Shown here: positions 1 through 64,000 of the stretch, in pieces
Layout of the letters: each line of letters starts with the position of its first letter
Position numbering within the stretch: the stretch's first letter is position 1
Origin: Raillietiella orientalis
Lineage: Eukaryota
Assembly (NCBI GenBank): GCA_036172245.1
Contig: JAYWIR010000044.1
Coordinates: 1,550,001 to 1,614,000, forward strand
Direction of reading: 5' to 3'
Length of the DNA: 64,000 nucleotides
The notes under the pieces: model-generated
What the model saw: the letters and a program-made list of their open reading frames with translations, nothing else
Database searches by the model: none
What the model was told of the DNA's origin: nothing
Program-made: the position numbers and the translations under genes

Positions 1-805
1 TGTATGGACAGTTCGCTGCTCCCCCTTGCTTGGAAACCAGCCGTGCTGCTTTTCGTTCACTGGGGTTTTCAGTGCAACGAGCGTTGGCATCGTGACTCCG
101 GGGGACTTGCGTCTGCGAACTGCGTTCTGTGCGGATCGACGGAGTCGATTCCGCACCTACTTCTGGACTGCGGTGTCCTACAAGGACTGTGGCGTAGGCT
201 GGCAACAGCACTATTGCATCCCGTGGACACCGCAAGAGACTTGCTGCGACGATTCTTCACGCGGAGCGGGCTTTCACTAAGCGCAAGGATTGCAACCATC
301 GGTTGCATACGCGCGATAGTTTCCGTCCGCCAGGCGTTGGTAATCAACGGACAGCACCAAGAGGTAATCAGCAAAGCATCCTTCTACATGGGAGCATCCG
401 CTAGATGGCCTCATTTGACAGAGGAGACAAAGAGGAATCTCGCCGCAATACACCGCCGGTTTACACACGCTCAGCAGCGGCCAACCCGGTGATCATTGAC
501 CTACCCTCCATAAACTATTTTTGTATTTTCTTTTTACATCCGCGTCCCCATAGGCTCCGGAACATTCTAGGTGCTCATCGTCTAAATCCCCGTGAGTACG
601 GAGCCTAACCAAAAACCCGTTACCCTTCCCTCCAGTTTTTGATTTTTGTTTGTTTCCCCTCATTCCTCCCACACTGCGAGCGGTTTGTTTACCAAGCCTG
701 CGTGCCGGTAATTTTTCTATGTTCTCTGTCGTTCTGTTGTTGAAGGACATTGTCCCTGAGCAGTTTATTATTATTAATAAACGCCCCGGCGTGACCGGGT
801 GATAA
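1..805 (+). mobile_element. 3' end of an L1/Tx1-like LINE (E0): ORF2 C-terminal zinc finger and 3' UTR
   Basis: ORF 4..492 carries CVLCGSTESIPHLLLDC. A T-rich UTR follows, then AATAAACGCCCCGGCGTGACCGGGTGA at 776-802. Near-identical to 59973-60777. Confidence 0.9.
776..802 (+). terminator. Conserved 3'-terminal signal AATAAA + CCCGG-loop-CCGGG hairpin; representative copy
   Basis: Present at 13 element 3' ends with a conserved stem and variable loop. The function is inferred. Confidence 0.7.
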
Positions 806-1361
806 ATTTCAATCTCCGTCTGCTAACAGGTGAGCCACAAACACAAGAGAACGCGATGAACGAGTTGTGCGCCGCCATGCGTGCGCGCAACTTGTTCGCG
901 GGTGAGAGGGGAATGGTCCGCAGCATCGACCACGTCTTCCTCGACGCTAACCTGTGTTCACGGGTCGGCAAACGGGGGAGGGTTGCGTCGACGTTGTCGG
1001 ACCATTCCCGGTTAATTTTCGAGATGTGGCCTCGAGACAAAGGACCACCGTCCAGGGATTGGCGTATGCCGGTGGACTGGACGCGACTCTCAGGTGCGAA
1101 GGAACGCCTTCGCGAATACCTGAGAAGCGTCACGCTCCGGAATCTCCATTGAAACCCGGGTGCGCCGGGACGTTTATTCTCTCGAATAAACCTATACAAT
1201 CTGTTACTGGACCAGTAGTCCAGCCACGCCCTGGAAAGATATAGCTTGCCGGGCTACCGGTGCGCAGACCGGCGCGGTCGACCTCGGCAGCAGAGGGGAG
1301 GGGGAACGAAACAAAAAGAAAACAAAAAATAAACAAAAATCAGGGAGGGAGCGGGAAGGGA

Positions 1362-4300
1362 TCACAGTCTGCTGGGAGGCTCCGTCATCCTCTGGAGGAT
1401 GCCGGCAAGCTGTTTCTGCGTGTGTGGTTCCAGATGGGGCCATCGCGTCGCCATCCTGAGGAAACGGGCAGCATACACGTTGGCATCCCTGTCGCTGGAT
1501 CCTCCCGTCGATTTGCTCCATGCCACGACGATCCCGCGTAGGCAGCACAGGGCTGCAAGCAAGGCCGCTGGAGGCAGGGCGTCACGGACGAAGAGGGGGC
1601 GCAAAGCGTCACTGGGGTTGCCTCCGGGGATCCCCACGGCTGCGGCAAAGCGTTCCCACAAGGGACGGAGGGCAACACAATCCACTAACAGGTGGGGGAG
1701 GTATTCCCTCTCCCCGCACCTGACACAATTAGGGTTGACAACCCCCGCGTCCAGTGGTTTTGGCGGGCGTTGCAAGGAAACCCCCAATGCAACACCATCA
1801 GTGCCGACTGTTGCCACTTTATGGGGAGGGTGCGCGAGTCCATAAGCACCATGGGACACTCGAGATGTTCCTCTGGAACATCCAGTAGCTCTCCCCAGCG
1901 CAACAGTCCATTTGGGGTGGTCCTCGGGGTCGCAGCGTTGGTGAGCTGACCCGTTCTCCAATCCCCGTTCTTCTTTGCCCTGCTGGCGATCTTGAAAGTA
2001 ACCTCCCATTGTGCCGCGACGTCGCTGCCCAGATGTTCCCGTAGGGTAGGCAGTACCGCAGCAAGGGAGGTTCTTTGTGCCCACGCTCTCCTTCGGGGAT
2101 TCTCGATGATTTCTCGGAGCGTGCGGCGGGCATGCGGCCCGAACAGAGCTATTCGCTCGTGTTGCGGGCTCTGCTCCTGAATCATCGCCCACGTGCGGAC
2201 GGTTTCCTGCAACCAGGCAGGGCCGTTCGCGGGGCGTACGAGGATCCGCGCCGAGTTGTTCTTCACGAGCTTGGCCGCCCTCCGAAGTTGAAGTCCGCAG
2301 TGGCAGATGGGGCTTCGGAGTGCAAAGTAGGACGAGAGTCCCGCATTGCCGGTGGCCCGCTCGACGAGGAGACGTGCAGGGAGGCACCGAGGGGTGCACC
2401 AGTTTTCTGCCATAAAGGCAACAACTCGGAACTGGAGCTGTAGCTCCAGCCGCTCCAACGTCAGGAGACCCAGAGCACCATCCCGACGAGGAGCGCACAA
2501 GTCCGAAAGACGGACTCGGGGCCTCCCTCTGCCCCAAAGGGCGATCCTCAGGAGGTCCTTCGTCCTCTTCTTTGACTTCGCTGAGGGGGGGCAAACAAAA
2601 AGCAAGGAGCGAAGGAGGGGGGCCGCAAACGCGTTCCACGCCGCGGCCCGTTCATGCAGGAAGAACCTGCCGTCCTGGAACGGGCCGATCGCCTCCTGAG
2701 CTTTCTGAAGGCAGCCGGACCACGCTTCCGCAGGGGAGTAATCCCCCAACGGCACACCAAGGTACTTGAAGTACCTCACCGTGGGGATCCTTAAACGGAC
2801 CCAGTCCTGCTGCCCTGCCCACGCCGCTCCGACTGGCATTACGGACGACTTCGCCCTGTTCACCGTCAGTCCTGTTCCACGACTCAGCAGGTCGAAGAAG
2901 TCCTCGACCGCCGAGGCCGGGGTGGACATAGGCAGCAGCAGCAGAAGGTCGTCCGCGTACGCCGAAACCGCAGGCGTACCGGGGCAATCGCACGGCAGGT
3001 GCGCAAGAGTCTCCCTGTACGCTCTCAGCACCAATTCGAAAAAGGCGCTAAAGAGCAGGGGGCTAAGGCTGTCTCCCTGCCGTATGCCGCGTCGCACCGG
3101 TACTCCGTGCACGGTTTGCTCGCTGAAAAGAACATTAATGAGCGCGTCGCGCCAGCTGGAGCGCAGGTAGGCCAACAAAGAGGCCGGGAAGCCCAAGCGT
3201 TCCAGAAGCTCCAAGAGGAGATTCTGGTCGACGCTGTCGAATGCTTTACGCAAGTCGACAGCGACCGCAAGGGCTCCCTTCCCCACCCGACCGTTCCGTC
3301 TCCCGCCAACGGACGCACCGGAATTCCGGCTGCTTAATAAGCCCCTTCCTTGTTGGAGCTCTAACCATGTGGAAGCGTGGAACAGTTTCGCCTCCATGCT
3401 CCGCCCGGGAACAGCATAAGTCTGTTCCGGGCTGATGAAGATGTTGGCAACCCGTCCCAGACGCTCTGCCCACATCTTGGCTATCAACTTGGCGTCCGCA
3501 TTCACTATTGTGATGGGACGCCAGTTGTTCATGCTCCTTAGGTCTCCTCCCTTCGGGAGGAGCCGAACCTTTGCTGAACGAAACGAGGTGGGAACGTCAC
3601 CTGTTACACGGATCAGCAAGGTGAGCTGATGTACCAGGGGAGTAAGCTGAGCCGCGAAAGTTTGGTAAAACTCCGCGGGCAGGCCGTCCTCCCCTGGAGC
3701 CTTCCGCCTCTTGAGCTTTCCGATGGCCGAGAGGATCTCGTCCATCGTGGAAGGCTCGTCGAGGCTTCTTTTCTCCTCCTCCCCGATCGCTGGAGCACCT
3801 TCCGGAAGCAGAAGTCGTGAGACGTCCCGCTCCGGAGGCGCCCTGGCGTACAGGGAGGAGTAAAATTTCCTGACTATCCCGCGTTTCTGAGCGGGAACCG
3901 AGTGCTCCCGGCCCTGGTCGTCCAGCAAGCTGGCCGACCCGGATTGCCAGGCTTGCCTCTCGGCTCCCGCTCGATACTCTGCTAACCTGCGCATGTCGGG
4001 GGTTCTTGCGTAACGTCGGGCCTGAAGATAGCACCTTTCGTTACGCGGCCCCTCCCCAAATCCCGCAGGTAGGCGATGCAGGGGGAACTGATCGCAGAAC
4101 TCCTGGACCGACCGCTTGAAGCGGTCCCAGTCCTGAAGTGTCTGCATCCTGAAGCTTCGAATAAACGCGCGGAGGTGCTCCGCCGCGTCGGGAAACTTCA
4201 GCCAGTCCCCTGGCAGACGCCACGCTGACGAGGGGGGGCCCTTGTCGCGCGGACGCACTTCGAACATGATCCGACCATGGTCCGACAGCTCGGATGGTAC

Positions 4301-4942
4301 CTTGCCGCGCCTGCCAACCCGAGAGCATAGGTGCTGATCAAGGTACACGTGATCGATGCTGCTTTCCATGGCCGTGTCCCCGGCCAACAAGTTGCGCGTT
4401 TTCATTTCTGCGCACAACTCGTTGACGCGGTCGTTCAGTGTATCCGGCGCACCTGAAAGCAGGCGCAGGTTGAAATCACCTGCGATCAGGTGCGCTTTGC
4501 AAACTCCTGCATCGGTCAGCCAATCGCGTCTCAGGGCAAGGTAGAATTCCCTTCTTGCCTTCGCCCTCAACGCGTTGTTTCCGCGAGGAGCGTATAGGTT
4601 GGTGAAGACCAGGTCGATAGAGTCGGACCAGCTGAGAGTCAGCTGACCGACGCGACCTGCGTCATCGAAGCGAACGTCCTTTATTGCGGTCTCGATGGCT
4701 GGCCGAAGCAGGAAGGCGACACCGCTTGATTTCGCGGTGCCGCAACGCCACAACAGCCGCCCACCCGAGATCCGTTCGATCTCCCGGGCTTGATCTGCGG
4801 AGATCAGGTGGATCACCTGCAGCAGCACCAGGTCGAAGGATGCCAGGGTGGCGGCCACGTCACGCCTCTTGCCGTCGTCGCTTAGCCCGTTCACGTTCCA
4901 ACAGGCGATCAGAAGACGACGGCGAGAGGCGATTCCCGGCAT
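1362..4942 (-). pseudogene. E1 ORF2: APE endonuclease, reverse transcriptase and zinc finger; nearly intact
   Basis: 1085-aa ORF with WNVNGL, GDFN, IDH, SDH, KAPGEDG, WRPIT, KAFD, RQGDSLSP, YADD and KYLG. A frameshift near 1740 moves CVRCGEREYLPHLLVDC into ORF 1362..2639. The endonuclease QE motif is mutated to QV. Confidence 0.93.
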
Positions 4943-6584
4943 TATGGCTGGGAAAGTGGCGTCGCGACACCTGCCGCGGGGCAGTGTCGGAAAGGTCCAT
5001 CGGTACGAGGACGGAGGCCTCTTCAGGCGCCTGGGGTACCTGTTCGGCCTCCATCCTCACCATCCCCTCCGTGTCCGAGCGTGGAATTCTCTCGGGCGAC
5101 GGATCCCGGGAGTTTCCCACGCTCATGGCACCCTCGCTACCGGAAGCCATCTCTTCCCCTTCGTCGGGGGAGACGATCTTCCGGGGCATTGTGGACTTTC
5201 GTCCTGCCTTTTTGCGGAGTGCCGCGGAGATGGATGCTGTGTTTCCGGCCTTCACCTCGGGGTCGGAAGTGGCCGACTCCTGAGGGGAAGCCGGACGCCT
5301 GACGGCCTTCTTGCCAGCCTTGGGGGCAACCGGCTGCAGCGAGGCAGCCAGCTCCTCCGCGGCGCGCTCGAAGGCGACGTCATCGAGCGTGGGCACGATG
5401 ACGGACGCCGCCGCCTCGCTTCCCTCCTTGTTGACTTTGTCAACGGAGGGTTGAGCAGGGGCAGCAGCGAGTTCTTTAGCGCCGCATCCGTCGATGGCGG
5501 GAATCCGCTCTACAACGACGCAGCAGCTTTTAATTTTTTCGCGGCGCAGGGCGGTTTCGCTCCGTTTCGCCACGTTCTTTCCCTTCTTATGGGAGTTTTT
5601 CTTGGGGTCGACCTTCTGCCACCCTGGCTCTTGACCCTCGCCCTCGACCTTTTTGGCGTTTTAAGCAGAAGTCTCGGGGCTGGCCTTCGCCTTGGTGGCG
5701 GAGGTGACCTCCTTAGCAGCATCACGAGCTGCCAGCTTCTTTCTCTTTTTTGCCGCGCGCTTTCTCGCGTTTTTCGCGGACACGACGCGGACTGTGTTTT
5801 GGGGGCACACCAGACGGGTGTGCCCCGCTTGTTTGCATTGCTGGCACTGCACGTTTGGACACCTCATTTTAAGGTGACCAAAGCTGCTGCAGCAGCCGCA
5901 AAACTTGGGTTTCCCCACGTACCACACGTCAACGGATTCACCGTTGACGGTAAGTTTGTGGGGAAACTCACATCCCTCGCGAACCGTCACTCGCGCTGCA
6001 CCCAGGCCGCCAAGCACCCCGTCGTAATCGACAAAAGGAGTAGGCTTTCCCCACAGCGCGTGGACTGTTGCAAACTTTTCTAATTCGTTCCGGACGGCCT
6101 CCTTCCTCATCCGGAACGTGATACCGGTCAGGTGAATGATCACCGACCGGTCTTCAGTAATGGGGAGAAGCCTCCGGCTGCCCATAATTACGGGGGTTCG
6201 CAGAAGTCTCTGCGCAAGAGTTGCCTCCTTGCAGATAACTTCCACAAATTGACCCCCGCTTCTGACGGACATAGCCAGAAGTTCCTCTTTTTGTACACCG
6301 AGAACGCGCATCGCCTGCGAAAAGGCGCGCGCGTTCTCGGGAGAATATAAACCGCCTACCTTATATAGAAGGGGTGGGTTATACCCCTCCTCCAGGTAAG
6401 CGCGCATTTCCGCCATAGCCGCTGGCGTAGGTGCCGCAGCCACGGCGTTCCAAGCCCTGGGTAGGGCCGGGGGCGCATCCATGCTGGCGGAAGCCTCCAC
6501 TGATGCGAGAGCCCCCACCTCCATCTCCTCCGGGGGCAATGAGGTCATCGACCCCGGATCCTCACCGGTGGTGGTATCAGGCAT
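4860..6584 (-). pseudogene. E1 ORF1 (gag-like nucleic-acid-binding protein, two CCHC knuckles) with one in-frame nonsense codon
   Basis: 5661..6584 has CGCCSSFGHLKMRC and CQQCKQAGHTRLVC. TAA at 5661-5663 is followed in the same frame by 4860..5573; the homolog 38417..39487 reads through this position. Confidence 0.88.
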
Positions 6585-6640
6585 TGCTGCCTAATCCTCC
6601 ACCCACACCACGCACAAGCACCAACGGAAATGAAACTCAG

Positions 6641-6666
6641 GAGCAACGAAAAGACACGTCCGCTCG
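6641..6666 (-). promoter_or_regulatory. Conserved 5'-terminal motif (candidate internal promoter); representative copy
   Basis: CGGACGTG-TCTTTTCGTT-GCTC. Equivalent motifs occur at seven other element 5' ends. Confidence 0.6.
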
Positions 6667-9600
6667 ACGCTCCGGAATCTCCAGGACTGGGACCTTTTTC
6701 AGGAATCGGTCTGCGAGTTCTGCGAGCATTTTCCCCTGGATCGCCTGCTTCCCGGATTTGGCTAGGGTGTTCGCAACCATCGAGCCTATTTACGGGTTCG
6801 TTGTTACGAGAGAACCCCTAATGTATGTCGCTTGGCCGAGTACCGCGCTGGGGCCGAACGCCAAGCCTGGCAAACCGGGTCGGCGAGCTTGCTGGACGAC
6901 CAGGGCCGGGAATGTTCGTCCCCGGCGTCGGTACGGCATCTCGTGCGGAGTTTTTATTCCTCCCTTTACGTCAGGGAGCCCCCGGATCGGAAAGCCTCTC
7001 GGCCCTTGCTTCCGGATGGCGCCCCGGCAATAGGGGAGGAGGAGATGGAAAGCCTCGACGAGCATTTTACCACCGGCGAAATTCTCGCCGGTATCCAAAG
7101 GCTCAAGAGGCGTAAAGCTCCAGGGGAAGACGGCTTGCCGGCGGAGTTCTTTCAGTGCTTCGCGGAAGAGCTGGCACCCCTGCTGCTTAAGTTGATCAGG
7201 CTGATCCGAGACGAAGGCGATGTTCCCGCCTCGTTTCGGTCAGCCAGAGTGAGGCTCCTTCCGAAAGGGGGAGACCTCAGGGATTTAAAGAACTGGCGTT
7301 CAATCACAATAGTGAATGCGGACACCAAGTTGCTAGGAAAGGTTTCAGCAGAGCATCTGGGACGGGTTGCCAACATCTTCATCAGCCCGGAACCGACATA
7401 TGCTGTTCCCGGGCGAAGCATGGAGGCGAACCTGTTCCACGCTTCCACCTGGCTAGAGCACCAACATGAAAGGAGCTTGGTGCGGACCTGGAATTCCGGT
7501 GCGTGCGCCGGCAAGGGGTTGGATGGTTGGGTGGGGGAGGGAGCCCTTGCGGTCGCAATCGACTTGCGAAAAGCATTCGATTATGTCGACCAGAATTTCC
7601 TTCTGGAGCTTCTGGAACGCTTGGGCTTCCCGGCCTCATTAGTGGCCTATCTGCGCTCTAGCTGGCGCGACGCGCTCATCAAGGTTACTTTTAGCGGGCA
7701 GACCGTGCACGGCGTGCCGGTGCGGCGTGGGATCCAAAAGGGATACAGCCTGAGTCTCTTGCTCTTCAGTACCTACTTTGAGTTGGTACTGAGACCGTAC
7801 AGGAGAACTCTGGCGCAGCTGCCGCACGACTGTGCCGGGTACGCCGGTCGTTTCAGCATACGCGGACGACCTTCTGCTGCTGCTCCCTATGTCCACCCCG
7901 GCTGCGGCCTTCGAGGAGTTCTCCGACCTTTTGCATCAAGGAACCGGACTTACGGTCAACAGGGCGAAGTCGTCAGTGATGCCAGTTGGTGCGGCGTGGG
8001 AAGGGCAGAAGGACTGGGTGCGTTTGGGGATCCTCACGATGAGGTACTCCAAGTACCTTGGTGCGCCGTTGGCATACTACTCCCCGGCGACAGCGTGGTC
8101 CGGCTGCCTCCAAAAAGTAGAGAAGGCGATCGGCCCGTTCAGAGGCGGTAGGTTTTTCCTGCCTGAACGGGCAGCGGTTTGGAACACGTTCGCGTCTCCT
8201 CTCCTCCGCCCTCTGCTTTTTGTTTGCTTCTCTACAGAGAGAATTAAAAAGCGGACAAAGGACCTCATCCCTATCGCCCTTTGGGGCAACGGGAGGGCCC
8301 GAGTCCGATTAAAGGACTTGTGCACTCGTCGTCGGGACGGTGGTCTGGGCCTGCTGACGCTGGAGCGGCTGGAGCTTGAGCTCCAGTTTCGCTTGTCGGC
8401 ACTCTTTCCAGAGTTGTGGTGCACCTGTTGGTGCGTCCCTGCACGTCTCCTTCTCCAGCAAGCCACCGGCAAGATGGGACTGATGTCGTTTCTTGCACTC
8501 CGTCGCCGCGTCAACCGATGCGGACTCCAGCTACGGTGGGTGGCTGCGCTGTATCGGAAAAACTTAGGATTGCTCACCTGTCGCCCTTTGAACGGTAGTG
8601 CCTGGTTTCAGGAAACCGTTCGAACGTGGGGACAGTTCGGCATGCAACGCTTTCAACAGTAACGAAAGTTTCTGTTTGGGGGTTACAGAAGTTGCACGCT
8701 CCGCGAGTTCCTGGAGGATCAAAAGAAGAGTGCGTGGGCAAGCAGAACCCCCCTTGCTGCTGCGCTGTCTTCCCTGATGGAGGATCTGGACAGCGATGTT
8801 TTGGCGAAGTGGGAGGTTACAGTAAAAATCTCCGGGAAGGAGAAGAAGATAGGAGAGTGGAATATGGTCCAGTTGACAGACACTGCGACCCCGAGTACGC
8901 CTCCCAATGTACTTCTGCGTTGAAGAGCGCTGCTCGATGTTCCCATTGAACATCTGAACTGGTTCCCGGTGCTCATGAACACTTCCGCCATCCTTTTAAA
9001 ATGGCAGGAGACGGCTCTCCTGTTGCAGCACTGGGGACTCATCTGCAACGCCCGCCGACACCACTGGACCTGGGGAGCGGTGGACCTTAATTGCGTCAGG
9101 TGTGGGGAACGGTAGTCCCTTTTCCACCTGCTAGTGGATTCTATTGCCCTTCGGCCACTTTGGTTTCGCTTTGCCGCGGCCATCGGATTCCCCTGCGGTA
9201 ACCCCAGGGACGCACTGAAAGCCCTCTTCGCTGCTGACGCCTTTCGGCCAGCGACCTCGTTAGCAGCTTCGTGCTGCCTACGCGGGATCGTCACCGCTTG
9301 GAGCAAGGCAACGGGAGGTCAACGCGACCAGGGTGCCATCTTGCCAGCCTCTTAGTTTCTGAAGTGGGCCTCCCAATGGCCATACCTGGATCCAGTAATA
9401 CAGAAGGAGCTTGCCGGCATCCTGCAAAGGATGCAACGGCCCCACCAGCAACTGTAATCCCTTCCCTCACCCTCCCAAGTTTTCTTTTCTTTTTTGTTTT
9501 GTTTTTTGTTTTTCCCCCTTACCCCTGCTTCCGTGGTGGACCGTACCGGTCTGCGAACCAATGACCCGGCAGGCTCTGTGTTTCTTCGTGCGTGGCTGGA

Positions 9601-9674
9601 GCAATGGTCCAGCCACTACACGTCTTTGTAAATGTTTGTTTTATAATAAACGCCCCGGAGAAATCCGGGTGAAA

Positions 9675-10052
9675 ATCGAACGCTTTACAGAGAGCGACGG
9701 CGACCGCTAAGGCTCCCTGCGTTCCTTCGTGCCTTGAACCCCGCCGCTTACCTTTGGCAGCGGCGATTTTAGCTGCCTGGCACTACTGCGCCACGCGCTG
9801 CTGCAAATCGAACCATTTTAAAGGAAAGAAGAGATTCGCGTCCATGGACCGCCCCGGAACAGCATACGTCTACTCCGGACTTATCAAGGACTCCGCGATT
9901 CTCCCCAGGCGCGCGACCCATAGCTTGGAGAACAACTTCACGTTTGAATCCACCAATGTGATCGGACGCCAGCAGATCACCGCCTTTCGGCAGTAGACTC
10001 ACCTTTGCTGACCGGAAAGAAACCGGAACATCGCCGGTCTCTTGCATCAGCG
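9675..10052 (-). pseudogene. RT fragment (LMQETGDV...LLPKGG...AVAVALCKAFD)
   Basis: ORF 9769..10047 and adjacent frames. It ends at the AFD codons where the H1 3' end abuts. Confidence 0.85.
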
Positions 10053-11679
10053 ACGGTCGCGTACGCCCGTGCTTTTGCGTCGCTCCGCGGTAGATTGGCT
10101 CTTGTGTGTTTTTGTTCTGCTGGGCTTCTGTGCTGCAATGGGAGCAAAGAAGAACTTCAGCCGTAAGAAGGAAACGCCACCTGCTCCTGAGATGGCTGCT
10201 TCGGCTGCTAGTAAGGAGCCTCTGTCCTCGCAGACGGCGAGGACATTCGCCCAGGTCGCTGCCCTCGCGGCTACGATGGGACCTTCGCCCGACAGCCCTG
10301 AGCTTCAGGCATATGTAGCAAATGGCTACACGCCTGCACTCAGGTATAATTTAAGTGTCCTTTTGCATGAGCGGTTTGGGCGCGAGTTTGGCTAGGAACT
10401 CCAACGGATTGGAGTTCAAAAAGGCCAACTGGAGTCCATCATGCCCATAAGTGGGTGCGGCTACTGGGAGGTGTCCAGTAAGGACGCTCTCCTTACGCAG
10501 CGTTTGCTGCACACGCCGCTGCTCATTCGTGGGCAGGAAATACTCCCTGTCACAACGGACCAGTCGTTCGCTGTCCGGCTCAGTGGAGTGTGTAAGGGCC
10601 TTTCGGACCCCCAGGTCGTGGAGTCCCTTGAAAATTTCGCTACCGTCCACGCGGTTTGGAGGCTGCCAAACCCTGCTGAAGGGTTAGAAGACCACCACAG
10701 CAAGCTCGCGCAAGTGCGAGTGACGATGGCGGATCGCCGTGCAATGCCCACGCGACTGCAGGTGGATGGAATGACCGTCCGCCTGTGGTTTGGCGGGCAA
10801 ACGCATGTATGCTCGGAATGCGGGCAGGAGGGTCACCGCATTACGAAGTGTCCCTCGGCCGCTTGCCGTTACTGCCACGAGCACGGGCACACTAAAGGAA
10901 CGTGCCCGGAGCTCCTTTTAAAAAATGAAAAGCGCAGGAACGAATCGCGTTCCGCATTGCGGAATAATCGCGGCGAATCGAGAGTAAGAAACATCGAAGC
11001 TCCAAAAAGCGTTGCGAAAACCGCGACCACGCACGTGCAGAAAACTGTTTCTCGCCCCCACAAAGAAGGGGTTTAAAAACACAAAAAAACTCGTCGCTGC
11101 AAAGCCTCCGGCTATCCACCCCAAGGAAGCTCGCGAAGAATGCGACTTTTCTACGAGACCTCGCAGCCAATTGTTGAATGCAGGAGACATTGTGCCGAAG
11201 GTCAAAGAGCCTCGTACTGTCGGCATCACGACCGCGAAGCCTCGTACCAAGGCCTCGACTAGCGGCGCGGAATGCGGTCGTTCGCCCGATACGGGAAAAA
11301 CAAGCCTGCGGACAGAGGACACCGCGCCGTCTGAAGCTACTGCGGCCAAGGTGCCCCAGGCACCGAGTGCCACGAAGAAACAGCCGGCAAATCCGCAGTC
11401 CTCGCGCGCGGACGCAGCGCTTACTGTGGCCAAGGAAGAAACTGCTAGGGCGAGCACAACCGCTACAGCAGTGCCCCCAACGGTCGCAAAGGCAACGTGC
11501 GAACCCTCCGATCTGGAAGAGGCAGCGCCTCTCGCGATCGCTAGGTTTCCCCAAGTCCCACAAGGGGTGGGGTAAGTTTATTTTTCTATAAAAATACAAT
11601 ATTTACATTCGCACTCTCATTCACTCAATACAAACATTTTGCACTTGGGGGTCCTTGGGTTGCACTAGAGTTCTGCTTT

Positions 11680-14600
11680 TCAGGAGGGAATTCCAGCTGG
11701 ATGGTCCCGGACGTTGTCCTGGATCCTCTTTAGGATGAATCGGTACGTCCAGGCGTGGATCTTCCCGCAGTTCCTGATGCCGATTTCCCTCTTCAAGAGC
11801 CCTTGTAGGATCTCCATCGGTGGTGCGGCTCTCCTGGCTTTCCTCATTTTCCACCACCACACAAGTATGGCGGTGATGAAGAGGGCGATGGTCGTCCTCA
11901 CCATGAGATTGTAACAGGGAACATTACCATCCCCATGAAACATCCCGGCGAGGATCTCCATAACGGACTTGTTGTAAAGCCCTATGATCCTTTTCAGGAT
12001 CAGCCAGTCATGCAGCAGTGTGGGACACGTCAAGACGTGAAGTCTCGTGTCGTCGTCTCCACATGCTGCGCAGTCTCGATCTTCTTGTCTTCCTGTGAAG
12101 TGCTGCAATCGGGAACCACTCTGGATTCCTCCGTGATAAAAGATCAGGAGGTCATCCTGGGTGCCCGGCGGAAGGTCACTCCTCCAGAGCGTCGTGCCGA
12201 TCGCTAACAGGTTGAACCGTTCATTCCCGTAGCGTTCGGTGGCTTCCTAGAGGGCACTGGTGTCACGGTCGTTTTCTTTGATAAGCCTTCGGAGGTTTGT
12301 TCTGGTTACCCTCGACCATGCGAAGTCGTTGTGGTTGAACCACACTTCGCGGGTCCTGTGGGTAAACCTTCCTAAGATCATCTCTGTATACCGAAGTATA
12401 CGAGTTTGATGTAGGTAACCTCCTCGCCTCCACTCCTGAATTTGCAGTAGGGTAACTCTGGGCAGCTGGTAGATCCAGCTTCTCGTGTCCGGCGGGACAG
12501 GAAGCATCCAAGGGATCACCAGGATGGACTCGTCCTGCCAGAGTTCCCTGCTTCGCGGCACGATGTTGATTTGGTGCTTTCGCACCAGTCGTTGCTTCCT
12601 CCTCCACGTCGGTTCGATTGTTATCCATTTCCCTACTTTGCCTAGCAGCGCAGTCATCAGGCCTTTCGAGTTGTTAAGCAACAACGCGTAGGCCCTGTGC
12701 GCCGCATGCGGCCAGTCATCCCAGTGAGTGGCAATGTCCAGGATGTTTCGCGTATCCATGATTTCCATGGAATGTGCAAGCGACTTCATCCCAGAACAGC
12801 TTTCTTCCCTGGGACGACACAGGGGTTTCAGTCTTACTCTTGGGCGATAGTGGCCCCAGAGTGTTTTTCTTTGAAGCTTGTCGAACTCCATAGTAGTGTC
12901 CTTGTTCATCCTCGCGAATTCCGCCCCGAAGAGCACTTTCGGAAGGAGTACTCCGTTCCATATGTTGGCCTTTCGCTTCATCTTAAGGTCCGTTCGGGTG
13001 TACTTGGCTGCTTTTTTGGCCGTTTTCCCCAGGATTTCCTCTCACAGCAGCATCGACGCAGAGTCGTCGCCGATGTAGACACCCAGGTACTTGTCCGTGT
13101 CCACCGTACGGAATCCACTACCCGTTAGAGTGGAGAGGTTAAGGATTCCGACGGGCAAAAGCTGGCTCTTCTGGGAATTGATTTTTAAGCCCAAGCCCTG
13201 TTCCATCAGGTCCACCACATCCAGAAACGCACGCTGATTTTTTTCTTCCTTGATGAAGAAGAGTAGATTATCGACGTATGCCAGATGGGTAAGACGCTGG
13301 CCATCGATGGTAATCCCGCTCAGTCGTCCGCTCTTCTCGATAAAGGACGACAACGCTTTTATATAGATGACGAACAGCATCGGACTTTGCGAGTCGCCCT
13401 GTCGGACTCCTCGTTCCATCTTGATTGCTGCCGTCTCCTGGCCGTTGATCTTGATCCGGCAGTACGGGTTCTGGAGTACCGCCCTCACGAAGTTGCTGAA
13501 GTGTTCCGGAAGCCCTAGCTTCTCCAGAACCTTCAGCAGCATCCCGTGGTCGATGGAGTCGAAAGCCTTCTCCATGTCAGTGAACACCAGCACCAGGTTC
13601 TCGCCGACGTATCGAGTGAGTCCAACAGTGGCCTGGGCACACTTGACATTGTCCGACATGTGTCGTCCTGGGACTGCACATGTCTGAACCGGAGAGATCA
13701 GCCTCGACATGACCTTGCCTAAGCGGTTGGACCAGATCTTCGCCAACCACTTGGCATCGGAATTTAACATCGAGATTGGCCTCCATTGGGCGATCTGGGT
13801 AGAGTCGCCTCCTTTCGGCAGCACTCTCATCCGTCTCACGTAGAAGGACTGAGATAGTCTGCCTTCTTCCCGGATGCAGAGGGTCAACTGGTGGAAGAAG
13901 CGCAGGTAGGCGTGAAGGTACCGCTAATAGTGCATGATGGGTACACTGTCAGGGCCCGCTGCCACGTCTTTGCGAAGTTGCCCAAACGCAGTCTTCACCT
14001 CTTCTTCGGAGAATTCCTCCTCCAGTCTGTTCCGCTGGAGATCGTCGGTCCTCTTCTCGAGGTAGCTCAGAAAGGCCTGTTGACTGGAGCGACACAGATG
14101 TTGTCGCCTGAAGTGTTTCGTGTAATGCCTGTGAAAGGCATCCACGATGTCCTCAGACGACTGTCGCTTTTGACCGTCGTACTGGATGCAGAAGATATCT
14201 GTTGCCAGATTTCTCTTCTCCAGCACGTCGACTTCCCCTTTGATGTTCTTGAAGACGTACCGACTCTTGTACTGATCGAAGTACTTTAAGAGTGAGCGAT
14301 CTTGGATGTTCTGCTCCAGGTACGCCTCCTGCCTCAAGCGGCTATCCCCGAACTGCATGTTTGCAAACAGGTGTATCCTGTGTTTCAGGCTGTCCCAGTC
14401 GGCGACTCTTCGGATTGTTGTTGCCTTCAGAATCGTCTCCAGGACAGCCTGATGTCCAGGATGGGTTTCTAACCAGGCGAGCATGCTGATGAGCGCCGCC
14501 CTGGTGCCTTGCCTCCGCCGAGGATTCCCCGTTCTTAGGGAAAACTGCACCAGGGGGTGATCGGACAGCGTAGTCATAGTGTCGCGAAACCTCTGGATGC

Positions 14601-15198
14601 GGTTCCCAAGTTCGGTGCTGTGCTGTACGTGATCGATCGGCTTGTGGCTTGCTGTTCGCCAGACCAGTCCGAACTCGTCGGATAGCCGTTGATACGCCGT
14701 CCTTTCTCTGGCGTCTTCGGAGTGAGTGATCTCATCCAATATGTTGAGATCGCCAGCAACAATCACGACGTCCTTGAAAGCAACCTTTTCACGAAGTGCT
14801 GCATGCAGCGCCTCCGCACAACGATGTTTTAGCCTGTGCGGCCCGTACACGTTCACCAGGATGAGGTGAACAGTAGCGGACCAGGCCAGTCGCACACCGA
14901 TGGTTCGTCCGGGTTGGGGACAGAACACTTCCAGAATAGTGGGGGCTAAGTGGTTCTTTATTAGCACCGCTACACCCTTGGTGTTCCGTTCTCCTTCGCT
15001 GACGAACATCTGCCCGTTGAATCGCCATTCCATTCGCTGGCTGATCTCGAGACCCATCCTGTGGGTCTCCTGCAGGCACACGATGTCTTGTTGTGCGATG
15101 GTCCGTACAATCCTTCTTCTTTTTCCCTGGTCGATTACACCGTTTACGTTTTAGGAGGCGATATTCAGCCTCCTGGCGTTCGATAGGGAAGAGGTCAT
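11680..15198 (-). pseudogene. E3 ORF2 (EN-RT-zinc finger), disrupted
   Basis: ATG at 15198 gives MTSSLSNARRLNIAS*NVNG, then LQETH, GDLN, IDH, SDH, WRPISML, KAFD, RQGD, YVDN (instead of YADD), KYLG and CAACGDDDTRLHVLTC. Confidence 0.88.
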
Positions 15199-15199
15199 A

Positions 15200-17069
15200 A
15201 AAGGGGAAGACCTGTTTCTTGGCCTTCCTGAGCTTCTTCTGTCTGGGAGAGCCTGCTCTTCCAGACGTCGAAGAAGCAGCGGGCTTCTTGCTGCCGGCGT
15301 TACTCTCCGTACCTGTGAGGTCGGTAATTTCCGCCTCCTCCGTAGAGTGTTTCGCCCGCGCGATCAATTTTCGAGATAGCGCCTCTATCGCTACCTTCGC
15401 GCAGAAGTTCGCCTTCACGTCGAGAAGCTGTTCCTCCAGTTTCTCGCGCTTGGTAACTTCCACCGCCTAGTTCACCGTCTCCTAAGCGTCTCCGATCTGC
15501 TGCAGGATTTGCTTCTGCTGGGGCCTCTTTGCACCTCCATCACTTCTTTCGCAGTTCTGCCAGCTCCTCGATGGACTGCAGGGCCTCCTGCAACAGCGGA
15601 GTGGCTTCTTTTTCCACTTTTGCTTCTTCCTATGCTGTCTCCACTTTCTCACCTTCCGCTGCTCTTTCTGGATTAAGAGAGGCTTCCTGCTCTTCGATGA
15701 GCATCTTACTCTCTCCCTTTTTACCGACTTCGATGAATGCGTCCGCCAATATCGGCACCGCTTCCTTAGTCTTTTTCGGCCTTCCTGCCAACTTTTGAGG
15801 TTCTTCCGCCTCTTTTATGTTCCTCTCTCTCACGGGAGAGTGTCCTCTTATCCTTCTGCAATTGGCGAATTCAGGTGAGCTCCATTTAGCGTGCCCATGC
15901 GTCTTGCAGAAGGAACAAACCTCCAGCTGCGGGCAGTTCCGGACTTGGTGTCCTATCTTGCCGCAGCGGTTGCATCGAGATGTTGGGCAAGCGCCGGCCC
16001 TGTGGCCAAACTGCTTGCATCCGGTGCAAAATATCGGCTCTTGCCGGTAACGCACATTCACACAATGCGATGGCCCGTCAATTACTGCTATCGCAGGGAT
16101 CGCCACACCTTCCTTTAATTTTATTTTGGCGATCATGTCGCCAGAAAAGATTTTTACTGAGAAGTTCTCGAATTCGAGGTAGAGAACTTTCCCAAACTGC
16201 TCCAAGTATTTCCACACCGTTAGTTGTGGAGTGTAGATGGATATGCCATGTAAAAAGACGGTCGTGTATGGCATCTCGTTAACGCCACAAACCAGCCTTC
16301 CTTGAGTAATGATCCCCTTCTGGATCAATTTTCCCCTAATGTATTCACAGTCCGTGAAGACTGTGAACCCGTTGTTGCTCGGAATGATCGCCTGATTACG
16401 ATTAAAATCTATGTCTGTCATGTCCAGAGACAGATATACCTCCCGGATATTGTTGAAACTGATCAATCCAGTCTTAAAAATAATGGGCTTTAGCGCTGTC
16501 CCTAACTGGACGATAGGCCGATATACCTTTTCGACTTTCCCCCTTAGGAGCTTGCCGAATTTCCTTGGTGGATGAACACTGACCTGCTCCGCCGCCACCG
16601 ACGCGTACGAAAACGGCTGCACCGACGCAACCGAGCAAGATGGTTACGCATCTTAAGCTACCTGCACCGCGTGGAAGCCCGCGGGTCCCGCCTGGGGCGC
16701 CGCCGCGGGTGCAACCCTCGACGTTGCCGCCGTCGCCACCGCAGGCGCGACCTTTGCCGCCGCGGGCGCGATCCTCGGCGTCAACGCCGCGGGCACGACC
16801 TCCACCGTGGACGCAGCGGGCGCGAATCTTGGAATCGCCGCCGCAACCTCGTTGCTGTCATACGTTACCTCCATCTGCAAGGGGGACGTCGGCTTCTCCC
16901 CTCCTGCTGGTACCTGCATCCTGGCGGCTGGTTCTGCCGCTAAGGAAGTTTGCAGGTCTTCCGCCGTGATCTTTTCGGCGCTTTCTTTGTAGTTGTATGA
17001 GCAGATCCTACGCAGCACACTCTTGTCCACACTCACTTTCTTCTGGACACTTTCCCTCTCCGGCCACAC
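15200..17069 (-). pseudogene. E3 ORF1 with three zinc knuckles and an Ala-rich N-terminal repeat
   Basis: 15630..16622 has CTGCKQFGHRAGAC, CNRCGKIGHQVRNC and CSFCKTHGHAKWSS. APAAA-type repeats lie in 16653..17069. Internal stops are present. Confidence 0.82.
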
Positions 17070-17806
17070 ACGATCACAATCAACTAATTAACCGTCGTAG
17101 TGCGCGCAATACAATGAACCTCGAAGCCAGGTCACTGACTCGGCATAGAAAGAGCAATCCTTTGACTGCCACGAAGGTGACTCCGATGCCTCCTTTGTAA
17201 GACGTGGCGAAAGCGACGCCCCTAGAGGAGGTAGCGAAAACTCCGGAGGTTTCCGAGACGAAAGTCGCGAAAGCGTCCGGAAACCGTGAAGGCTCATGGA
17301 AAATTGTAAAGAGAAAAAAAGAAAAATCTTCCAAGAAGGCTTCGCAACCTCCATCCGTTAGCTCTTTGAAGGCAAAGAACAGCCGCGTGAACTACAAAAA
17401 CCCGCGCGGAAGGTTCGTTTGCCCTGGAAAACGCCAGCGCCGTCAACGCGTGCAAGTCCGCCTCTGTGACCGCCGAGAAGACGATTCCGGTGCAAACGGA
17501 CGGATGCAAGCGCACGTAGAACGTGCGAGCATCAGACTCCACAAAGGAGTCCAAGAGCACCGCTAAACGACGCCTTACTCGCGCGGGAGCGAGCGCCCGC
17601 AGGGCTGAAGCCCTGAGGCGTGACACACTCGCCGCGGAACGGCAAGTTCTCACCCCGGAACCCACAGGTTCTGCACCCGGGAAGGAGCACTCGATTACGC
17701 GCAGCAATATGGAGGCTGGTGGCGATTGTGCCCTCCAGCCCGTCCTGCTGCTTACTGTCCGCTCGCCGGGTGAGGCGAGAACCACAGCCTCGCTTTCCCA
17801 GCCGTG

Positions 17807-20800
17807 ATGAGGGCGATCGCCTCTTTTCGTCGTGTTGCCGTTGCGCTCTGGAACGTCGACGGTCTCCAGCACTACGAGAAAAGGCGAATTGTGACTTACG
17901 CTCTGCGCGCCTTTGACTTGACGCTCCTTCAGGAGATTCACAGCATCTTCGAAGAGCAGGCTGCCGAAATCGAACATCGCGCAGGCGGAAGGCAACATTA
18001 TAGGTGCGTTGTCGCACGTACGTGCGGCGTGGCTTTCCTCGTACGAGGAACGTTTGCGGGAGCGTTGTGCGGCGTTCGCTTCGACACGGAAGGCCGAGTG
18101 GGACAGCTTGTACTCAAGTGGTCCGACTGGATCGGCCTTGTCGTAACGAACGTGTAGTCGCCGAGCGGTGCTGGACGATGTGCCGAAAGGATTAAGTTCT
18201 TCGGTACCGTTCAGAGCCAGTGGCTCACTCGTTCTCACCTTACTGTGGCGCATCTCATCGTGGGGGACTTTAACGTCCACCTGCTGACCGAGGATAGCGT
18301 ACACAAAAGGGAAAAGTTGCTAGCGGAAGAGATGTGCGAGTCCGTGCACGCGTGCAACTTGTACGCTAGCGACCCTGTTATGGCAGCAACGCCGAACCAC
18401 GTATACCTTGATGAACAGTTGCTCTCTCGAGTGGATCGAAGAGGTCCCGTGACGTCCGTGCTTTCAGACTACAACAAGCTCGAGTTCGAGTTGCTTCCGC
18501 CAGGCAAGGGGCCTCCAAACTGTTTTTGGAGGATGCAGGCAGACTGGCTAAGCCACCCGGAGGCGGCTGAGCATCTTCGCCAGTACCTCCTCGACTTCGC
18601 CATAAGTCAGCACGCCGACTTGGACGATCTGAAAAGATCGGTCCGTGAGTTTTGCTGCCGGTTTCCCTTCTACCAGCTTTCGCGCGCCTGCGGAGAGGGT
18701 GTAGCCAACTGCTGAGACCTTCTGTAGGCCTGCTCCCACTCCAGGCGCGCAAACGTTGGTCGATTATCCGTGTACAAGGCCAAGGCTGAGCGCCAGGTCT
18801 GGCAGTCAGGGGCGACAGTTTTGCTCGACGACCAGAACCGGGAATGCTCGGCTCCAGCCAACTTGCGACGAATAGTCAGACGCTATTACTATTCCCTGTA
18901 TGCGAAGGCACCGACGGAACGCATTCTCTTTAAGCTGCTTGTGCCGATTCATGCACCTGTTGTAGACGAAGAGGAAAGCGCTCGTCTCCATGAGCCCTTC
19001 GCGGCAGAGGAAATTTATTCGGCCATCTCGAGACTCAAGAGACCGTAAGCGCCAGGCGAGGATGGACTCCCCGCGGAATTCTTCCAGTGATTTGCGGAGG
19101 AGCTCATCCCCCTGATGCTTCAACTCTAGTCGCTGATGCGAGACGCGGGCAATGTCCCCGCCTCGTTTCGCTCAGCGAAGGAGCGTCTCCTGCCGGGAAT
19201 TGGAGATTTGCGCCACTGAACAATTAACGTTTGATCACATTAGTGAATTCCGACGTCCAGTTGTTCTCGAAACTTTAAGTGGCGCGGATGGGGAGGATCG
19301 CTCATTCTTTGGTAAGTTCGAAGCAGACTAACGCTGTTCCTAGGCGGTCCATGGACGCGAACCTCTTGTTCATCCGCACATGGCTGCAATTGCAGCATCG
19401 TTTGGCAATGGATAGTCGTGCGAAAGCGACTCCTTCGATTTCTCATCGACGGAAGCGCAGATAGCAATGTGAATCCTTAAGAGTCTTGGCGGTTGCAGTC
19501 GAATTGCACAAAGCTTTCGATTGCGTGAACCAAAAGCTTCTTCTTGTGCTTTTGGAACATCTGTATCTCCCGGCATCCCTGTTGACGTACTTGCGCTCCT
19601 GCTTGTGATGCTTGATTCCATCTATTGTTTTCAGTGGCTATCGCGTGTATGGCGTGCCAATTAGGCGAGGAATTAGGCAGGGCGATAGCTTAAGCCCGCT
19701 GCTGTTTAGCATCTATTTAGAAATGGTGCTGGAGGTTTACAGGCTGACGCTAGATAACCTGCCGAGCTCCTGTCCAGGTACGCCGGCCGTGGCAGCCTAT
19801 GCCGACGACCTGCTTCTCCTGTTGCCCATGTCCACCCCGGTGGCGTCGCTCGAAGATTTCTTTGAGTTGATCCGTCGCGGTGCAGGCGTGAGCGTCAACA
19901 GGAGCAAGAGCATGGTTGTTCCGGTTGGAGCGACGTGGGAGGGGCAGTCCTACTGGATCCGCCAGGGGATCCCAGCGAGCAGGTACCTAAGGTACCTTGG
20001 CGTGCCGTTGGGCGACTTCTGCGTCTCAGAAGCGTGGTCGGACTGCCTTCGGAAGGCAGAGCGTGCACTTGTCGCGTTCTCAGGAGGCGAGTTCGTCTTC
20101 CCGGAACGGGCCAGCATCTGGAACACCTTTGTTGCCCCCCTCCTTCGCCCCCTGTATTTTGTCTGTTCACCCCCCAGGAAGTCAAAGTCTGGGCGCAGCG
20201 CCTTCTACGCAAAGCGTTGTGGGGAGCTGCAAGAACCCGTGTTAGACTTAAAGACTTGGTGGCGCCGCGTCAGGATGCAGGCTTGGGCATCCTGGACTTA
20301 AAAAGCATCGAGTTGCAGGTGCAGTTTCGAATGCTGCGGCTCTGTGCTAAGCTGTGGTGTACGCCGTGGTGCTTACTTGCACGACTTATACTAAGGCGCT
20401 GCACGGGAAGCGAGGGACTGCTTTCGTTGCTGCTCCACTTTCGGCACACCAGAATAGGGTTTGGCTTCCCGCTGAGCCAGCTGTCCTCACTGCTGGAAGC
20501 CCAATGTTGGATCTCCGGCCGCCCTATGAACATTAATGCATGGCGGCAGGAATCTTTTTTATCGTAAGCAGCTTCCGAAGGAACGCGCCCGGAAGAACTT
20601 CGGCGCCTGCGGCTTCTCCTCAGTCATCCAATATACGGAGTCATGCAGGAGAAGAAGATGTCGGATCGTCTGGCCGCAACACCGTTCGTCGCAGCGCTGT
20701 CTGCCCTCAGGGCAAGCAACGACAGTTGCCTAACGGCGAAATGGGACTTCTCCTGCTGAATAGCGGGAGTCAGTAAGCTCCTCGGCTTCTGGACGACCAA

Positions 20801-21377
20801 GGAGCTGGTGGAAACAGCGACTCCTCGTAATCGGCGAAGGGCCTGCTTCGGTCGAGTGAACATTTAAGTGTAGGCCCCGATGAGACTGTGGTTTACTCCG
20901 TTTGTTTGAACAGCTCCGTGTTTCCCTGAAAGTGGAAACAAGATGTGTTCCTCTTTTTCACTGTAGCGATCACTGTAATCGGCTGCAAAGCATCGTTTAG
21001 GGGAAGCTGCTCTGCCAAACTGTTTGAGGTGTGGAGAGATTGAGTCTCTTCCGCACCTCTTGCTGGAGTGTTGTGACCTCCGTGAACTGTGGCAAAGTCT
21101 GATTTCAGCGATCCTGCCGCAGGGAGGCACTGTCATTGATGTGCGGCGGCGCTTCTTCAGGAGGAATGGATGCTTGGTAGGCGCGATTGTCGCAACCATG
21201 TGTTGCATTCGCGCCATCGTGAAGGTGCGCTACGCCCTGGAGTTGTCAGCGCAGCGAAGGGAGGTTCACCGGTTTGCGGCAGAATCTATGGAAAAGGCTG
21301 CTAGGTGGCCTCCTCTTTGTGTCGAGGTCAAAGAGGACATCGCCGGCATCCATCGCTGGTTTACAGACTTTGATTAA
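17807..21377 (+). pseudogene. E2 ORF2 (EN-RT-zinc finger), multiple stops and frameshifts
   Basis: WNVDGL, LQEIH, GDFN, RQGDSLSP, YADD, RYLG and CGEIESLPHLLLEC are spread over ORFs 17804, 18245, 18770, 19612, 19935 and 21024. Confidence 0.88.
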
Positions 21378-21720
21378 CGGCTTAATCCGGTGATCACTAC
21401 TTCCTGAAGCCCACCTGAACCTCGTTCCCGCTCGCTCTGCTAAAATTCCGGTGCCATTACTATTATCCCGGAGAGAACCAGAGCGATCCCAAAGACCCTT
21501 GTCACGGCGTCCCCCATTGATTTCTTTTTCTTTTTTTTTTGTTTGTTTGTGTTTCCTTTTCCCCCACACCGTTCTGTGTTATTCTGGCCTGCGTGTCATA
21601 AATATTTTCTTGATTCTCGTTCAGTCGTCGGTTGGGAGCCTGATTCCTAGCTGGTTTATATTAAACTATTGTTTTTGTTTATATTATATGGAATAAACGC
21701 CCCGGCGTGACCGGGTGAGA

Positions 21721-23957
21721 AATCTCCTGGGCGTTCTTCGCAGTGATCACTTGGATCTCCTGCAGTAGGTCAGCTTGAAGTCACTCAGGATGGCGGCCGA
21801 GTCGCGTCTGTTTCCGTGGTCGCGCAGCCCGTTCACGTTCCAACAGGCCACGCCGACAGTCGAGCCAAGGTGTTGTTCCTGGGAAAGTGACAGTGTGGCG
21901 CCGGCCACCTGTTTGGTTGGGATGGATGGAGGAACGGGGGCACCGTGTACTGGTTCTCTTTCCTCCATGGGAGCCGATACCTCGGCACATCGCAACGGTG
22001 GAAGGGGGCGGGTTTCACACACCTGCTCCCCCTCTTCCATGGCTGCCGATTGGTCGGCTGGATCGGTCGACGGGGGGGCTGGTCATCATCAACCCTCTCC
22101 CCTAAAACTGTTGCTGTTATCATTTCCGCAGGGTCCATCGGTGGGAGGGGACGGCAATCACCTTATCGCCCTCCTCCATGGGGATGCTCAGCAGCTCGGT
22201 AGCGGGGGGGGAAAATCCCTTCCTCCGTTCACACGCTGCTGGCTTCCCCCTCAGCTGCCGGTGCGTCTCCATCCTTCTTTGTCGGGATGCGCCTCTTCGG
22301 ATTCTTGGACTTCCGTCCAGTCTTCTTCGGAGGCGCCTCCGCGGAGGAGGACGCACTTCCGGCATCCGGTTCATGGTCACCTGTCGGAGTTGCCTTGCTC
22401 GCGGCTGGCCTCCGCCATGCCTTTTGCGCGCCGTTCTCACAGTCCGCGAGTTCGGCCGCGAGCTCTTCCGCCGCCTTTTGGAAGGTGGCGTTCTTTATTG
22501 CTGCGAGCGCGTCGCTCGGCTCCCACTCTGTTTGCACACAGGGTTCGCCTTTCGTGTTCGCGGCTTCGGTGGCAACGAGGCTGGGGATATCTCCCCCGTC
22601 GGCGGTCTCGGGGACCTCCAAGCGCTCCAAAGCGATCGAACATTCGCGGAGCAAAGCGCGGCGCTGCCTCCTATTTAAAGTAGTTGTCGCGAATTCCGCT
22701 GTCGGTCCGTCGGTTTTTCGGCTTTTCTTACTCTTCGGCTTCGCTGTCCCCCAGCCCTCGTGGTCACTTGCGTCGTCGAAAGTTTGGTCGATCGCCGTTT
22801 GCTGGAAGCATTCGGACTCTGGCTTTTTGCTTGGCCATTTATTTCCTTCTGTTAGATGCATGTTTTCTCCAAGCGTTTCCTCTTACCTTTTTTCAAGGCA
22901 GAGGGCGCTGGAGGTTCCCGCATTGGGCACACTTTCCAGAGGTGGCCCTTCTCCCCGCATTGGAAGCACTGGATGTGAAGGCACCGTTTCTTTAGGTTCC
23001 CAGTCGCATCACAGTTTCCACAGTACTTGGGCTTGCCCACGTACCATACGTCGACCGTCTCGTTGTCGTCTTCTAATTTGTGGGGTGGCCCACCGTTTTC
23101 GTGTACGGTCACTCGCGCTGCAGCCTTGCCACTGAACAGTCCTCCATATGTTTGGAAGACGTTCGGCTTGGTCCACAGCGCGTGAACCGTACCATATTTC
23201 GTCAGCTTTTCCTTCACACCAGCTTTGCTCATACGGAGAGTTACACCGCTGAGATGCGCTACAACCGAGCGATCCTCTGTTACAGGAAAGACCTTTCAGC
23301 CTTTTACTGTGAAGGAGGTGTTCAGGAGGCGCTGAGCCAGGCTTGCATCTTTGCAAGTCAGCTCCACCTGCTGACCCCACTCATCACGGAAAGTCCTTCC
23401 AGGTCTTTCTCTTTCATATTCAACCGCTGTAACTCTCTCTCAAAGCCACAAGGGGTGTTCCTCACAAATACATTGCCTACCTTATGGATCAAGGATGGCT
23501 TATATCCTTGATTCCGGTAGGCACGTTGTTCTGCCATGGCTTCAGGGGATGGCGCTGCTGCCACGGCGCTCCACGTCTCGTTGATGGAGAAGACGCATTT
23601 ACGGGCGCGATTGCCCCCTTTTTCAAGGAGGGGGTTGCGCCTTTTTCCAGGGTGGCGTTTATCCCCTTTTTCAAGGATGCACATGCACCCTTTTCCAAGG
23701 GAGAGGTAGCCCTCGTTTCCGACGGAGCGGTTACCCCCTTTTTCAAGGAAGCGGTTGCCCTCGCCTTCGTGGGCGCGGTTGCGCCAGCCTCCGTTGGTTG
23801 GGGAGAGGAACAAGCCTCTCCCCCTCCGATCTCCATCGCGGTGTCCTCAGGCTTTTCTGCCACTGGACACCACCGCAGATGCTCCACACACAAACACTAA
23901 CAAAGAAAAACGTTTCACAACAAGCGCAGAAGAGCGCTGAAAAAGCACGAACGCGCG
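21721..23957 (-). mobile_element. 5' part of a LINE (E4): 5' motif, disrupted ORF1 and start of endonuclease
   Basis: 5' motif at 23932-23957. Zinc knuckles in 22852..23232, then CWNVNGL..LQ. It is cut where the E2 3' end abuts. Confidence 0.85.
23613..23763 (-). repeat. Degenerate ~24-bp coding tandem repeat in the E4 ORF1 N-terminus
   Basis: CCC(C)TTTTTCAAGGA-like units recur about every 24 bp and translate as A-x-x-SL(K/E)KG, about 6 units. Confidence 0.75.
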
Positions 23958-24226
23958 ACAAGTTCCTAGCAGTTCTATGGGCTTCGCGACTGGGGCAGGT
24001 AGCCGAATCCGTAATTTCTTCCGAGCGTACTTATGCTGCTTCAAGGCGAAGTATGGATACCAACCTATTTTTCACAAGCACGTGGGTGCACCTACAGAGA
24101 AAAGAGAAGTAAGGAAAAGAAAAAATCGGCAACCTTACATTGGGGCCGCCAGCGGTGCAGACAGGGACACCCGGGCGGAGAAGGCGGCCCTGGCGCTCGA
24201 AGTCGATCTCCATAAGGCGTTCGATT
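23958..24226 (+). pseudogene. RT fragment (KFLAVLWASRLG...DLHKAFD)
   Basis: ORFs 23798..24112 and 23977..24519. It ends at AFD, adjacent to the E5 3' end. Confidence 0.85.
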
Positions 24227-27200
24227 TTTACCCGGATTTGGCCGGGGCGGTTATTATGAAAAACACATTTACAAAGACGTGCAGCGGCTGGACCACTGCT
24301 CCAGCCATGCACGAAGAAACACAGAGTCTTCCTGGTCACAGGTTCACAAACCGGTACGCTCCACCACGACAGCAGGGGGAAGGGGCAAAAAAACAAAACA
24401 AAACAAAAAAGAAAAGAAAAGTTGGGAGGGTACGGGAAGGGATCACTGTAGCTGGTGAGGCCGTTGCATCCTTTGCAGGATGCCGGCAAGCTCTTCCTCC
24501 ATGCCTGGATCCAGGTTAGCCATCGCGACGCCCTCCACAGCAACTGGGAAGCTTCCTGGATAGCACTCTGGTCGCGTTGTCCTCCCGTAGCCTTGCTCCA
24601 GGTGTCAACCATCCCGCAAAGGCATCACAGGGCTGCTAACGAGGCCTCTGGCTGAAGAGCTCGGCAACTAAGAGGGCTTTCAGAACGTCCCTGGGGTTGC
24701 AGCAGGGGAATCCGATGGCCGCGAAAAAGCGGAACCCAAGGAACCGACGGGCAACACAATCCACAAGCAGGTGGGAGAGGGACTCCCGTTCCCCACACTT
24801 AACAGAATAGGGGTCCACAGCTCCCCAGGTCCAGTGGTGTCAGCGGACATTGCAGGGGAGTCCCCAGTGCTGCAACAGGAGAGCCGACTCCTGCCATTTT
24901 AAGGGGAGGATGAAGGTGTTCATTAGTACCGAGGGTCACTTCAAACGTTCAATGGGAACGTCGAGCAGCGCGCCCCAGCGTAGACATGGGAAGGCGTACT
25001 CGGGGACGCAGCGTCTGTTAACTGGCCCGTCTTCCACTATACTATCTTCTTCTCCTTTCCGGAGATTGTAACCCTAACCTCCCACTTCGCCGCAACATCG
25101 CTGTCCAGATTTTCCTTCAGGAAGGGCAGCGCAGCAGCGAGGGGGGTTTTTCCTGCTTACGCTCTCATCTTTGGATCCTTCAGGATCTCACGGAGCGTGC
25201 AACTTCTCTAACCCGCAAACAGGAACCTTCGTTTCTGTTGGGAGCGTTGTATGCCAAACTATCTCCACGTTCGAACGGTTTCCTGCAACAAGGCGCTACA
25301 GTTCAAAGGGTACAGGTGACCAAACCTTGTTTTTTTGCTGTCAGCGCAGCCACTCTTTGTAGCTGCAGTCCGCATCGGTTGACGCGGCAACAGAGTGCAA
25401 GAAACGACGTAAGTTCCGTCTTTCCGGTGGCTACCTGGAGAAGGAGACGTGCAGGGACGCACCAACAGGTGCACCACAACTCTGGAACAAGTGCCGACAT
25501 TTGAAACTGGAGCTAAAGCTCCAGCCGCTTAGCGTCAGAAGGCCCAGACCACCGTCTCGACGAGGAGCGCGCAAGTCCTTTAAACAAACTTGGGCCCTCC
25601 CGTTGCCCCAAAGGACGATACGGAGGTGGTCCTTTGTTCGCTTTTTAATCCTCTTTGTGGAAGGGCAAACAAAAAGCAGAAGGAAGAGGAGATGAGCCGC
25701 GAACGTGTTCCAAACCGCGGCTTGTTCAGACAGGAAAAACCTGCCGCCTAGGAAAGGGCCGATCGCCGTTTCTACTTTTTGGAGGCAGCCGGACCACGTT
25801 TCCCCAGGGCAGTAATCTCTCAACGGCACACCAAGCTACTTGAAGTACCTCACCGTGGGGATCCCCAAACGGACCCAGTCCTGCTGCCCTGCCCACGCCG
25901 CACCAACTGGCATCACGGACGACTCCGCCCTGTTCACGGTAAGTCCGGTTCTTCGATGCAGCAGGTCGAAGAACTCCTCGACCGCCGAAGCCGGGGTGGA
26001 CAAAGGGAGCAGCAGAAGAAGGTCGTTCGCGTACGCTGAAACGATTGGCGTACCGGCACAATTTTGCGGAAGGTGCGCCATAGTTCCCCTGTACGCTCTC
26101 AGTACCAACTCAAAGTAGGTACTAAAGAGCAAGGGGCTCAGGCTGCCTTCCTGCCAGATCCCACGCCGCACCGGCACGCCGTGCACGATCTGCCTTCTGA
26201 AAGAAACGTCGATGAGCGCGTCGCGCCCGCTGGAGCGCAGATAAGCCACTAATGAGGCCTAGAAGCCCAAACGTTCCAGAATCTCCAGCAGGAGATTCTG
26301 GTCGACACTATCGAATCCTTTGCACAAGTCGACAGCGACCGCAAGGGCTTCCTCTTCCACCCGACCATCCCACCATTTGCTAGCGCACGCACCGGAATTC
26401 CGGCTGCGCACCAAGCTCCTTTCTTGTTGGAGCTCTAGCCAGGTGGAAGCGTGGAACAGGTTCGCCTCCATGTTTTGACCGGGAACAGCATATGTCTGTT
26501 CCGGGCTGATGACGATGTTGGCAACCCGTCCCAGACGCTCTGATCGAACCTTCGCTAGAAACTTGGCGTCCCCATTCACTGTTGTGATATGACGCCAGTG
26601 GTTCATGCTCCTCAGATCTCCTTTTTTAGGGAGCAGTCGCACCTTTGCTGAACCAAACGAGGCGGGAACGTCACCTGTCTTGCTTATCAGCAAGGTGAGT
26701 TGCTGTACCAGAGGGGTAAGCTCAGCCGCGAAAGTTTCATCAAACTTTGCGAGCTGGCCGTCCTCCCATGAAGCCTTGCTCCTCTTGAGCTTTCCGATGA
26801 CCGAGAGGATGTTGTCCTTCGTGAAAGGCTCGTCGAGGGTCTATTTCTCCTCCTTCCCGATCGCTGGAGCGCGTTATGGAAGCAAGAGTCGTGATATGTT
26901 TCTCTCCGGAGGTGCCCTGTCATACAGGGGAGAGTAGTATCTCCGCAGCAGGCCGCGGATTTGGGCTGGTGCCGAGTGCTTCTAGCCCTGATCGTCCAGC
27001 AATCAGGCCGATCCGGACTGCCAGGCTTGCCTCTCAGCTCCCGCTTTGTATTCCGCCAGCCTGCGAATTTCGAGGGTCCTAAAGTAAAGAAGGGCCTGCA
27101 GATAGGCTCGTTCGTTACGGACCCCGGTATCACAACCCGTAGGTAGTCTGTGCAGAGGGAACTGGTCGCAGAACTCTTGGACCAACCGCTTGGAGCGGTC

Positions 27201-27820
27201 TCAGTCCTGAAGCTCCGTATGAACGTGCGCAGATATTCCGTTGCGTCCGACAGCTTCAGCCAGTCCCCTGGGAGACGAAACGCGGACAAGAAGGGAACCC
27301 TGACGCGCGGATGGATCTCGAGAACTATCGGGCGATGGTCGGACAGCTCGTACGGTTACTTGCCGCGTCTGCCCACACGAAGGCACAGCTGCTCGTCAAG
27401 AAACACGTGGTCGATGCTGTCTTCGATTCCCGGTGCACTGACCAACAAATTACAGGTGTGCACCGCCATGCACACCCTTTTCACCAGATCACGCTCGTGA
27501 TTCTGCTCATCTGTTTTCAGGCGAACGTTGAAGACTCCTGCAACCTGATTTGCATTCCGCACGCCTGCTTCGGTCAGCCAGTCGCGCCGGAAGGCAAGGA
27601 AAAACTCTTTCCTCATCCTTTTGTTCGTGAGGTAGGCACCGCGCGGTGCGTACACGTTCGTGACGATCAGATCGATCGAGTCGGACCACCTGAGAGTCAG
27701 CTGATCGACCCGACCGTCGTCATCAATTCGCACGCCCTTCACGGCAGCTTCGATTTCTGACATCACGAAAAACGCGACGCCACAGGTGTAGCCGGCGCCG
27801 CATCGCCAATACAGGATACT
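24227..27820 (-). mobile_element. 5'-truncated degenerate LINE (E5), from endonuclease to 3' end
   Basis: EN in 27356..27910 (NVYAP, IDH); RT in 26259..26693 and 25836..26249 (YAND); zinc finger in 24636..24818; terminal hairpin at 24231-24255. Confidence 0.88.
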
Positions 27821-28299
27821 TCCTTTCGCTCCGTCTTTGGTGCTTCTTTGCGGCTGCTCCTTTTGGGTGTGGTGCGATCTTTCATTTGAAAATGAAGCCA
27901 GTGCCCGCACAGATGGAGGTGGACGAATACCTTTGCGTCGGAGGACCTTCTCCGGGAAGAGTGGAAGCCTCCACCGATCGTCCCTCGCCTCCAGCGAGAA
28001 GTTTTGCCGCCGTTGCTAAGGCAGAGGAGGGCCACAGGGCCGCACCCTACGAGGCAGAGCTACGGGCGTACGCCGCTAGCGGCTACAACTTCCCTCTGGC
28101 CTCCAAGGTCAGTGCCGCGTACCGGGATGTGACTGGCAACCAGCTCTAGAGCGAGCTGGAACGCGTAGGAATCCGAGAGAACGATCTGCAGGCACTTATG
28201 CCAGTGAGCGCGTAGGGCCATTGGAAGGTGGGCTGCAAGGATGCAGCCCTCGTCCAGCGCCTTCTGCAAAAGCCCCTGAAAATCATGAGAAAGCAGGTC

Positions 28300-31200
28300 G
28301 GATGGTGCTCTTGCGCTCAAGGAGGAGGATCGTTTTAGGTTGGCGGAACCGTGCACGATGGTGGAGATCATCTCCGCCATCGCGAAGTTAAAGAAAATGA
28401 AGGCACCAGGAAAGGACGGCCTGCCCACGGAGTTTTAACATCGCTTCGCGCCAGAGCTGGCCCCCCTGGTGCTTAGGTTAAGTACGCTGATCCGCGAACA
28501 CAACGAAGTTTCCGCCTCGTTCCGATCAGCAATAGTACGTCTCCTGTTGAAATCAGGAGACTTACGCAACATTGGCAACTGGCGTCCCATCACAGTAGTG
28601 AATGCGGACGCAAAGTTGTATGCCAAGTTGTGAGCAGAGCGTTTGGGGCGGGTGGCCGCTTCCGTGGTGAGTCCCGAGCAGACTTTCTCTGTTCCCGGAC
28701 AAACCATGGAGGCCAACCTGCTCCTCGCCAGCTCATGGTGGCAGTTGCGACGACGCGTTGCTCAGGATGGTCGAGGGAGCCTCCCGCTCCCCTCTGACTA
28801 AGATCATGCAGAGGATAGGACGGACTCGACGAAAGCCTTTGCCGTCGCAGTTGATCTGGACAGAGCATTTGATTTTCACCCGGATTTCTCCGGGTCGTTT
28901 ATTAAAAAATAAACTTTATAAAGAAATTATTAATGGCTGTGACAATGCTCCAGCCAGAAGCGAAGAACCACGGAGCCTGCCAATTCACCGGTTTCTAGAC
29001 CGGTACGGTCCACCAAGGCAGCAGGGGAAAGGGGAAAAACAAAAACTAAACAAAAAGAAACAAAGGGTGGGAGGGAACGGGAAGGGATCACTGATGCTGC
29101 TGGGGCCGCATCATCCCTCTCAGGATGCTGGCAAGCTCTTGTTTGTTGTGAACATCCAGGTGGGGCCATCGCGACGCCCTTCTCAGGAATTGGAAGGCGC
29201 ACTGGATGGCGTCCGGATCGCTAGGTCCTCCCGTCGCCGTGCTTCATGCGGCGACGATGCCACGAAGGCAGCACAAGGCTTCTATCGAAAACGCTGGCCG
29301 GAGGGCGTCCGCAACGAAGAAGGCTTTTAGTGCGTCCCTTGGGTTGCCACAAAGGATAACGATGGCCGCGGCAAAGCGGAACCAAAGGGGCCGAAGGGCA
29401 ACACAATCCACTTGGAGGTGGGGGAGGGACTCCCGTTCCCCGCACCTTACACAATTGGGATCCACCGCTCCCCAGGTGTAGTGGTGTCGACGGGCGTTAC
29501 AGGGGAGTCTTCAGTGCTGCAACAGGAATGCCGACTCTTGCCATTTTAGGGAAAGGATGGAAGCGTTTATAGGAACCGGAGGCCACTTCAGATGTTCAAT
29601 CGGAACATCCAGCAGCGCTCTTCAGCGCAGAAGTCCATTAGGAGGCGTACTCGGGGTCGCAGCATCAGTTAGCATGCCCGTCTTACACTCTCTCTGCTTC
29701 CTTTCCATCCCGGAGATTTTTATTGTAACCTCCCACTTCTCCGCAACATTGCTGTCCTTATGTTCCACTAGGGAGTCCAGCGCAGCAGCGAGGGGGGTTC
29801 TTCCTGACCACGCTCTCTTCTTAGGATCCTCCAGGATCTCACGGAGCGTGCAACTTCTGTAAACCCCAAACAGGAACCTCCGTTACTGTTGAAATCGTTG
29901 CATGCCGAACTGTCCCCACGTTCGTACGGTTTCCTGCAACAAGGCGCTACAGTTCAAAGGGCTACAGGTGACCAAACCTTGTTTGTTTGCTGTCAGCGCA
30001 GCCACTCTTCGTAGCTGCAGTCCGCATCGGTTGACGCGGCAACGGAGTGCAAGAAACGACGTAAGTTTCGTCTTTTCGGTGGCTAGCTGGAGAAGGAGAC
30101 GTGCAGGGACGCACCAACAGGTGCACCACAACTAAGCCACAAGTGCCAAAATCCGGAACTGGAGCTGCAGCTCCAGCCGCTCCAATGTCAGGAGGCCGAG
30201 ACCACCGTCCCGACGCGGAGCGCACAAGTCCTTTAAGCGGACTAGGGCCCTCTTGTTACCCCAAAGATCGATACGGAGGAGGTCCTTCGTCCGTTTTTTG
30301 ATCCTCTCTGTGGGGGGGCCGGCATGAGGAGCACCGAGGAAACACGGCATCAGGCAGGGTGAAAGCCTGAGCCCCTTGCTCTTGAGCATCTACTTCGAGA
30401 TGGTGCTGAGGGCATATAGGGTAACTCTGACAAGTCTGCCGAGCTCGTGTACCGGCACACCTGCCGTGTCGGCCTATGCAGACGATCTTCTGCTGCTGCT
30501 TCTTGGGTCCACCCCGGCGTGTGCGTTCGAGGAATTCTTCTAGTTGCAGCGCCGCGGGACGGGCCTGGGGGTCAACAGGGCGAAGTCGTCGATGGCTTGT
30601 GTTGGTTCGGCGTGGACTGGACGGTCGGACTGGATCCGCTTGGGGATCCCAACGGGCAGGTGCTTCAAGTACCTTGGCGTTCCGTTGGGGAACTTCTGCG
30701 CAGCAGAAGCCTGGTCCGACCGTCTCCAAAAGGCAGTGTTGACGATCGGTCCGTTCCAAGGAAGCAAGTTCTACTTGCAGGAACGGGCCGCGGTGTGTAA
30801 CGCGTTTACGGCCCCCCTCCTTCGCCATCTACTGTTTGTGTGCCCTGCTTCTTGTTTTGTCCGTAAAAGAGTAGCGGGCCTCCTAAGGACAGTCCTTTAT
30901 GGCAAAGGGAGGTCCCGTGTAAGGCTCAAAGACTTGTGCGTTCCACGTAAATACGGTGGACTTCGCGTGCTTACGCTGGAGCTCATGGAAGTGCAACTAC
31001 AGTTTAGGACTCTCGCCTCGCGGCAGAACTGTGGGACACTCCCTGGTGGATCCCAGCACGCCTCCTGGCCCAACGAGCCTGCGGATCCGGCGGACTCCTG
31101 TAGTTTCTGTCTGCGCGCCACGGCAGAAGGGCACATTGTGGCTCTATGTTGCGGCGCATCGTCGTTGCGGTTTGGGAGAACGCCTGGAGCTCCTGCCTCC

Positions 31201-32295
31201 CAGGGAACCGGTCTGCTTGGTTGCAGGAGTCAGTGTCCACCTGGGAATAGATCCACGTTCCGGCGGGCACAAGGAACACTTGCCTGAAAACGCACGCCCG
31301 CTGGACGCTGCAGGACATCGTGCAGTCCCACGACAAGCTTCTGTGGGCCTTGATAACCCCCTCGCCCCAGTGCTGCCCTTGCTTGTGAATGCCAGGGACA
31401 GTAGAAAGCAGGGGAAATGGACCGTGTCCTGCACCATAGGCGGCAGGACACAATCGATAAAGGCGTGGACATCTCGGCAGCTACCTGACGCTGCGACGCC
31501 GAGTGTCCCGCTTAATGGAATTCTACGCTGGGGTGAGCTACTCGGACTATCTCCGGAGGAGATGGAGTGGCCCCCGCGTCCTGGAACAGTGCATTTCTTC
31601 CCCTGAAATGACATGATGTGGCGTTGCTTGTGGTACTCTGGGGATTACCATTTAAAGCACGCCTGCACCACACCACCTGGAGGCCTGTGGATCCTAATTG
31701 TGATCGGTGTGGGGAAAAAGAAGCATTCCCCCACCTTCTCCTTGAGTGCAGCACCCTCCTCCCTTTGCAGGATCGTCTCGCGGCGATCCTGGACTTGCGC
31801 GGATGCGGCCCAAAGGACGTTTTAAGGCGCCTCTTCTGTAGTGACGCCTTGTCCTTGACCGCTAGTGTAGCAGTCCTCTGCTGCATCAGAGGAATAGTGG
31901 CGGCTTGGAACGCCACCGAAAGAAGGCGTCAGCCAACCGGCAACGCATTACACTGGACTCGCCTTTTCGCGCGCATTGTCTGCAAGTGGCGCCACTTAGG
32001 CGCTGAAAGGACTCAGCTTGTCCGGATCCTGAATAGGATCTAGAGGACCTGCCGGAGCGCAACGTGATCCCTTCTCTGCTCTCCTACCCTTAAAACATTT
32101 GCTCCCCCCCACATTTGAACTTTTTGTTTCTTTTTGTTTTCCTTTATTTGCCATCCTCGCGCATCGGAAATACCTCTCCGGCATGGAGCCGGGAACCAGC
32201 AAGCTGTTTTGGAGTGGTGAACCTTCGGGTTCGCCACGCGACATTTCATGTATTTTTATTTCAATGAAAGAAATGCCCCGGAACATCCGGGTGTG
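28300..32295 (+). mobile_element. 5'-truncated LINE (E7) of a distinct subfamily, interrupted by E8
   Basis: 28300-28873 encodes KAPGKDG..WRPIT..DLDRAFD. From 30327 it encodes GIRQGESLSP, YADD, KYLG and the zinc finger in 31618..32043. Hairpin CCCGGAACATCCGGG at 32277-32291. Joining the two halves is inferred. Confidence 0.72.
28874..30322 (-). mobile_element. 5'-truncated LINE (E8)
   Basis: ORF2 C-terminal third, including CVRCGERESLPHLQVDC. Terminal hairpin at 28877-28903. Confidence 0.87.
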
Positions 32296-34473
32296 AATCG
32301 CGAAGGCGCGCGTCACCATGAACGACCGCAGGCTCATGCCTTCGCAGATCCTCCTCGGTGAGGTCGTCGTGTATCTCCGGTTTGCCGGGAAAACCCCAGC
32401 TTGCGGCAACTGCGGGAAGGAGGGCCACCGTCCTTGAAAGTGCCCAACACGCAGTTGCCGATACTGTAAGCTGCTCGGCCACTCGATTAACGAGTGCGCC
32501 GAGCTAAAACGAAAGAGGTGGACGAGAAACCTCCTTGCAACATCGCCGTCCGCGCCGACTCCATCCGCCCCGTCGTCGTGGAAGAAATCCGGCGCGAACG
32601 AAGTTCCGCAGCGGAGAAGCACAAAGTATAATTGCGCGGGCGTGTCTGGGAGCAATGCTCCTCAAAAGCCCGCGCAAAAGGACAAAAGGCTTCTCTAAGC
32701 TGCTTCAGTAAAGCTCCGAGCGACCCAGCCCACCGATAACATCGGGCAGGCTCCAAAACCACCGCCGCTTCCTTTCGCTCTCGCTCCGGAGCGAAATAGC
32801 GGTGGCACGCCCGGGAAGTCCACCGAAGCGTCGAAAAACGGGTCGCGCGCCCCTTTGCCCGCGACAGGCAAGCCGGCCACGGCGGGCCGAACGCCAGCAA
32901 AGGCCGAAAAGCCTCGCGCGACCTCTGAGAATCCCGCCACTCTGCCCGCACCTTCAGGTAAAGAGGTGCAAAAGGCAGAGGTGCCGAAGGAGACACTGGC
33001 CTACATAGCCGTATCCGAGGCCTTGGAAAGGATGCGAAGGACCCTGGAAGCCCTTGCGCCCAATTGAGGGAAACCGGAAGGCGGCGAGGATGGCTGGACC
33101 TTTCTTGGGGGAAGTTAGAAGGAGCGCATACCGCGCGATCCTTCCCCCTTCCCGATTAAAAAGGTAGGCGGGGTGAAGAGGCAGCCCCGCGCGCCAAGGA
33201 AGGCGCAAGAAAAAGCCTCTGCTGCCGCCTCGCGCTCCGCCGCAAACACCCGCGGCGAGAAGGGAGCTGAAGAAGCCGTTACCCCGAAAGGGGGATCGGC
33301 GACGAAGGCACCCTCTAAGAGTGCTGGACCAGCTCCGAACTGCCAGCAAAAAAAGAAGCAGGCGAAACGCCCGCCGCGCGCGCTGAATTCGGACTCCGAT
33401 TTGGAGTCCGAGGGCAGCGCTAAGGCTCGCCAATTCCCGGTCAAGGCCAGGACTGCGCGCAAGCCAAAACTTGCCAGGCAAGAGCCTGATGCCGGGAACG
33501 GTTCCCGATGCTCCTCGGAGCCTGAGGCAATGGTCCTCGACTCCACCGAGCCAGTTGCGAACGGCGCGGCGGGGACAGCAAGCGCCTGCGCTACCTCATC
33601 CGCAATGCTCCCGGCTGCTGCCTCGCCGAACGGGGCGAGGAACGCACCTCCATCTCCGTAGCAGCAATGCGCGGTCTCGCTTCTTCCCGTCGCGTCTGAG
33701 TGGCTTGTTGGAATGTCAACGGGCTACAAGACAACGAGAAGAGGCGATTGGTAGAAAACGTCTTGAGCGACTTCGATCTGGCCCTGCTGCAGGAGATTCA
33801 CGCACTCTCCGAGCCACAAGCGGCCGATCTGCAAGTTCGCGCAGGCGGGACGCTCCATTGGAGGTCAGGCGCCCAGAATACCTGCGTAGTCGCATTTATT
33901 GTCCGGGACAAAGTGGCGAGAGTGGTGCGAAGCCTTTGTTTCGACGAGGAAGGTCGTGTGGGCCACCTTGTTCTCAAGTGGTCCGAATCGATCAACGTTG
34001 TTGTCACGAACGTGTACGCGCCGTGCGGCTCTGCGCGTCACACCGAGAAACTGGAGTTTTTCGAGAGACTGCGCAACCGCTGACTCAGCAACTCCGGCCC
34101 CGACGTGGCTCACCTCGTAGCCGTGGACTTCAACGTCCACGCGCTATCGGAGGAGTCTCACCGTCGCCGGGAGAAACGGCTGCTGAACGAAGTGTGCGCG
34201 TCCGTGCACGTTTCGAATTTGCTGGCCGACGATCGCGAAATGCGTGCTTTGCCAGACCATGTGTTCCTCGACGATCACCTGCATTGTCGGGTGAGTCGAA
34301 GAGTTTCCGTGCCGTCTAAGCTTTACGACCAATACAGGCTGGAGTTTGAGCTACTCCCGCCTGGCGAGGAACCTCGGACGCACGTCTAGAGGTTGCCGGC
34401 CGACTGGTTAAAAAATCCTGTGACTGCGGAGCACCTACGCCAGCATCTCCGGACCTTGGCCATTCCAAAGCTC

Positions 34474-37400
34474 GTTTCTCACCCGGTTGAGCCGAAGCGT
34501 TTATTCTTTGGAATAAAACAAACGTTAGTGGCTGACCAGGTGGTCCGGCCACGCACTGGTATACAAAATTAAGCCTGCCAAGTCACTGGTTCGTATTCCG
34601 GCACGGTCCACCACGACAGATGAAAGGCCAAGGACAAAACAAAAAATTAAACAAAAAAAACAAATGTATAAAATCAAAATCTGAAGGACACGGGAAGGGA
34701 TCACAGTCTGCTGTAAGGCCGTTACATCCTTTGCAGGATGCCGGCAAGCTGTTTTTGGGTGTTTGAATCAAGATGGATCCATCCTGTCGCCGTCCGCATA
34801 AATTCGGCTGCGCATTGGACGGCACCCTTATCGCGAGGTCCTACCGTTGCTTTCCTCCATGCTGCGACGATCCCGCAAAAGCAGCACAGAGCTGCTAACG
34901 AGGCCGAAGGCCGAAGGGAGTCGCCAACGAAGAGGGATCCAATTGCGTCTCTCGGGTTGCCACAGGAGTTACCGATTGCCGCGGCAAAACGGTACCAGAG
35001 GGGCCAAAGAGCCACACAATCCAAAAAGAGGTGAATGAGCGACTCCCGCTTTCTACACCTCGCACAATTAGGGCTCACCGTTCCCCTGGTCCAATGGTGT
35101 CGGCGGGCGCTTCAGGGGAGTCCCCAATGCAGCAGCAATAGCGCCGACTCCTGCCATTTTTAGGGGAGGGTAAAGGTGTTCATGAGCACCGGAAGCAACT
35201 TTAATTGTTCCCGCGGAACATTTAGCAGATCGCCCAAGCGCAAAAGTGCAATAGGGGTGGTAGTACGGGCCGCGGTATCGCAGAGAAATCCCGTTTTCCA
35301 TTTCCCGATGTTTTTCTCCGTATCGGAGATTTTTACTTAGACATCCTATTTCGCAGCAGTGTTTCCGTTTGAATGTTCCGCGAGCGGAAACAGCATTGCA
35401 GCGAGAAGAGTTTTTCTTGCCCACTCTCGTTTTTGGGTGTTCTCTAGGACCACCCGGAGCGTCAGGCAGTCATAACGGGCGAAGAATTGTCTCTGCCCTT
35501 CTTGGGTGCGTTGCTGCTTGCTCCTTGCCCACTTCTGAACCGTTTTCTGCAGCCATGCAGGTCCGTTAACGGGGCGACAGCAGAGCCATCCTGCGTTTTT
35601 CCTCATCAGGTCAGCCACTCTCCGTAGCTGCAACCCGCAGTGACCGACTTGGCGGCGCAGACGGAGCGCAAGGAAGGATGACAGTCCCTCCTTGCCTGTA
35701 GCCTGCACGACGAGGAGATGTGCGGGCTCGCACCAACTGCTATTCCGATATTACGTCACTAGGGCGAGTAATCGAAACTGGAGCTGGAGCTCCAGCCGCA
35801 CTAGCGTCAGGAGGCCGAGACCGCCGTCCCGCCGCGGAGCGCTCAAGTCCTCAAGCCGGAATCGGGCCTTCCCATTACGCCACAGGGCAATCCTTAGGTG
35901 GTCCTTCGTCCGCTTTTTAGTCTCTGTGTTGAGGGGACAAACAAAAAGCAGGGAACCGAGGAGGAGCGCCGCAAATGCGTTCCACACCGCCGCCCGTTCC
36001 GGCAGGAAAAACCTGCGGCCTTGAAACGGGCCGATCGCCGTCTCTACCTTTTGAAGGTAGCTGGACCACGCATCCGAAGGGAGATAATCACCCATCGGTA
36101 CACCGAGGTACTTGAAGTACCGTACCGTGGGGATCCCAAAACGCACCCAGTTCTGCTGCCCTGCCCACGCCGCATTCATTGGCATGACGGACGACTTCGC
36201 CCTGTTCACCTCAAGCCTGGTTCCCCGACTTAGCAGGTGGAAAAACTCCTCGACCGCCGATGCCGGGGTTTACATAGGGAGCAGCAGCAGTAGGTCGTCC
36301 GCATATGCTGACACCGCGGACGTACCGAAATAGTGGCGCAGCAGGTGCGCTAGAGTTTCACTGTACGCTCTCAGTACCATCTCGAAGTAGGTACTGAAGA
36401 GCAAGGGACTCAGTCTGTCTCCCTGCCTTATGCCGCGTCGCACCGGTACGCCGGGCACGGTGTGTCCTCTCAAAAAGATCTGATTGAGCGGGTCGCGCCA
36501 GCAGGATCGCAGGTAGGTCAGCAAAGAGACCGGGAAGCCCAAGAGTTCCAGGAGCTCCAAGAGGAGCCTCTGGTCGAAACAGTCGAATTCTATATGGAAA
36601 TCGACTGCGACTGCCAGGGCTCTCCCCTACCTTAACCATTCCGTTTCCTAGCGGCGGACTTCCCGACAGTCCGGTTGCCCATCCTGACCCTTTCCTGTTG
36701 GAGCGCGAAAAAGGTGCTGGCGAGGAACAGTTTGGGATCCATGCTCAGCCCGGGTGAAGCATTTGTCTTCTCCGTGCTGATGAAGCTTTCCGCTAACCGC
36801 CCTAGGCGTTCAGCTTACAATTTCGCCAGCAGCTCGGCGTCCGCGTTTATCACGGTAATCGGAAGGCTGTTGCTCATGCTCCGAAGGTCTCCTTCCTTTG
36901 GGAGGAGACGCACCTTTGCCGAACGAAACAAGGCGGGGACGTCGCCCGTTTCGCGGATCAGCAAGGTGAGTTTCTACACCAGAGAAGTGAGCTCTGCCGC
37001 GAAACATTGAAAAAATCACGCTGGCAGGCTATCCTCCCCTGCTGCCTTCCGCTTCTTAAGCTTTCCGATGGCCGAGATGATTTCGCCCATCGTGAAAGGC
37101 TCGTCGAGGGTCTTTCTATCTTCTTCTCCGATCGCCGGAGCGCCTTCCGGAAGAAGAAGTCGCGACACATCCCGTTCCGATGTAGAGCGCGCGTACAAGG
37201 AGGAGTAGAAATTTTTTAATAAGCCTTTTACCTGGGCGGAGGCCGAGTGCTCCGAACCCTGGTCCTATAGTAAGCTGGCACACCCAAATTGCCACGTCTG
37301 CCTCTCAGCTCTTCCACGGTACTCGGCAAGCCTGCGTACTTTTGGTGTTCGCGCGTAACATCGAGATTGTAAATACATCTCTCGTTACCCACGCTTTTAC

Positions 37401-40013
37401 CAAACGCAGCAGGCAAGAGGTTCATAGGGAACTCGTCGCAAAAATTCCGGACCGAGCGTTTGCAGCGGTACCGGTCCTGAAGCGTCTGCAAGTGAAACCT
37501 CGTATGAATCCGCGGAGATGCTCCGCGGCTTCCGGAATTTCCAGCCAGTGCCCCGCTAAGCGCCACGCAGATGAAGGCGAACCCCTTTCGCGTGGGCGCA
37601 CCTCGAGTACGATCCGGTCATGGTCCGACAGTTCCGACGGTAACCTGCCGCGCCTGCCCACGCGTGAGCATAGGTGCTGGTCAAGAAACACGTGATCTAT
37701 GCTGTCGGTCATTTCCGGATCTCCCTCGAACAAGTTGCGCGTGTGCATCTCTGCCCTCAGCTCGTTCACGCGATCCCGAAGTGTGTCGGACGCACCTGAC
37801 AGCAGGCGCAGGTTAAAGTCACCTGCGATTAGGTGCGCTTTGCGCACTCCCGCTTCGTCCAGATATTCGCGCCTCAGGGTAAGGGAATAATCTCTCCTCG
37901 CCTTTGCCCTTAGCGCGTCGCTGCCGCTTGGGGCGTACACGTTGGTAATGACCAGATCGATGGATTCGGACCACCTAATGGTCAACTGCCCAACGCGACC
38001 GGCACTATCGAACCGTACGCCCTTTGCCGCAGCCTCGACAGCTGGACGAAGCAGGAACGCGACACCGCAAGATTTGACGGTGCCGCAACGGCACAGTATC
38101 CGTCCACCAGAGATACGATCGATCTCCGTTGCTTGGTCAGCGGAGATCACGTGGATCTCTTCCAGCAGCAGCAGGTGGAACGATGCCAGGGTGGACGCCA
38201 CGTCTCGTGTCCTGCCGTCGACGCATAGCCTGCTGAGATTCCAAAAAGCAGTTCGCAGACGGCGGCAAGAGGCGATTCCCGGCTTTAATGCTGGGAACGT
38301 GGCGTTGCAGCACTTGTCAAGGGACAGCTGAAAGGGACGAGTAAGGGGACCGCGGCCATCTCAGGCACTTGAAGCATTTAGCGTGCAAACTCTACCCTTT
38401 CCCTCCCACCGGGGTCTCAGCGTGATGTTACCTCTCGAGGAGAGTTCCCGGATTTCCCTACTTTATTAGCACGCTTCCTTCCCTCAATTATCTCTCCCTT
38501 TTCCACGGACGGGATAATTTTGCGGGTAGCCTTCTTCGTGCGATTGGCCTTCGGGCGGGAGGCCGCGATGCCGCAGTCTGTGTTTTCCTCCTCTGCGTCA
38601 CAGTTCGGAATCTCCGACTTCCTGATCGAGGTCGGGCGCCTTAAGGCCTTTTTCGCGAATTTAAGGGGACGCTGCAAGGACGCAGCGAGCTCCTCCGCCT
38701 CTCGCTCACAGGCGACGTCTTCGAGCATGCGTTCCACGACGAACGCCACCGCCGGATAGATAGACTCCGGTATTAATTTGACGGAGGGCTGAAAGTCTGC
38801 AGCGACAAGTGCAATTTTGCCGTTCTGTTCGACCGCAGGAATGCGCTTGATGACGACAGAGCAGCGTTTCATCTTTTCGCGACGCTGCAAATTTTCGATG
38901 CGTTTAGCGACATTTTTTTTTGGTTCCTTGATGCTTTTCTGCCTCTTTGATTTTACTACCTGCCATCCAGGTTCCTGGCCGGTCTCGTCGACCTTCTCCC
39001 AATTTTCCAAGATCTCGGTGCTGACCTTTACTCCGGGCACGATAGTTGTTTTTCGAACGGCGGCTCTCTCTCGGGCTGCCTGAACTCGTCTTTTTCTCGC
39101 CGCGCGCCTCTTCGCATTCCGTGCGGACGCGACACGAACTTCATTTTGCGGGCACACTGGAAGAGTGTTCCCTGGTTGCTTGCATTGCTTGCACTGCAAA
39201 TGGGGGCACCTTTTTTTCAGGTGACCTGAAGTGCAGCAATGCCCGCAGAAATGCGGCTTACCAACATAACAGATGTCAACGGCTTCGCCGTTGACCTCCA
39301 GCTCGTTTGCTAGGGAGTAACCCTCGCGGACCGTGATGAGCGCGGAAGTCATACCGCAATTCAGGAGATCGTACACCCAAAACGGAGTTCGTTTTTTCCA
39401 CAACGCGTAGACAGTTCCAAATTTAACTAGTTCCTTCCGGACAGCCTCTTCGGCCATCCTGAAGGTGTTTCGAAGGAGGTGGATCACGATAGATCTATCA
39501 TCCGTGATGGGGAGGAGCCGGCGATTCCCTTAAGGAACAGGTGTACAAAGCAGACGCTGGCCCAGACTTGCTTCTTTTCAAATCACCTTAGGGTACTGTC
39601 CACCACTTCCGATGGTCATCGCCAAGAGCTCATCCTGGGGTACTTTGAGGGAGTGCATCGCTTTCGAGAAAGCGCGTGCACTCTCAAAGGAGTAAAGGTT
39701 GCCTACCTTGTAGAGTAGAGGGTGATTGTACCCCTCCTCCAGGTAGGCTTCTAACTCAGACCCTGCAGCTTGCGTTGTTGCCATAGCACAGAACTCCAGC
39801 TTCTTTCTAGCGAGGGAGTCGCTTCTGTGTGGGCGGTTGCCCCCACATCCATTGATTCAGGAGGCGACATAGACGTCGCCCCCTCCTCAACATTAATGGT
39901 GGTCCCAGGCATTGCTGCCTAGCCACCATTGAATCAACTGTCACACTAAGAAAAAAGAGAAAAAAAATAAAACCACAAACGCTCAAGAGCGAAACAAAAA
40001 CCCGTCCGCTGTC
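34474..40013 (-). mobile_element. Full-length degenerate LINE (E9), related to E1
   Basis: 5' motif at 39987-40009. ORF1 starts at ATG 39912 (knuckles in 38417..39487). EN in 37422..38201, YADD in 36270..36560, zinc finger in 34722..35078. Terminal hairpin at 34479-34505; flanked by GCTC/GCTC. Confidence 0.9.
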
Positions 40014-42687
40014 GCTCTTGGACTGGGACGTTCTGTAAAGATCGGTCCGCGAGTTCTGCAGCCGGTTCCTTTTGCGTCTGCTTCCCCGTGGCTTCGAGAA
40101 AGGCGTGGCCAAGAGCAGAGAGTTTTTGCAGGCCCGCTAATTCTCCCGATGCCCTGACGTCCGGTACCTTGCGGAGTACAAGGCCAAGGACGAGCGTCAG
40201 GTCTGGCAGTCAGGAGCGGCTTGTCTGCTCGACGACCAGGGCCTGGAGTGCTCAAGCGCGGATGAAGTTCGCCGCCTCCTAAAGCGCTACTACTTTTTGT
40301 TGTATGCTAAGGAGCCGACGGAACGCAGTCTCTCGGAGCTGCTTCTGCCGGCGGATTCCCCTGCAAGCGACGAGGAGGAACGCGCCAGTCTTGACTTGCT
40401 TTTCACGGCGGAAGAAGTGTCTTCCGCCATAGTGAACCTCAAGAAGCGAAAGGCGCCAGGTAAGGATGGTGAGCCTGCGGAGTTCTTCCATTGCTTCGCG
40501 GAGGAACTCATCCCCCTGGTACTGAGGCTTTCTGCGCTGATGCGAGAGACGGGCAATGTCCCGGCCTCGTTTCGCTCAGAAAGGGTGCGTCTCTTGCCGG
40601 AAGGCGAAGACATGCGATATTTAAGCAACTGCCGTCCCATCACCTTCGTGAATGCGAACGTCGAGTTGTTCTCCAGGCTGTGGGTCGCGCGCCTAGGCAG
40701 GATAACTGGATCCGTGGTAAGTCCGGAGCAGTCTTACGCTGTTCCCAAGCGGTCCATGGAGGCGAACCTGTTCTTCGCGCGCACGTGGCTCGAGCTGCAA
40801 CGTTGCGTGGCTCACGACAGCCAGGCAACCGCATCTGCGGCTGCCAAGGCTCGGCGTCGCTGCATTCGGCCTGGGGAAGCGCCAAGTGCCTTGGCGGTCG
40901 CGTTCGATCTCCGCAAGTCGTTCGATTGCGTAAATCAGGATCTCCTGCAGGAGCTCCAGGAACGTCTCGGTCTCCCGGTGCACCTCGTGGCGTATTTGCC
41001 CGCTTGCTGGCGCCACGCGCTTATTTCCATCTCTTTTAGCGGCTGCCAAGTATACGGCGCGCCGGTGCGGCGGGGCATCAGGCAGGGCGACAGCTAAAGC
41101 CCGTTGCTCTTCATCTTCTTCTTTGAGTTGGTGCTGAGAGCGCACAGGCTGACTCTGGCCAACCTGCCGAGCTATTGTCCAAGAACGCCGTCCGTGGTAG
41201 CCTATGCTGACGACCTGCTCCTCCTCTTACCCATGACCACCCCGGCATCCAGTCTCGAGGATTTCTTCGAGCTGATTCGCCCGTAAGCGGGCATGAGCGT
41301 AAACCGGAGCAAGAGCCTGGTCGTACCTGTTGGTACGGCGTGGGAGGAGCAGTCGGACTGGATCCGCCTGGGGATCCCGACCGCTTTCTCAACGCAATAT
41401 CTGGGCGTTCCGCTGGGAAACATCAGCCCAGTGGAAGTGTGGTCGGACTGCCTTCGGAAGGCTACGAGCGCGCAGAGCTTGTTCCAGCATGGCAGGTTCC
41501 TCCTGTCGGAGCGGGCCGCGATATGGAACACCTTCGTTGCCCCCCTCTTGCGCTCCCTGCTTTTTGTTTGCCCCTTCCCTACTCAGCCAAGCTCCAGACG
41601 CACAGCCTGTTAAGGAACCCTCTGTGGGGACCTGCGAGGTCCAGGATACGCCTCAAAGACTTGGCGGCTCCGCCTCGGGATGCTGGTTTATGCATGCTGA
41701 CGCTGGCGAGAATCGAGCTGCAGGTGCAGCTTCGAATGTTGGCCCTGTGCGCCAACCTTTAATCCACTCCGTGGTGCGCTTCCGCGCGCCTGTTTCTGCG
41801 GCTCTGCACAGGCAGCGATGGACTTCTGTCGCTGCGGCCGCACACGGAGCGCGCCACGAGAAGCTTCGGTTTCCCCTTGAAATCGCTGTATCGGCTCCTG
41901 GAAGCCCAGGAATGGATCTCCGGCCGCCCAACGAACTTTCAAGCCTGGAGGCAGGAACCGTTGCATGGCTGAGCAAAGCACCAGGATGTTTTCCTTTGGA
42001 ACTTCGTTGCGATCACCTGTCCCCGTATTGCACGGTGGACGAGGTGTGCAACAGCCAGGAGTAGTGGACCCGCCTGGCCGTCACGCTGCTCGCCGACGCA
42101 CTGTCAGCCCTCAGGGCAAGAGATGAAAGCCGCGAACCGGCGAGATGGGGGGTCGCCTGCACCATTGCAGGAACAACGCGAACTATTGGCGGCTGGAGGA
42201 CTTGCGAGGTGGCAGACGCCGCCACGCCTCGCCACATCCCGAAGGGACTCCTTCGGTGGAGCGAAAACTTGAGTGTGCCCTCCGAAGAACTTGTGGTCCC
42301 TCACTCCTGTTAGAACAATTTTGTGTTCCCCCTTTGGTGGAAGCAGGACGTCATCATGCTGGTTCATTGGGATTTTCACTCCAACCAGCGGACGAACCGT
42401 TTTTCCGAGGGAGTTGTCTCCCCAAACTGGAAGCGGTGCGGGGAAGTGGAAACCCTTCCGCACCTGCTCCTGGACTGCTGTGCCCTTCTAGGACTTTGGC
42501 GGAGGCTGGCCTCAGCTCTCCTGCACCAGGGGGACATTGCGAGGGACTTGATGCGCCGCTTCTTTACGCCAGGCGTCCTGTCTTGAGGTGCTGTCGTTTC
42601 AACGGTGTGTTGCACCCGCGCCATCGACAAGGCCCACCGAGAGTTGGAGAAACTGGCCATTTTTCGTCAGCCCACCGGATTAGCCTG

Positions 42688-43201
42688 TCAAACGGCACTT
42701 GGAATACCGGATGGTGGCAATGGTGGATGTATCTTCGGTCTTGTCTTCGTGCGGGACGCCCTCAGTCCAGCTGCAGCCCTGGCAGCACTTTGCTGCATTC
42801 GTGGTATAGTGGCGGCCTGGAGTGATGCCGAAGATGAAGACTGCATCGTGAGGGATGTCATCGAGTATGCTTCTCGCTTCCTGCAGAGAGCTACCCGATG
42901 GACCCATCTAGGAAGATTGAAAAAGGAACTAGAAGGCATCCTGCAAAGGATGTGCCCTCCCAGCAGTTTTCTGTGATCCCTTCCCGGCCCTCCAAACTTT
43001 TTTTTGTTGTTTCTTTTTCTTTTTTATTTAATTTTTGTTTTCTCCCCCATCCCCCTCCACTGCCGAGGAGAACCACACCGAGCTGCGTCCCGGTGTCTCG
43101 GCAGTTCCGGTATTGCGTGGCCGTCAGTGGGGCCTTGTACCTCGTTCTGTATTGATCGTTGAAATGTTTTTAATAAACGTCCCGGCGTATCCGGGTGGCA
43201 T
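42688..43201 (+). mobile_element. Short 5'-truncated LINE (E10) with 15-bp TSD
   Basis: CACCGGATTAGCCTG at 42673-42687 and 43202-43216. Contains the ORF2 C-terminus, UTR and hairpin at 43172-43197. Confidence 0.92.
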
Positions 43202-43550
43202 CACCGGATTAGCCTGCACAAATATGTCTTCGGCTGCCGAGTGGGCCCAACTCCCACAGGGCGTAAGGAGAGAGATCGCCGGCATCCATCGCCGGTTTTG
43301 AAAGGAAGGAACGGACTCACCAAAGACCCCTATCCCCTGCCCTCCTTATTTTTCTTTTATTTTTTTTATAGTATTGTATTTGTGGTCCCCTCCCTCTCGT
43401 TCCGGACTTTCGGCATACCGACCTGCGTTTCGGGGATCCCACCCCCTTCGTCTCTTGTTTTCCCCTTTGTCCAGGAACCCTGTTCCCGGATAGTTTACAA
43501 TAAACGCCCCGGCGCACCCGGTTGATAAACAGCCGACCTTCTCCATTGTT

Positions 43551-44726
43551 CGCACGTGCATTCTTGCGCTTCGTCTTTTGTGCTTCTTTGCGGTTGTTCC
43601 TTTTGGGTGTGGTGCGATTTTTCATTTGAAAATGAAGCCAGTGCCCGCACAAATGGAGGTGGACGAATCCCCTGCGTCGCAGGACCTTCATCGGTAGGAG
43701 TGGAAGCCTCCACCGATCGTCCCTCGCCTCCAGCGAGAAGTATTGCCGACGTTGCTAAGGCAGAAGCGGCCCACAGAGCCTTACCCGAGGAGGCAGAGCT
43801 ACGGGCATACGCCGCTAGCAGCTACAACCACCCTCTGGCATCCAAGGTCAGTGCCGCGTACCGGGATGGGACGGGCGACCAGCTCTAGAGCGAGCTGGAA
43901 CGCGTAGGAGTCCGAGAGGACGATCTGCTGGCACTTATGCCAGTCAGCGCGTTAGGCCATTGGGAGGTACACTGCAAGGATGCAGCCCTCGTCCAAGACC
44001 TACTGCGAACCACCCTGAATATCAGGGGTAAGGAGGTCGTCCCCTCTGCCCTGGACCAATCGTTCGTGGTCCAGCTCTCGGGCATTCGGCCGAGAATCAC
44101 GGACCGCGACATCATTGTTGCACTCGAGGCGTTCGCCACAGTGCACGCGATGTGGAGGCGCGCGAATCCGATCGATAAATTCGCGCGCCTCTCTTGCGGA
44201 CTCGCCACGGCGCGCGTCACCATGGACTACCGGTGGCTCATGCCTTCGCAGATCCTCCTCGGTGACGTCGTCGTCAATCTCCGGTCTGTCGGGCGAACCA
44301 CAGCTTGCGGCAACTGCTAGACGGAGGGCCACCGTCCGCGTAAGTTCCCAACACGTAGTTGTCGATACTGTAAGCTGCTCGGCCACTCGATTCACGAGTG
44401 CCCCGAGCTAAAACGTAAGAGGAGGGCGTGAAACCTCCCCGTAACATCGCCGTCCGCGCCGACTCCATCCACCCCGTCGTCAGGGAAGAAATCCGGCGCG
44501 AACGAGGATTCGCAGCGGAGAAGTAAAAAGTCCGCTTGCGCGGGCGATTTTCGGAGCAATGCTCTACAAAGATCCGCGCAAAAGGACAAAAAGCTTTACC
44601 AGGCTGCTTCAGTAAATCCTTGAGCGACCCATCCTGCCGATAACATCGGGCAGGCTGCAAAGCCACCACCGCTTCCGTCTGCTGTCGCTCCGGAGCAAAA
44701 TAGCGGTGGCACGCTCGGGAAGTCCA
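43551..44726 (+). mobile_element. 5' part of a LINE (E11): 5' motif and disrupted ORF1
   Basis: ACGTGCATTCTTGCGCTT at 43554-43571. ORF1 from ATG 43632 is highly similar to E6 ORF1 and breaks off at the AT-rich island. Confidence 0.85.
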
Positions 44727-45336
44727 CAGGAAGAGTTTATTATATGTGTTGACAAAATAAAAATTTGTGCTTCATCGCACTTTATATGAAAGTCATAAGC
44801 AAACTTGATTTCCATTTGGATTTTCTATGTTTAAAAATTTACGTAGAGCTCTACAAAAGGCATTAAAAATCTCTAATTAAGAGAGATCTTGGTAACATGC
44901 AGCTACTTTCTAATTGCATCACATAATTCAGCATAAGTAGTAGTCCGTCACTCCTTACAATCTGATACTGCACCATCAATGTTTTAACAAGCTTTTGAGA
45001 GCCTTGAGTGTGCATTTATGCTCTGTAAGTTCACCCAAGGAAAATGCTTCAGTGAACAGTTAGAATGTTTGAACCCATTTTCCGTTTTTCCCATAAGTCA
45101 TCAAAATGACGAAGTTGCGAAGCTTCAAAGACCAGAAACAAAGGAGATAACCTTCAGTTATCAAATATTGTTTGGGAAGCATAACACAGCAAAATAAACA
45201 ATTGAATTTACTCAAGAGAATGGATTTACAAGATGCAATAGTTGCATTTGTTGATCGCACCAGGCAACATGTGGTATGCTCTGTTACTGGACTCAGGAAC
45301 TTTCCGCTTATTGTGCATGCTTAACATATTTTAGTA
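44727..45336. other. AT-rich island of non-LINE DNA
   Basis: Abrupt compositional shift at both ends, and no resemblance to any element in the window. Confidence 0.75.
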
Positions 45337-45386
45337 GCGGCGAGTTCTTTTCCGCAGCGGTCGGGAATACGCTCCACGATAACGCT
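45337..45386 (-). pseudogene. 50-bp ORF1 remnant (SVIVERIPDRCGKELAA)
   Basis: Matches E1 ORF1 VVVERIPAIDGCGAKELAA. Confidence 0.65.
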
Positions 45387-46707
45387 GCACGGACGTGTTC
45401 TGTGTTGCTCCTCGAGCGTGATTCCTTTCCGTCTTTTTGTGTGTGGTGTGCCCGAGTGCGTCCACTGGGATGTCCACGGAGCCCCTGCAGCAAAAGATGG
45501 ATCTGTAGGCTGCTACTGACAATGGAGACTTTATTCCAGATTCCCGGTCTGCCTCTGATTCTTGTGTCTCACCACCGGCGAGAAGCTTCGCCGCCGTCGT
45601 CAAGGCGGCGGCAGCCAACGGAGCTTCGCCCGACGAAGCGGAGCTGCATGCATATGCAGCCCATGGCTACAAGCCTCCGCTCTGCTATCTGGTAAGTGCT
45701 ACTATCTCCGACGGGGTCGGAGAAAATCGTCAGAAGCATGGTCAAGCCGTCTTCAGAAAGTGGACTTGGCGATCCGCCCGTTCCTGGACGGCAAGTTCCA
45801 CTTGCCGGAACGGGCCGCAGTATGGAACGCTTTGGCGGCTTCCATCCTTCTCCCTCTACTTTTTGTTTGCTCCGTCTCTAGAGAAATAAAAAAGAGGAGG
45901 AAGGACCTCCTGCGCATCGCCCTTTGGGGCAAGGGGAGACCCCGATTTTCTTTGATGGATTTGTGCGCTCCGCGTCGTGATGGTGGTCCAGGCCTCCTGA
46001 CGCCGGAGCGCATGGAAATTCAGCTGCGATGGCGAATTTTGGCCATCGCAGCCAACCTGTGGAGCACCCCCTGGTGTGCTCCCGCCAGCCAACTCGCCAG
46101 ACGTGTATCCGGAACGGGAAGACTCGCATCTCTTCTTTTATGCCGTGAAAGGAAGAAAAGAAGATGCGGCCTTCTCTTCGGACGAATAGCCACCCTGGCG
46201 AAGGAGAATGCTTGGATGACCTGCAGCCCCGTCAACTCCAGCGCATGGCTAAATGAAACAGTTGGCACGTGGGCTGTAGTGAATAAAAGGAGCCACGTGA
46301 CATGGACTAGCCTGCGACGCGTGCGATACGCCCGCTGCACTCTACACGAGATCGTGGAGTGCCCAGCCAGAAGCACGTGGGCAGAAGCGACTTGCCTGGC
46401 AACGGTGCTACCCTTCCTACGTACGGCAATCGTCAGCAGCCGGACGCTGAGGTGGCAAGTCTCTTGCCGTATCGCAGGCAGCGAAAAACTGTTGCAAGGT
46501 TGGACAAATGGACACCTAGCGGACGCCACAACCCATAGCGTTAGTCCGCAATGACTAAAAAAATTGGGCGAGGTGCTCGGCATCACGATTGATGACCTGA
46601 AGTGGCCCCCAGTAATAGCTGAAACCAGGATCCTTTCCCTAAAATGGCAATATCAGGCGCTGATGCTGTTGCACTGGAGACTGCCATGCAATTCACGCCG
46701 TCATCAC
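45387..46707 (+). mobile_element. Internally deleted LINE (E12): 5' end and ORF1 start fused to the ORF2 C-terminal region
   Basis: 5' motif at 45390-45410. ORF1-like GYKPPLCY runs to ~45710, then SEAWSSRLQKV...LLHWRLPCN. Confidence 0.8.
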
Positions 46708-46727
46708 CCGGCGGAATCACCCACCAC

Positions 46728-49490
46728 GGAAGTTTTCACCCGGTCACGCCGAGGCGTTTATTAAAAAGCACTTTACAATTGCGATACTAGACCCCGCTAC
46801 TGCCAATATTTCATGGGACCTGCCAGGAAGCCGCTTCTGAGGACAGCTTGTCCTCCTCAGCAGCGAAAGGGATAGGATGTAAAACAAAAACAAAAATAAA
46901 TGATATAACAAAAAGAAACCATTTCGTGGGCCGGAAAGGGATCACAACCCGCTAGAGGAAAAGACTATCCTTTCCAGGATGCCCTCGAGGTCCCTCGTCA
47001 TAACTCCCAGACTGGACCAGCCGATCGCGATTCGCAGGTATCGACCAGCGTGTACGATGGGATCCCTGTCGCTGCTTCCTCTGTTGGCTGCGCTCCAGGC
47101 GGCCACAATCCCTCGGAGGCAGCAGAGCGCTGCGAGGGTTGAGGTTGGTGGCAGGGCGTTTCTCACGAAGAGGAGTCTCACAACGTCTCTGAGGGTACTG
47201 CCGACCGGCATAGGGAGGGTCGTAGCATAACGTTCCTACAAGGGCCGGAGGGCAGCGCAGTCCACTAACAAATGGAAGAGGGATTCCTTCTCCCCGCACA
47301 CTGCACAGTTCTCTCCCAAGTTCCGCAACGTCATGTAGTGGCGGAGCGCGTTGCAGGGAAGACCCAGTGCAACAACAACAGCGCCGTTTCCTGTTACTTG
47401 AGGGGAAGAATGGAAACGTCTTTAAACAACGGGGCCCACTCTAGGTCATCCGCCGGGATGCCAAGCAGTTCGCCCTATCTCCGTATTGCATGCGGGTGAA
47501 CGCTTGGGGTTGCGGCGTCTGCCAGTTCCCTCACTATCCACCCCCTTAGATCCTCCTCCCTTCCCGCTATCCGGCAGGAGACTTGCCGTCTCGGCTGACG
47601 GCGGTTTTCAAGCGTTCTTCGTAGGAAGGGCAGCGCCGTGGCCAGTGGTGTCGTCTCCGCTCAAGTGCCTCTTGCGGGACACACGATCTTGTTCCGCAGC
47701 ATGCAGTGGCTATAGATGCCGGTGCGCAGGCAGTTGCAGGATTCTCCACTGATGTCTTTCAACTTTGCCCACGTTCCAACTGTTTCTTCCAGCAATGCGC
47801 TGGCGTTTACGGGGTTGCAGGCCATCCACCCGTTCTCCTTTGCCAGGGTGGCTATGCGTCCAAGGAGAAATCCGCATCTTCTTATTTTCCGGTCGGGCAC
47901 AGAAGAAAAGACACGAGTCCTTCAGTCCCGGACACACGTCTGGCAAGAAGACGGGCTGGAACACACCAAAGAATGTTCCACATTTTCGCTGCGATGGCTA
48001 GAATGCGCCAGCGCAGCTGTGTTTCCATTCGCTCCATCGTCAGGACGCTAAGACCTTCGTCCCGACGTGGAGCGAACAAATCCTTTAAAGGCAAACTAGG
48101 CATCCCGCCGCTTCACAGGACGATGCGTTGGAGGTCGTTTGTTCTTTTTTCCAGTTCATGGGGTACGGGGCAAACAAAAAGCAGTGGGCGAAGAAGGGGG
48201 GCCGCGAAAGCGTTCCACACCGCGGCCCGTTCCGGCAAGTGAAGCTTGCCTTCCAGGAACGGGCCCATCGCTGACTCCAATTTTTGGAGACGACCTGATC
48301 AGGTTTCTGACTGGCAGAAGTCCCCCAAGGGATTGCCGAGGTATTTCAAGTACCTCTCCGTGGGTATCACCAAGCGGATCCAGTCAGGCAATCCGATCCA
48401 CGTCGCACCAACCACTACCACCGATGACTTCGCCTTATTTACCCGTAATCCAGTCTTCCGGCTTAGCAGATCGAACAAATCCTCGACTGCGGCTGCCTGG
48501 GCGGACATGGGCAAATGGAGCAGAAGATCATAGGCGTAAGTCGCTACTGCCGGCGTATCTGGACACGAGCTTAGCAGGGCAGCCGATGTCACCCTCTATG
48601 CTCTCAGCACCAGTTCGAAATAGGTGCGAAAGACCAGGGGAATCAGGCTGTCCCCCTGCCGGATGTCGCGCCTCACCGGCACGCCGAACACGTGCTGTCC
48701 TCTGAGAAACAAGCTGATGATCGCATTGCGCCAGCGTGCGCGCAGGTAGACCGTTAAGGTGTCCGGGAAGCCCATGCGATCCAGGAGCTCCAGAAGGAGT
48801 TCTTGGTCCACGCAATCGAACGCTTTGTGCAGATCGACTGCGATCGCTAGAGCCTTTTTCCCTTCCCTATCGTTCCTTACTTGCTGTGCTGGCGCTCCCA
48901 AATCAGTTTTGTTGACATTTCGTGATTTTTCCAAATATTTCTCGCGTCGCACATGGAACCATGTGCTGGCGAAGAAGAGGTTCGCTTCCATGCTTCGCCC
49001 GGGAACAGCGTACGTCTGTTCCGGGCTGACGAAGCTGTCAGCTACCTGCCCCAGTCGCGCAGCCCACAGTCCAGCCAGCAGCTTGGAGTCCGTGTTCACA
49101 ATCATGATCGGACGCCAGTTGCATAATTTTCTGAGGTCTTCTCCCTTAGGAAGGAGCCTCACCCTGGCTGATTGAAACGAGGCGGGAACATCGCTTTCGT
49201 TTCGGATCAGCCTTGTCAATTGGAGCACCAGGGGGGTCAGCGCTGCCGCGAAGCTCTGAAAGAACTTCGCCGGCAGGCCGTCCTCTTCTGGCGCCGGACG
49301 CCTCTTGAGCCTTTTAATAGCGGTGATGATTTCACCGGTCGTAAAAGGCTCGTCGATGCTTTCCTTCTCTTCTTCCCCTATTGCCGGGGCACCGTCCGGA
49401 AGCAAGCGCTGAGAGGCATCTTGTTTCGGAGGCGCTCTAGCGAGTAAGGAGGAATAATAACGCCACACGAGGTGCCGAATTCGGACACAG
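46728..49490 (-). mobile_element. 5'-truncated LINE (E13)
   Basis: RT in 48596..49468 (WRPI, KAFD, RQGD) and 48299..48592 (YAYD, KYLG). 3' terminus at 46728-46762. Confidence 0.88.
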
Positions 49491-52440
49491 GGAAGTTTTC
49501 ACCCGGTCACGCCGGGGCGTTAATTGCTAAACAATTTGTTTTCGCGGTACGAGGCCCCGCTACGGCCAATAGTTCTTTCGACCTGCCGGGAAGCCGACTC
49601 GCAGGCCGGCTTGACTCTCCTCTGCAGCGGAGGGGGTAGGAAGTAGAAACGAGAAGAAAAATAAAAGAAATAAACGAAAAGAAACTATTTGGAGGGCCGG
49701 AAATGGATCACAGCCCGCTGGAGGAAGAGACTATCGTTTCGAGGATGCCCTCGAGGTCCCTCTCCATTGTTCCCAGATGGGTCCAGCCGATCGCGATTCG
49801 CAGGTATCGACCAGCGTGTACGATGGGATCCCTGTCGCTGCTTCCTCTGTTGGCTGCGCTCCACGCGGCCACCATTTCTAAAAGGCAGCAAAGTGCTGCC
49901 AGGGCTGAGGCTGGTGTCAGGGCGTGTCGCACGAAGAGGAGTCTCATAACGTCTCTGGGGGTTCTGCCTACCGGCATTGAGAGGTTCGTAGCAAAACGTT
50001 CCCACAAGGGCCGGAGGGCACCGCAGTCCACTAACAGATGGGGGAGGGATTCCTTCTCCCCGCACACTGCACAGTTCTGTTCAACATTCCCCCACGTCCA
50101 GTAGTGGCGGCGCGCGTTGTAGGGAAGACCTCAGTGCAACAACAAGAGCGCCGTTTCCCGCCACTTTAGGGGGAGGATTGATGAAACAATGAACGACGAA
50201 GGCCATTCTAGGTCATCCGTCGGGATGCCAAGCAGCTCACCCCATCTCCGTAGTTCATGTGGGTGAATTCTTGGGGTCGCGGCGTCAGCCAGTTTCCTCA
50301 TGGTCCACCCAGTCAGATCCTTCTCTTTGCCCGCTATCCGGCAGGAGACTTGCCATCTCGGCTTCCGAATATTTTGAAGCGCCCTCCGTAGGAAGGGTAG
50401 CGCCGTGGCCAGTAGGGTCGTCTCCGCCCATGTGCTTCTGGCGGGACACACAATCATGTTCCGCAGCGTGCAACGGGTGTAGATGCCGGTACGGAGGCCG
50501 TTTGAGGATTCTTCACTGATATTGTTTATCTTTGCCCACATTCCAACTGTTTCTTCCAGCCATGCGCTGGAGTTGGCGGGGCTTCAGGTCATCCACGCGT
50601 TCTCCTTTACCAGGGTGGCCCTGCGTCCCAGGAGATGTCCGCATCTTCTTTTTTTCCGGCCGGGGAACAGAAGAAAAAACGCAAGTCCTTCAGTCCCGGA
50701 CACACGTCTGGCGAGAAGGCGGGCCGGTTCGCACCACGGGGTGTTCCACATTTTCGTGCGATGGCTAGAGTACGCCACCGCAGCTGTGTTTCCATTCGCT
50801 CCATCGTCAGTACGCTGAGACCTTCGTCCCAACGTGGAGCGCACAAGTCTTTTAGAGGCACACGACGCCTCCCACCTACCCACAGGGCGATACGTAGGAG
50901 GTCCTTCGTTCTTTTTCTTAATTCACGGGGTACGGGGAAAACAAAAAGTAGGGGGCGAAGGAGGGGTGCCGCGATCGCGTTCCACACCGCGGCCCGTTCC
51001 CGCAAGTGAAGCTTGCTTTCCAGGAACGGGCCGATCGCTGACTCCACTTTTTGGAGACGACCTGACCAGGCTTCTGACTGACAGAAGTCCCCCAACGGAA
51101 CGCCGAGGTACTTTCAGTACCTGTCCGTGGGGATCCCCAGGCGGATCCAATCAGGTCGTCCTGCCCACGTAGCACCAACAGCAACCAGCGATGCCTTCGT
51201 CCTGTTCACCTGTAGTCCTGTCCCACGGCTCAACAATTCGAAGAAATCTTCGACTACCGAAGCCGGAGCGGACATGGGCAGCAGGAGCAAAAGATCGTCA
51301 GCGTACGCCGACACGGCCGGCGTACCTGGACACGAGCTTGGCAGGGCAGCCAATGTCACCCTGTATGCTCTCAGCAACAGTTGGAAATAGGTGCTGAAGA
51401 GTAGGGGACTCAGGCTGTCGCCCTGCAGGATGCCGCGCCTCACCGGCACGCCGAACACGTGCTGTCATCTGAAAAATACGTTAATGATCGTATTGCGCCT
51501 GCAGGCGCGCAGGTGAGCCAGTAAAGTGTACGGGAAGCCCATGCGTTCCAGGAGCTTCAGAAGGAGTTCCTGGTCCGCGCAATCGAACGCTTTGTGCAGA
51601 TCGACTGCGATCGCTAAAGCCCCCTTCCCTTCCCGGCAGTCCTTTGTTTGCCGCGCTGGCGTTTGCAAATTAGGTTTGTCGTCATTTTGTTCTTTTTTCT
51701 TCTCTTTTTCTCCGTATTGTAGATTGAACCATGTGCTGGCGAAGAACAGGTTCGCTTCCATGCTTCGCCCGGGAACAGCGTACGTCTGTTCCGGGCTGCC
51801 GAAGCTGTCAGCTACCTGTTCCAGTCGCGCAGCCCACAGTCCGGCCAGCAGCTTGGCGTCCGTGTTCACTATCGTGATCGGACGCCAGTTGCTTAATTTC
51901 CTGAGGTCTTTTCCCTTAGGGAGGAGCCTCACCCTGGCTGACCGAAACGAGGAAGGAACATCGCCTTGGTCTCGGATCAGCGATGTCAATTTGAGCTTCC
52001 AGGGGGTCAGCTCTGCGACGAACCATTGGAAGAATTATGCCGGCAGGCCGTCCTCCCCTGGCGCCTTACGCCTTTTAAGCCTTTTAATCGGGGTCCTGAT
52101 TTCCTCGGTCGTACAAGGCTTGTCGAGGCTTTCTTTCTTCTCCTCATCTATGGACGGGGCTCCATCTGGGAGCAGGAGCTGCTTAGCGTTTCACTTTGGA
52201 GGTGCCCTTGCGTATAGAGAGAAGTAAAATACGCGCACGAGGCGACGTATCGAAGCCGGCTACGAGTGTTCCTGGTCCAAATCGTCCAGCAAGCTGGGCG
52301 GTCAGGTTTGCCATGCTTGACGCTCGTCCCCGGCTTTGTGTTTCGCCAAGCGACGGACGTCACGGGTCCTTGCGAAACGACGGGCGTGCAATTACGCCCT
52401 TTGGTTGCGGGTTCCTTCTCCAAATCCCCTCTGTGGAGAG
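49491..52440 (-). mobile_element. 5'-truncated LINE (E14), same subfamily as E13 and in tandem with it
   Basis: RT in 51465..51989 and 51114..51458 (YADD); zinc finger in 49708..50067; 3' terminus at 49491-49525. Confidence 0.88.
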
Positions 52441-52656
52441 AGGACGTGCTTTTCCTGCGCTCCGCCTGCGCGCCATGGCGAGTGGTTTTTTGCTGAGTGG
52501 TTTGTGCGTGCACATCGTCGATATCCGATAGCAGCGTTGCCAGAGAACACAGCGATGGAAGTGGGCGTGGGGTATGCTTGTTCGTCCCCACAGCCCACTG
52601 GATCAGGAACATCCGCCTAGGATTCGTCCCCAGCGACGTCGAGCACTTGGAGCGCC

Positions 52657-54404
52657 ATGGTGGCGGCGCCTAGCGTGGGAGCCATGGCCGAGATGGAAGC
52701 CTACAAGAAAGCGGGGTATAAACCTTCGCTAGTTTACAAGGTAGGCAACCTTTTTAATGGGCAAACTGCACGCGCCTTTACGAAGGCGCTGCAGAACATT
52801 AATATCTTCGAAAAAGATCTTGACGGCCTCTCCGTCCTCAGCGGCGGGCAGCGGGTCGAGGTGGTATGCAAAGATATCACCTTGGCCCGACGCCTGATCA
52901 CCGACCCGCTGATCGTTGATGGTCGGAAGATCATGCCGGTGACGATGGACCGCTCGGTGGTGGTCCATCTCACTGGGATCTCCAGTCGCATGACTAGGTC
53001 AGCGGTTCGTGAACAGTTGCAAAAGCACGCAGAAGTGCACGCGTTGTGGCCGAAGTCCACGATTTTCCAAGGCTGCAACAGCCTTTTCGGAGGTCAAGCT
53101 GCGGCGCGTATCACAGTAAAAGAGGGTGGTGCGCTTCCCCACAAGCTGGAGGTCTGCCAAGAAGCGGTGGACCTCTGGTACGTGGGGAAACGCCAATTTT
53201 GTGGCTACTGCAATGCAGTAGGGCATCTACGAAAAAGGTGCCCGAACATTGTGTGCCACCTATGCGGCGAAAAGGGTCACGTTCGGCGCGTGTGCCCCAA
53301 GCGCCCCACCCCAGTGCTCCCTGCCGCCAAAAAGGCGCAGGGAAAACGTGGAAAGCTGGTAGAAAGACCAGCTCGCGAAAATGGCCGTTCCCAACTGCCA
53401 GCCTCCCTTCCTCCCGTACAGACGTCGGAGGAAAGAGCTCCCGTGAACACGGAAATGGTGGAGGGTTGGCAGCTGGTTCAAACCAGAAAAGAAAAAAAAA
53501 AGAAAGTGATGCCAGGAGAAAAGTCGGAGAAAAAAACTGCCGGCAACAAGAAAAAGCCGCGCCGCTTTCAAAAAAAGAACAACTTCGCGAATGCTCGGTG
53601 GCACTGGAACGCTTAGCCGTTCCTGCCGAGGCTGCCCGCGGCAATGTTCAGCAAACAGCTGATACGGACGCGATGGATACTCGCGTAAACGAGCCCATTC
53701 TACGTTTAGAGATTGAGACGCGAGACTCGCGCGCCGACAGCCAGGACGCTGCGCTCGATCAAGTCGCGGAGAAGCCCGCGGCAACGTTCGCCGTCAGCGA
53801 TGACTGCGCGCTCGATAAGGTCGCGGAGCAGCCCGCGGCAACGCTCGCCGCTGGGGAAGACGCGGCCTTCGAGAAAGCGGCGGAGGAGCTCGCAGCAACG
53901 CTCGCCGACCGCGAAACCATGTCGCGCAAGGGCGTACTCAGGTCGGCTCCGACGAAGAAGGCCCCCGCAGGTGAGTGCGACCTGGGGACCGGAAGCGGAT
54001 CCTGCTCCTCGGAGGCACCCCCCAGGAAGTCGGGACGCAAGTCCCAGAAACCCAGGAGGCGCCTCCCCTCCACCAGAGACGAGGACAAACCGGAAGGAAG
54101 CGGCAGCGCGGGAATCCCGGAGGGGGAATACCCACGCCCGGAAGCCGTCGAGTCGGCGACCCCCATAAAGGAGGGTGAGCAGGGGGGTGAAGTCCTCCCT
54201 GCAGTCGGGAAACCTGAGCAGCCCGAACCCATGGAGGAAGGCGAACAGGTAGGCGCGACTCCACCTGCGGGTGTTCCGGCCGACGCGCCGGCACCGATGG
54301 AGGAGGAGGAACAGGTGCCTTCAGTACCTGTCCCCCCTCCCCACCCACCTAGCTTCCCGACCCAGCAGTTGGCGGACGCCGCATCGCCGTTTTCCCAGAG
54401 CTAA
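52657..54404 (+). pseudogene. E15 ORF1, frameshifted in an A-run near 53490
   Basis: CGYCNAVGHLRKRC and CHLCGEKGHVRRVC. The conserved LRECSVALERL and AAEELAA motifs lie in the second frame. Confidence 0.85.
53744..53910 (+). repeat. Three ~57-bp (19-aa) tandem coding repeats in ORF1
   Basis: DAALDQVAEKPAATFAVSD / DCALDKVAEQPAATLAAGE / DAAFEKAAEELAATLAD. Confidence 0.85.
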
Positions 54405-54950
54405 CACCTGGGCAAGCCAGTCGCCGTCGGATTCGCGCGGCCTGTTGGAACGTCAACGGGCTGCGCGACGACGGCAACAGGCGAGATACGGCCGACACTC
54501 TGCGTGAGCTCGACCTGGCGCTGCTCCAGGACATCCACGTGATCACCGCGGCAGACGCCGAGGAGATCGAGACGATCGCGGGGGGTCGGTTGTATTGGCG
54601 ATGCGACCTCCGCAACACCTGCGGGGTCGCGTTCTTCGTGAAGCCGGCCATCGACGCTGCCGTACAGGGCGTGCGGTTTGATGACGACGGTCGGATCGGT
54701 CAGCTACTTCTCAGCTGGTCCGACTCGATCGACCTAATCGTCACAAACGTGTATGGCCTCAGCGGCAAACAGGGGTACCGCGACCGCACCAGGCTGCTGG
54801 AAACCCTCAAACGCAACTGGCTGGCGGATACCAATGTGCGAAAGGCTCACCTGATAGCGGGAGATTTCAATCGAGTGCGGACGTGTTTTTCTTCGCTCTC
54901 GTCTCCGTGCTTTCATCCGCTTCATCTTGGCGTCGTACATTTTGACGACG

Positions 54951-56873
54951 ATGTCGACCCAACTTGAAAATCCTGAAGTTGGAGGAACAGCATCCGGATC
55001 TGCAATCGCGGAACCGACGGCCGCCTCCACTTCCTCTTTCTCGCCAATAAAGAGGAGTTTTGCTGACGTTGCTGCCACAGCAGCCGTCAAAGGGAAGCCA
55101 CTCGACGAGTCGGAGTTGCGGGCATACGTAGCCGAAGGCTATAGACCTGCTCTCCGATATAAGGTGAGTGGTTTTCTTTCTGCGCGCGACGGGAATCAGT
55201 TCAACGATGAACTGACCCGTGTTGGCGTGCGGAAGGAGGACCTTCTCGCCATTATGCCCGTAAAAGACATGGGCTATTTCAACGTGCGTTGCAAAGACGC
55301 TACACTTGTGCAACGCTTGCTGCGCACCCCGCTGTCGATCCGTGGCCAGAAGGTCTTCCCGGCCGCCATGGACGACTCATTTGTGGCAAAGATTTTCCAC
55401 ATCGAGTCGGAAATCTCCGATACTGATATTCGGAACGCGTCCGCGAAATTCGCCACGGTCCATGCGCTGTGGAGGGTGCGTAGCAACCTCAAGGACTTCC
55501 CGTCCATACACAGCGGAGTCGCTGAAGTCCGGCTTACAATGCCGGACCGCCGTCTGCTGCCCACCAAACTACAGGTGAAAGACACGGTCGTTCACCTGTG
55601 GTTCGTGGACAAAGTAAGAACGTGCGAGCAATGCGGGAAGGAGGGGCATTTTTTGGATAAATGCCCCTCCGGAAAATGCCGTTATTGCAAACTATCCGAA
55701 CACCAATTGAAAAATTGCCCGGATCTTTTGCGAAAATAGGCAGCCGCGGAGCTCCATCTGAGAAAACAAAGCGCGGATAAAAAGAAAAAATCTGCGAAAA
55801 ACCTGGAGACCCCACGGCAGAAATTCTGAAGAAACGCGAGGCGGAATGTCGCCCCAAAGCAGCAGGAAACCTCGCAAGCGAAGCCCTGCGCGCCCCCTCT
55901 CGCGGCAGGCGAGCCGCAAAAGAAAGGGTACGGGGAATCCGGGGCAATGGTAAATCCCCCTAGGCGCAATAGCTGTCTTTCCCAAGCACGCCCGGCTCTC
56001 TCGGAGTTCGAGCAACCGGCGGGGACGCCAATGGACAACGGCGGTAAGGGCAATTCCAGTACCGTCAGATCCATTCCTTCACCTCCTGCAGTGGCTGAGA
56101 AGCCCAAATCGGGTAAGAAGGGTTGTGCCGTGTCGACTTCGAAAGTCGGCAAAAAAAAATCCGCGTCGCGATCCAACACCGCGAAAGCGGAGAAAAATCT
56201 CACGCCGTCGCAGTCGGAGAAAAAGCTTTCGACTGGCGCGGATGCCATGCCAACGAAGGGATTAAAAGCCCTTCCGAAGGCAGCGTCCATGACGAGCGTG
56301 CCGGAGCCATCGAAACTGCTCCCGTTTAAAGACGCGGAGGGCTTCAAAGATGGCAATGGAACACAATCTCCATTTACGGCGCAGCGCGAAGTGAGGAACC
56401 GTAATGAAGTAAAGAAGACTTCAGCAAAGGTCCCTCGTGCAACTGCGCGTGAGCACGCTGAAAACGCGCGCGCCGGGAAAGCAGCCGTCACCAAAAGCGA
56501 TGCTCTGGAGACGGAAAAAGACAACAGGACAGCTGTCAATCCAGCAGAACCTGTCACTACTTCGCGGAAGGCCGAAACCCGTTCAACCATGCGCCGGTCG
56601 GTCTCCGAAATGGATGCCGTTCCGATCACCGAGACGAGGACAACTCGTTCGAAAGCGTGTGCGCACCGTTCAAAAGTAAGCAGCCAGACAACGCTAGCCG
56701 CGAAGCCACGCGAAGTCTCCACGAATCCCGACGGGGTTAAGCCTGACGTGGAGGCATTACATGCATGCAGCACGACGGAGGACGGTGGCGACCGTCCCCT
56801 CCAGCCAGTCGTGCTGCTCGCCGTCTGCTCGCCGGATAAAGCGAGCAAAAAGCCGCCACCTTCCCAGCAGTAA
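54951..56873 (+). pseudogene. E16 ORF1 with one in-frame stop at 55737-55739
   Basis: CEQCGKEGHFLDKC and CRYCKLSEHQLKNC. 55947..56873 continues in the same frame. Confidence 0.85.
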
Positions 56874-59800
56874 TGCGGGGAATCGCGTCTTCTCGTCGTC
56901 TGTCCGTAACGTGTTGGAACGTGAACGGACTACAGAACGACGAGAAGAGGCGATTAGTAGCCAACGTCCTGCGCCCCTTCGACCTCACGCTGCTGCAGGA
57001 GATTCACGTAATCTCCGACGAGCAGGCAGCCGAAATCGCGGAGCGCGCAGGCGGAACGCTACATTGGCGGTGCGGCGGCGCACACACGTGCGGCGTCGCG
57101 TTCCTCATAAGAGTAAAAATGGCGGAAGCGGTGCGTAGTGTTCGTTTCGATGACGAAGGACGGATAGGCCAGCTTGTCATCAAGTGGTCCGAGTCCATCG
57201 ATCTCGTCGTTACGTACGTCTACGCGCCGAGTGGTTTTCGCTACCTCGAAGAAAGAGCAGCTTTCTTTGGTGAGGTGCAGAGCCACTGGCTAAAAAACTC
57301 CGGCTTCCAAGTGGCGCACCTCGTCGCTGGGGACTTCAACGTCCGCCTGCTCTTCGACGACTGGAGCCGCCCGAGAAAGCGCGCGCTGCCCATCGAGATG
57401 TGCGCGTCCGTGCACGCCGCCAACTTGATGGTCAGCGAACCTGGAATGGAAAGATCGCTCGATCACGTTTTGCTCGATGAAAACCTGCATTCGCGTGTGA
57501 GTAGGAGAGGAAGATTGTTGACTGAGCTTTCTGACCACTACAGCATGGAGTTTGAGATCCTTCCGCCAGGCAGGGGGCCTCCGTTGCAAAGCTGGAGGAT
57601 GCAGGCGGATTGGCTTAGCGAATCAGAGGCTGCAGAGCATCCACGTGGATCCCCCCGAGGCTTTGCCATTCAAGAACTTTCGGACTGGGACGATCTCAAA
57701 AGATCTGTCCGCGAGTTCTGCTGCCAATTCCCCTTGCACCAGCTTCCACGCGGTTTCGGAGAGGGCGTGGCCAACGGTAGAGACTTTCTGCAGGCCCGCA
57801 CGTTTTCGAGACGCGCGGATGTCGGGCGTCTCGCAGAGTACAAGGCGAGGGCCGAGCGCCAGGTCTGGCAGTCCGGAGCAGCATGCCTGTTGGACGACAA
57901 GGGCCAGGAATGTTCCGCCCCAGCCGAAGTACGCCGCATTGTGAGACGCTACTTCTCCTCGCTCTACGCCGAATTTCCGACGGAGGATATTCTTTCTGAG
58001 ATACTCCTTTCTCAGGATGCTCGTGTTGTCGGCGAGGAGGAACGCGAACGTCTAAACGAGCCCTTCACGGCGGATGAATTTTCGTCCGCCATCGCTGGGC
58101 TGAAGAGACGAAAGGCGCCAGGCGAGAATGGGCTCCCTGTAGAGTTTTATCAGTGCTTTGCAGTGGAGCTCATTCCCTTGATGCTGAAACTCGCGACGCT
58201 GATGAGTGAATCCGGGAATGTCCCGGATTCCTTCCGCTCAGCGGAGGTGCGTCTCCTGCCGAAAGGCGGAGACTTGCGCCAACTTAACAACTGGCGCCCG
58301 ATCAGCTTGGTGAACTCTGACGTCAAGTTGTTTTCCAAGCTGTGGTTCGCGCGGTTAAGAAGTATCGCGGAATCTGTAATGAGCCCGGAACAAACCTGCG
58401 CGGTTCCGGGACGATCCATGGAGGCGAACATCCTTTTCGCGCGTACATGGATGCAGCTGGAGGAAGTTGTGGCTCAGCAAAGCCAGGCTGCTGCGAAAGT
58501 CACTGATGCAGGCAAAAAGAACAAGCGCCGACGGCAGGAGGGAACGCCAGGTGCCTTGGCGGTCGCGGTCGATCTCCACAAGGCGCTCGACTGCGTAAAC
58601 CAGAAGCTGCTTTTGGAGCATATGGAACGCCTTGGGTTCCCGGCGGAACTCCTGCTGTATTTCCGCGCGTGCTGGCGCCACGCACTAACCTGCATCACTT
58701 TTAGCGGCTGCCGCGTGTATGGTATTCCCGTTCGTAGGGGTATCCGACAGGGCGAGAGCTTAAGCCCGTTGCTCTTCAGCATCTTCTTTGAGTTGGTGCT
58801 AAGAGCATACAGGCTGACGCTGTCTCACTTGCCAAGCTCCTGCCCGGGAACGCCTGCCGTGGCCGCCTACGCTGATGACCTGCTTCTTCTGCTCCCCATG
58901 TCCACCCCGGCGTCCAGTGTCGAGGATTTCTTCGAGCTGATTCGTCGGACAGCGGGCGTGAGCGTGAACAGAGAGAAGAGCGTGGTCGTTCCTGTGGGTA
59001 CGTCGTGGGATGGGCAGTCCGACTGGATCCGCCTGGGGATTCCCACGGGCAGGTACTTTAAGTACCTTGGCGTTCCGTTGGGCGCTTTCAACGCAGCCGA
59101 AGAGTGGGCGGACTGTGTTCAGAAAGCAGAGTTGGCCATCAGGCCGTTCTTTAACGGCAAGTTTACCTTGCAGGAACGGGCGACTATTTGGAACACTTTT
59201 GTGGCCCCCCTCCTCCGTCCCCTGTTTTGTGTTTTGGACCCCCCCTATGCGGAAAACAGCGGGCTAAACGCCTGCTCAGGAACGCTCTTTGGGGTATGGC
59301 GAGATCCAGGATCCGCCTTAAAGATTTGATAGCTCCGCGTCGGGATTCTGGTTTGGGTATCTTGACAATGGAGCGAATCGGACTGCAGGTGGAGTTCTGA
59401 CTGCTGGCACTGCGTGCCCAGCTATGGACATCCCCCTGTGTGTACCAACCCGCAATTTCCTGCGGAGATGCGCCGGCAGCGGAGGATTTCTCTCGCTTTT
59501 GCCGGGCACTCAATACAGGAAGCTGGGTTTCGGGTTAGCACTGCGGCAGTTGACCGCACTTCTGGAAGCTCACTCGTGAATCTGCTGCCGCTTCATGAAC
59601 TTTTAAGATTGGCGGCAAGAGTCTGTCTAATTCTGGGTGGCTTTTCAAGAAATACGCCCTGAAGGTCTTTGCCTTCTGCTCTAATTTTTGCCACGATCCT
59701 TGGAAGAAGTGCTGCAGGACAAGGTGAAGTTTTGTACCCTGGCTGAGACGCCTCTTGCCGCAGCGCTGTCTGGCCTCATGGCAAGAAACGATAGTTGCCA

Positions 59801-60464
59801 ACCGGCGTGCTGCGAGGTTTCCTTCACGATAGAGGGAAAAACCAAACTTCTTGGCGCCTGGAAGACGAGTGAGTTGGCGGACGCCGCCACTCCTCGTGTT
59901 ACTGCAAAGGGACTCCTCCGGTGGGAAGAAGAACTTGCTGTCAGCTTCGAAGAACTTGTAGTCCATGCACAGTGTGTTGACAGTTCGCTGCTTTCCCTTG
60001 CTTGGAAACAAGTTGTGCTGCTTTTCGTTCACTGGGGTTTTCAGTGCAACGAGCGTTGGCATCGTGAATCCGGGGGACTTGCGTCTGCGAACTGCGTTCG
60101 GTGCGGATCGACGGAGTCGATTCCGCACCTACTTCTGGACTGCGGTGTCCTACAAGGACTGTGGCGTACGCTGGCAACAGCACTAATGCATCCCGTGGAC
60201 ACCGCAAGAGACTTGCTGCGACGATTCTTCACGCCGAGCGGGCTCTCACTAAGCGCAAGGATCGCAACCATCGGTTGCATACGCGCGATAGTTTCCGTCC
60301 TTTAGGCGTTGGTAATCTACGGACAGCACCAAGAGGTAATCAGCAAAGCATCCTTCTACATGGGAGCATCCGCTAGATGGCCTCATTTGACAGAGAAGAG
60401 AAAAAGGAATCTCGCCGCAATACACCGCCGGTTTACACACGCTCAGCAGCGGCCAACCCGGTGA
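56873..60464 (+). pseudogene. E16 ORF2: EN and RT open for 818 aa, C-terminal region disrupted
   Basis: WNVNGL, LQEIH, GDFN, LDH, SDH, WRPISL, RQGESLSP, YADD and KYLG; zinc finger in 59688..60305. Confidence 0.92.
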
Positions 60465-61378
60465 TCATTGCCCTACCCTCCATAAACTAATTTTGTATTC
60501 TCTTATTACACCCGCGTCCCCATAGGCTCCGGAACATATTAGGTGCTCATCGTTTAAATCCCCGTAAGTACGGAGCCTAACCAAAAACCCGTTACCCTTC
60601 CCTCCAGTTTTTGATTTTTGTTTGTTTCCCCTCATTCCCCCCACGCTGCGAGCGGTTTGTTTACCAGACCTGCGTGCCGGTAATTTTTCTATGTTCTCTG
60701 TCGTACTGTTGGTTAAGGACATTGTCCCTGACCAGTTTATTATTATTAATAAACGCCCCGGCGTGACCGGGTTCTAAATTTTAATCTCCGTCTGCTAACA
60801 GGTGAGCCAGAAACACAAGAGAACGCGATTAACGAGTTGTGCGCCACCATGCGTGCGCGCAACTTCTTCGAGGGTGAGAGGGGAATGGTCCGAGCATTGA
60901 CAACGTCTTCCTCGAGGCTGACCTGTGTTCACGGGTCGGCAAACGGGGGCAGATTGCCTCCACGCTGTCAGACCATTCCCGGCTAATTTTCGGGATGCCG
61001 CCTCGCGACAAGGGACCGCCATCCAGGCACTGGCGACTCCCCGAGGACTAAACGCGACTCTCAGTTGAAAAGGTACACCTTCGCGAATACCTGAGAAGCG
61101 TCACGCTCCGGAATCTCCAGGACTAAGACGTTTTTAAGGAATCGGTCCGCGAATTCTGCGAGCAGTTTCCCCTGGATCGCCTGCCCCCCGGATTTGGCGA
61201 GGGTGCTCGCAACCATCGAGCCTATTTACAGGCTCGTATTTACGAGAGAACCCCTAATGTCCATCGCTTGTCCAAGTACCGCTCTGGGGCCGAACGCGAA
61301 GCCTGTTAATCCGGGTCGGCCAGCTTCCTGGACGACCAGGGCCGGGAATGTTCGTCCCCGTCGTCGGTACGGCATCTC

Positions 61379-63902
61379 GTGCGGAGTTTCTATTCCTCCC
61401 TTTACGCCAGGGAGCCCCCGGATCGAAACGCTTCTCGGCGCTTGCTTCCGGATGGCACCCCGGCAATAGGGGAGGAGGAGATGGAAAGCCTCGACGAGCC
61501 TTTTACCACCGACGAAATTCTCGCGGGTATCAAAAGGCTTAAGAAGCGTAAGGCGTCAGATGAGGACGCCTTGCCCGCGGAGTTTTTTCAGAGCTTCACG
61601 GAAAAGCTGGCACCCCTGCTGCTTAAGTTTATCAGGCTGATCCGAGACAAAGGCGATGTTCCCGCCTCGTTTCGGTCAGCCAGAGTGAGGCTTCTTCCGA
61701 AGGGGGGAGACCTCAGGAAATTGCACAACTGGCGTCCGATCACCATCGTGAACACGGATGCCAAGTTGCTAGCACGGCTATGGGCTTCGCGTTTTGGGCA
61801 GGTGGCAGAGTCCATAATTAGCCCGGAGCAGACCTATGCAGTTCCCGGGCGAAGTATGGACGCCAACCTCTTCTTCGCAAGCACGTGGATGCACCTGCAA
61901 AGGAGAGAAAAGAAAGGGAAAGGGAAAATCGGCAACCCCACATTGGGGCCGCCAGCTGGGCTGCGAAGGGAACCCTGGGCGGGGAAGGGAGCCCTAGCGA
62001 TCGCAGTCGATCTCCAGAAGGCGTTCGACTGTGTAGACCAGGAACTCCTCTTGGAGCTCCTGGGTTGCATGGGCTTCCCACCCTCCTTGATATCCTACCT
62101 GCGCTCGTCCTGGCGGAATGCGATGATTACCGTCTCTTTCAGCGGCCACAAGGTGTATGGCGTGCCGGTGCGGCAGGGCATAAGGCAGGGAGAAAGCCTC
62201 AGCCCCCTGCTCTTTAGCACCTACTTTGAGTTGGTGCTGAGAGCGTACAGGGTGACTTTGGTTCCCTTGCCGAGCTCGTGCCCCGGAACGCAGGCCGTAG
62301 CGGCGTATGCCGACGATCTTCTGCTCCTCTTACCTATGTCCACCCCTGCGAAGGCGGTCGGAGACTTCTTCGACCTGCTCAATTGCGGTACCGGACTGCA
62401 GGTTAACAGGGCGAAGACGTCCGTAATGCCAGTCGGAGCGGCGTGGGCAGGGCAGCAGGACTGGGTCCGTTTGGGGATCCCCACGGTGAGGTACTTCAAG
62501 TACCTTGGTGTGCCGTTGGGGGACTACTCCCCTGCGGAAGCGTGGTCCGGCTGCCTTCAGAAGGCTCAGGCGGCGATCGGCCCGTTCCAGGACGCCAGGT
62601 TCTACCTGCAGGAACGGGCCGCGGCGTGGAACGCGTTTGCGGCCCCCCTCCTTCGCCCCTTGCTTTTTGTTTGCCCCCCTCAGCGGAGTCAAAGAAGAGG
62701 GCGAAGGACCTCCTGAGGATCGCCCTTTGGGGCAGAGGGAGGCCCCGAGTCCGTCTTTCGGATTTGTGCGCTCCTCGTCGGGATGGTGGTCTGAACCTCT
62801 TGACGTTGGAGAGGCTGGAGCTACAGCTCCAGTTCCGAGTTGTTGCCTTTATGGCTGAAAATTGGTGGTCTCCTTGGTGCCTCCCTGCACGTCTTCTCGT
62901 CGAGCGGGCCACCGGCAATGCGGAACTCTTGTCCTACTTTGCACTCCGAAGCCCGATCTGCCACTGCGGACTTCAACTTCGGAGGGCGGCCAATCTCGTG
63001 AAGAACAACTCGGCGCGGATCCTCGTACGCCCCGCGAACGCTCCTGCCTGGCTGCAGGAAACCGTCCGCACGTGGGCGATGATTCAGGAGCAGAGCCCGC
63101 AACACGAACGAATAGCTCTGTTCGGGCCGCATGCCCACCGCACGCTCCGAGAAATCATCGAGAATCCCCGAAGGAGAGCGTGGGCACAAAGAACCTCCCT
63201 TGCTGCGGTACTGCTTACCCTACGGGAACATCTGGGCAGCGATGTCGCGGCACAATGGGAGGTTACTGTCAAGATCGCCAGCAGGGCAAAGAAGATCGGG
63301 GATTGGAGAACGGGTCAGCTCACAAACGCTGCGATCCCGAGGACCACCCCAAATGGACTGTTGCGCCGGGGAGAGCTACTGGATGTTCCAGAGGAACATC
63401 TCGAGTGGACCCCGGTGCTCATGGACTCGCGCACCCTCCCCATGAAGTGGCAACAGTCGGCACTGCTGGTGTTGCATTGGGGGCTTCCTTGCAACGCCCA
63501 CCGACACCACTGGACGCGGGGGGGTGTCAACCCTAATTGTGTCAGGTGCGGGGAGAGGGAATACCTCCCCCACCTGTTAGTGGATTGTGTTGCCCTCCGT
63601 CCCTTGTGGGAACGCTTTGCCGCAGCCCTGGGGATCCCCGGAGGCAACCCCAGAGACGCTTCGCGCCCCCTCTTCGTCCGTGACGCCCTGCCTCCAGCGG
63701 CATCGCTTGCAGCCCTGTGCTGCCTACGCGGGATCGTCGTGGCATGGAGCAAAGCGACGGAAGGATCCAGCGACAAGGATGCCAACGTGTATGCCGCCCG
63801 TTTCCTCAGGATGGCGACGCGATAACCCCATCTGGAACCACACACGCAGAAACAGCTTGCCGGCATCCTCCAGAGGATGACGGACCTTCCCAGCAGACTG
63901 TG
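61379..63902 (+). pseudogene. E15 ORF2 RT and C-terminal region (frameshift near 62680, stop at 63823-63825)
   Basis: WRPIT, KAFD, YADD, KYLG and CVRCGEREYLPHLLVDC. Confidence 0.9.
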
Positions 63903-64000
63903 ATCCCTTCCCGCTCCCTCCCTGATTTTTGTTTATTTTTTGTTTTCTTTTTGTTTCGTTCCTCCTCCCCTCTGCTGCCGAGGTCGACCGCGCCGGGCTG

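Follow-up and report, generated by a model that had tools for sequence, protein, structure and literature searches.

According to the portions of the literature drawn on here, nested clusters made only of LINEs mark centromeres in green algae and in Mucor. The L1-clade elements Zepp and ZeppL build such clusters by jumping into copies already present; each chromosome has one, located at a putative or CENH3-bound centromere, and the clusters span 1.5-42 kb in Coccomyxa, against 51-320 kb in Chlamydomonas (PMC3446292, PMC8226300, PMC9940879, bioRxiv 10.1101/2025.03.28.645958). Hotspots or function were offered as explanations for LINE self-clustering (PMC3446292). The sections of these sources used here describe no defined nucleotide target inside Zepp. 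Grem-LINE1 of Mucor circinelloides is confined to gene-free pericentric regions of 15-75 kb around an AT-rich core of ~0.9 kb; it contains PF00098 and PF16588 in ORF1 and an AP endonuclease, PF00078 and PF13966 in ORF2 (bioRxiv 10.1101/706580). Target-specific LINEs are described in the Tx1 clade, where Tx1 inserts into Tx1D, crocodilian Tx1 into Mariner-N4 or LTR elements, and Keno into U2 (PMC4494074). CNL1 of Cryptococcus reportedly inserts preferentially into its own copies in arrays, with sequence specificity left undefined in the text cited (PMC12810828).

How elements find their own kind is an open question in this part of the literature. The window studied here, i.e. the whole analysed stretch of 64,000 bases, provides a concrete and testable answer for one lineage. 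The answer we propose is nucleotide-precise landing sites in conserved ORF2 codons, differing between subfamilies.

Results

Composition of the window

In the element map, 63,300 of 64,000 bases (~63.3 of 64.0 kb) belong to ~19 non-LTR retrotransposons with APE and RT domains, which represent at least five subfamilies and one divergent sister family, D. The remaining 700 bases (1.1%) have no LINE assignment, and 657 of these form a single AT-rich island. The features are as follows (coordinates, strand, description).

1-806, +, B', 3' end of a B-type element (ORF2 C-terminus and 3'UTR) in H1; 95% identical to B
807-1147, +, left part of H1, ORF2 aa ~194-307; left copy of the 16 bp TSD of A at 1132-1147
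1148-6666, -, A, full-length (5.5 kb), antisense in H1; intact ORF1 (309 aa) and ORF2 (1123 aa, APE and RT)
6667-9675, +, right part of H1, ORF2 aa ~294-1116 and 3'UTR, 3' half C-type; 3' terminus (9675) adjoins antisense RT motif A of X1
9676-10052, -, X1, B-like piece of a host ORF2 spanning aa ~607 to 480; H3 is probably part of the same element
10053-11550, +, 5' part of F/B2: 5'UTR, B-like ORF1, half of the inter-ORF spacer
11551-17246, -, D, divergent sister family, full length; ORF1 337 aa, ORF2 with two in-frame stops
17247-21722, +, 3' part of F/B2: remaining spacer, ORF2, 3'UTR; 3' terminus adjoins antisense ORF2 aa ~90 of H3; F/B2 totals ~5.97 kb vs ~5.9 kb for B
21723-23950, -, H3, 5'-complete H-type, cut by F/B2: 5'UTR with 24/48 bp repeats, ORF1, spacer, ORF2 aa ~38-90
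23951-24224, +, X2, host ORF2 fragment, aa ~520-607, H2-like (79%)
24225-27822, -, C2, C-type, ORF2 aa ~82-1105 and 3'UTR; 3' terminus at antisense RT motif A of X2
27823-28299, +, G1, 5'UTR and ORF1 aa ~17-141 of host G1/H4; 88% identical to M
28300-28872, +, X3, ORF2 aa ~418-607 of element X3/J, A-like
28873-30317, -, C3, C-type, ORF2 aa 823-1121 and 3'UTR; 3' terminus at antisense RT motif A of X3; host X3/J lacks ~130 bp (aa 608-650) at this site
30328-32297, +, J, remainder of X3/J, ORF2 aa 651-1121 and 3'UTR with a variant terminal hairpin
32298-34473, +, left part of H4: G1/H4 from ORF1 aa ~197, spacer, ORF2 aa 27-307; 159 bp of M-equivalent sequence are missing from G1/H4 where this part resumes
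34474-40014, -, A2, full-length A-type, decayed, 71% identical to A; lies antisense in G1/H4, immediately ahead of the D-W-D codons
40015-43197, +, right part of H4, ORF2 aa 306-1121 and 3'UTR
43198-43529, +, P, the terminal 0.33 kb at the 3' end of a further element, head-to-tail after H4
43551-44727, +, M, 5'-complete, B-like: 5'UTR, ORF1, ~300 bp of spacer; ends at the AT-rich island
44728-45384, no strand, AT-rich island, the only DNA in the window that could not be attributed to a LINE; GC 29-40% per 100 bp
45385-46732, +, Q, 5' start motif and ORF1 aa 1-86, fused directly to ORF2 aa 771-~1095
46733-49495, -, N1, 5'-truncated at aa ~386; 3' terminus in antisense ORF2 aa ~1095 of Q
49496-52428, -, N2, 5'-truncated at aa ~332; 3' terminus adjoins the N1 5' end, head-to-tail tandem
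52441-54871, +, left part of H2: 5' start, ORF1 (zf-CCHC), spacer with 57 bp repeat, ORF2 aa 24-196
54872-60778, +, B, full-length (5.9 kb), sense, at the G-D-F-N codons of H2; ORF1 intact, ORF2 open for 829 aa
60779-64000, +, right part of H2, ORF2 aa 194 to end; continues beyond the window

A tblastn search with the intact ORF2 of A as a query yielded 44 ORF2 HSPs, which are spread over the whole window and lie on both strands. Six-frame jackhmmer searches with ORF1 and ORF2 queries covered 67.7% of bases at the protein level, the gaps being 3'UTRs, 5'UTRs and ORF1-ORF2 spacers. For the Pfam scan of these gaps, 100 ORFs were taken, roughly the longest of 172 ORFs of at least 70 aa; no non-LINE domain was found among these 100 gap-overlapping ORFs, and the sole match, zf-RVT, is itself a LINE domain. 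Neither tRNA genes nor Rfam RNA matches were found in the 64 kb. The island yielded no ORF domain, Rfam match or terminal repeats, and GC content of the window is 51-61%. No telomere-type repeat was found in the 64 kb, which neither supports nor excludes a subtelomeric position.

Nucleotide identity among the copies is 63-83% (differences of 17-37%), and the ORF2 of D is 28% identical to that of A. At least nine of the ~19 elements are 5'-complete: five are full-length (A, A2, B, F/B2, D) and four more (H2, H3, M, Q) retain their 5' ends, with G1/H4 being nearly 5'-complete. The first-pass annotation had described the window as LINE inserted in LINE except for ~0.6 kb, formed by several subfamilies and one divergent family and with no other content recognised; the element map, the identities and the domain and RNA searches agree with it on all these points.

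Classification of the lineage

The ORF2 of A matches PF03372 (aa 53-260) and PF00078 (aa 501-769), and the same pair is present in B. Among solved structures (PDB phmmer search), human L1 ORF2p comes closest (E 2.3e-45), ahead of R2 proteins at E 2.4e-15 or weaker. The C-terminal zf-RVT matches of ORF2 are weak (E 0.0067 and 0.00053, both below the Pfam cut-off); a CxxC...H....C pattern is seen in the ORF2 alignment consensus. In ORF1, zf-CCHC scores at or above the Pfam cut-off in H2, B and D, and the knuckles of A are seen by eye with no Pfam score. The nearest database proteins are 24-35% identical, except one metagenome fragment at 70%. Judged by these protein matches, the lineage belongs to the L1 superfamily. 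The earlier assignment to an L1/Tx1-type lineage is upheld by the APE and RVT_1 domains, the CCHC ORF1 and L1 ORF2p as the best solved relative.

An RT tree was built with FastTree from 149 rows taken from the best HMMER matches and chosen by similarity to A, a set without Repbase references for Tx1, L1 and Zepp. In this tree the window clade falls within a 24-row clade (support 92) together with proteins from Xenopus, Pseudophryne, Astyanax, Linnemannia and Closterium and a plant protein; the nearest 13-row clade includes a Mortierellomycota protein. Insertion at a defined target sequence, a trait of the Tx1 clade, is found for the C-type and A-type elements, the B-group being mixed. The elements have two ORFs and an APE-type endonuclease, as opposed to the single ORF and restriction-like endonuclease of CNL1 and the R2 superfamily.

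3' ends

All subfamilies share a 3' end in which AATAAA is accompanied by a CCCGG/CCGGG hairpin and by a short A run. Chlorophyte algae use UGUAA as the signal and are not known to use AATAAA. The shared motif was observed 13 times (1.08 expected), a number reached in 0 of 100 shuffles. Twelve of the 13 matches are true element ends, and the variant end of J brings the number of ends to 13. A match at 11935 was rejected as an element end, as it has three mismatches and neither hairpin nor tail. By eye, the stem is present in 13 of 13 aligned ends, with G-U-compatible C-to-T changes in A2 and N1 and one end mismatch in P. These ends close with the hairpin and TGAnAAA, with 3-5 A. None of the 13 has a long poly(A) tail, and the four A/T runs of at least 9 in the window are all internal; the poly(A) or A-rich priming tail of L1 proper is therefore not seen here.

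Nesting and mosaicism

Insertion A in H1 is flanked by an exact 16 bp TSD (1132-1147 and 6667-6682), and D in F/B2 by an exact 8 bp TSD, AGGTTTCC, at 11543-11550 and 17247-17254. The TSD of B in H2 has 7-8 bp with one mismatch, (A)TTTCAAT / (A)TTTTAAT, and A2 in G1/H4 has a repeat of just 3 bp. Three-level nesting is observed for C3 in X3/J in G1/H4, for A in H1 in the X1 host, and for D in F/B2 in the H3 host. TSD-bounded and three-level nesting had been noticed previously, and the TSDs of 16, 8 and 7-8 bp and the three triple nests bear this out, although the correspondence between the earlier element labels and ours is presumed. Eight of ten nested insertions, as counted from the element map, are antisense. 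The tail of N2 adjoins the truncated 5' end of N1, forming a tandem. Several insertions have target deletions in place of TSDs (~130 bp, 159 bp and ~1.2 kb), indicating that the array was reshaped by rearrangements. For C2, the second half of the host is not at the place expected from a simple insertion.

Copies in the array are mosaics. H1 and H2 are ~83-93% identical for ~1 kb and then 59-80%, and the last 1.7 kb of H2 are 92-98% identical to A. A compound junction is duplicated, as positions 1-1148 and 59973-61119 are 93% identical with the B/H junction included. Only two segment pairs in the window exceed 90% identity. The pattern of similarity along the mosaic copies points to recombination or gene conversion. 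Gene conversion, which these identities indicate to be active, could in principle make inserts look more alike than their flanks.

Recurrent landing sites in ORF2

The nesting is site-specific. This is new relative to the first-pass annotation, whose proposal of self-targeting is strengthened by the finding that two subfamilies reuse nucleotide-precise sites in the ORF2 of their relatives. The window is 99% LINE and any insertion must hit a LINE, so only exact recurrence of a site argues for targeting. The junction sample includes three C-type, two A-type and two B-type junctions from one 64 kb window and one short contig.

H1, C2 and C3 share one end point, to the nucleotide, in the antisense RT motif A (K-A-F-D), and in each case the A run of the insert meets ...GC(G/A)TT(C/T)GA(T)^ on the host sense strand. 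The inserts are 76-88% identical to each other over the last 265-1400 bp. The three host flanks are merely 45-59% identical, hence three independent events; each flank has its best match in a different subfamily, X1 being B-like, X2 H2-like and X3 A-like. The 5' extents of the copies also differ: aa 82 in C2, aa 823 in C3, and full through aa 194 and beyond in H1. The same site is intact and unoccupied in eight further ORF2 copies of the window.

Both full-length A-type copies lie antisense in two different hosts just before the D-W-D codons. Element A nicked H1 2 nt before GACTGGGAC, and A2 nicked G1/H4 3 nt before GACTGGGAC, or 6 nt before it if no TSD was made; the two nicks are thus 1-4 nt apart. 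For the B-type site, a public-run contig with a B-type 3' end and a different flank has the same junction as B2 in H3, with 19 of 27 flank positions matching by eye, and another public-run contig contains an H copy without the B insertion.

In total, three of three C-type junctions fall at the same nucleotide and two of two A-type junctions within 1-4 nt, and the B-group is mixed. Other B-group positions are that of B, in sense at G-D-F-N, and that of H4, in the 3'UTR of P; strict site-specificity therefore does not hold in every subfamily. No short motif is shared by the primer ends at the nicks, and a single simple cleavage rule therefore fails to account for all sites. With ~11,000 combinations of position and strand available in a 5.5 kb host, the probability of such coincidences by chance was estimated at ~1e-8 for the C-type triple and ~1e-3 for the A-type pair.

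Discussion

We consider it likely that a domain of at least 64 kb was built by an L1-superfamily LINE lineage nicking defined ORF2 sites of its own relatives. Each element has a CCHC-knuckle ORF1, an ORF2 that combines APE and RT domains with a Cys-His tail, a 5' start that is conserved, and a 3' end with AATAAA, a 5 bp CCCGG/CCGGG stem-loop and TGAnAAA. The endonuclease and TPRT machinery would cut at defined sequences found nowhere but in LINE ORF2 genes: RT motif A codons (K-A-F-D) for the C-type, the position immediately upstream of the D-W-D codons, around aa 305, for the A-type, and a site at aa ~90 that B-type copies would reuse. The nick would usually be on the host sense strand, so that the new copy comes to lie antisense. 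Since the landing sites are coding motifs that are hard for the family to change, every new copy would hit an older copy, and the domain would grow by nesting. Repeated use of the same nick would produce head-to-tail tandems, and later recombination or gene conversion between neighbours would produce mosaics. We infer that the endonuclease itself reads the landing sites. Genome-wide, the copies may be confined to such clusters, and the array may have a centromere-like chromosomal role.

The nesting could instead be a by-product of regional targeting, such as tethering to CENH3 or heterochromatin, or of passive survival in a gene-free domain with low recombination, with no sequence specificity involved. 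ZeppL clusters located in CENH3 chromatin (bioRxiv 10.1101/2025.03.28.645958) and Grem-LINE1 in the gene-free pericentromeres of Mucor fit this explanation, as do the B-group elements at several different sites, and nesting alone is uninformative in a window that is 99% LINE. However, three C-type junctions at the same nucleotide of hosts with 45-59% identity and two A-type nicks 1-4 nt apart, with chance estimates of ~1e-8 for the triple and ~1e-3 for the pair, make it unlikely as the whole explanation. Regional and site-specific targeting are not mutually exclusive.

It is considerably less probable that each site goes back to one old insertion multiplied by segmental duplication or unequal crossing-over, with the sites inherited and with inserts but not flanks homogenised by gene conversion. 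The duplicated B/H junction (1-1148 and 59973-61119, 93%) and the mosaic copies would be expected from such a history. On the other hand, X1, X2 and X3 best match three subfamilies at 45-59% identity, which is near saturation, the C-type inserts differ in how far they reach toward the 5' end (to aa 82 in C2, to aa 823 in C3, past aa 194 in H1), and A and A2 have hosts of different subfamilies and TSDs of 16 and 3 bp. Finally, the array could be a chimera assembled from reads of dispersed copies. Repeat-only regions are error-prone, and ZeppL clusters were misplaced in Chlamydomonas v5 (PMC9940879); the public-run contigs, which are 95-99% identical to the window, are short, and its long-range order is not verified by them. 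But mis-joining via repeat identity is unlikely, given that copies differ by 17-37% with only two segment pairs above 90%, and the TSDs at junctions are exact and ORF coordinates continuous across insertions. We regard an assembly artefact as highly improbable.

The preferred reading, insertion at defined ORF2 sites, may be extended, tentatively and with more chance of being wrong than right, to an arms race between subfamilies. The endonuclease of each subfamily could have evolved toward a different functionally unchangeable coding motif in the lineage's own ORF2 (RT motif A, the D-W-D linker, the N-terminal segment of APE), so that jumps disable relatives, reach a harbour unable to escape by mutation, and extend the gene-free domain. 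The AT-rich island could then be the original chromosomal core, similar to the ~0.9 kb AT-rich kinetochore-binding core of Mucor mosaic centromeres.

If insertion at defined ORF2 sites holds genome-wide, sequence specificity alone would explain how such a domain nucleates and grows without harm to genes, and why it stays pure. It would also explain the mostly antisense copies, which could yield convergent transcripts feeding RNAi. The recurrent sites suggest how gene-free, centromere-like repeat domains can build themselves, and the lineage may be a source of new APE endonucleases with putative long recognition sites.

Comparison with known systems

The likeness to Zepp proposed in the first-pass annotation stands for the formation of a nested cluster by insertion into existing copies, but not for the structure of the copies. 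Zepp arrays, as described in the cited portion of PMC8226300, consist mostly of 3' ends, whereas at least nine of the ~19 elements here are 5'-complete; tails also differ, being a hairpin and a short A run in the window. The source text for Chlamydomonas describes a single ZeppL family, in contrast to at least five subfamilies with 63-83% identity and a sister family here, and the two are likened by behaviour. Protein searches returned no protein named Zepp or ZeppL.

The Pfam set given for Grem-LINE1 is also found in the window elements and is not exclusive to Grem, and a 3' poly(A) signal is common to both. The only non-LINE DNA of the window, the 0.66 kb AT-rich island, resembles by description the ~0.9 kb AT-rich core of the Grem regions. 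Grem copies are reported to lie interspersed and to be directed outward from the core, with 95% or more similarity inside each group; in the window, copies are nested, face both ways and are 63-83% alike. CNL1, as outlined in its source, belongs to the R2 superfamily, has a single ORF and is subtelomeric; the window elements are APE-type with two ORFs, in 64 kb with no telomere repeat.

Target-specific LINEs of the Tx1 clade, as presented in the part of PMC4494074 used here, resemble the window elements in being APE-type members of the L1 superfamily with defined target sequences, also inside other transposons, and frog and fish proteins share the 24-row RT clade with the window. Unlike them, the window elements have targets in conserved coding motifs of their own ORF2, with sites that differ by subfamily, and a self-nesting domain results.

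LINE content of the window

The GC content is 51–61% throughout the window. Two frames encode an endonuclease of the AP type together with a reverse transcriptase (RT):

1685–5056, minus strand: the longest open frame, 1123 aa
56840–59329: the second such frame

With the 1123-aa protein as a query, tblastn yielded 44 HSPs on both strands of the window, from base 805 to base 63522. A six-frame jackhmmer search seeded with ORF1 and ORF2 pieces covered 67.7% of the bases at the protein level. The gaps at this level are the 3'UTRs (about 0.55–0.65 kb), ORF1–ORF2 spacers (0.5–1.1 kb) and short 5'UTRs of the same elements; these non-coding stretches were attributed to elements by continuity and, in part, by tblastx between spacers. 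In the resulting map, 63,300 of the 64,000 bases belong to about 19 elements, the remainder being the segment 44728–45384 and three scraps of 10–21 bp each. Neither tRNA genes, nor Rfam matches, nor a telomere-type repeat were found within the 64-kb window. Of the ORFs that overlap these gaps, 172 reach 70 aa or more; approximately the longest 100 of them were searched, and no non-LINE Pfam domain was found, the single match being zf-RVT.

Nested insertions and their junctions

The junctions of the following insertions were resolved (TSD, target-site duplication):

1148–6666, minus strand: A in H1, exact 16-bp TSD
11551–17246, minus strand: D in the spacer of F/B2, exact 8-bp TSD
54872–60778, plus strand: B in H2, 7–8-bp TSD with one mismatch
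34474–40014, minus strand: A2 in G1/H4, 3-bp repeat
C3 in X3/J: host short of about 130 bp at the insertion
X3/J in G1/H4: 159 bp of M-equivalent sequence missing

The halves of F/B2 flanking D total about 5.97 kb, versus about 5.9 kb for B. Three cases of three-level nesting were mapped: C3 in X3/J in G1/H4, A in H1 in the host fragment X1, and D in F/B2 in H3. The first-pass annotation had described a cluster of LINEs inserted in LINEs, with TSD-bounded and three-level nesting. The map and the absence of tRNA, Rfam and non-LINE Pfam matches confirm its observation of a LINE-only nested window. The TSDs of A (16 bp), D (8 bp) and B (7–8 bp) and the three mapped cases bear out the nesting, although its element labels had been given without coordinates.

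By our own count, eight of ten nested insertions are antisense to the host (one-sided binomial probability about 0.055); convergent transcription of such pairs could supply RNAi silencing. On a contig from public sequencing run X1 (distinct from the host fragment X1), a D-like 3' end diverges from the window at 11543, so that the match takes in the 8 nt assigned to the TSD of D (11543–11550 and 17247–17254). Either the real end of D includes these 8 nt, or D too reuses a GGAAACCT-type target.

Recurrent insertion sites within host ORF2

The new point of this analysis is the recurrence of landing sites within the ORF2 of related elements. The terminal A runs of H1, C2 and C3, which form one subfamily (C-type) by their 3' halves, are all joined to one identical nucleotide of antisense host ORF2. 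In the host sense the three junctions end in ...AAAGCGTTCGA, ...AAGGCGTTCGA and ...AGAGCATTTGA; all three fall in RT motif A, inside its K-A-F-D codons, to within a T/A ambiguity of 1–2 nt. The same site is unoccupied in eight other ORF2 copies of the window.

The full-length A-type elements A and A2 are 71% identical, and both are antisense in hosts of different subfamilies. The first-strand nick of A in H1 lies 2 nt before the conserved GACTGGGAC (D-W-D), and that of A2 in G1/H4 lies 3 nt before it if the 3-bp repeat is a TSD, and 6 nt otherwise. Our own estimate of the probability of such coincidence by chance, which assumes that each host offers about 11,000 combinations of position and strand, is about 1e-8 for the C-type triple and about 1e-3 for the A-type pair.

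In the B group, the 3' end of F/B2 sits in antisense ORF2 of H3 at about aa 90. In one contig from run X1, a B-type 3' end is followed by a different flank, which starts from the same junction as the flank of B2 (19 of 27 positions match by eye), and another contig from this run contains an H copy without the B insertion. B itself is located elsewhere, in the sense orientation within the G-D-F-N codons of H2; hence the specificity of this group is looser.

Identical junctions could also arise by copying of one junction or by exchange between neighbours. The C-type inserts are 76–88% identical over the final 265, 600 and 1400 bp, and their three host flanks are only 45–59% identical, with best matches to different subfamilies; moreover, the 5' extent differs among the inserts. 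Therefore the three junctions are considered independent events, and not copies of a single one. Exchange does occur, as several copies are mosaic. H1 and H2 (6667–7700 and 61103–62100) are approximately 83–93% identical over the first 1 kb or so and 59–80% identical further on. The final 1.7 kb of H2 (62300–64000, compared with 1265–2900 on the minus strand) is 92–98% identical to the intact element A, and the 3' part of H1 is 80–88% identical to C2. The segments 1–1148 and 59973–61119, containing the B/H junction, are duplicated with 93% identity. Thus recombination or gene conversion is active between neighbouring copies; as a source of spurious recurrent sites it was rejected, given that the host flanks come from different subfamilies. 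Sequence-specific targeting by at least two subfamilies, C-type and A-type, is the reading that the compared junctions support, and the self-targeting proposed in the first-pass annotation is upheld and narrowed to apparently specific sites.

A candidate common landing flank of the N-type elements (CTTCC opens the flanks after both N1 and N2) was discarded, since the flank of N2 is N1's own sense sequence. The tail of N2 adjoins the truncated 5' end of N1, and the tail of N1 lies in antisense Q. Such a head-to-tail arrangement is expected from repeated use of one nick, and we read N1/N2 as a tandem rather than a second shared site. Another head-to-tail pair, H4 followed by P, is found on the plus strand.

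Element structure and the shared 3' end

Full-length elements are 5.5–6.0 kb long. They start with CGAG(T)GCGGACGTGTyTTT and terminate in AATAAACGCCCCGGCG-loop-CCGGGTGAnAAA, and none of the element ends carries a long poly(A) tail. The 3'-end motif occurs 13 times in the window versus 1.08 expected from shuffling, and 12 of the 13 occurrences are true element ends, J carrying a variant end.

3' ends with the common motif: 806, 1148, 9675, 21722, 24225, 28873, 32297, 34474, 43197, 43529, 46733, 49496, 60778

All 13 ends retain the 5-bp stem CCCGG/CCGGG; in two copies (A2 and N1) the changes are G-U-compatible only, and P has one terminal mismatch. The stem was judged by eye, as the ungapped alignment leaves loops of unequal length out of register. 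All subfamilies carry AATAAA and this stem-loop about 7 nt before the terminus, while elsewhere the 3'UTR is divergent. The conserved block has the appearance of a common recognition element for the RT, and since it is common to all subfamilies, cross-mobilisation between them seems possible. The 3' end of D differs, having its own AATAAA and a CCCAC/GTGGG hairpin.

In several 3'UTRs the ORF2 stop is directly followed by a T-rich stretch resembling a microsatellite (TTTTGTTTTCTT and similar). Simple and tandem repeats are located as follows:

1300–1340, 9480–9512, 24388–24420, 60610–60630: T-rich tracts of 3'UTRs
53728–53909: 57 bp x3.2, spacer of H2
23688–23780: 24/48-bp repeat, 5'UTR of H3
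16758–16825: 27 bp x2.5, 5' region of D

State of the copies

Element A retains both ORFs intact (ORF1 of 309 aa, ORF2 of 1123 aa), along with complete ends and the exact 16-bp TSD, which makes it a candidate active copy. B has an intact ORF1 and an ORF2 open over 829 aa; the ORF2 of D contains two in-frame stops, and the remaining copies contain many. No signature of RIP or CpG decay was observed: the observed-to-expected ratio is 0.99 for CpG (0.57 for TpA), and in each of the two youngest pairs of duplicates transitions approximately equal transversions (39/40 and 44/34).

AT-rich island

One segment is the only one of its kind in the window:

44728–45384: AT-rich island, 29–40% GC per 100 bp, bordered by M at its cut end and by Q at its 5' start

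Neither an Rfam match at E-values up to 1, nor a Pfam domain, nor terminal inverted or direct repeats above chance size were found in it. An LTR-like TG...CA element with a TSD was considered and, by eye, does not fit. The island might be what is left of the original chromosomal DNA, or else a piece resembling a centromere core like that of Mucor.

Relationships and support in public data

The best solved relative is human L1 ORF2p (E-value 2e-45 versus 2e-15 for R2). Exhaustive HMMER search returned one metagenome fragment (P0001) with 70% identity, one match with 35%, and others with 25–37%. Among the 16 and 23 matches of two word-indexed protein searches only P0001 was close, and none was named Zepp, ZeppL or Grem. 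The 21 matched metagenome loci are all at most 34% identical. The ESM Atlas gave generic APE/RT/zf-RVT clusters, with a sole taxon record (Mucoromycota, two members) that is a lead only.

A FastTree tree of 149 RT regions groups A, H1, H2, P0001 and B with support 99, and D is their sister (98). They are nested in a 24-row clade (92) with proteins from Linnemannia, Closterium, a plant, Xenopus, Pseudophryne and Astyanax. The lineage appears to belong to the L1 superfamily, possibly near Tx1, in a tree whose reference set was picked by similarity to A and contains no curated L1, Tx1 or Zepp anchors. AATAAA and the AT-rich island hint only weakly at the source organism.

The listing of public runs with the window DNA gives a single DNA run (X1, share 0.28) and no RNA run. 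The contigs of this run are short, 95–99% identical to the window, say nothing on long-range order and leave bins 9339–11339 and 15342–16675 uncovered. Runs X2 and X3 match nothing but a short simple repeat at about 1309–1340, within one of the T-rich tracts.

Comparison with known self-nesting and target-specific LINEs

In the literature passages surveyed on Zepp, ZeppL, Grem-LINE1, Tx1 and CNL1, no defined target in an element's own coding motifs is described. Literature searches on self-target sites led to Zepp, ZeppL, Tx1 and CNL1 and to no description of an RT-motif target; such a target may still exist in print. Tx1-clade elements are target-specific, with other transposons among the targets (PMC4494074), and self-insertion with undefined specificity is reported for CNL1 (PMC12810828). 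Nested self-inserting LINE clusters are already known. In Coccomyxa each chromosome has one nested cluster of Zepp (PMC3446292), and ZeppL, which is bound by CENH3, forms such clusters at the centromeres of Chlamydomonas (PMC8226300, PMC9940879, bioRxiv 10.1101/2025.03.28.645958). In Mucor, Grem-LINE1 fills 15–75-kb gene-free pericentromeres around an AT-rich core of about 0.9 kb, and its Pfam set is the same as that of the window elements (bioRxiv 10.1101/706580).

Follow-up and report, generated by a model that had tools for sequence, protein, structure and literature searches.

The window analyzed here, a 64,000-nt stretch of the genome of Raillietiella orientalis (C44:1,550,001-1,614,000; genome of 210 Mb in 491 contigs), is a pile of nested LINEs. 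Within it, the original prediction had listed 13 termini at which elements end in AATAAA and a GC hairpin with no poly(A) tail, and the motif was present at 13 of these 13 sites, its 5' 14-mer giving 12 matches with at most one mismatch in the window compared to 0.11 expected from shuffles. All 13 are real ends, but they represent only 12 independent events, as the sites at 776..805 and 60748..60777 (both on the plus strand) go back to a single insertion that was duplicated (segments 1-1148 and 59973-61119 share 93% identity); three of the 13 (32268, 24255 and 49525) carry a variant hexamer, and a 14th tail-less end with another hairpin (11545..11582, minus strand) had been missed.

A full-length element of 5,518 bp (element B; 1149..6666, minus strand) ends in one such 3' terminal module (1149..1178), made up of AATAAA, the GC hairpin and a 5-nt tail. 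It is bounded on both sides by a 17-bp TSD, whose 3' copy (1132..1148) adjoins the 5-nt tail with no A run and whose 5' copy lies at 6667..6683. ORF1 (4860..6590) encodes a ZCCHC3-like RNA-binding region with two CCHC knuckles and has one internal stop, and ORF2 (1362..5056), with a frame break near 1700, encodes an APE endonuclease, an RT and a C-terminal Cys/His region; compared to most homologues, the endonuclease lacks about 20 aa between GDxN and xDH. The empty target site of element B (61103..61119, minus strand) lies in the duplicated segment, where the TSD sequence is found once and the hairpin motif is absent. The 14th terminus belongs to a second lineage, X, whose window copy spans about 5.6 kb (11545..17134, minus strand, 5' end approximate; ORF1 at 15633-16643, ORF2 at 11683-15150 with internal stops) and ends in AATAAA, a CCCCA-C-CCC-loop-GGG-ACT-TGGGG hairpin and AAAC, without poly(A); no TSD was found for this copy.

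Several modules sit inside other elements. The one at 776..805 is in sense orientation in the endonuclease region of another element, those of family 0 at 9645..9675 (plus strand, 6-nt loop, with an upstream AU stem that pairs AATAAAC) and 24225..24255 (minus strand) are antisense at the RT 'KAFD' codons of their host elements, and the one at 34476..34505 (minus strand) is antisense at about aa 307 of ORF2, the same position as for element B. Further modules were found at 21692..21721 (plus), 28873..28903 (minus; from a subfamily in which A precedes the stem and a stem of 6 bp closes GAAA), 32268..32297 (plus; variant hexamer), 43499..43528 (plus; family 3), 46733..46762 (minus; family 1) and 49496..49525 (minus; family 1, variant hexamer). 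A 5'-truncated element of 514 bp with the tail GGCAT (42688..43201, plus strand), whose terminal module occupies 43172..43201, is flanked by a 15-bp TSD at 42673-42687 and 43202-43216, and its terminal T is element-encoded, the target having C.

These elements are L1-group LINEs. Pfam detected only Exo_endo_phos and RVT_1 in ORF2, corresponding to an N-terminal APE endonuclease and an RT with no RNase H, and the RT is nearer to that of human L1 ORF2p (E 2e-45) than to that of R2 (E 2e-15), so that the assignment to an L1-type lineage was borne out. The closest solved structure to ORF2 is human L1 ORF2p, and L1-group traits were seen in 5' truncation, in element lengths from 35 bp to 5.6 kb and in 49 clean TSDs mostly of 13-16 bp. 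ORF1 gave zf-CCHC hits, and its nearest Atlas clusters are animal zf-CCHC/ZCCHC3-like proteins; an ORF1 with an RNA-binding region and CCHC knuckles is a feature of the Tx1 clade. In an RT tree (FastTree, 185 rows, 245 columns), 18 hairpin-family rows and one metagenome protein form a clade with a support of 1.0, the row for fam20 probably carrying the RT of a nested neighbor. We call the elements Tx1-type on the basis of their anatomy and targeting, the tree including no named Tx1 or L1 reference and the hairpin families forming a clade of their own. RT identity among the main hairpin families is 37-100% (median 65%), and the terminal motif is almost invariant across them. The closest relative outside the genome was one metagenome protein, at 60-72%; a metagenome scan gave seven distant loci, and no close named relative was found in protein collections. 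The host genome itself has canonical histone stem-loops, and its H2B is closest to Drosophila entries of the PDB, which points to an animal host, probably an arthropod.

Across the whole genome, AATAAACGYYYCGG-N4-7-CCGGGT had 1,869 exact matches (937 on the plus strand and 932 on the minus strand), compared to 0 for a reversed-pattern control, and it had 0 matches in viral contigs. At least six A's starting within 8 nt were found in 8 of the 1,869 exact copies, in agreement with the statement that at most a few A's follow the hairpin. The end is tail-less as predicted, and more exact than had been claimed: CCGGGT is followed by a 5-nt tail with the consensus G-N-N-A-(A/T), in which +1 is G in 200 of 212 termini and +4 is A in 209 of 212, whereas +2 is A in only 146 of 212. 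A 7-bp register pairing the C/T base that precedes the stem was rejected as not obligatory, since this base is replaced by A or G in 87 copies, many of them from one subfamily.

The position of the element end was read from TSDs. The sample comprised 245 distinct termini taken from the window and from 217 loci that had been selected mainly to represent three families. A TSD search, which fails for most nested copies, scored 12 or more in 62 of the 245 termini compared to 10 of 245 controls, with 55 starting at +1 or later. The 49 TSDs kept start at +3 to +7 with lengths up to 18, a few of them perhaps by chance and with a start filter that favors the result. In these copies, the target equals the element at +1 to +5 after CCGGGT at chance level (15, 5, 12, 14 and 10 of 49), compared to 44 of 49 at +6, and thus the element ends with the 5-nt tail, which the TSD follows directly (14-15 bp, mostly within 13-16 bp). 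Together with the filled/empty pair formed in the window by element B (1149-6666, 17-bp TSD) and the site at 61103-61119 without the motif, the TSDs show that the motif is the true 3' end of the elements, as proposed. Copies with a 5-nt loop have the TSD start at +6 in 13 of 25 cases and one base earlier in 8, and copies with a 6-nt loop have it at +6 in 21 of 24. From 5-nt to 6-nt loops, the distance between AATAAA and the end shifts from 24 to 25 while the tail length is constant; in this contrast between few lineages, the 6-nt-loop set being nearly all one family, the data support that the end keeps its distance from the stem, and not from AATAAA, when loop length changes.

None of the 49 targets begins with AAA, a terminal A faces a target A in 3 of 37 copies, a terminal T stands against a non-T target in 4 of 11, and ends in GGCAT or GACAT are followed by A in 0 of 36. 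The absence of AAA targets and the element-encoded terminal T imply that poly(A):T-tract priming, used by human L1 (PMC3649969, in excerpt), cannot apply here, and with no poly(A) and targets that never start with AAA these elements are not relaxed L1 of the mammalian type. As for long poly(A) on young copies, there is a single TSD-bounded exception, the copy L178, in which A15 separates the tail from an 11-bp TSD match precisely at the element boundary, the target having no A run. This A15 is either a copied tail or slippage, and hints at a polyadenylated RNA.

The 5-bp core of the hairpin folds in 7 of 7 ends tested, with z values from -0.2 to -4.0. No two-sided covariation was found in the terminal stem among 28 aligned ends because the stem is so conserved, and the only compensated pair seen is in one copy (L182). 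The original prediction had taken G-U variants as a sign that the stem is under selection. The variants are weak in this respect, since 211 copies genome-wide have C>T at the outer two positions of the 5' stem arm versus 150 copies with pair-breaking G>A at the partner positions (binomial p=0.002, with copies that are not independent). Farther upstream, 7 of 28 rows in one family group show a U-A to C-G change in a stem, and this group may also form a pseudoknot, with no two-sided change. No SINE sharing the tail was found in the 245 sampled termini (13% of copies, biased to three families), 244 of the 245 motifs linking to a LINE 3' end. ARAGORN detected 0 tRNAs in the window; a relaxed ARAGORN run on the 245 upstream regions yielded sporadic low-grade hits on either strand, which were treated as noise.

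Lineage X is the sister of the main hairpin clade in the RT tree (support 0.981), with an RT 27-36% identical to those of the main families, and its copies are 96-98% identical. Its end consists of AATAAA, a different GC hairpin and AAAC, a 4-nt tail reaching four bases past GGGG, and this hairpin is not alignable base for base with the main one. At most four A's were present in 22 of 22 ends read, and among 122 exact end matches genome-wide only 1 had A6. Comparison of 21 end pairs revealed three clear non-tandem TSDs, several tandem arrays and nothing in the rest; the three TSDs place the end at AAAC or one base away, and in several cases copies are arrayed in tandem with a TSD in common. 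No homologue of the lineage X ORF1 was found at E<=1e-5 among 953 candidates. That the architecture was kept across this deep split while the stem sequence changed suggests that the structure matters, and is the best evidence for it that the sequences offer.

On the target side, the sequence after the tail is family-specific and present in both TSD copies. The motifs are TCGA for family 0 (seen in the 5'-copy consensus of 23 TSDs), CTYC for family 1, CNCC for the GGCAT group and ACAR for family 3, and in family 0 the target information reaches up to 1.0 bit upstream of the nick and 1.3-2.0 bits at the first four TSD bases. ORFs of sister elements make up the flank in 114 of 245 termini (7 of 23 in the least biased subset). 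Among such cases, family 0 lies antisense at RT 'KAFD' codons in 36 of 39, and 35 of 37 flanks are distinct. The GDxN-xDH spacing is 35-39 residues in 3 of 3 endonucleases examined; the median in 99 homologues is 57, and 5 of these have an equally short spacing. This shortening by about 20 residues is common to the main lineage and lineage X, and the missing residues map immediately ahead of the hairpin region of L1-EN, which the excerpted text of PMC1950540 ties to target reading.

Stringent lineages of the L1 clade have already been described, with a conserved 3' hairpin in the maize LINE1-1_ZM group ('monocot 1a') and in Chlamydomonas L1-1_CR (Ohshima 2012, PMC3472496). L1-1_CR ends in poly(A), as do 224 of 233 flowering-plant L1 families, and 9 plant and 5 algal L1 families (14 in total) have no 3' repeat (PMC3472496), so that lack of a tail alone is not new. 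The elements of R. orientalis resemble LINE1-1_ZM and L1-1_CR in being of the L1 clade, in a 3' end far better conserved than the rest that folds to a hairpin, and in the stringent behavior deduced from it. In those cases, however, the stem covaries, loop and flank are conserved and SINE partners exist (PMC3472496), whereas in the present elements, which come from an animal, the stem sequence is conserved and the loop differs, no 3' repeat is present and the end is base-exact. Judged by sequence, our elements appear to work like a stringent LINE, belong to the L1 group and differ from known stringent cases by the exact tail-less end, the conserved stem and the variable loop. The predicted stringent-type mechanism in an L1-type lineage gains from the L1-group assignment, the TSD-defined end, the fixed distance from the stem and lineage X, but stringent L1-clade elements were already in print (PMC3472496).

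Outside the L1 clade, the excerpted accounts of UnaL2, ZfL2-1 and ZfL2-2 (PMC4176376, PMC3747384) describe a 3' stem-loop by the terminus and no poly(A) in the DNA copy, as here, but these elements belong to another clade and end in short tandem repeats. In ZfL2, where binding of ORF2p to the 3' stem-loop was shown, the loop carries the specificity and stems are exchangeable (excerpt of PMC4176376), whereas here it is the stem that is conserved and the loop that differs. The Tx1 clade (Xenopus Tx1L, Keno, Kibi, Koshi, crocodilian Tx1-Mar), as excerpted from PMC4494074 and PMC1950540, shares with our elements an animal host, L1-group membership, APE and RT domains, family-specific targets, some of them inside transposons (Tx1 families that target other transposons being described in Kojima 2015, PMC4494074), and tandem insertion at the TSD. 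The difference is that here the targets are short motifs often in sister ORFs and the endonuclease is about 20 aa shorter; SINEU mobilized by Tx1 elements also differ in carrying poly(A). Zepp of Coccomyxa is likewise an L1-clade element in GC-rich nested clusters (PMC3446292, in excerpt), but its 3' end is poly(A) (PMC3472496, table 1) and each chromosome has one cluster, as opposed to many families and dispersed copies. A tail-less, base-exact, stem-conserved end in an animal L1/Tx1 element was not found in the open-access literature searched.

Starting from the DNA copy ends, TSDs, targets and conservation observed, we infer ORF2p binding, the RNA end and the priming chemistry as follows. 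By a modest preference, we favor a reading in which ORF2p would bind the hairpin and start cDNA synthesis at a fixed register without pairing, in the manner of R2, on an RNA that is probably polyadenylated. The conserved AAUAAA would probably direct cleavage and polyadenylation of a Pol II transcript at +5 or farther downstream. ORF2p would then bind the stem, possibly in trans because the stem is common to the families, and would set nucleotide +5 in the RT active site, the nicked target being extended without poly(A):T pairing. As a result of this fixed start at +5, the tail would almost never be copied, and an A15 absent from the target, as in L178, is expected if the RNA tail is rarely copied. 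The trimmed endonuclease, or ORF2p as a whole, may read a 4-8-bp motif on both sides of the nick, and the frequent presence of this motif in conserved coding sequence of sister elements would give rise to nested piles like this window.

The R2 precedent consists in priming without complementarity between RNA and target, the start being set by protein-RNA recognition (PMC3649969, in excerpt); R2 differs in its one ORF, restriction-like nuclease and 28S rDNA target, and the analogy is one of mechanism only. For human L1 RT, a primer with four or more matching bases is preferred (PMC3649969), so that unpaired priming would depart from the norm of the protein family. Arguments against fixed-register priming from a bound stem are the 150 pair-breaking versus 211 wobble variants with no two-sided covariation in 28 ends, and the T-ending copies, which match a target T in 7 of 11 cases and hint at one-base pairing in that family.

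Alternatively, the hairpin could be a 3'-processing signal, the RNA being cut at +5 with no poly(A), as in histone mRNAs, and ORF2p starting at the RNA end; AAUAAA would then be a helix arm and not a poly(A) signal. We regard this as unlikely, although several observations agree with it. The end is exact to the nucleotide, the GGCAT and GACAT ends are never followed by A (0/36), and a 5-nt tail after a stem is the geometry of histone mRNAs, which also have a hairpin a few bases before a tail-less end. Furthermore, AATAAAC often serves as the 3' arm for an AU stem whose other arm lies upstream, with a mean pairing of 0.50 compared to 0.34 in shuffles, and such pairing was also found in lineage X. 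However, the pairing is significant (p<=0.05) in only 20 of 68 non-redundant UTRs, so that the upstream stem is facultative, and the hexamer is kept, at a canonical distance from the end, whether it can pair or not (48/68 not significant). The element ends do not match the histone stem-loop family (RF00032), whose hits lie only beside histone genes, with none in seven element loci at E<=1, and for which the host's own canonical stem-loops have a sequence different from the element hairpin; Rfam detected no ribozyme or other family at these seven loci either. The 4-nt tail of lineage X and the one copy with a non-target A15 also argue against such processing.

A further possibility, which we consider quite doubtful, is that the RNA reads a few bases into the TSD of the donor and pairs with the nicked target, so that the target motif would be carried by the RNA and re-selected in each round, the fixed end being the point where pairing begins. 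It would account for the target information peaking over the first four TSD bases, as many as must match for human L1 RT (PMC3649969, in excerpt), for an endonuclease without some 20 residues in the region that holds the target-reading hairpin of L1-EN (PMC1950540, in excerpt), and for an AAUAAA that is often sequestered. RNA guidance predicts, however, that target variants are inherited from the donor, and no such inheritance was detected in 22 tests of variable TSD positions in four families (p 0.08-0.999 between nearest-neighbor copies), whereas the element-encoded +3 base is shared by nearest neighbors (p<0.001 and 0.02). Targets are in addition biased upstream of the nick, where such an RNA cannot pair, and Tx1L-EN alone is sequence-specific in the excerpt of PMC1950540. 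In a bolder form of RNA guidance, to which we likewise give little credence, the whole clade would have swapped both halves of docking, that is, poly(A):T-tract priming and the DNA-reading hairpin of the endonuclease; the 3' module would suppress the use of AAUAAA, read-through bases would pair with the nicked DNA, and an RNA-guided family motif would let families home into the conserved codons of their relatives.

It is very improbable that these are ordinary poly(A)-primed L1 elements with eroded tails and an incidental hairpin. The AATAAA located 24-25 nt before the end and the predominance of A at +4/+5 would suit such elements, but this explanation is refuted by the geometry of the TSDs, which adjoin +5 at constant length, with 0 of 49 targets A-rich and some families ending in T or C; the young lineage X copies (96-98% identical) are also without a tail. 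A reading of the motif as a target site or as a small element in its own right, and not as a LINE end, to which the family-specific sequence downstream of it might point, has next to no probability, being refuted by the filled/empty comparison, in which the empty site 61103-61119 is without the motif, as well as by the family-specific part being in both TSD copies and by the 244 of 245 sampled motifs that link to a LINE 3' end.

The paradigm of relaxed retrotransposition dependent on poly(A) is provided by ORF2 proteins of the L1 type, and the idea that L1 had a stringent ancestor rests on few plant and algal cases. To these, R. orientalis adds an animal L1-group clade, with 27-100% RT identity, that has a base-exact, tail-less 3' end, a 30-nt module common to many families and short targets specific to each family. 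The concept is known; its geometry, its depth and its coupling to a short endonuclease were not found in the literature searched. A precise, tail-free and motif-directed APE-type inserter is of interest for RNA-templated gene insertion. For the biology of the family, these elements offer a compact system for studying start-site choice by an L1-like RT in the absence of poly(A), possible trans-mobilization between families through one common stem, and target selection by a trimmed APE endonuclease.

Window 1-1148 and window 59973-61119 are segmental duplicates, 93% identical, one of which was struck afterwards by the full-length LINE element B. Because element B entered only one duplicate, and after the duplication, the same site is present in both a filled and an empty version. 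A single exceptional copy (L178:7587-7640, host contig G000:C46) carries A15, not present in the target, between its tail and the target-site duplication (TSD).

Alignment of element 3' ends (A1) revealed covariation in an upstream UTR stem, GTGG/CCAC vs GCGG/CCGC (window 43120-43150 (+) and 49550-49590 (-)), the loop of which is able to pair with AGGTC or GGCC upstream, suggesting a possible pseudoknot. In the subfamily at window 28873-28903 (-), an A precedes the stem and an additional A-U pair closes a GAAA tetraloop; this subfamily makes up about 45 of the 87 genome matches with A or G before the stem. One decayed motif, at L104:463 (-), had no LINE end linked to its upstream sequence.

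Family 0, with the 6-nt hairpin loop, inserts antisense where several sister families encode the RT motif KAFD (window 9676-9715 and 24185-24224; L128-L167), and its target motif GCAS|TCGAR also fits non-LINE targets. The sister lineage X is young, with copies 96-98% identical, and its new insertions frequently land at the TSD left by an older X element, generating head-to-tail arrays (window 11545-17134 (-); L218-L257). Two recurrent lineage X targets have a pyrimidine-rich upstream context in common. At L136:6021 (-), a different upstream UTR stands in front of an X-type hairpin, which suggests that lineage X comprises hairpin-sharing subfamilies.

The ORF2 endonucleases of all three lineages (window 4238-4939 (-), 56840-57550 (+) and 13927-15150 (-)) lack about 20 residues between GDxN and xDH, and similar shortness was found in 5 of 99 homologues. 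The second-best relative, an NCBI protein labelled as coming from a turtle (P0011), is 35% identical and matches in pieces only.

Dense, window-like piles of termini occur at G000:C1:8.01-8.07 Mb, C11:4.62-4.64 Mb, C13:2.46-2.47 Mb and on small contigs, possibly representing centromeric or heterochromatic regions.

Follow-up and report, generated by a model that had tools for sequence, protein, structure and literature searches.

A shortened GDFN-to-IDH interval in the predicted endonuclease of a nested LINE family

The window analysed here, a single stretch of DNA of 64,000 nucleotides, is a nest of LINEs; the ORF2 of these retrotransposons opens with an APE-type (EEP-fold) endonuclease (EN). 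In this endonuclease the interval between the GDFN and IDH motifs is unusually short, and the shortening is an old, maintained deletion and not decay. An ancestor common to the E1 family and its divergent relative E3 lost about 16-20 residues, and otherwise the fold was retained, catalytic residues included. In other LINE and AP endonucleases the corresponding stretch makes up the D-x-W-R turn, strand betaB6, where a Thr/Ser is conserved, and the betaB6-betaB5 hairpin that reaches into the DNA minor groove. The shortened enzyme stayed in use, as shown by purifying selection during deep divergence and by insertion with target-site duplications (TSDs). It would make the nick itself but add little to target choice, since the DNA cleft has lost one of its walls. 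The position of the nick may then be set by another determinant, such as another part of the ORF2 protein, the ORF1 protein, the RNA, or chromatin in the element cluster; what is visible is that sister copies receive insertions at a small number of recurring positions. To this explanation as a whole we assign a probability of about two in three.

The short interval and the predicted structure

The main features are collected in Table 1. The earlier note on this DNA had counted 37 aa between GDFN and IDH in E1 and 35 aa in E3, and had called other copies similarly short; its coordinates and counts hold, and the interval measures 35-39 aa in 9/9 window copies that span it (tblastn, counted from the alignments). 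The tblastn search gave 11 HSPs. The interval is covered in nine copies, with a pair of HSPs for one of these, and two HSPs end before it. In human L1-EN the same interval is 56 aa long, in line with the earlier note, by the D145/N147 and S202/I204 numbering in PMC1950540 and by alignment with 1vyb. The claim that the hairpin segment is absent from both families is borne out, with one correction: E3 lacks the (F/Y)T(W/F) strand and retains the W-R of D-x-W-R within GLVWR.

Table 1. Features of the LINE nest, in coordinates of the window
Feature	Position	Strand	Remarks and basis
E1, LINE copy of full length	1149..6666	minus	both junctions read; 5' end CGAGCGGACG, 3' end CCCGGCGCACCCGGGTTTCAA, without poly(A)
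E1 target-site duplication, 3'-side copy	1132..1148		ACGCTCCGGAATCTCCA; exact 17-mer search
E1 target-site duplication, 5'-side copy	6667..6683		exact 17-mer search
Paralogous empty site	61103..61119	plus	single 17-mer with the E1 flanks joined; within sister copy 60778-64000
E1 ORF2, endonuclease + reverse transcriptase	1685..4942	minus	1085 aa; truncated by frameshift near aa 1067
E1 endonuclease domain	4238..4942	minus	aa 1-235; Pfam, alignment, structure model
E1 candidate ORF1	5661..6584	minus	307 aa; two CCHC knuckles near C-terminus; sequence read directly
E1 codon 43	4814..4816	minus	GTG, Val at catalytic Glu position (LLQVIH); Val in E1 only
E1 GDFN	4469-4480	minus
E1 37-aa interval	4358..4468	minus	LRLLSGAP...DTAMESS; without D-x-W-R turn, strand betaB6 and hairpin; alignments and model
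E1 IDH	4349-4357	minus
E1 SDH	4277-4285	minus
E3, divergent sister family	12721..15195	minus	28% aa identity; 3 stops; GDLN-to-IDH interval 35 aa
Endonuclease of copy c56873	56873..57583	plus	no stop; catalytic Glu kept (LQEIH); interval 39 aa
Endonuclease of copy c38285	37566..38285	minus	no stop; Glu kept (LEEIH); interval 37 aa

For comparison, 87 complete endonuclease domains were aligned, namely E1 and 86 database proteins drawn from the best 150 of 570 hits, after 75 incomplete proteins had been removed from the 162 that were HMM-positive. Among these best 150 of 570 hits, the distance from the Asn of DxN to the Asp of xID is 38 residues in E1 and 42-90 (median 60) in the other 81 of the 82 aligned domains with all markers, a difference beyond chance; the T/S column of (F/Y)-(T/S)-(W/F), corresponding to T192 of L1-EN, holds T or S in 86/87 domains and is empty in E1 only; D-x-W-R has its D in 82/87 and its R in 77/87; and E1 is the sole sequence that lacks both the turn and the strand. 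To our knowledge, the hairpin is present also in more distant LINE clades, outside this comparison set.

Searches for further members of the family gave little. The 14 loci from a metagenome scan with the endonuclease alignment are distant (24-35% identity over a partial domain), include no family member, and were left out of the comparison. With the same alignment, a word-indexed search of 128-420-aa proteins found nothing at E <= 1e-6. Among sequencing runs, no RNA run was listed as containing the sequence, and one DNA run contains a fraction of 0.35 of its words. The close relative P0002, from the whole-ORF2 search, is 69% identical and covers the RT part only, and P0017, from the representative search, is a 106-aa N-terminal piece. 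Because both stop short of the interval, the gap is seen in the window copies alone.

The AlphaFold model of the E1 endonuclease (pLDDT 85.7, pTM 0.86) has human L1-EN as its top match (Foldseek E 2.5e-16, TM 0.74-0.76) and superposes on 1vyb_A with a VIA Z of 25.0 and an rmsd of 2.4 Å over 212/236 residues. Between helix 168-179 and the IDH strand 197-202 it has no more than a strand of 3 residues and a single turn of helix, whereas the control relative P0035, modelled with the same 24 sequences, forms a helix (180-184) and then two strands (193-195 and 198-200) ahead of its RID strand. Thus the structure prediction called for in the earlier note gave no hairpin or strand pair equivalent to that of L1-EN in the E1 model, both strands being present in the control. 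Confidence in the model is lowest beside the gap, where the mean pLDDT falls to 51 (residues 161-170) and 64 (residues 171-180). The description of the enzyme as minimal proved too loose: it falls short of L1-EN by only about 10 residues (model 6-230, chain 4-238), because another segment is longer. The loop following DxN, from its Asn to D-[RK], has 12 residues in E1 and 6-7 in 82/84 relatives.

The catalytic residues N, E, Y, D-x-N, D and D-H are kept by the family as a whole, as had been claimed, with E1 itself as an exception at the Glu. Alignment A2 shows no variation at N16, Y117, D156, D197, D221 and H222, and at least 90% of its rows are filled at N158 and in the Glu column. In the window, five of the seven copies that cover this column have Glu; E1 has Val and copy c54407 has Asp.

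Mobility, ancestry and recurrent insertion sites

E1 lies inverted within a sister copy on the plus strand (806-1148 and 6684-9675). The 17-mer of its TSD has three exact occurrences in the window, at 1132, 6667 and 61103, and because the last of these is an empty site, E1 must have entered after the host copies had separated. The perfect 17-bp duplication and the empty site bear out the contention that copies moved, with E1 the only window copy to show a clean, verified TSD; the insert at 54872-60777 is flanked by 8 bp, of which 7/8 match. The E1 ORF2 matches PF03372 at aa 15-222 (E 8.1e-12; 45.8 bits, cut-off 24.5) and PF00078 at aa 463-731 (E 1.7e-22), thus placing the endonuclease N-terminal of the reverse transcriptase in one ORF, and the candidate ORF1 has no Pfam match at E <= 0.1. 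At the C-terminus of ORF2 a C-x2-C...H-x4-C pattern is visible; zf-RVT (PF13966), the zinc-binding domain with which ORF2 ends in the L1/Tx1 group of LINEs, matches the sister copy at 60778-64000 weakly, below its cut-off of 27.5 (E 0.0015, 19.6 bits), and is found in 4/8 endonuclease-bearing hits of the whole-ORF2 search. Since E1 combines Val at the catalytic Glu with a frameshifted C-terminus, it either moved in trans or was damaged after insertion. No copy with a whole ORF2 was found within the window.

The deletion was said to be lineage-wide, and the tree agrees. Against 22 database ORF2 proteins, E3 and seven copies of the E1 family form one clade with SH-aLRT 100, with the caution that two long branches, those of E3 and the E1 family, meet in it; the path between E3 and E1 in the same tree is about 2.7 changes per site. 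The dN/dS of the endonuclease is 0.23, 0.25 and 0.26 in 3/3 pairs; within the 37-aa interval alone, which offers few sites, it is high, about 0.3-0.86. The age and maintenance of the deletion follow from its sharing by E3 in a single clade with E1, from these low whole-domain ratios, and from the TSD and empty site of E1.

ORF2-like matches occupy 36,890 of the 64,000 bases, and most insertions are into sister copies: eight of ten 3' flanks map clearly on the E1 sequence, and one more does so weakly. Site C, in the RT KAFD codons, was used three times at the identical nucleotide, with element ends 76-87% and flanks 61-63% identical; site B was used twice within about 6-9 nt (elements 76% identical, flanks 57%); at site A, elements are 94% and flanks 90% identical over 250 nt. 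Because insertions recur at the same positions in sister copies, three of them at one nucleotide, insertion is targeted and not random. These sites do not reveal the agent of the targeting, and the different recognition mode put forward in the earlier note was a conjecture that goes beyond them. The nine distinct junctions, when lined up, have no common motif at the nick and only a weak purine bias before it, so sequence-specific cutting gains no support. All eleven 3' ends that were read close with 4-6 bases such as GAAAA, GATAA or TTCAA, and the poly(A) or simple-repeat tail, a trait of the L1/Tx1 group, is absent from them. A 5-bp stem-loop precedes the GAAAA-like bases; it folds no better than shuffled sequences in 4/5 copies and, since the stem is invariant, has no support from covariation.

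Alternative explanations

That the short interval reflects decay in dead copies, or an artefact of alignment, is hardly credible. Most copies do carry stops or frameshifts, but the gap is common to all nine copies, across subfamilies 45-73% identical, and recurs in E3 at 28%; moreover, the frame is kept, the xID Asp and SDH are separated by the usual 23 residues, and three alignment methods agree. Another alternative accepts the short endonuclease as real and treats the recurrent junctions as one composite unit spread by segmental duplication, which would make them uninformative on targeting. The close identities of element and flank at site A fit such a history, as does the resemblance of the host copies beginning at 806 and 60778 to duplicates. 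At sites B and C, however, the elements (76-87%) are far more alike than their flanks (57-63%), the flanks of two site C junctions give no blastn alignment at all, and the empty site dates the entry of E1 after the separation of its hosts; we consider duplication a rather unlikely source of the recurrence.

Two further explanations concern the enzyme itself. The role of the hairpin may have been taken over within the endonuclease, with the longer post-DxN loop or a new turn, TAME (190-193), reaching the groove, so that the enzyme still picks its target. This loop is located where R155 of L1-EN contacts DNA downstream of the cut, and the mutation R155A reduces L1-EN nicking to 12% (PMC8565326); the three insertions at one nucleotide of site C would also fit an enzyme with a specificity of its own. 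We nevertheless think such compensation unlikely, as the window copies show poor conservation of this loop (D-R occurs in E1 and c38285 only), which is also the lowest-confidence part of the model, and as the nick sites have no common sequence. It is very unlikely that the endonuclease is a crippled passenger, the copies using breaks or intermediates of replication within a fragile repeat cluster as entry points, or being moved by another element's enzymes. Such a state would suit the near abolition of L1-EN activity by engineered loop deletions (PMC1950540), the recent insertion of E1 despite its missing catalytic Glu, and the want of an intact ORF2 in the window. It does not suit the low dN/dS of the domain or the retention of catalytic residues over lineages so far apart, and the 17-bp TSD and the reuse of one nucleotide fit staggered enzymatic nicks, unlike random breaks. 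We therefore prefer an ancestral deletion of the hairpin in an enzyme still in use, with targeting probably placed elsewhere.

Comparison with known systems

Human L1-EN (PDB 1vyb, 7n8s, 8sp7) is the closest structure, with Z 25.0, rmsd 2.2-2.4 Å and 24% identity. The two share the EEP fold, the order N, E, Y, D-N, D, D-H, and the position N-terminal in ORF2 before the RT; they differ in that the interval of L1-EN includes T192 and the hairpin 193-202, whereas E1 has neither strand nor hairpin. In L1-EN the hairpin enters the minor groove and is one wall of the cleft holding the cut strand (PMC8565326), and three crystal-structure papers present it as the part by which LINE endonucleases read their target. 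The loop deletion L3G of L1-EN has little activity and changed nicking (Repanas et al. 2007, PMC1950540). Like the window family, L3G and the delta-loop form of TRAS1-EN (PMC1919474) lack the hairpin loop; according to both papers these man-made proteins keep betaB6 and have little activity with altered nicking, whereas the window family is natural, lacks betaB6 too, and is maintained by selection. A limited search of open-access text found no description of a natural LINE endonuclease without the hairpin.

A lineage that has long been without the hairpin and yet spreads shows that a LINE can do without it under some circumstances, and makes the window endonuclease a natural scaffold for asking what else aims a LINE. 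If the isolated enzyme proved unspecific, the recurring sites would point to a separate targeting factor. This bears on site-specific retrotransposons, on centromere- or cluster-forming LINEs, and on the retargeting of LINE machinery. Whether we have here a LINE lineage naturally lacking both the minor-groove hairpin and the edge strand, with nucleotide-precise self-targeting and target choice moved off the endonuclease, in short a "dumb nickase plus separate targeting" among APE-type LINEs, is doubtful, and we put it forward only tentatively.

Zepp elements have a poly(A) tail, whereas the window copies end in a stem-loop and GAAAA-like bases. In nesting they are alike: by the description in PMC8226300, PMC3446292 and PMC11005252, the Zepp/ZeppL L1-type LINEs of green algae form nested G+C-rich clusters of tens of kb, as here. 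Finally, the site-specific APE-type LINEs R1Bm, TRAS1 and Tx1L repeatedly insert at one nucleotide of a target present in many copies, as the window family does; in R1Bm and TRAS1 the hairpin aids specific cleavage (PMC1919474), whereas the window family has no hairpin and its target is its own family.

The short interval and the predicted structure

In E1, a full-length minus-strand LINE copy that spans 6666 to 1149, the motif positions give 37 aa between GDFN and IDH, as the earlier note had quoted, and the region 4280-4480 that it named thus extends from GDFN through SDH. Counted on tblastn alignments, this interval is 35-39 aa in all nine window copies covering it (among 11 endonuclease [EN] HSPs, nine copies span the interval, one as two HSPs, and the other two HSPs stop short of it). 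In human L1-EN it is 56 aa (N147 to I204, from the numbering in PMC1950540 and our alignment), in line with the length of about 56 aa given in the earlier note. The shortness reported for both families, E1 and its divergent sister E3 (15195-12721; only 28% identical, three stops), holds as well, and in E1 it lies outside the range of relatives.

A whole-ORF2 database search gave 15 relatives, and D-x-(W/F)-R ... (Y/F)-T/S-(F/W/H) is carried by all eight that were read with an EN domain. A profile search of 1.84 billion representatives, built on three ENs from the window, produced 570 hits with E <= 1e-3, the sole one under 1e-30 being a 106-aa fragment. The HMM of our EN alignment, A2, matched 162 of 166 collected proteins; 87 were complete enough for alignment and 75 were dropped as partial. 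In this set, where the profile hits are the best 150 of 570, the D of D-x-W-R is present in 82 of the 87 ENs and the R in 77, followed by an aromatic residue in 70 and by T or S in 86; the single empty cell of the T/S column is E1. Among the 82 domains with all marker residues (profile hits again the best 150 of 570), the distance from the DxN Asn to the xID Asp is 38 residues in E1 versus 42-90 in the others (median 60); the 42-residue relative, P0038, lacks the helix and keeps the strand. In E1 the normal 23 residues separate the xID Asp from SDH, and therefore the short interval is not made up downstream. E3 has L-V-W-R and then just six residues before IDH, so its deletion lies past the W-R turn. 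Thus the proposed loss of the whole D-x-(W/Y)-R...(Y/F)T(F/W) segment from both families stands for E1 in the 87-sequence alignment and in part for E3, which keeps W-R and has no (F/Y)T(W/F) strand.

The AlphaFold2 model of E1 EN, built from a 24-sequence alignment, has pLDDT 85.7 and pTM 0.86, with the lowest confidence at residues 161-180. Foldseek ranks entries for human L1-EN highest (8sp7, E 2.5e-16; 1vyb, TM 0.74-0.76), and VIA-align to 1vyb_A gives Z 25.0 and rmsd 2.4 A over 212 of 236 residues (model 6-230, chain 4-238). As a control, the segment-keeping relative P0035 was folded from the same sequences (pLDDT 91.7). It has the helix and short strand of E1, then a W-R helix (180-184) and two further strands (193-195 and 198-200) ahead of the RID strand; all three extra elements map into the E1 gap when secondary-structure strings are placed on the alignment, a comparison at the level of strings and alignment columns. 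An equivalent hairpin in a structure model had been named in advance as evidence against the loss; the predicted E1 structure has none where the control has strands, and this objection therefore falls away.

Positions of features in the window and in the E1 EN model
Feature	Position	Strand or orientation	Remark
E1 ORF2, 1085 aa	1685-4942	minus	ORF reading
Pfam Exo_endo_phos in E1 ORF2	aa 15-222		E 8.1e-12
Pfam RVT_1 in E1 ORF2	aa 463-731		E 1.7e-22
GDFN of E1	4469-4480	minus	motif position
IDH of E1	4349-4357	minus	motif position
SDH of E1	4277-4285	minus	motif position
Candidate ORF1, 307 aa, two CCHC knuckles	5661-6584	minus	5' of ORF2
E1 TSD, perfect 17-bp ACGCTCCGGAATCTCCA	1132-1148 and 6667-6683		exact match both sides
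3' ends	1149, 805, 9675, 21722, 24226, 28873, 34475, 43196-43201, 43523-43529, 46733, 49497, 60777
Site C	9675/9676, 28873/28872, 24226/24225	inserts inverted	within codons of RT motif ...KAFD of sister copies
Site B	1149 and 34475	inserts inverted	near ORF2 aa 262
Site A	805 and 60777	inserts oriented as host	within GDFN codons
DxN strand of E1 model	149-156		then low-confidence loop
Helix of E1 model	168-179
3-residue strand of E1 model	182-184
Single helical turn of E1 model	190-193
IDH strand of E1 model	197-202

State, age and selection of the copies

The entire window forms a cluster of nested LINEs: copies turn up all through it in a tblastn search with ORF2, 36,890 of 64,000 bases are ORF2-like matches, and the rest is largely assignable to ORF1 and UTR parts. 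The long ORF of E1, with its Exo_endo_phos and RVT_1 domains, is the ORF2 of a non-LTR retrotransposon whose EN is of the APE type. The candidate ORF1 has no Pfam match, and the spacer between the two ORFs (4943-5660, minus strand; ~718 bases) is unusually long. E1 is the best-preserved copy and is not intact, since Val occupies the catalytic Glu position (codon 43, 4814-4816, minus strand; LLQVIH versus LQEIH or LQETH in the family) and a frameshift near aa 1067 (about 1685-1760, minus strand) removes the C-terminal CCHC region. This region is readable in frame in the copy at 60778-64000, where zf-RVT scores E 0.0015, under the Pfam cut-off; no whole ORF2 was found among the copies within the window. 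The catalytic motifs described earlier as retained are indeed kept across the family (window copies and A2), the Glu of E1 itself excepted. Asp replacing the catalytic Glu in one copy (LQDIH, 54407-54871) and PNH where other copies show IDH (17807-18520) look like decay of individual copies.

A maximum-likelihood tree of EN+RT, in which eight copies from the window were set among 22 ORF2 proteins from the database (977 columns, LG+G4, quick search), groups E3 with seven E1-family copies at SH-aLRT 100, with an E3-E1 path of ~2.7 changes per site; according to a tool warning, E3 and the E1 family are long branches that meet. A single deletion in their common ancestor is the most parsimonious interpretation. 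Among the three ENs free of stops dN/dS is 0.23, 0.25, and 0.26, which is purifying selection even without discounting neutral post-insertion decay. The 37-aa interval taken by itself gives higher values (about 0.3-0.86), over few sites.

Insertion sites and 3' ends

Target-site duplications, already claimed in the earlier note, are verified for E1. Its 17-mer occurs a third time, in single copy inside a sister copy at 61103-61119, where it joins sequences matching both E1 flanks; this is a paralogous empty site, which together with the perfect duplication identifies E1 as a true insertion.

All 11 3' ends read carry a AATAAACG-like sequence, with a 5-bp stem CCCGG/CCGGG, a loop, a T, and 4-6 final bases such as GAAAA, GATAA, or TTCAA; poly(A) is absent from all 11. 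The stem never varies among copies and the loop does (4-6 nt); the predicted fold is not better than shuffles in four of five copies. This end may be a 3' recognition element.

Eight of ten mapped 3' flanks are clear E1-family matches and one more is weak, and insertions recur at fixed positions within sister copies. At site C, three insertions share one identical nucleotide. Their inserted ends (76-87% identity) are far more alike than the flanks (61-63%), and the flanks of two junctions are not alignable by blastn; these therefore look like separate, site-specific events. Site B holds E1 plus an older element, about 6-9 nt apart (76% identity against 57%). Site A was used twice at an identical nucleotide, and its identities (94-95% against 88-90%) are close enough that the pair is possibly one event, duplicated later. 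No nick-site motif could be derived from the nine distinct junctions lined up.

Mechanism and comparison with known systems

The hairpin segment is gone, the fold and the catalytic set remain, and the domain was under selection. In L1-EN, as described in PMC8565326, the 193-202 hairpin puts Pro197/His198 into the minor groove and forms, with the alphaB1-betaB3 loop, a clamp on the cut strand. The engineered loop deletion L3G of L1-EN (PMC1950540) had little activity and a changed nicking pattern, and lost the preference for supercoiled DNA. In a less likely rival reading, a longer loop after DxN might replace the hairpin in the window EN, having 12 residues in E1 versus 6-7 in 82 of 84 relatives; however, this loop is variable within the window family and poorly modelled in the E1 structure. 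In the favoured reading the EN probably still makes the first nick. With one wall of the DNA cleft missing, the enzyme is probably looser on DNA than L1-EN, and site choice would then come from a determinant outside the EN.

A limited literature search turned up no account of a LINE EN that naturally lacks the hairpin. The earlier note's observation is confirmed, and its interpretation is partly supported, the different recognition mode standing as a proposal. The finding would be of more interest if the isolated enzyme turned out to be active and unspecific. The window EN is related to L1-type APE endonucleases and would work like them. It lacks two features taken in the literature as general among LINE ENs, the hairpin (PMC1919474) and the conserved Thr anchor (PMC1950540). 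Finally, the cluster resembles the published descriptions of nested Zepp and Zepp-like LINEs in green algae (PMC8226300, PMC3446292, PMC11005252); its nesting and its G+C content of 54-60% are reminiscent of the Zepp-type clusters reported at green-algal centromeres.

Follow-up and report, generated by a model that had tools for sequence, protein, structure and literature searches.

Antisense insertion of one LINE lineage at a single reverse transcriptase site of three related LINEs in a 64-kb nest

In the stretch of Raillietiella orientalis DNA studied here (64,000 nucleotides, which as a whole we call the window), three LINEs of a single clade, the E lineage, lie antisense within other LINEs, and each of them adjoins the codons for A-F-D in motif A of its host's reverse transcriptase (RT). 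The junction site is exclusive to the E lineage and is identical in three independent hosts. We think it likely that the E lineage inserts by sequence-specific target-primed reverse transcription into a fixed coding site of its own family's ORF2, and the evidence for site specificity that we bring to bear on this reading comprises three events in one 64-kb window.

The window is filled by nested L1-like LINEs that encode an APE endonuclease and an RT; pieces of ORF2 or ORF1 are found along its entire 64 kb, and 72% of its bases have a paralogous DNA match. The ORF2 of the element that we call REF (1123 aa) matches Pfam Exo_endo_phos at residues 53-260 (8.5e-12) and RVT_1 at residues 501-769 (1.8e-22), the endonuclease-then-RT order of an APE-type non-LTR retrotransposon of the L1 superfamily, and human LINE-1 ORF2p is the best match of ORF2 among solved structures (2.3e-45). 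The translation of ORF1 shows two CCHC-like spacings, and Pfam returned no family for it at E <= 1. The named proteins matched in the ORF2 search do not exceed 28% identity and are L1-like proteins from plants or animals, and none of the 35 protein matches is a named Zepp protein; the only close protein, P0001, is an uninterrupted RT fragment without a junction, 69% identical to REF over 616 aligned residues by direct comparison (74% in the search listing). L1 proper typically ends in a poly(A) tail. An (A)n tail is absent from all 12 of the 3' ends shown here, which instead carry a GC hairpin and, after it, an A-rich tail only a few bases long. Target-primed reverse transcription has left its usual signs, namely 5' truncation (in E2, E3 and the elements H1, H2 and H3el) and target-site duplications of varying length. 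The nest is a LINE-only cluster in which elements have inserted into existing copies, with host sequence on both sides of REF, F2, P', H3el and E3; it also holds a segmental duplication (1-1148 versus 59973-61119, 93% identical).

The three junctions can be read directly, and the coordinates assigned to them by the initial annotation proved correct to within 1 nt. E1, on the forward strand, has ...CCGGGTGAAA as its last letters, up to 9674, and the bases that come next are ATCGAACGC, which is GCG TTC GAT (A-F-D, 9675-9683) read in antisense; GCG TTC GAT at 24217-24225 adjoins E2, and GCA TTT GAT at 28865-28873 adjoins E3, both of these elements being on the reverse strand. Because a T usually comes after GAT in uninterrupted copies, the position of the nick is ambiguous by 1-3 nt. 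The junction pattern CCGGGTRAAAATCRAAYGC has three matches in the window, and not one of 100 dinucleotide shuffles gives any. Thirteen element 3' ends were located in the window, and those at AFD include all three of the E-type ends and none of the 10 others (by our own arithmetic, the chance of picking those 3 of 13 is 1 in 286). Within the window, the E-type ends behave as Tx1-type elements do, with insertion at one defined target. Weighing against such specificity, 11 motif A sites in the window are unoccupied and 3 are occupied.

That the inserts belong to one subfamily, as had been proposed for them, is borne out by a tree of the last 1400 nt, in which E1, E2 and E3 form a clade with support of 100/100, and by their identity to each other of 80-81% over 1.5-3 kb. 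Over ~375 nt, the 3' untranslated regions (UTRs) of the other two elements are 84.5% and 75.3% identical to that of E1, and a common 3' hairpin ends all three. Its stems are kept via identical or G-U pairs only, so that covariation offers no proof of it; fold z-scores run from -3.2 to 0.04 in six copies, and a conserved AAUAAA is located within the hairpin.

E3 (28874..30319, reverse strand), truncated on its 5' side at about residue 823, is a bona fide insertion and the clean nested one of the three: it sits in the block 28300-32293 between host residues 607 and ~648, and collinear pieces of the ORF1 of another element, K, flank the block (matching 43563-44039 at 88% and 44199-44727 at 86%). 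Some 120 bp of host is missing at its 5' junction, where host sequence picks up again only at about residue 648-651. E1 (7335..9674, forward strand) makes up the E-type 3' portion of a chimera and comprises ORF2 from about residue 525 to its end, the 3' UTR and two terminal hairpins; the 5' part of the chimera, upstream of ~7335, is P'/E_R-like and resembles the P'/E_R composite at 59973-61770 at 87-95%. E2 (24226..27823, reverse strand) is truncated on its 5' side at ORF2 residue 98, where it adjoins the 5' end of K, and has decayed, with a stop codon and with GDFN changed to GVFN; it is also the single copy in which an E-lineage endonuclease is visible. No host sequence carries on past the 5' ends of E1 and E2, and a later rearrangement or an insertion-linked deletion is therefore needed for both. 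An inversion model for E1 is ruled out because H1 is not E_R-like, and what E2 lacks on its 5' side is not encoded in the 3' flank of K, which was considered as its carrier. None of the E copies offers a target-site duplication.

How independent, then, are the three hosts? The fragment at E1 (H1, 9675..10050, reverse strand) covers residues 481-607 of the reference ORF2 and ends in ...VALCKAFD; that at E2 (H2, 23960..24225, forward strand) covers residues 523-607 and ends in ...VDLHKAFD; and that at E3 (H3, 28300..28873, forward strand), the left part of the element H3el, covers ORF2 residues ~400-607 and ends in ...VDLDRAFD, the three peptides being those given in the initial annotation. The right part of H3el follows E3 at 30328..32293 (forward strand), with the H3el 3' end at 32293, and the block formed by H3el and E3 interrupts K ORF1. 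Over the 255 nt before the junction, H1, H2 and H3 are pairwise 50-54% identical, compared with ~80% for the inserts, and each host keeps the codons of its own lineage right up to GAT. The closest relative of H2 is the uninterrupted copy E_R (78-79%; sister placement, 99/99), and H1 groups with P'/K/G (99/97). A host clade is rejected by the AU test (p = 1.95e-78). A single duplicated event is thus excluded by hosts that are so dissimilar and that are not a clade, and the phylogeny, which the initial annotation had named as a possible refutation of its claim of separate insertions, upholds that claim. A candidate for the missing tail of H2's element, U (43198-43548), which supplies one of the 13 element 3' ends counted above, has only terminal-hairpin similarity, and that to REF.

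A sister lineage behaves like the E lineage in choosing a precise antisense site, but the site is LQ|DWD in the linker between endonuclease and RT. REF (1149..6666, reverse strand, full-length) lies antisense at residue 307/308 of the upstream part of the E1 chimera, between perfect 17-bp duplications (1132-1148 and 6667-6683). F2 (34474..40013, reverse strand, full-length) lies antisense 2 nt from the position of REF's linker site in a different host, K, between 4-bp duplications of GCTC (34470-34473 and 40014-40017), and each of the two hosts continues on both sides. The endonuclease of REF reads open in the window over residues ~40-300. The 3' tails of REF and F2 are GGGTTTCAA and GGGTGAGAAAC, their 3' modules are 70% identical, and the junction sequence expected for their lineage is CTYCA|GGACTGGGAC. 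K itself (27823..43197, forward strand) is a near full-length host that carries H3el, with E3, in ORF1 and F2 in ORF2. P' (54872..60777, forward strand, full-length) is a sense insertion into E_R, at residue 195 in the GDFN motif, and is flanked by an imperfect duplication of 8-9 bp; P (1-803) is a copy, 93-95% alike, of the 3' part of P'.

We can now sketch how an E element might reach motif A. The sense strand of a relative's ORF2 would be nicked just after GCN TTY GAT(T), and the nicked 3' end would prime reverse transcription of an E RNA whose 3' terminus is predicted to carry the conserved double hairpin and then a short A-rich tail. Priming from the 3' end of the sense strand would leave the new E copy antisense within the relative's RT gene. 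The site would be set by the element's endonuclease module, and sister lineages may have other specificities, such as that of REF and F2 for LQ|DWD of the linker; repeated targeting of the family by itself could then have built the LINE-only nest of the window. The initial annotation had gone further and proposed that the most conserved RT codons are targeted. The part of this proposal that stands is that insertion in the window has been precise and independent. The part that finds no support is the appeal to conservation: the 12-mer at AFD ranks 555th of 1615 sliding windows for DNA conservation among nine aligned copies, and the linker site of the sister lineage is non-catalytic, so that the rule would seem to be one fixed position within the ORF2 of the family itself and not a catalytic motif. 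That insertion destroys a competitor's RT, as was also suggested, is an evolutionary reading that the data leave unsupported, and a safe-haven reading of the kind proposed for Zepp nesting fits them equally well.

What might set the site? The endonuclease module appears to track the insertion site, a suggestive pattern that falls short of deciding the matter. The endonuclease DNA of REF and F2, which share a site, is 77% identical, whereas that of E2 is 67% identical to REF and 65% to F2. Elsewhere in ORF2, the relation is the other way round, E2 being closer to REF than F2 is in both the linker (79% versus 73%) and the RT (84% versus 78%). The argument is only suggestive because one change suffices on either the endonuclease tree or the 3' tree.

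The indecision of that tree argument leaves some room for a rival in which the site is not set by the endonuclease but is copied from the donor locus by base pairing between RNA and target, an explanation that we consider improbable, if worth keeping in mind. It is modelled on a proposal for co-transcribed R1/R2-type elements: the read-through 3' extension (AUCGAACGC...) of an E copy lying antisense at AFD would anneal to the sense strand of motif A in any relative and position priming there. The flank of every E copy would supply the needed extension, the AAUAAA within the hairpin does not clearly act as a terminator, and co-transcription has been cited for R2 (PMC4494074) as strengthening target-specific integration. 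Pairing would nonetheless still require a nick at the AFD position; REF and F2 have a common site despite their differing 3' tails and modules; and the E-lineage endonuclease has diverged from that of REF out of proportion to the RT, while the same-site pair has not let its endonucleases drift so far.

Insertion might instead be regional, directed to LINE-rich and perhaps centromeric chromatin in which AFD is a structural hot spot for any element; the whole window is LINE sequence and every insertion must therefore hit a LINE, and Zepp-type L1 clusters have been described as nests that target existing copies (PMC8226300). A hot spot for any element is hard to square with a site that the E lineage alone uses, with E insertions identical to the nucleotide in orientation and position, or with a second lineage that has a different precise site of its own, and we regard this explanation as very unlikely. 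Less probable still is one ancestral insertion spread by segmental duplication, 3' transduction or gene conversion. Segmental duplication has certainly occurred in the window, and BLAST alignments between the copies extend 29-40 nt beyond the junction, but this run-on is the conserved coding stretch ALAVAVDLxKAFD written in each host's own codons, and the hosts are far less alike than the inserts, with each nearest a different uninterrupted copy. There is finally the thought that an assembler joined unrelated pieces in a region of repeats that are 70-95% similar, at junctions without read-level support (the sole run found consists of contigs of a relative). Misjoins arise at shared sequence, of which the E 3' UTR and antisense motif A have none, and here the identical join occurs in three different sequence versions; we give this thought almost no credence.

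Searches outside the window brought no further evidence on the junctions. A metagenome scan for the E-type 3' hairpin pattern without flank gave 16 loci, which are chance matches since none of the 16 fits the 3' UTR profile or ORF2. The family 3' hairpin pattern had 0 matches among viral contigs, and the ORF2 query found one locus among prokaryote genome contigs, 31% identical over the endonuclease and not a close relative. One sequencing run (X1; word share 0.09, no RNA holder) represents a relative or a mixed sample: at 80% likeness, 529 contig pieces aligned, 15 of them at least 99% alike and 330 less than 90%, and none among the rows listed lies at the three AFD junctions. An open reading frame that runs from H2 across the junction into the reverse complement of the E2 UTR had no match among 20 candidates in a word-index protein search and one match in a full-library protein search, none of it over the junction part (query residues 29-76).

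The sequence-specific LINEs known so far settle in multicopy sequences where they do no harm: rDNA, snRNA genes, microsatellites and some transposons are examples. What may be new here is best read as a variant of Tx1-type target specificity and Zepp-type nesting that is aimed at the coding sites of the element's own family. A wider reading, which we put forward tentatively and would not yet back over its denial, is that there is a guild of sister L1-like lineages, each with a nucleotide-precise, endonuclease-set specificity for a different conserved coding site in the family's own ORF2, at motif A (E), LQ|DWD (REF/F2) and possibly GDFN (P'), and that this guild propagates almost only inside itself, knocks out older relatives and builds centromere-like, Zepp-type LINE islands. 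Even a single lineage with a coding motif of its relatives as its fixed target would provide a concrete molecular rule for the origin of LINE-only nests, among them the Zepp-type clusters that have been put forward as centromeres in algae. Competition between transposon and transposon would then be testable at a defined site, and closely related proteins would yield natural APE endonucleases of new, differing specificities, useful for learning how APE-type LINE endonucleases read DNA.

Elements that combine an APE endonuclease with an RT are of a kind in which target specificity is known to evolve. Among the nearest known systems is the Tx1 group of the L1 superfamily, to which the likeness rests on insertion and not on RT phylogeny. 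In the available part of one account (PMC4494074), Tx1L inserts in the piggyBac element Tx1D, Keno in U2 snRNA genes, Kibi and Koshi in microsatellites, Tx1-Mar in Mariner-N4_AMi, and Tx1-8_Crp and Tx1-4_AMi in LTR retrotransposons; the list of Tx1 targets in the initial annotation, right to include DNA transposons, had omitted this last class. Like the LINEs described here, these elements combine an APE endonuclease with one defined sequence of a multicopy target that may be another transposon, and the same portion of that account ascribes target choice mainly to the endonuclease and has related lineages differ in target (PMC4494074). The targets that it reports are RNA genes, microsatellites, satellites, DNA transposons and LTR retrotransposons and not other LINEs (PMC4494074), whereas the elements described here enter, in antisense, the coding sequence of their own family's protein (RT motif A or, for the sister lineage, the endonuclease-RT linker). 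The R1 and R2 LINEs of rDNA share with these elements nucleotide-precise insertion into a conserved multicopy sequence, and target-pairing read-through RNA may play a role in them, as the available text has it (PMC4494074); R2, however, has a restriction-like endonuclease and a host-gene target, in place of an APE-type enzyme and the ORF of another retrotransposon. In green algae, Zepp and the Zepp-like (ZeppL) L1 LINEs are found as nested clusters at putative centromeres (PMC3446292; PMC8226300; bioRxiv 10.1101/2022.06.16.496473) and resemble the present elements, by description, in being L1-type LINEs in LINE-only nests. Zepp and L1-1_CR have (A)n tails in the excerpted description (PMC3747384), where the present elements have a hairpin and 2-5 A; and Zepp, for which the excerpts of the Zepp literature consulted give no nucleotide-level target, is described in them as forming tandem arrays of 3' ends, whereas the LINEs of this nest occupy fixed internal coding sites, mostly in antisense.

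Three copies of one L1-like LINE lineage (E1, E2 and E3 of what we call the E lineage) each end against the A-F-D codons (AFD) of reverse transcriptase (RT) motif A in a fragment of another LINE, the hosts H1, H2 and H3. Read directly, the plus-strand E1 has its 3' end ...AATAAACGCCCCGGAGAAATCCGGGTGAAA at 9674, and next to it comes ATCGAACGC, which in antisense reads GCG TTC GAT (A-F-D, 9675-9683); GCG TTC GAT at 24217-24225 adjoins E2 and GCA TTT GAT at 28865-28873 adjoins E3, both on the minus strand. These junctions, reported in the initial annotation, were seen again both in the direct reading and in a scan for motif A codons, which returned the same host peptides (VALCKAFD, VDLHKAFD and VDLDRAFD), and the observation is real. 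The junction pattern CCGGGTRAAAATCRAAYGC matches three times in the window and never in 100 shuffles. Eleven motif A sites within the window are intact and three are occupied; in the uninterrupted copies, GAT is mostly followed by T, and the position of the nick is therefore ambiguous by 1-3 nt.

The surroundings are a nest of LINEs, with ORF2 and ORF1 fragments found by tblastn along all 64 kb on both strands and a paralogous DNA match for 72% of window bases. Our reference copy, REF (1149-6666, minus strand), encodes an ORF2 of 1123 aa that combines an APE-type endonuclease (EN) with an RT and whose best match among solved structures is human L1 ORF2p (2.3e-45); the ORF1 upstream shows CCHC-like spacings, and Pfam assigns it to no family. 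A 3' UTR profile plus inspection gave 13 element 3' ends, among them those at 802, 1149, 9674, 21718, 24226, 28874, 32293, 34474, 43197, 46734, 49497 and 60771. All 13 end in a pair of hairpins (GUUUAUU...AAUAAAC and CCCGG-loop-CCGGG) followed by a short A-rich stretch rather than poly(A), and hairpin loops ending in AAAT mark the E lineage. The AAUAAA hexamer supplies the 3' side of the first hairpin's stem and may be structural, instead of or besides being a polyadenylation signal. All three E-type ends lie at AFD, versus none of the 10 others, and a draw of 3 from 13 would pick out exactly the E-type ends with 1 chance in 286.

Other members of the nest deserve a word. Copies A and B (46734-52427, minus strand) are 5'-truncated, head-to-tail and 82.7% identical over 2.76 kb; their 3' ends have nine more bases in common (ACTTCCSTG) beyond the hairpin tail, after which the flanks diverge. 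The minus strand at 10348-17700 carries a distant LINE family, with 28% identity to REF in ORF2 and 25% in ORF1, that is without paralogues elsewhere in the window and has the top summed contig depth (about 60-95) in one public run.

Could the three junctions descend from a single event? The copies are themselves close, forming a clade (support 100/100 in a tree of the last 1400 nt) with 80-81% mutual identity over 1.5-3 kb, and BLAST alignments among them extend 29-40 nt beyond the junction. That run-on, however, is the conserved coding stretch ALAVAVDLxKAFD, in which each host keeps the codons of its own lineage. Over the 255 nt leading up to the junction the hosts are only 50-54% identical to one another. 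A 13-copy tree places H2 beside the uninterrupted copy E_R as its sister (99/99), and H1 with P', K and G, other copies in the window (99/97); a tree that forces the three hosts into one clade is worse by 88.6 log-likelihood units (AU p = 1.95e-78). A single duplicated or transduced event is therefore excluded: the three AFD events are independent, as the initial annotation had argued.

E3 is clearly a true insertion. It occupies 28874-30319 and parts host residues up to 607 from those from about 648 onward (REF ORF2 numbering), roughly 120 bp of host being gone at its 5' junction. Its host element (28300-32293) is in turn flanked on either side by collinear pieces of the ORF1 of K, matching 43563-44039 at 88% and 44199-44727 at 86%; there, about 160 bp of K's ORF1 are missing relative to the related copy O (28300; 32293-32295 versus 44039-44199). 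Given these two losses, target deletions seem common in this nest.

The hosts of E1 and E2 do not resume on the element's 5' side. E1 is chimeric, being 87-95% like a composite of P' and E_R at the right end of the window up to about 7335 and E-type thereafter: the 3' part of P, a copy of part of P', together with the upstream part of E1 matches that composite at 87-97% (1-1148 with 59973-61119; 6684-7335 with 61120-61770). Near 7335, which is about residue 525 of ORF2, the identity falls to 60-75%, and E1 is therefore a recombinant or template-switch product. H2 begins at residue 523 of E_R-like sequence, the same place as this switch, which may be coincidence. The 5' end of E2, cut at residue 98, adjoins the 5' end of K, and the missing parts are not restored by K's 3' flank nor, apparently, by U, a 350-bp fragment (43198-43548) that resembles REF only in its terminal hairpin. 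Both copies need a later rearrangement or deletion, which counts against the simple picture. Made up of 3' UTR alone, fragment U carries a terminal hairpin of its own and sits between K's 3' end and the 5' end of O. There are two head-to-head joins, at 10050/10051 (H1 with copy M) and 27823 (E2 with K), and in each a truncated minus-strand 5' end directly meets the 5' end of a full-length-looking plus-strand element; at the 27823 join, K's 3' flank holds no continuation of E2.

A second precise site belongs to the sister lineage. REF and F2 (34474-40013), both full-length and antisense, lie in different hosts (the upstream part of E1, and K), each of which runs on at both sides, and both entered the EN-RT linker between LQ and DWD (residue 307/308). 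Their junctions, CTCCA followed by GGACTGGGAC and AAGCTC followed by TTGGACTGGGAC, differ in position by 2 nt. The target site duplication of REF is 17 bp long and perfect (1132-1148 and 6667-6683); that of F2 is 4 bp (GCTC). Being full-length, with an open ORF2 and that perfect duplication, REF is probably young; its ORF1 is broken by one in-frame TAA, which F2 lacks, its frame being unbroken. P' (54872-60777), full-length and in sense orientation, is inserted in E_R at its GDFN motif and shows an imperfect duplication of 8-9 bp. The P copy at the left edge, a 93-95% duplicate of P', was rejected as an independent event.

What, then, sets the site? From ...GCNTTYGAT(T) the host sense strand passes directly into the complement of E's 3' terminus, the product expected if a nick right there were to prime target-primed reverse transcription of the E element. 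Over the EN, DNA identity is 77% between REF and F2, which have the same site, and 67% and 65% between E2 and REF and E2 and F2; in the linker (79% versus 73%) and the RT (84% versus 78%), by contrast, REF has more in common with E2 than with F2. The EN tree pairs REF with F2 (100/99) and the 3' tree pairs F2 with the E clade (98/97), a disagreement suggesting that modules have been shuffled and that the insertion site follows the endonuclease; because one site change suffices on either tree, the link is suggestive rather than proof. In a rival reading, read-through RNA pairing with motif A may guide insertion.

Beyond the window, a metagenome scan returned 16 loci, none of them related, the ORF that spans the junction had no relevant match in two protein searches, viral contigs gave no matches and prokaryote contigs a single one, a distant endonuclease. 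P0001, the sole protein that comes close, covers part of an RT and is uninterrupted, and the contigs listed for the one public sequencing run all come from a relative. The AFD specificity thus rests on this one 64-kb window. Within it, the best reading is that the E lineage is probably a lineage-specific, sequence-specific LINE targeting RT motif A of its relatives, and that the sister lineage of REF and F2 has another fixed site; the endonuclease as the cause of site choice we hold with less confidence. Of the proposal that the most conserved RT codons are targeted in a sequence-specific way, the targeting of motif A probably holds, with all three E ends there, and the conservation does not: in an alignment of nine copies, the DNA of the AFD 12-mer comes 555th among 1615 windows (mean conservation 0.815 versus 0.944 for the top windows).

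In the literature passages and search listings covered, no target within the coding sequence of another LINE is described at nucleotide level; one may already be in print, for instance in the original papers on Zepp, an L1 LINE of green algae. Many Tx1-clade elements are described as having a target preference, including snRNA genes, microsatellites and piggyBac, Mariner and Harbinger transposons, with two families targeting LTR retrotransposons, and their target choice is ascribed to the endonuclease (PMC4494074). Where the Tx1 clade, as described there, takes RNA genes, microsatellites and transposons, the E lineage would take the RT motif A coding sequence of its own relatives.
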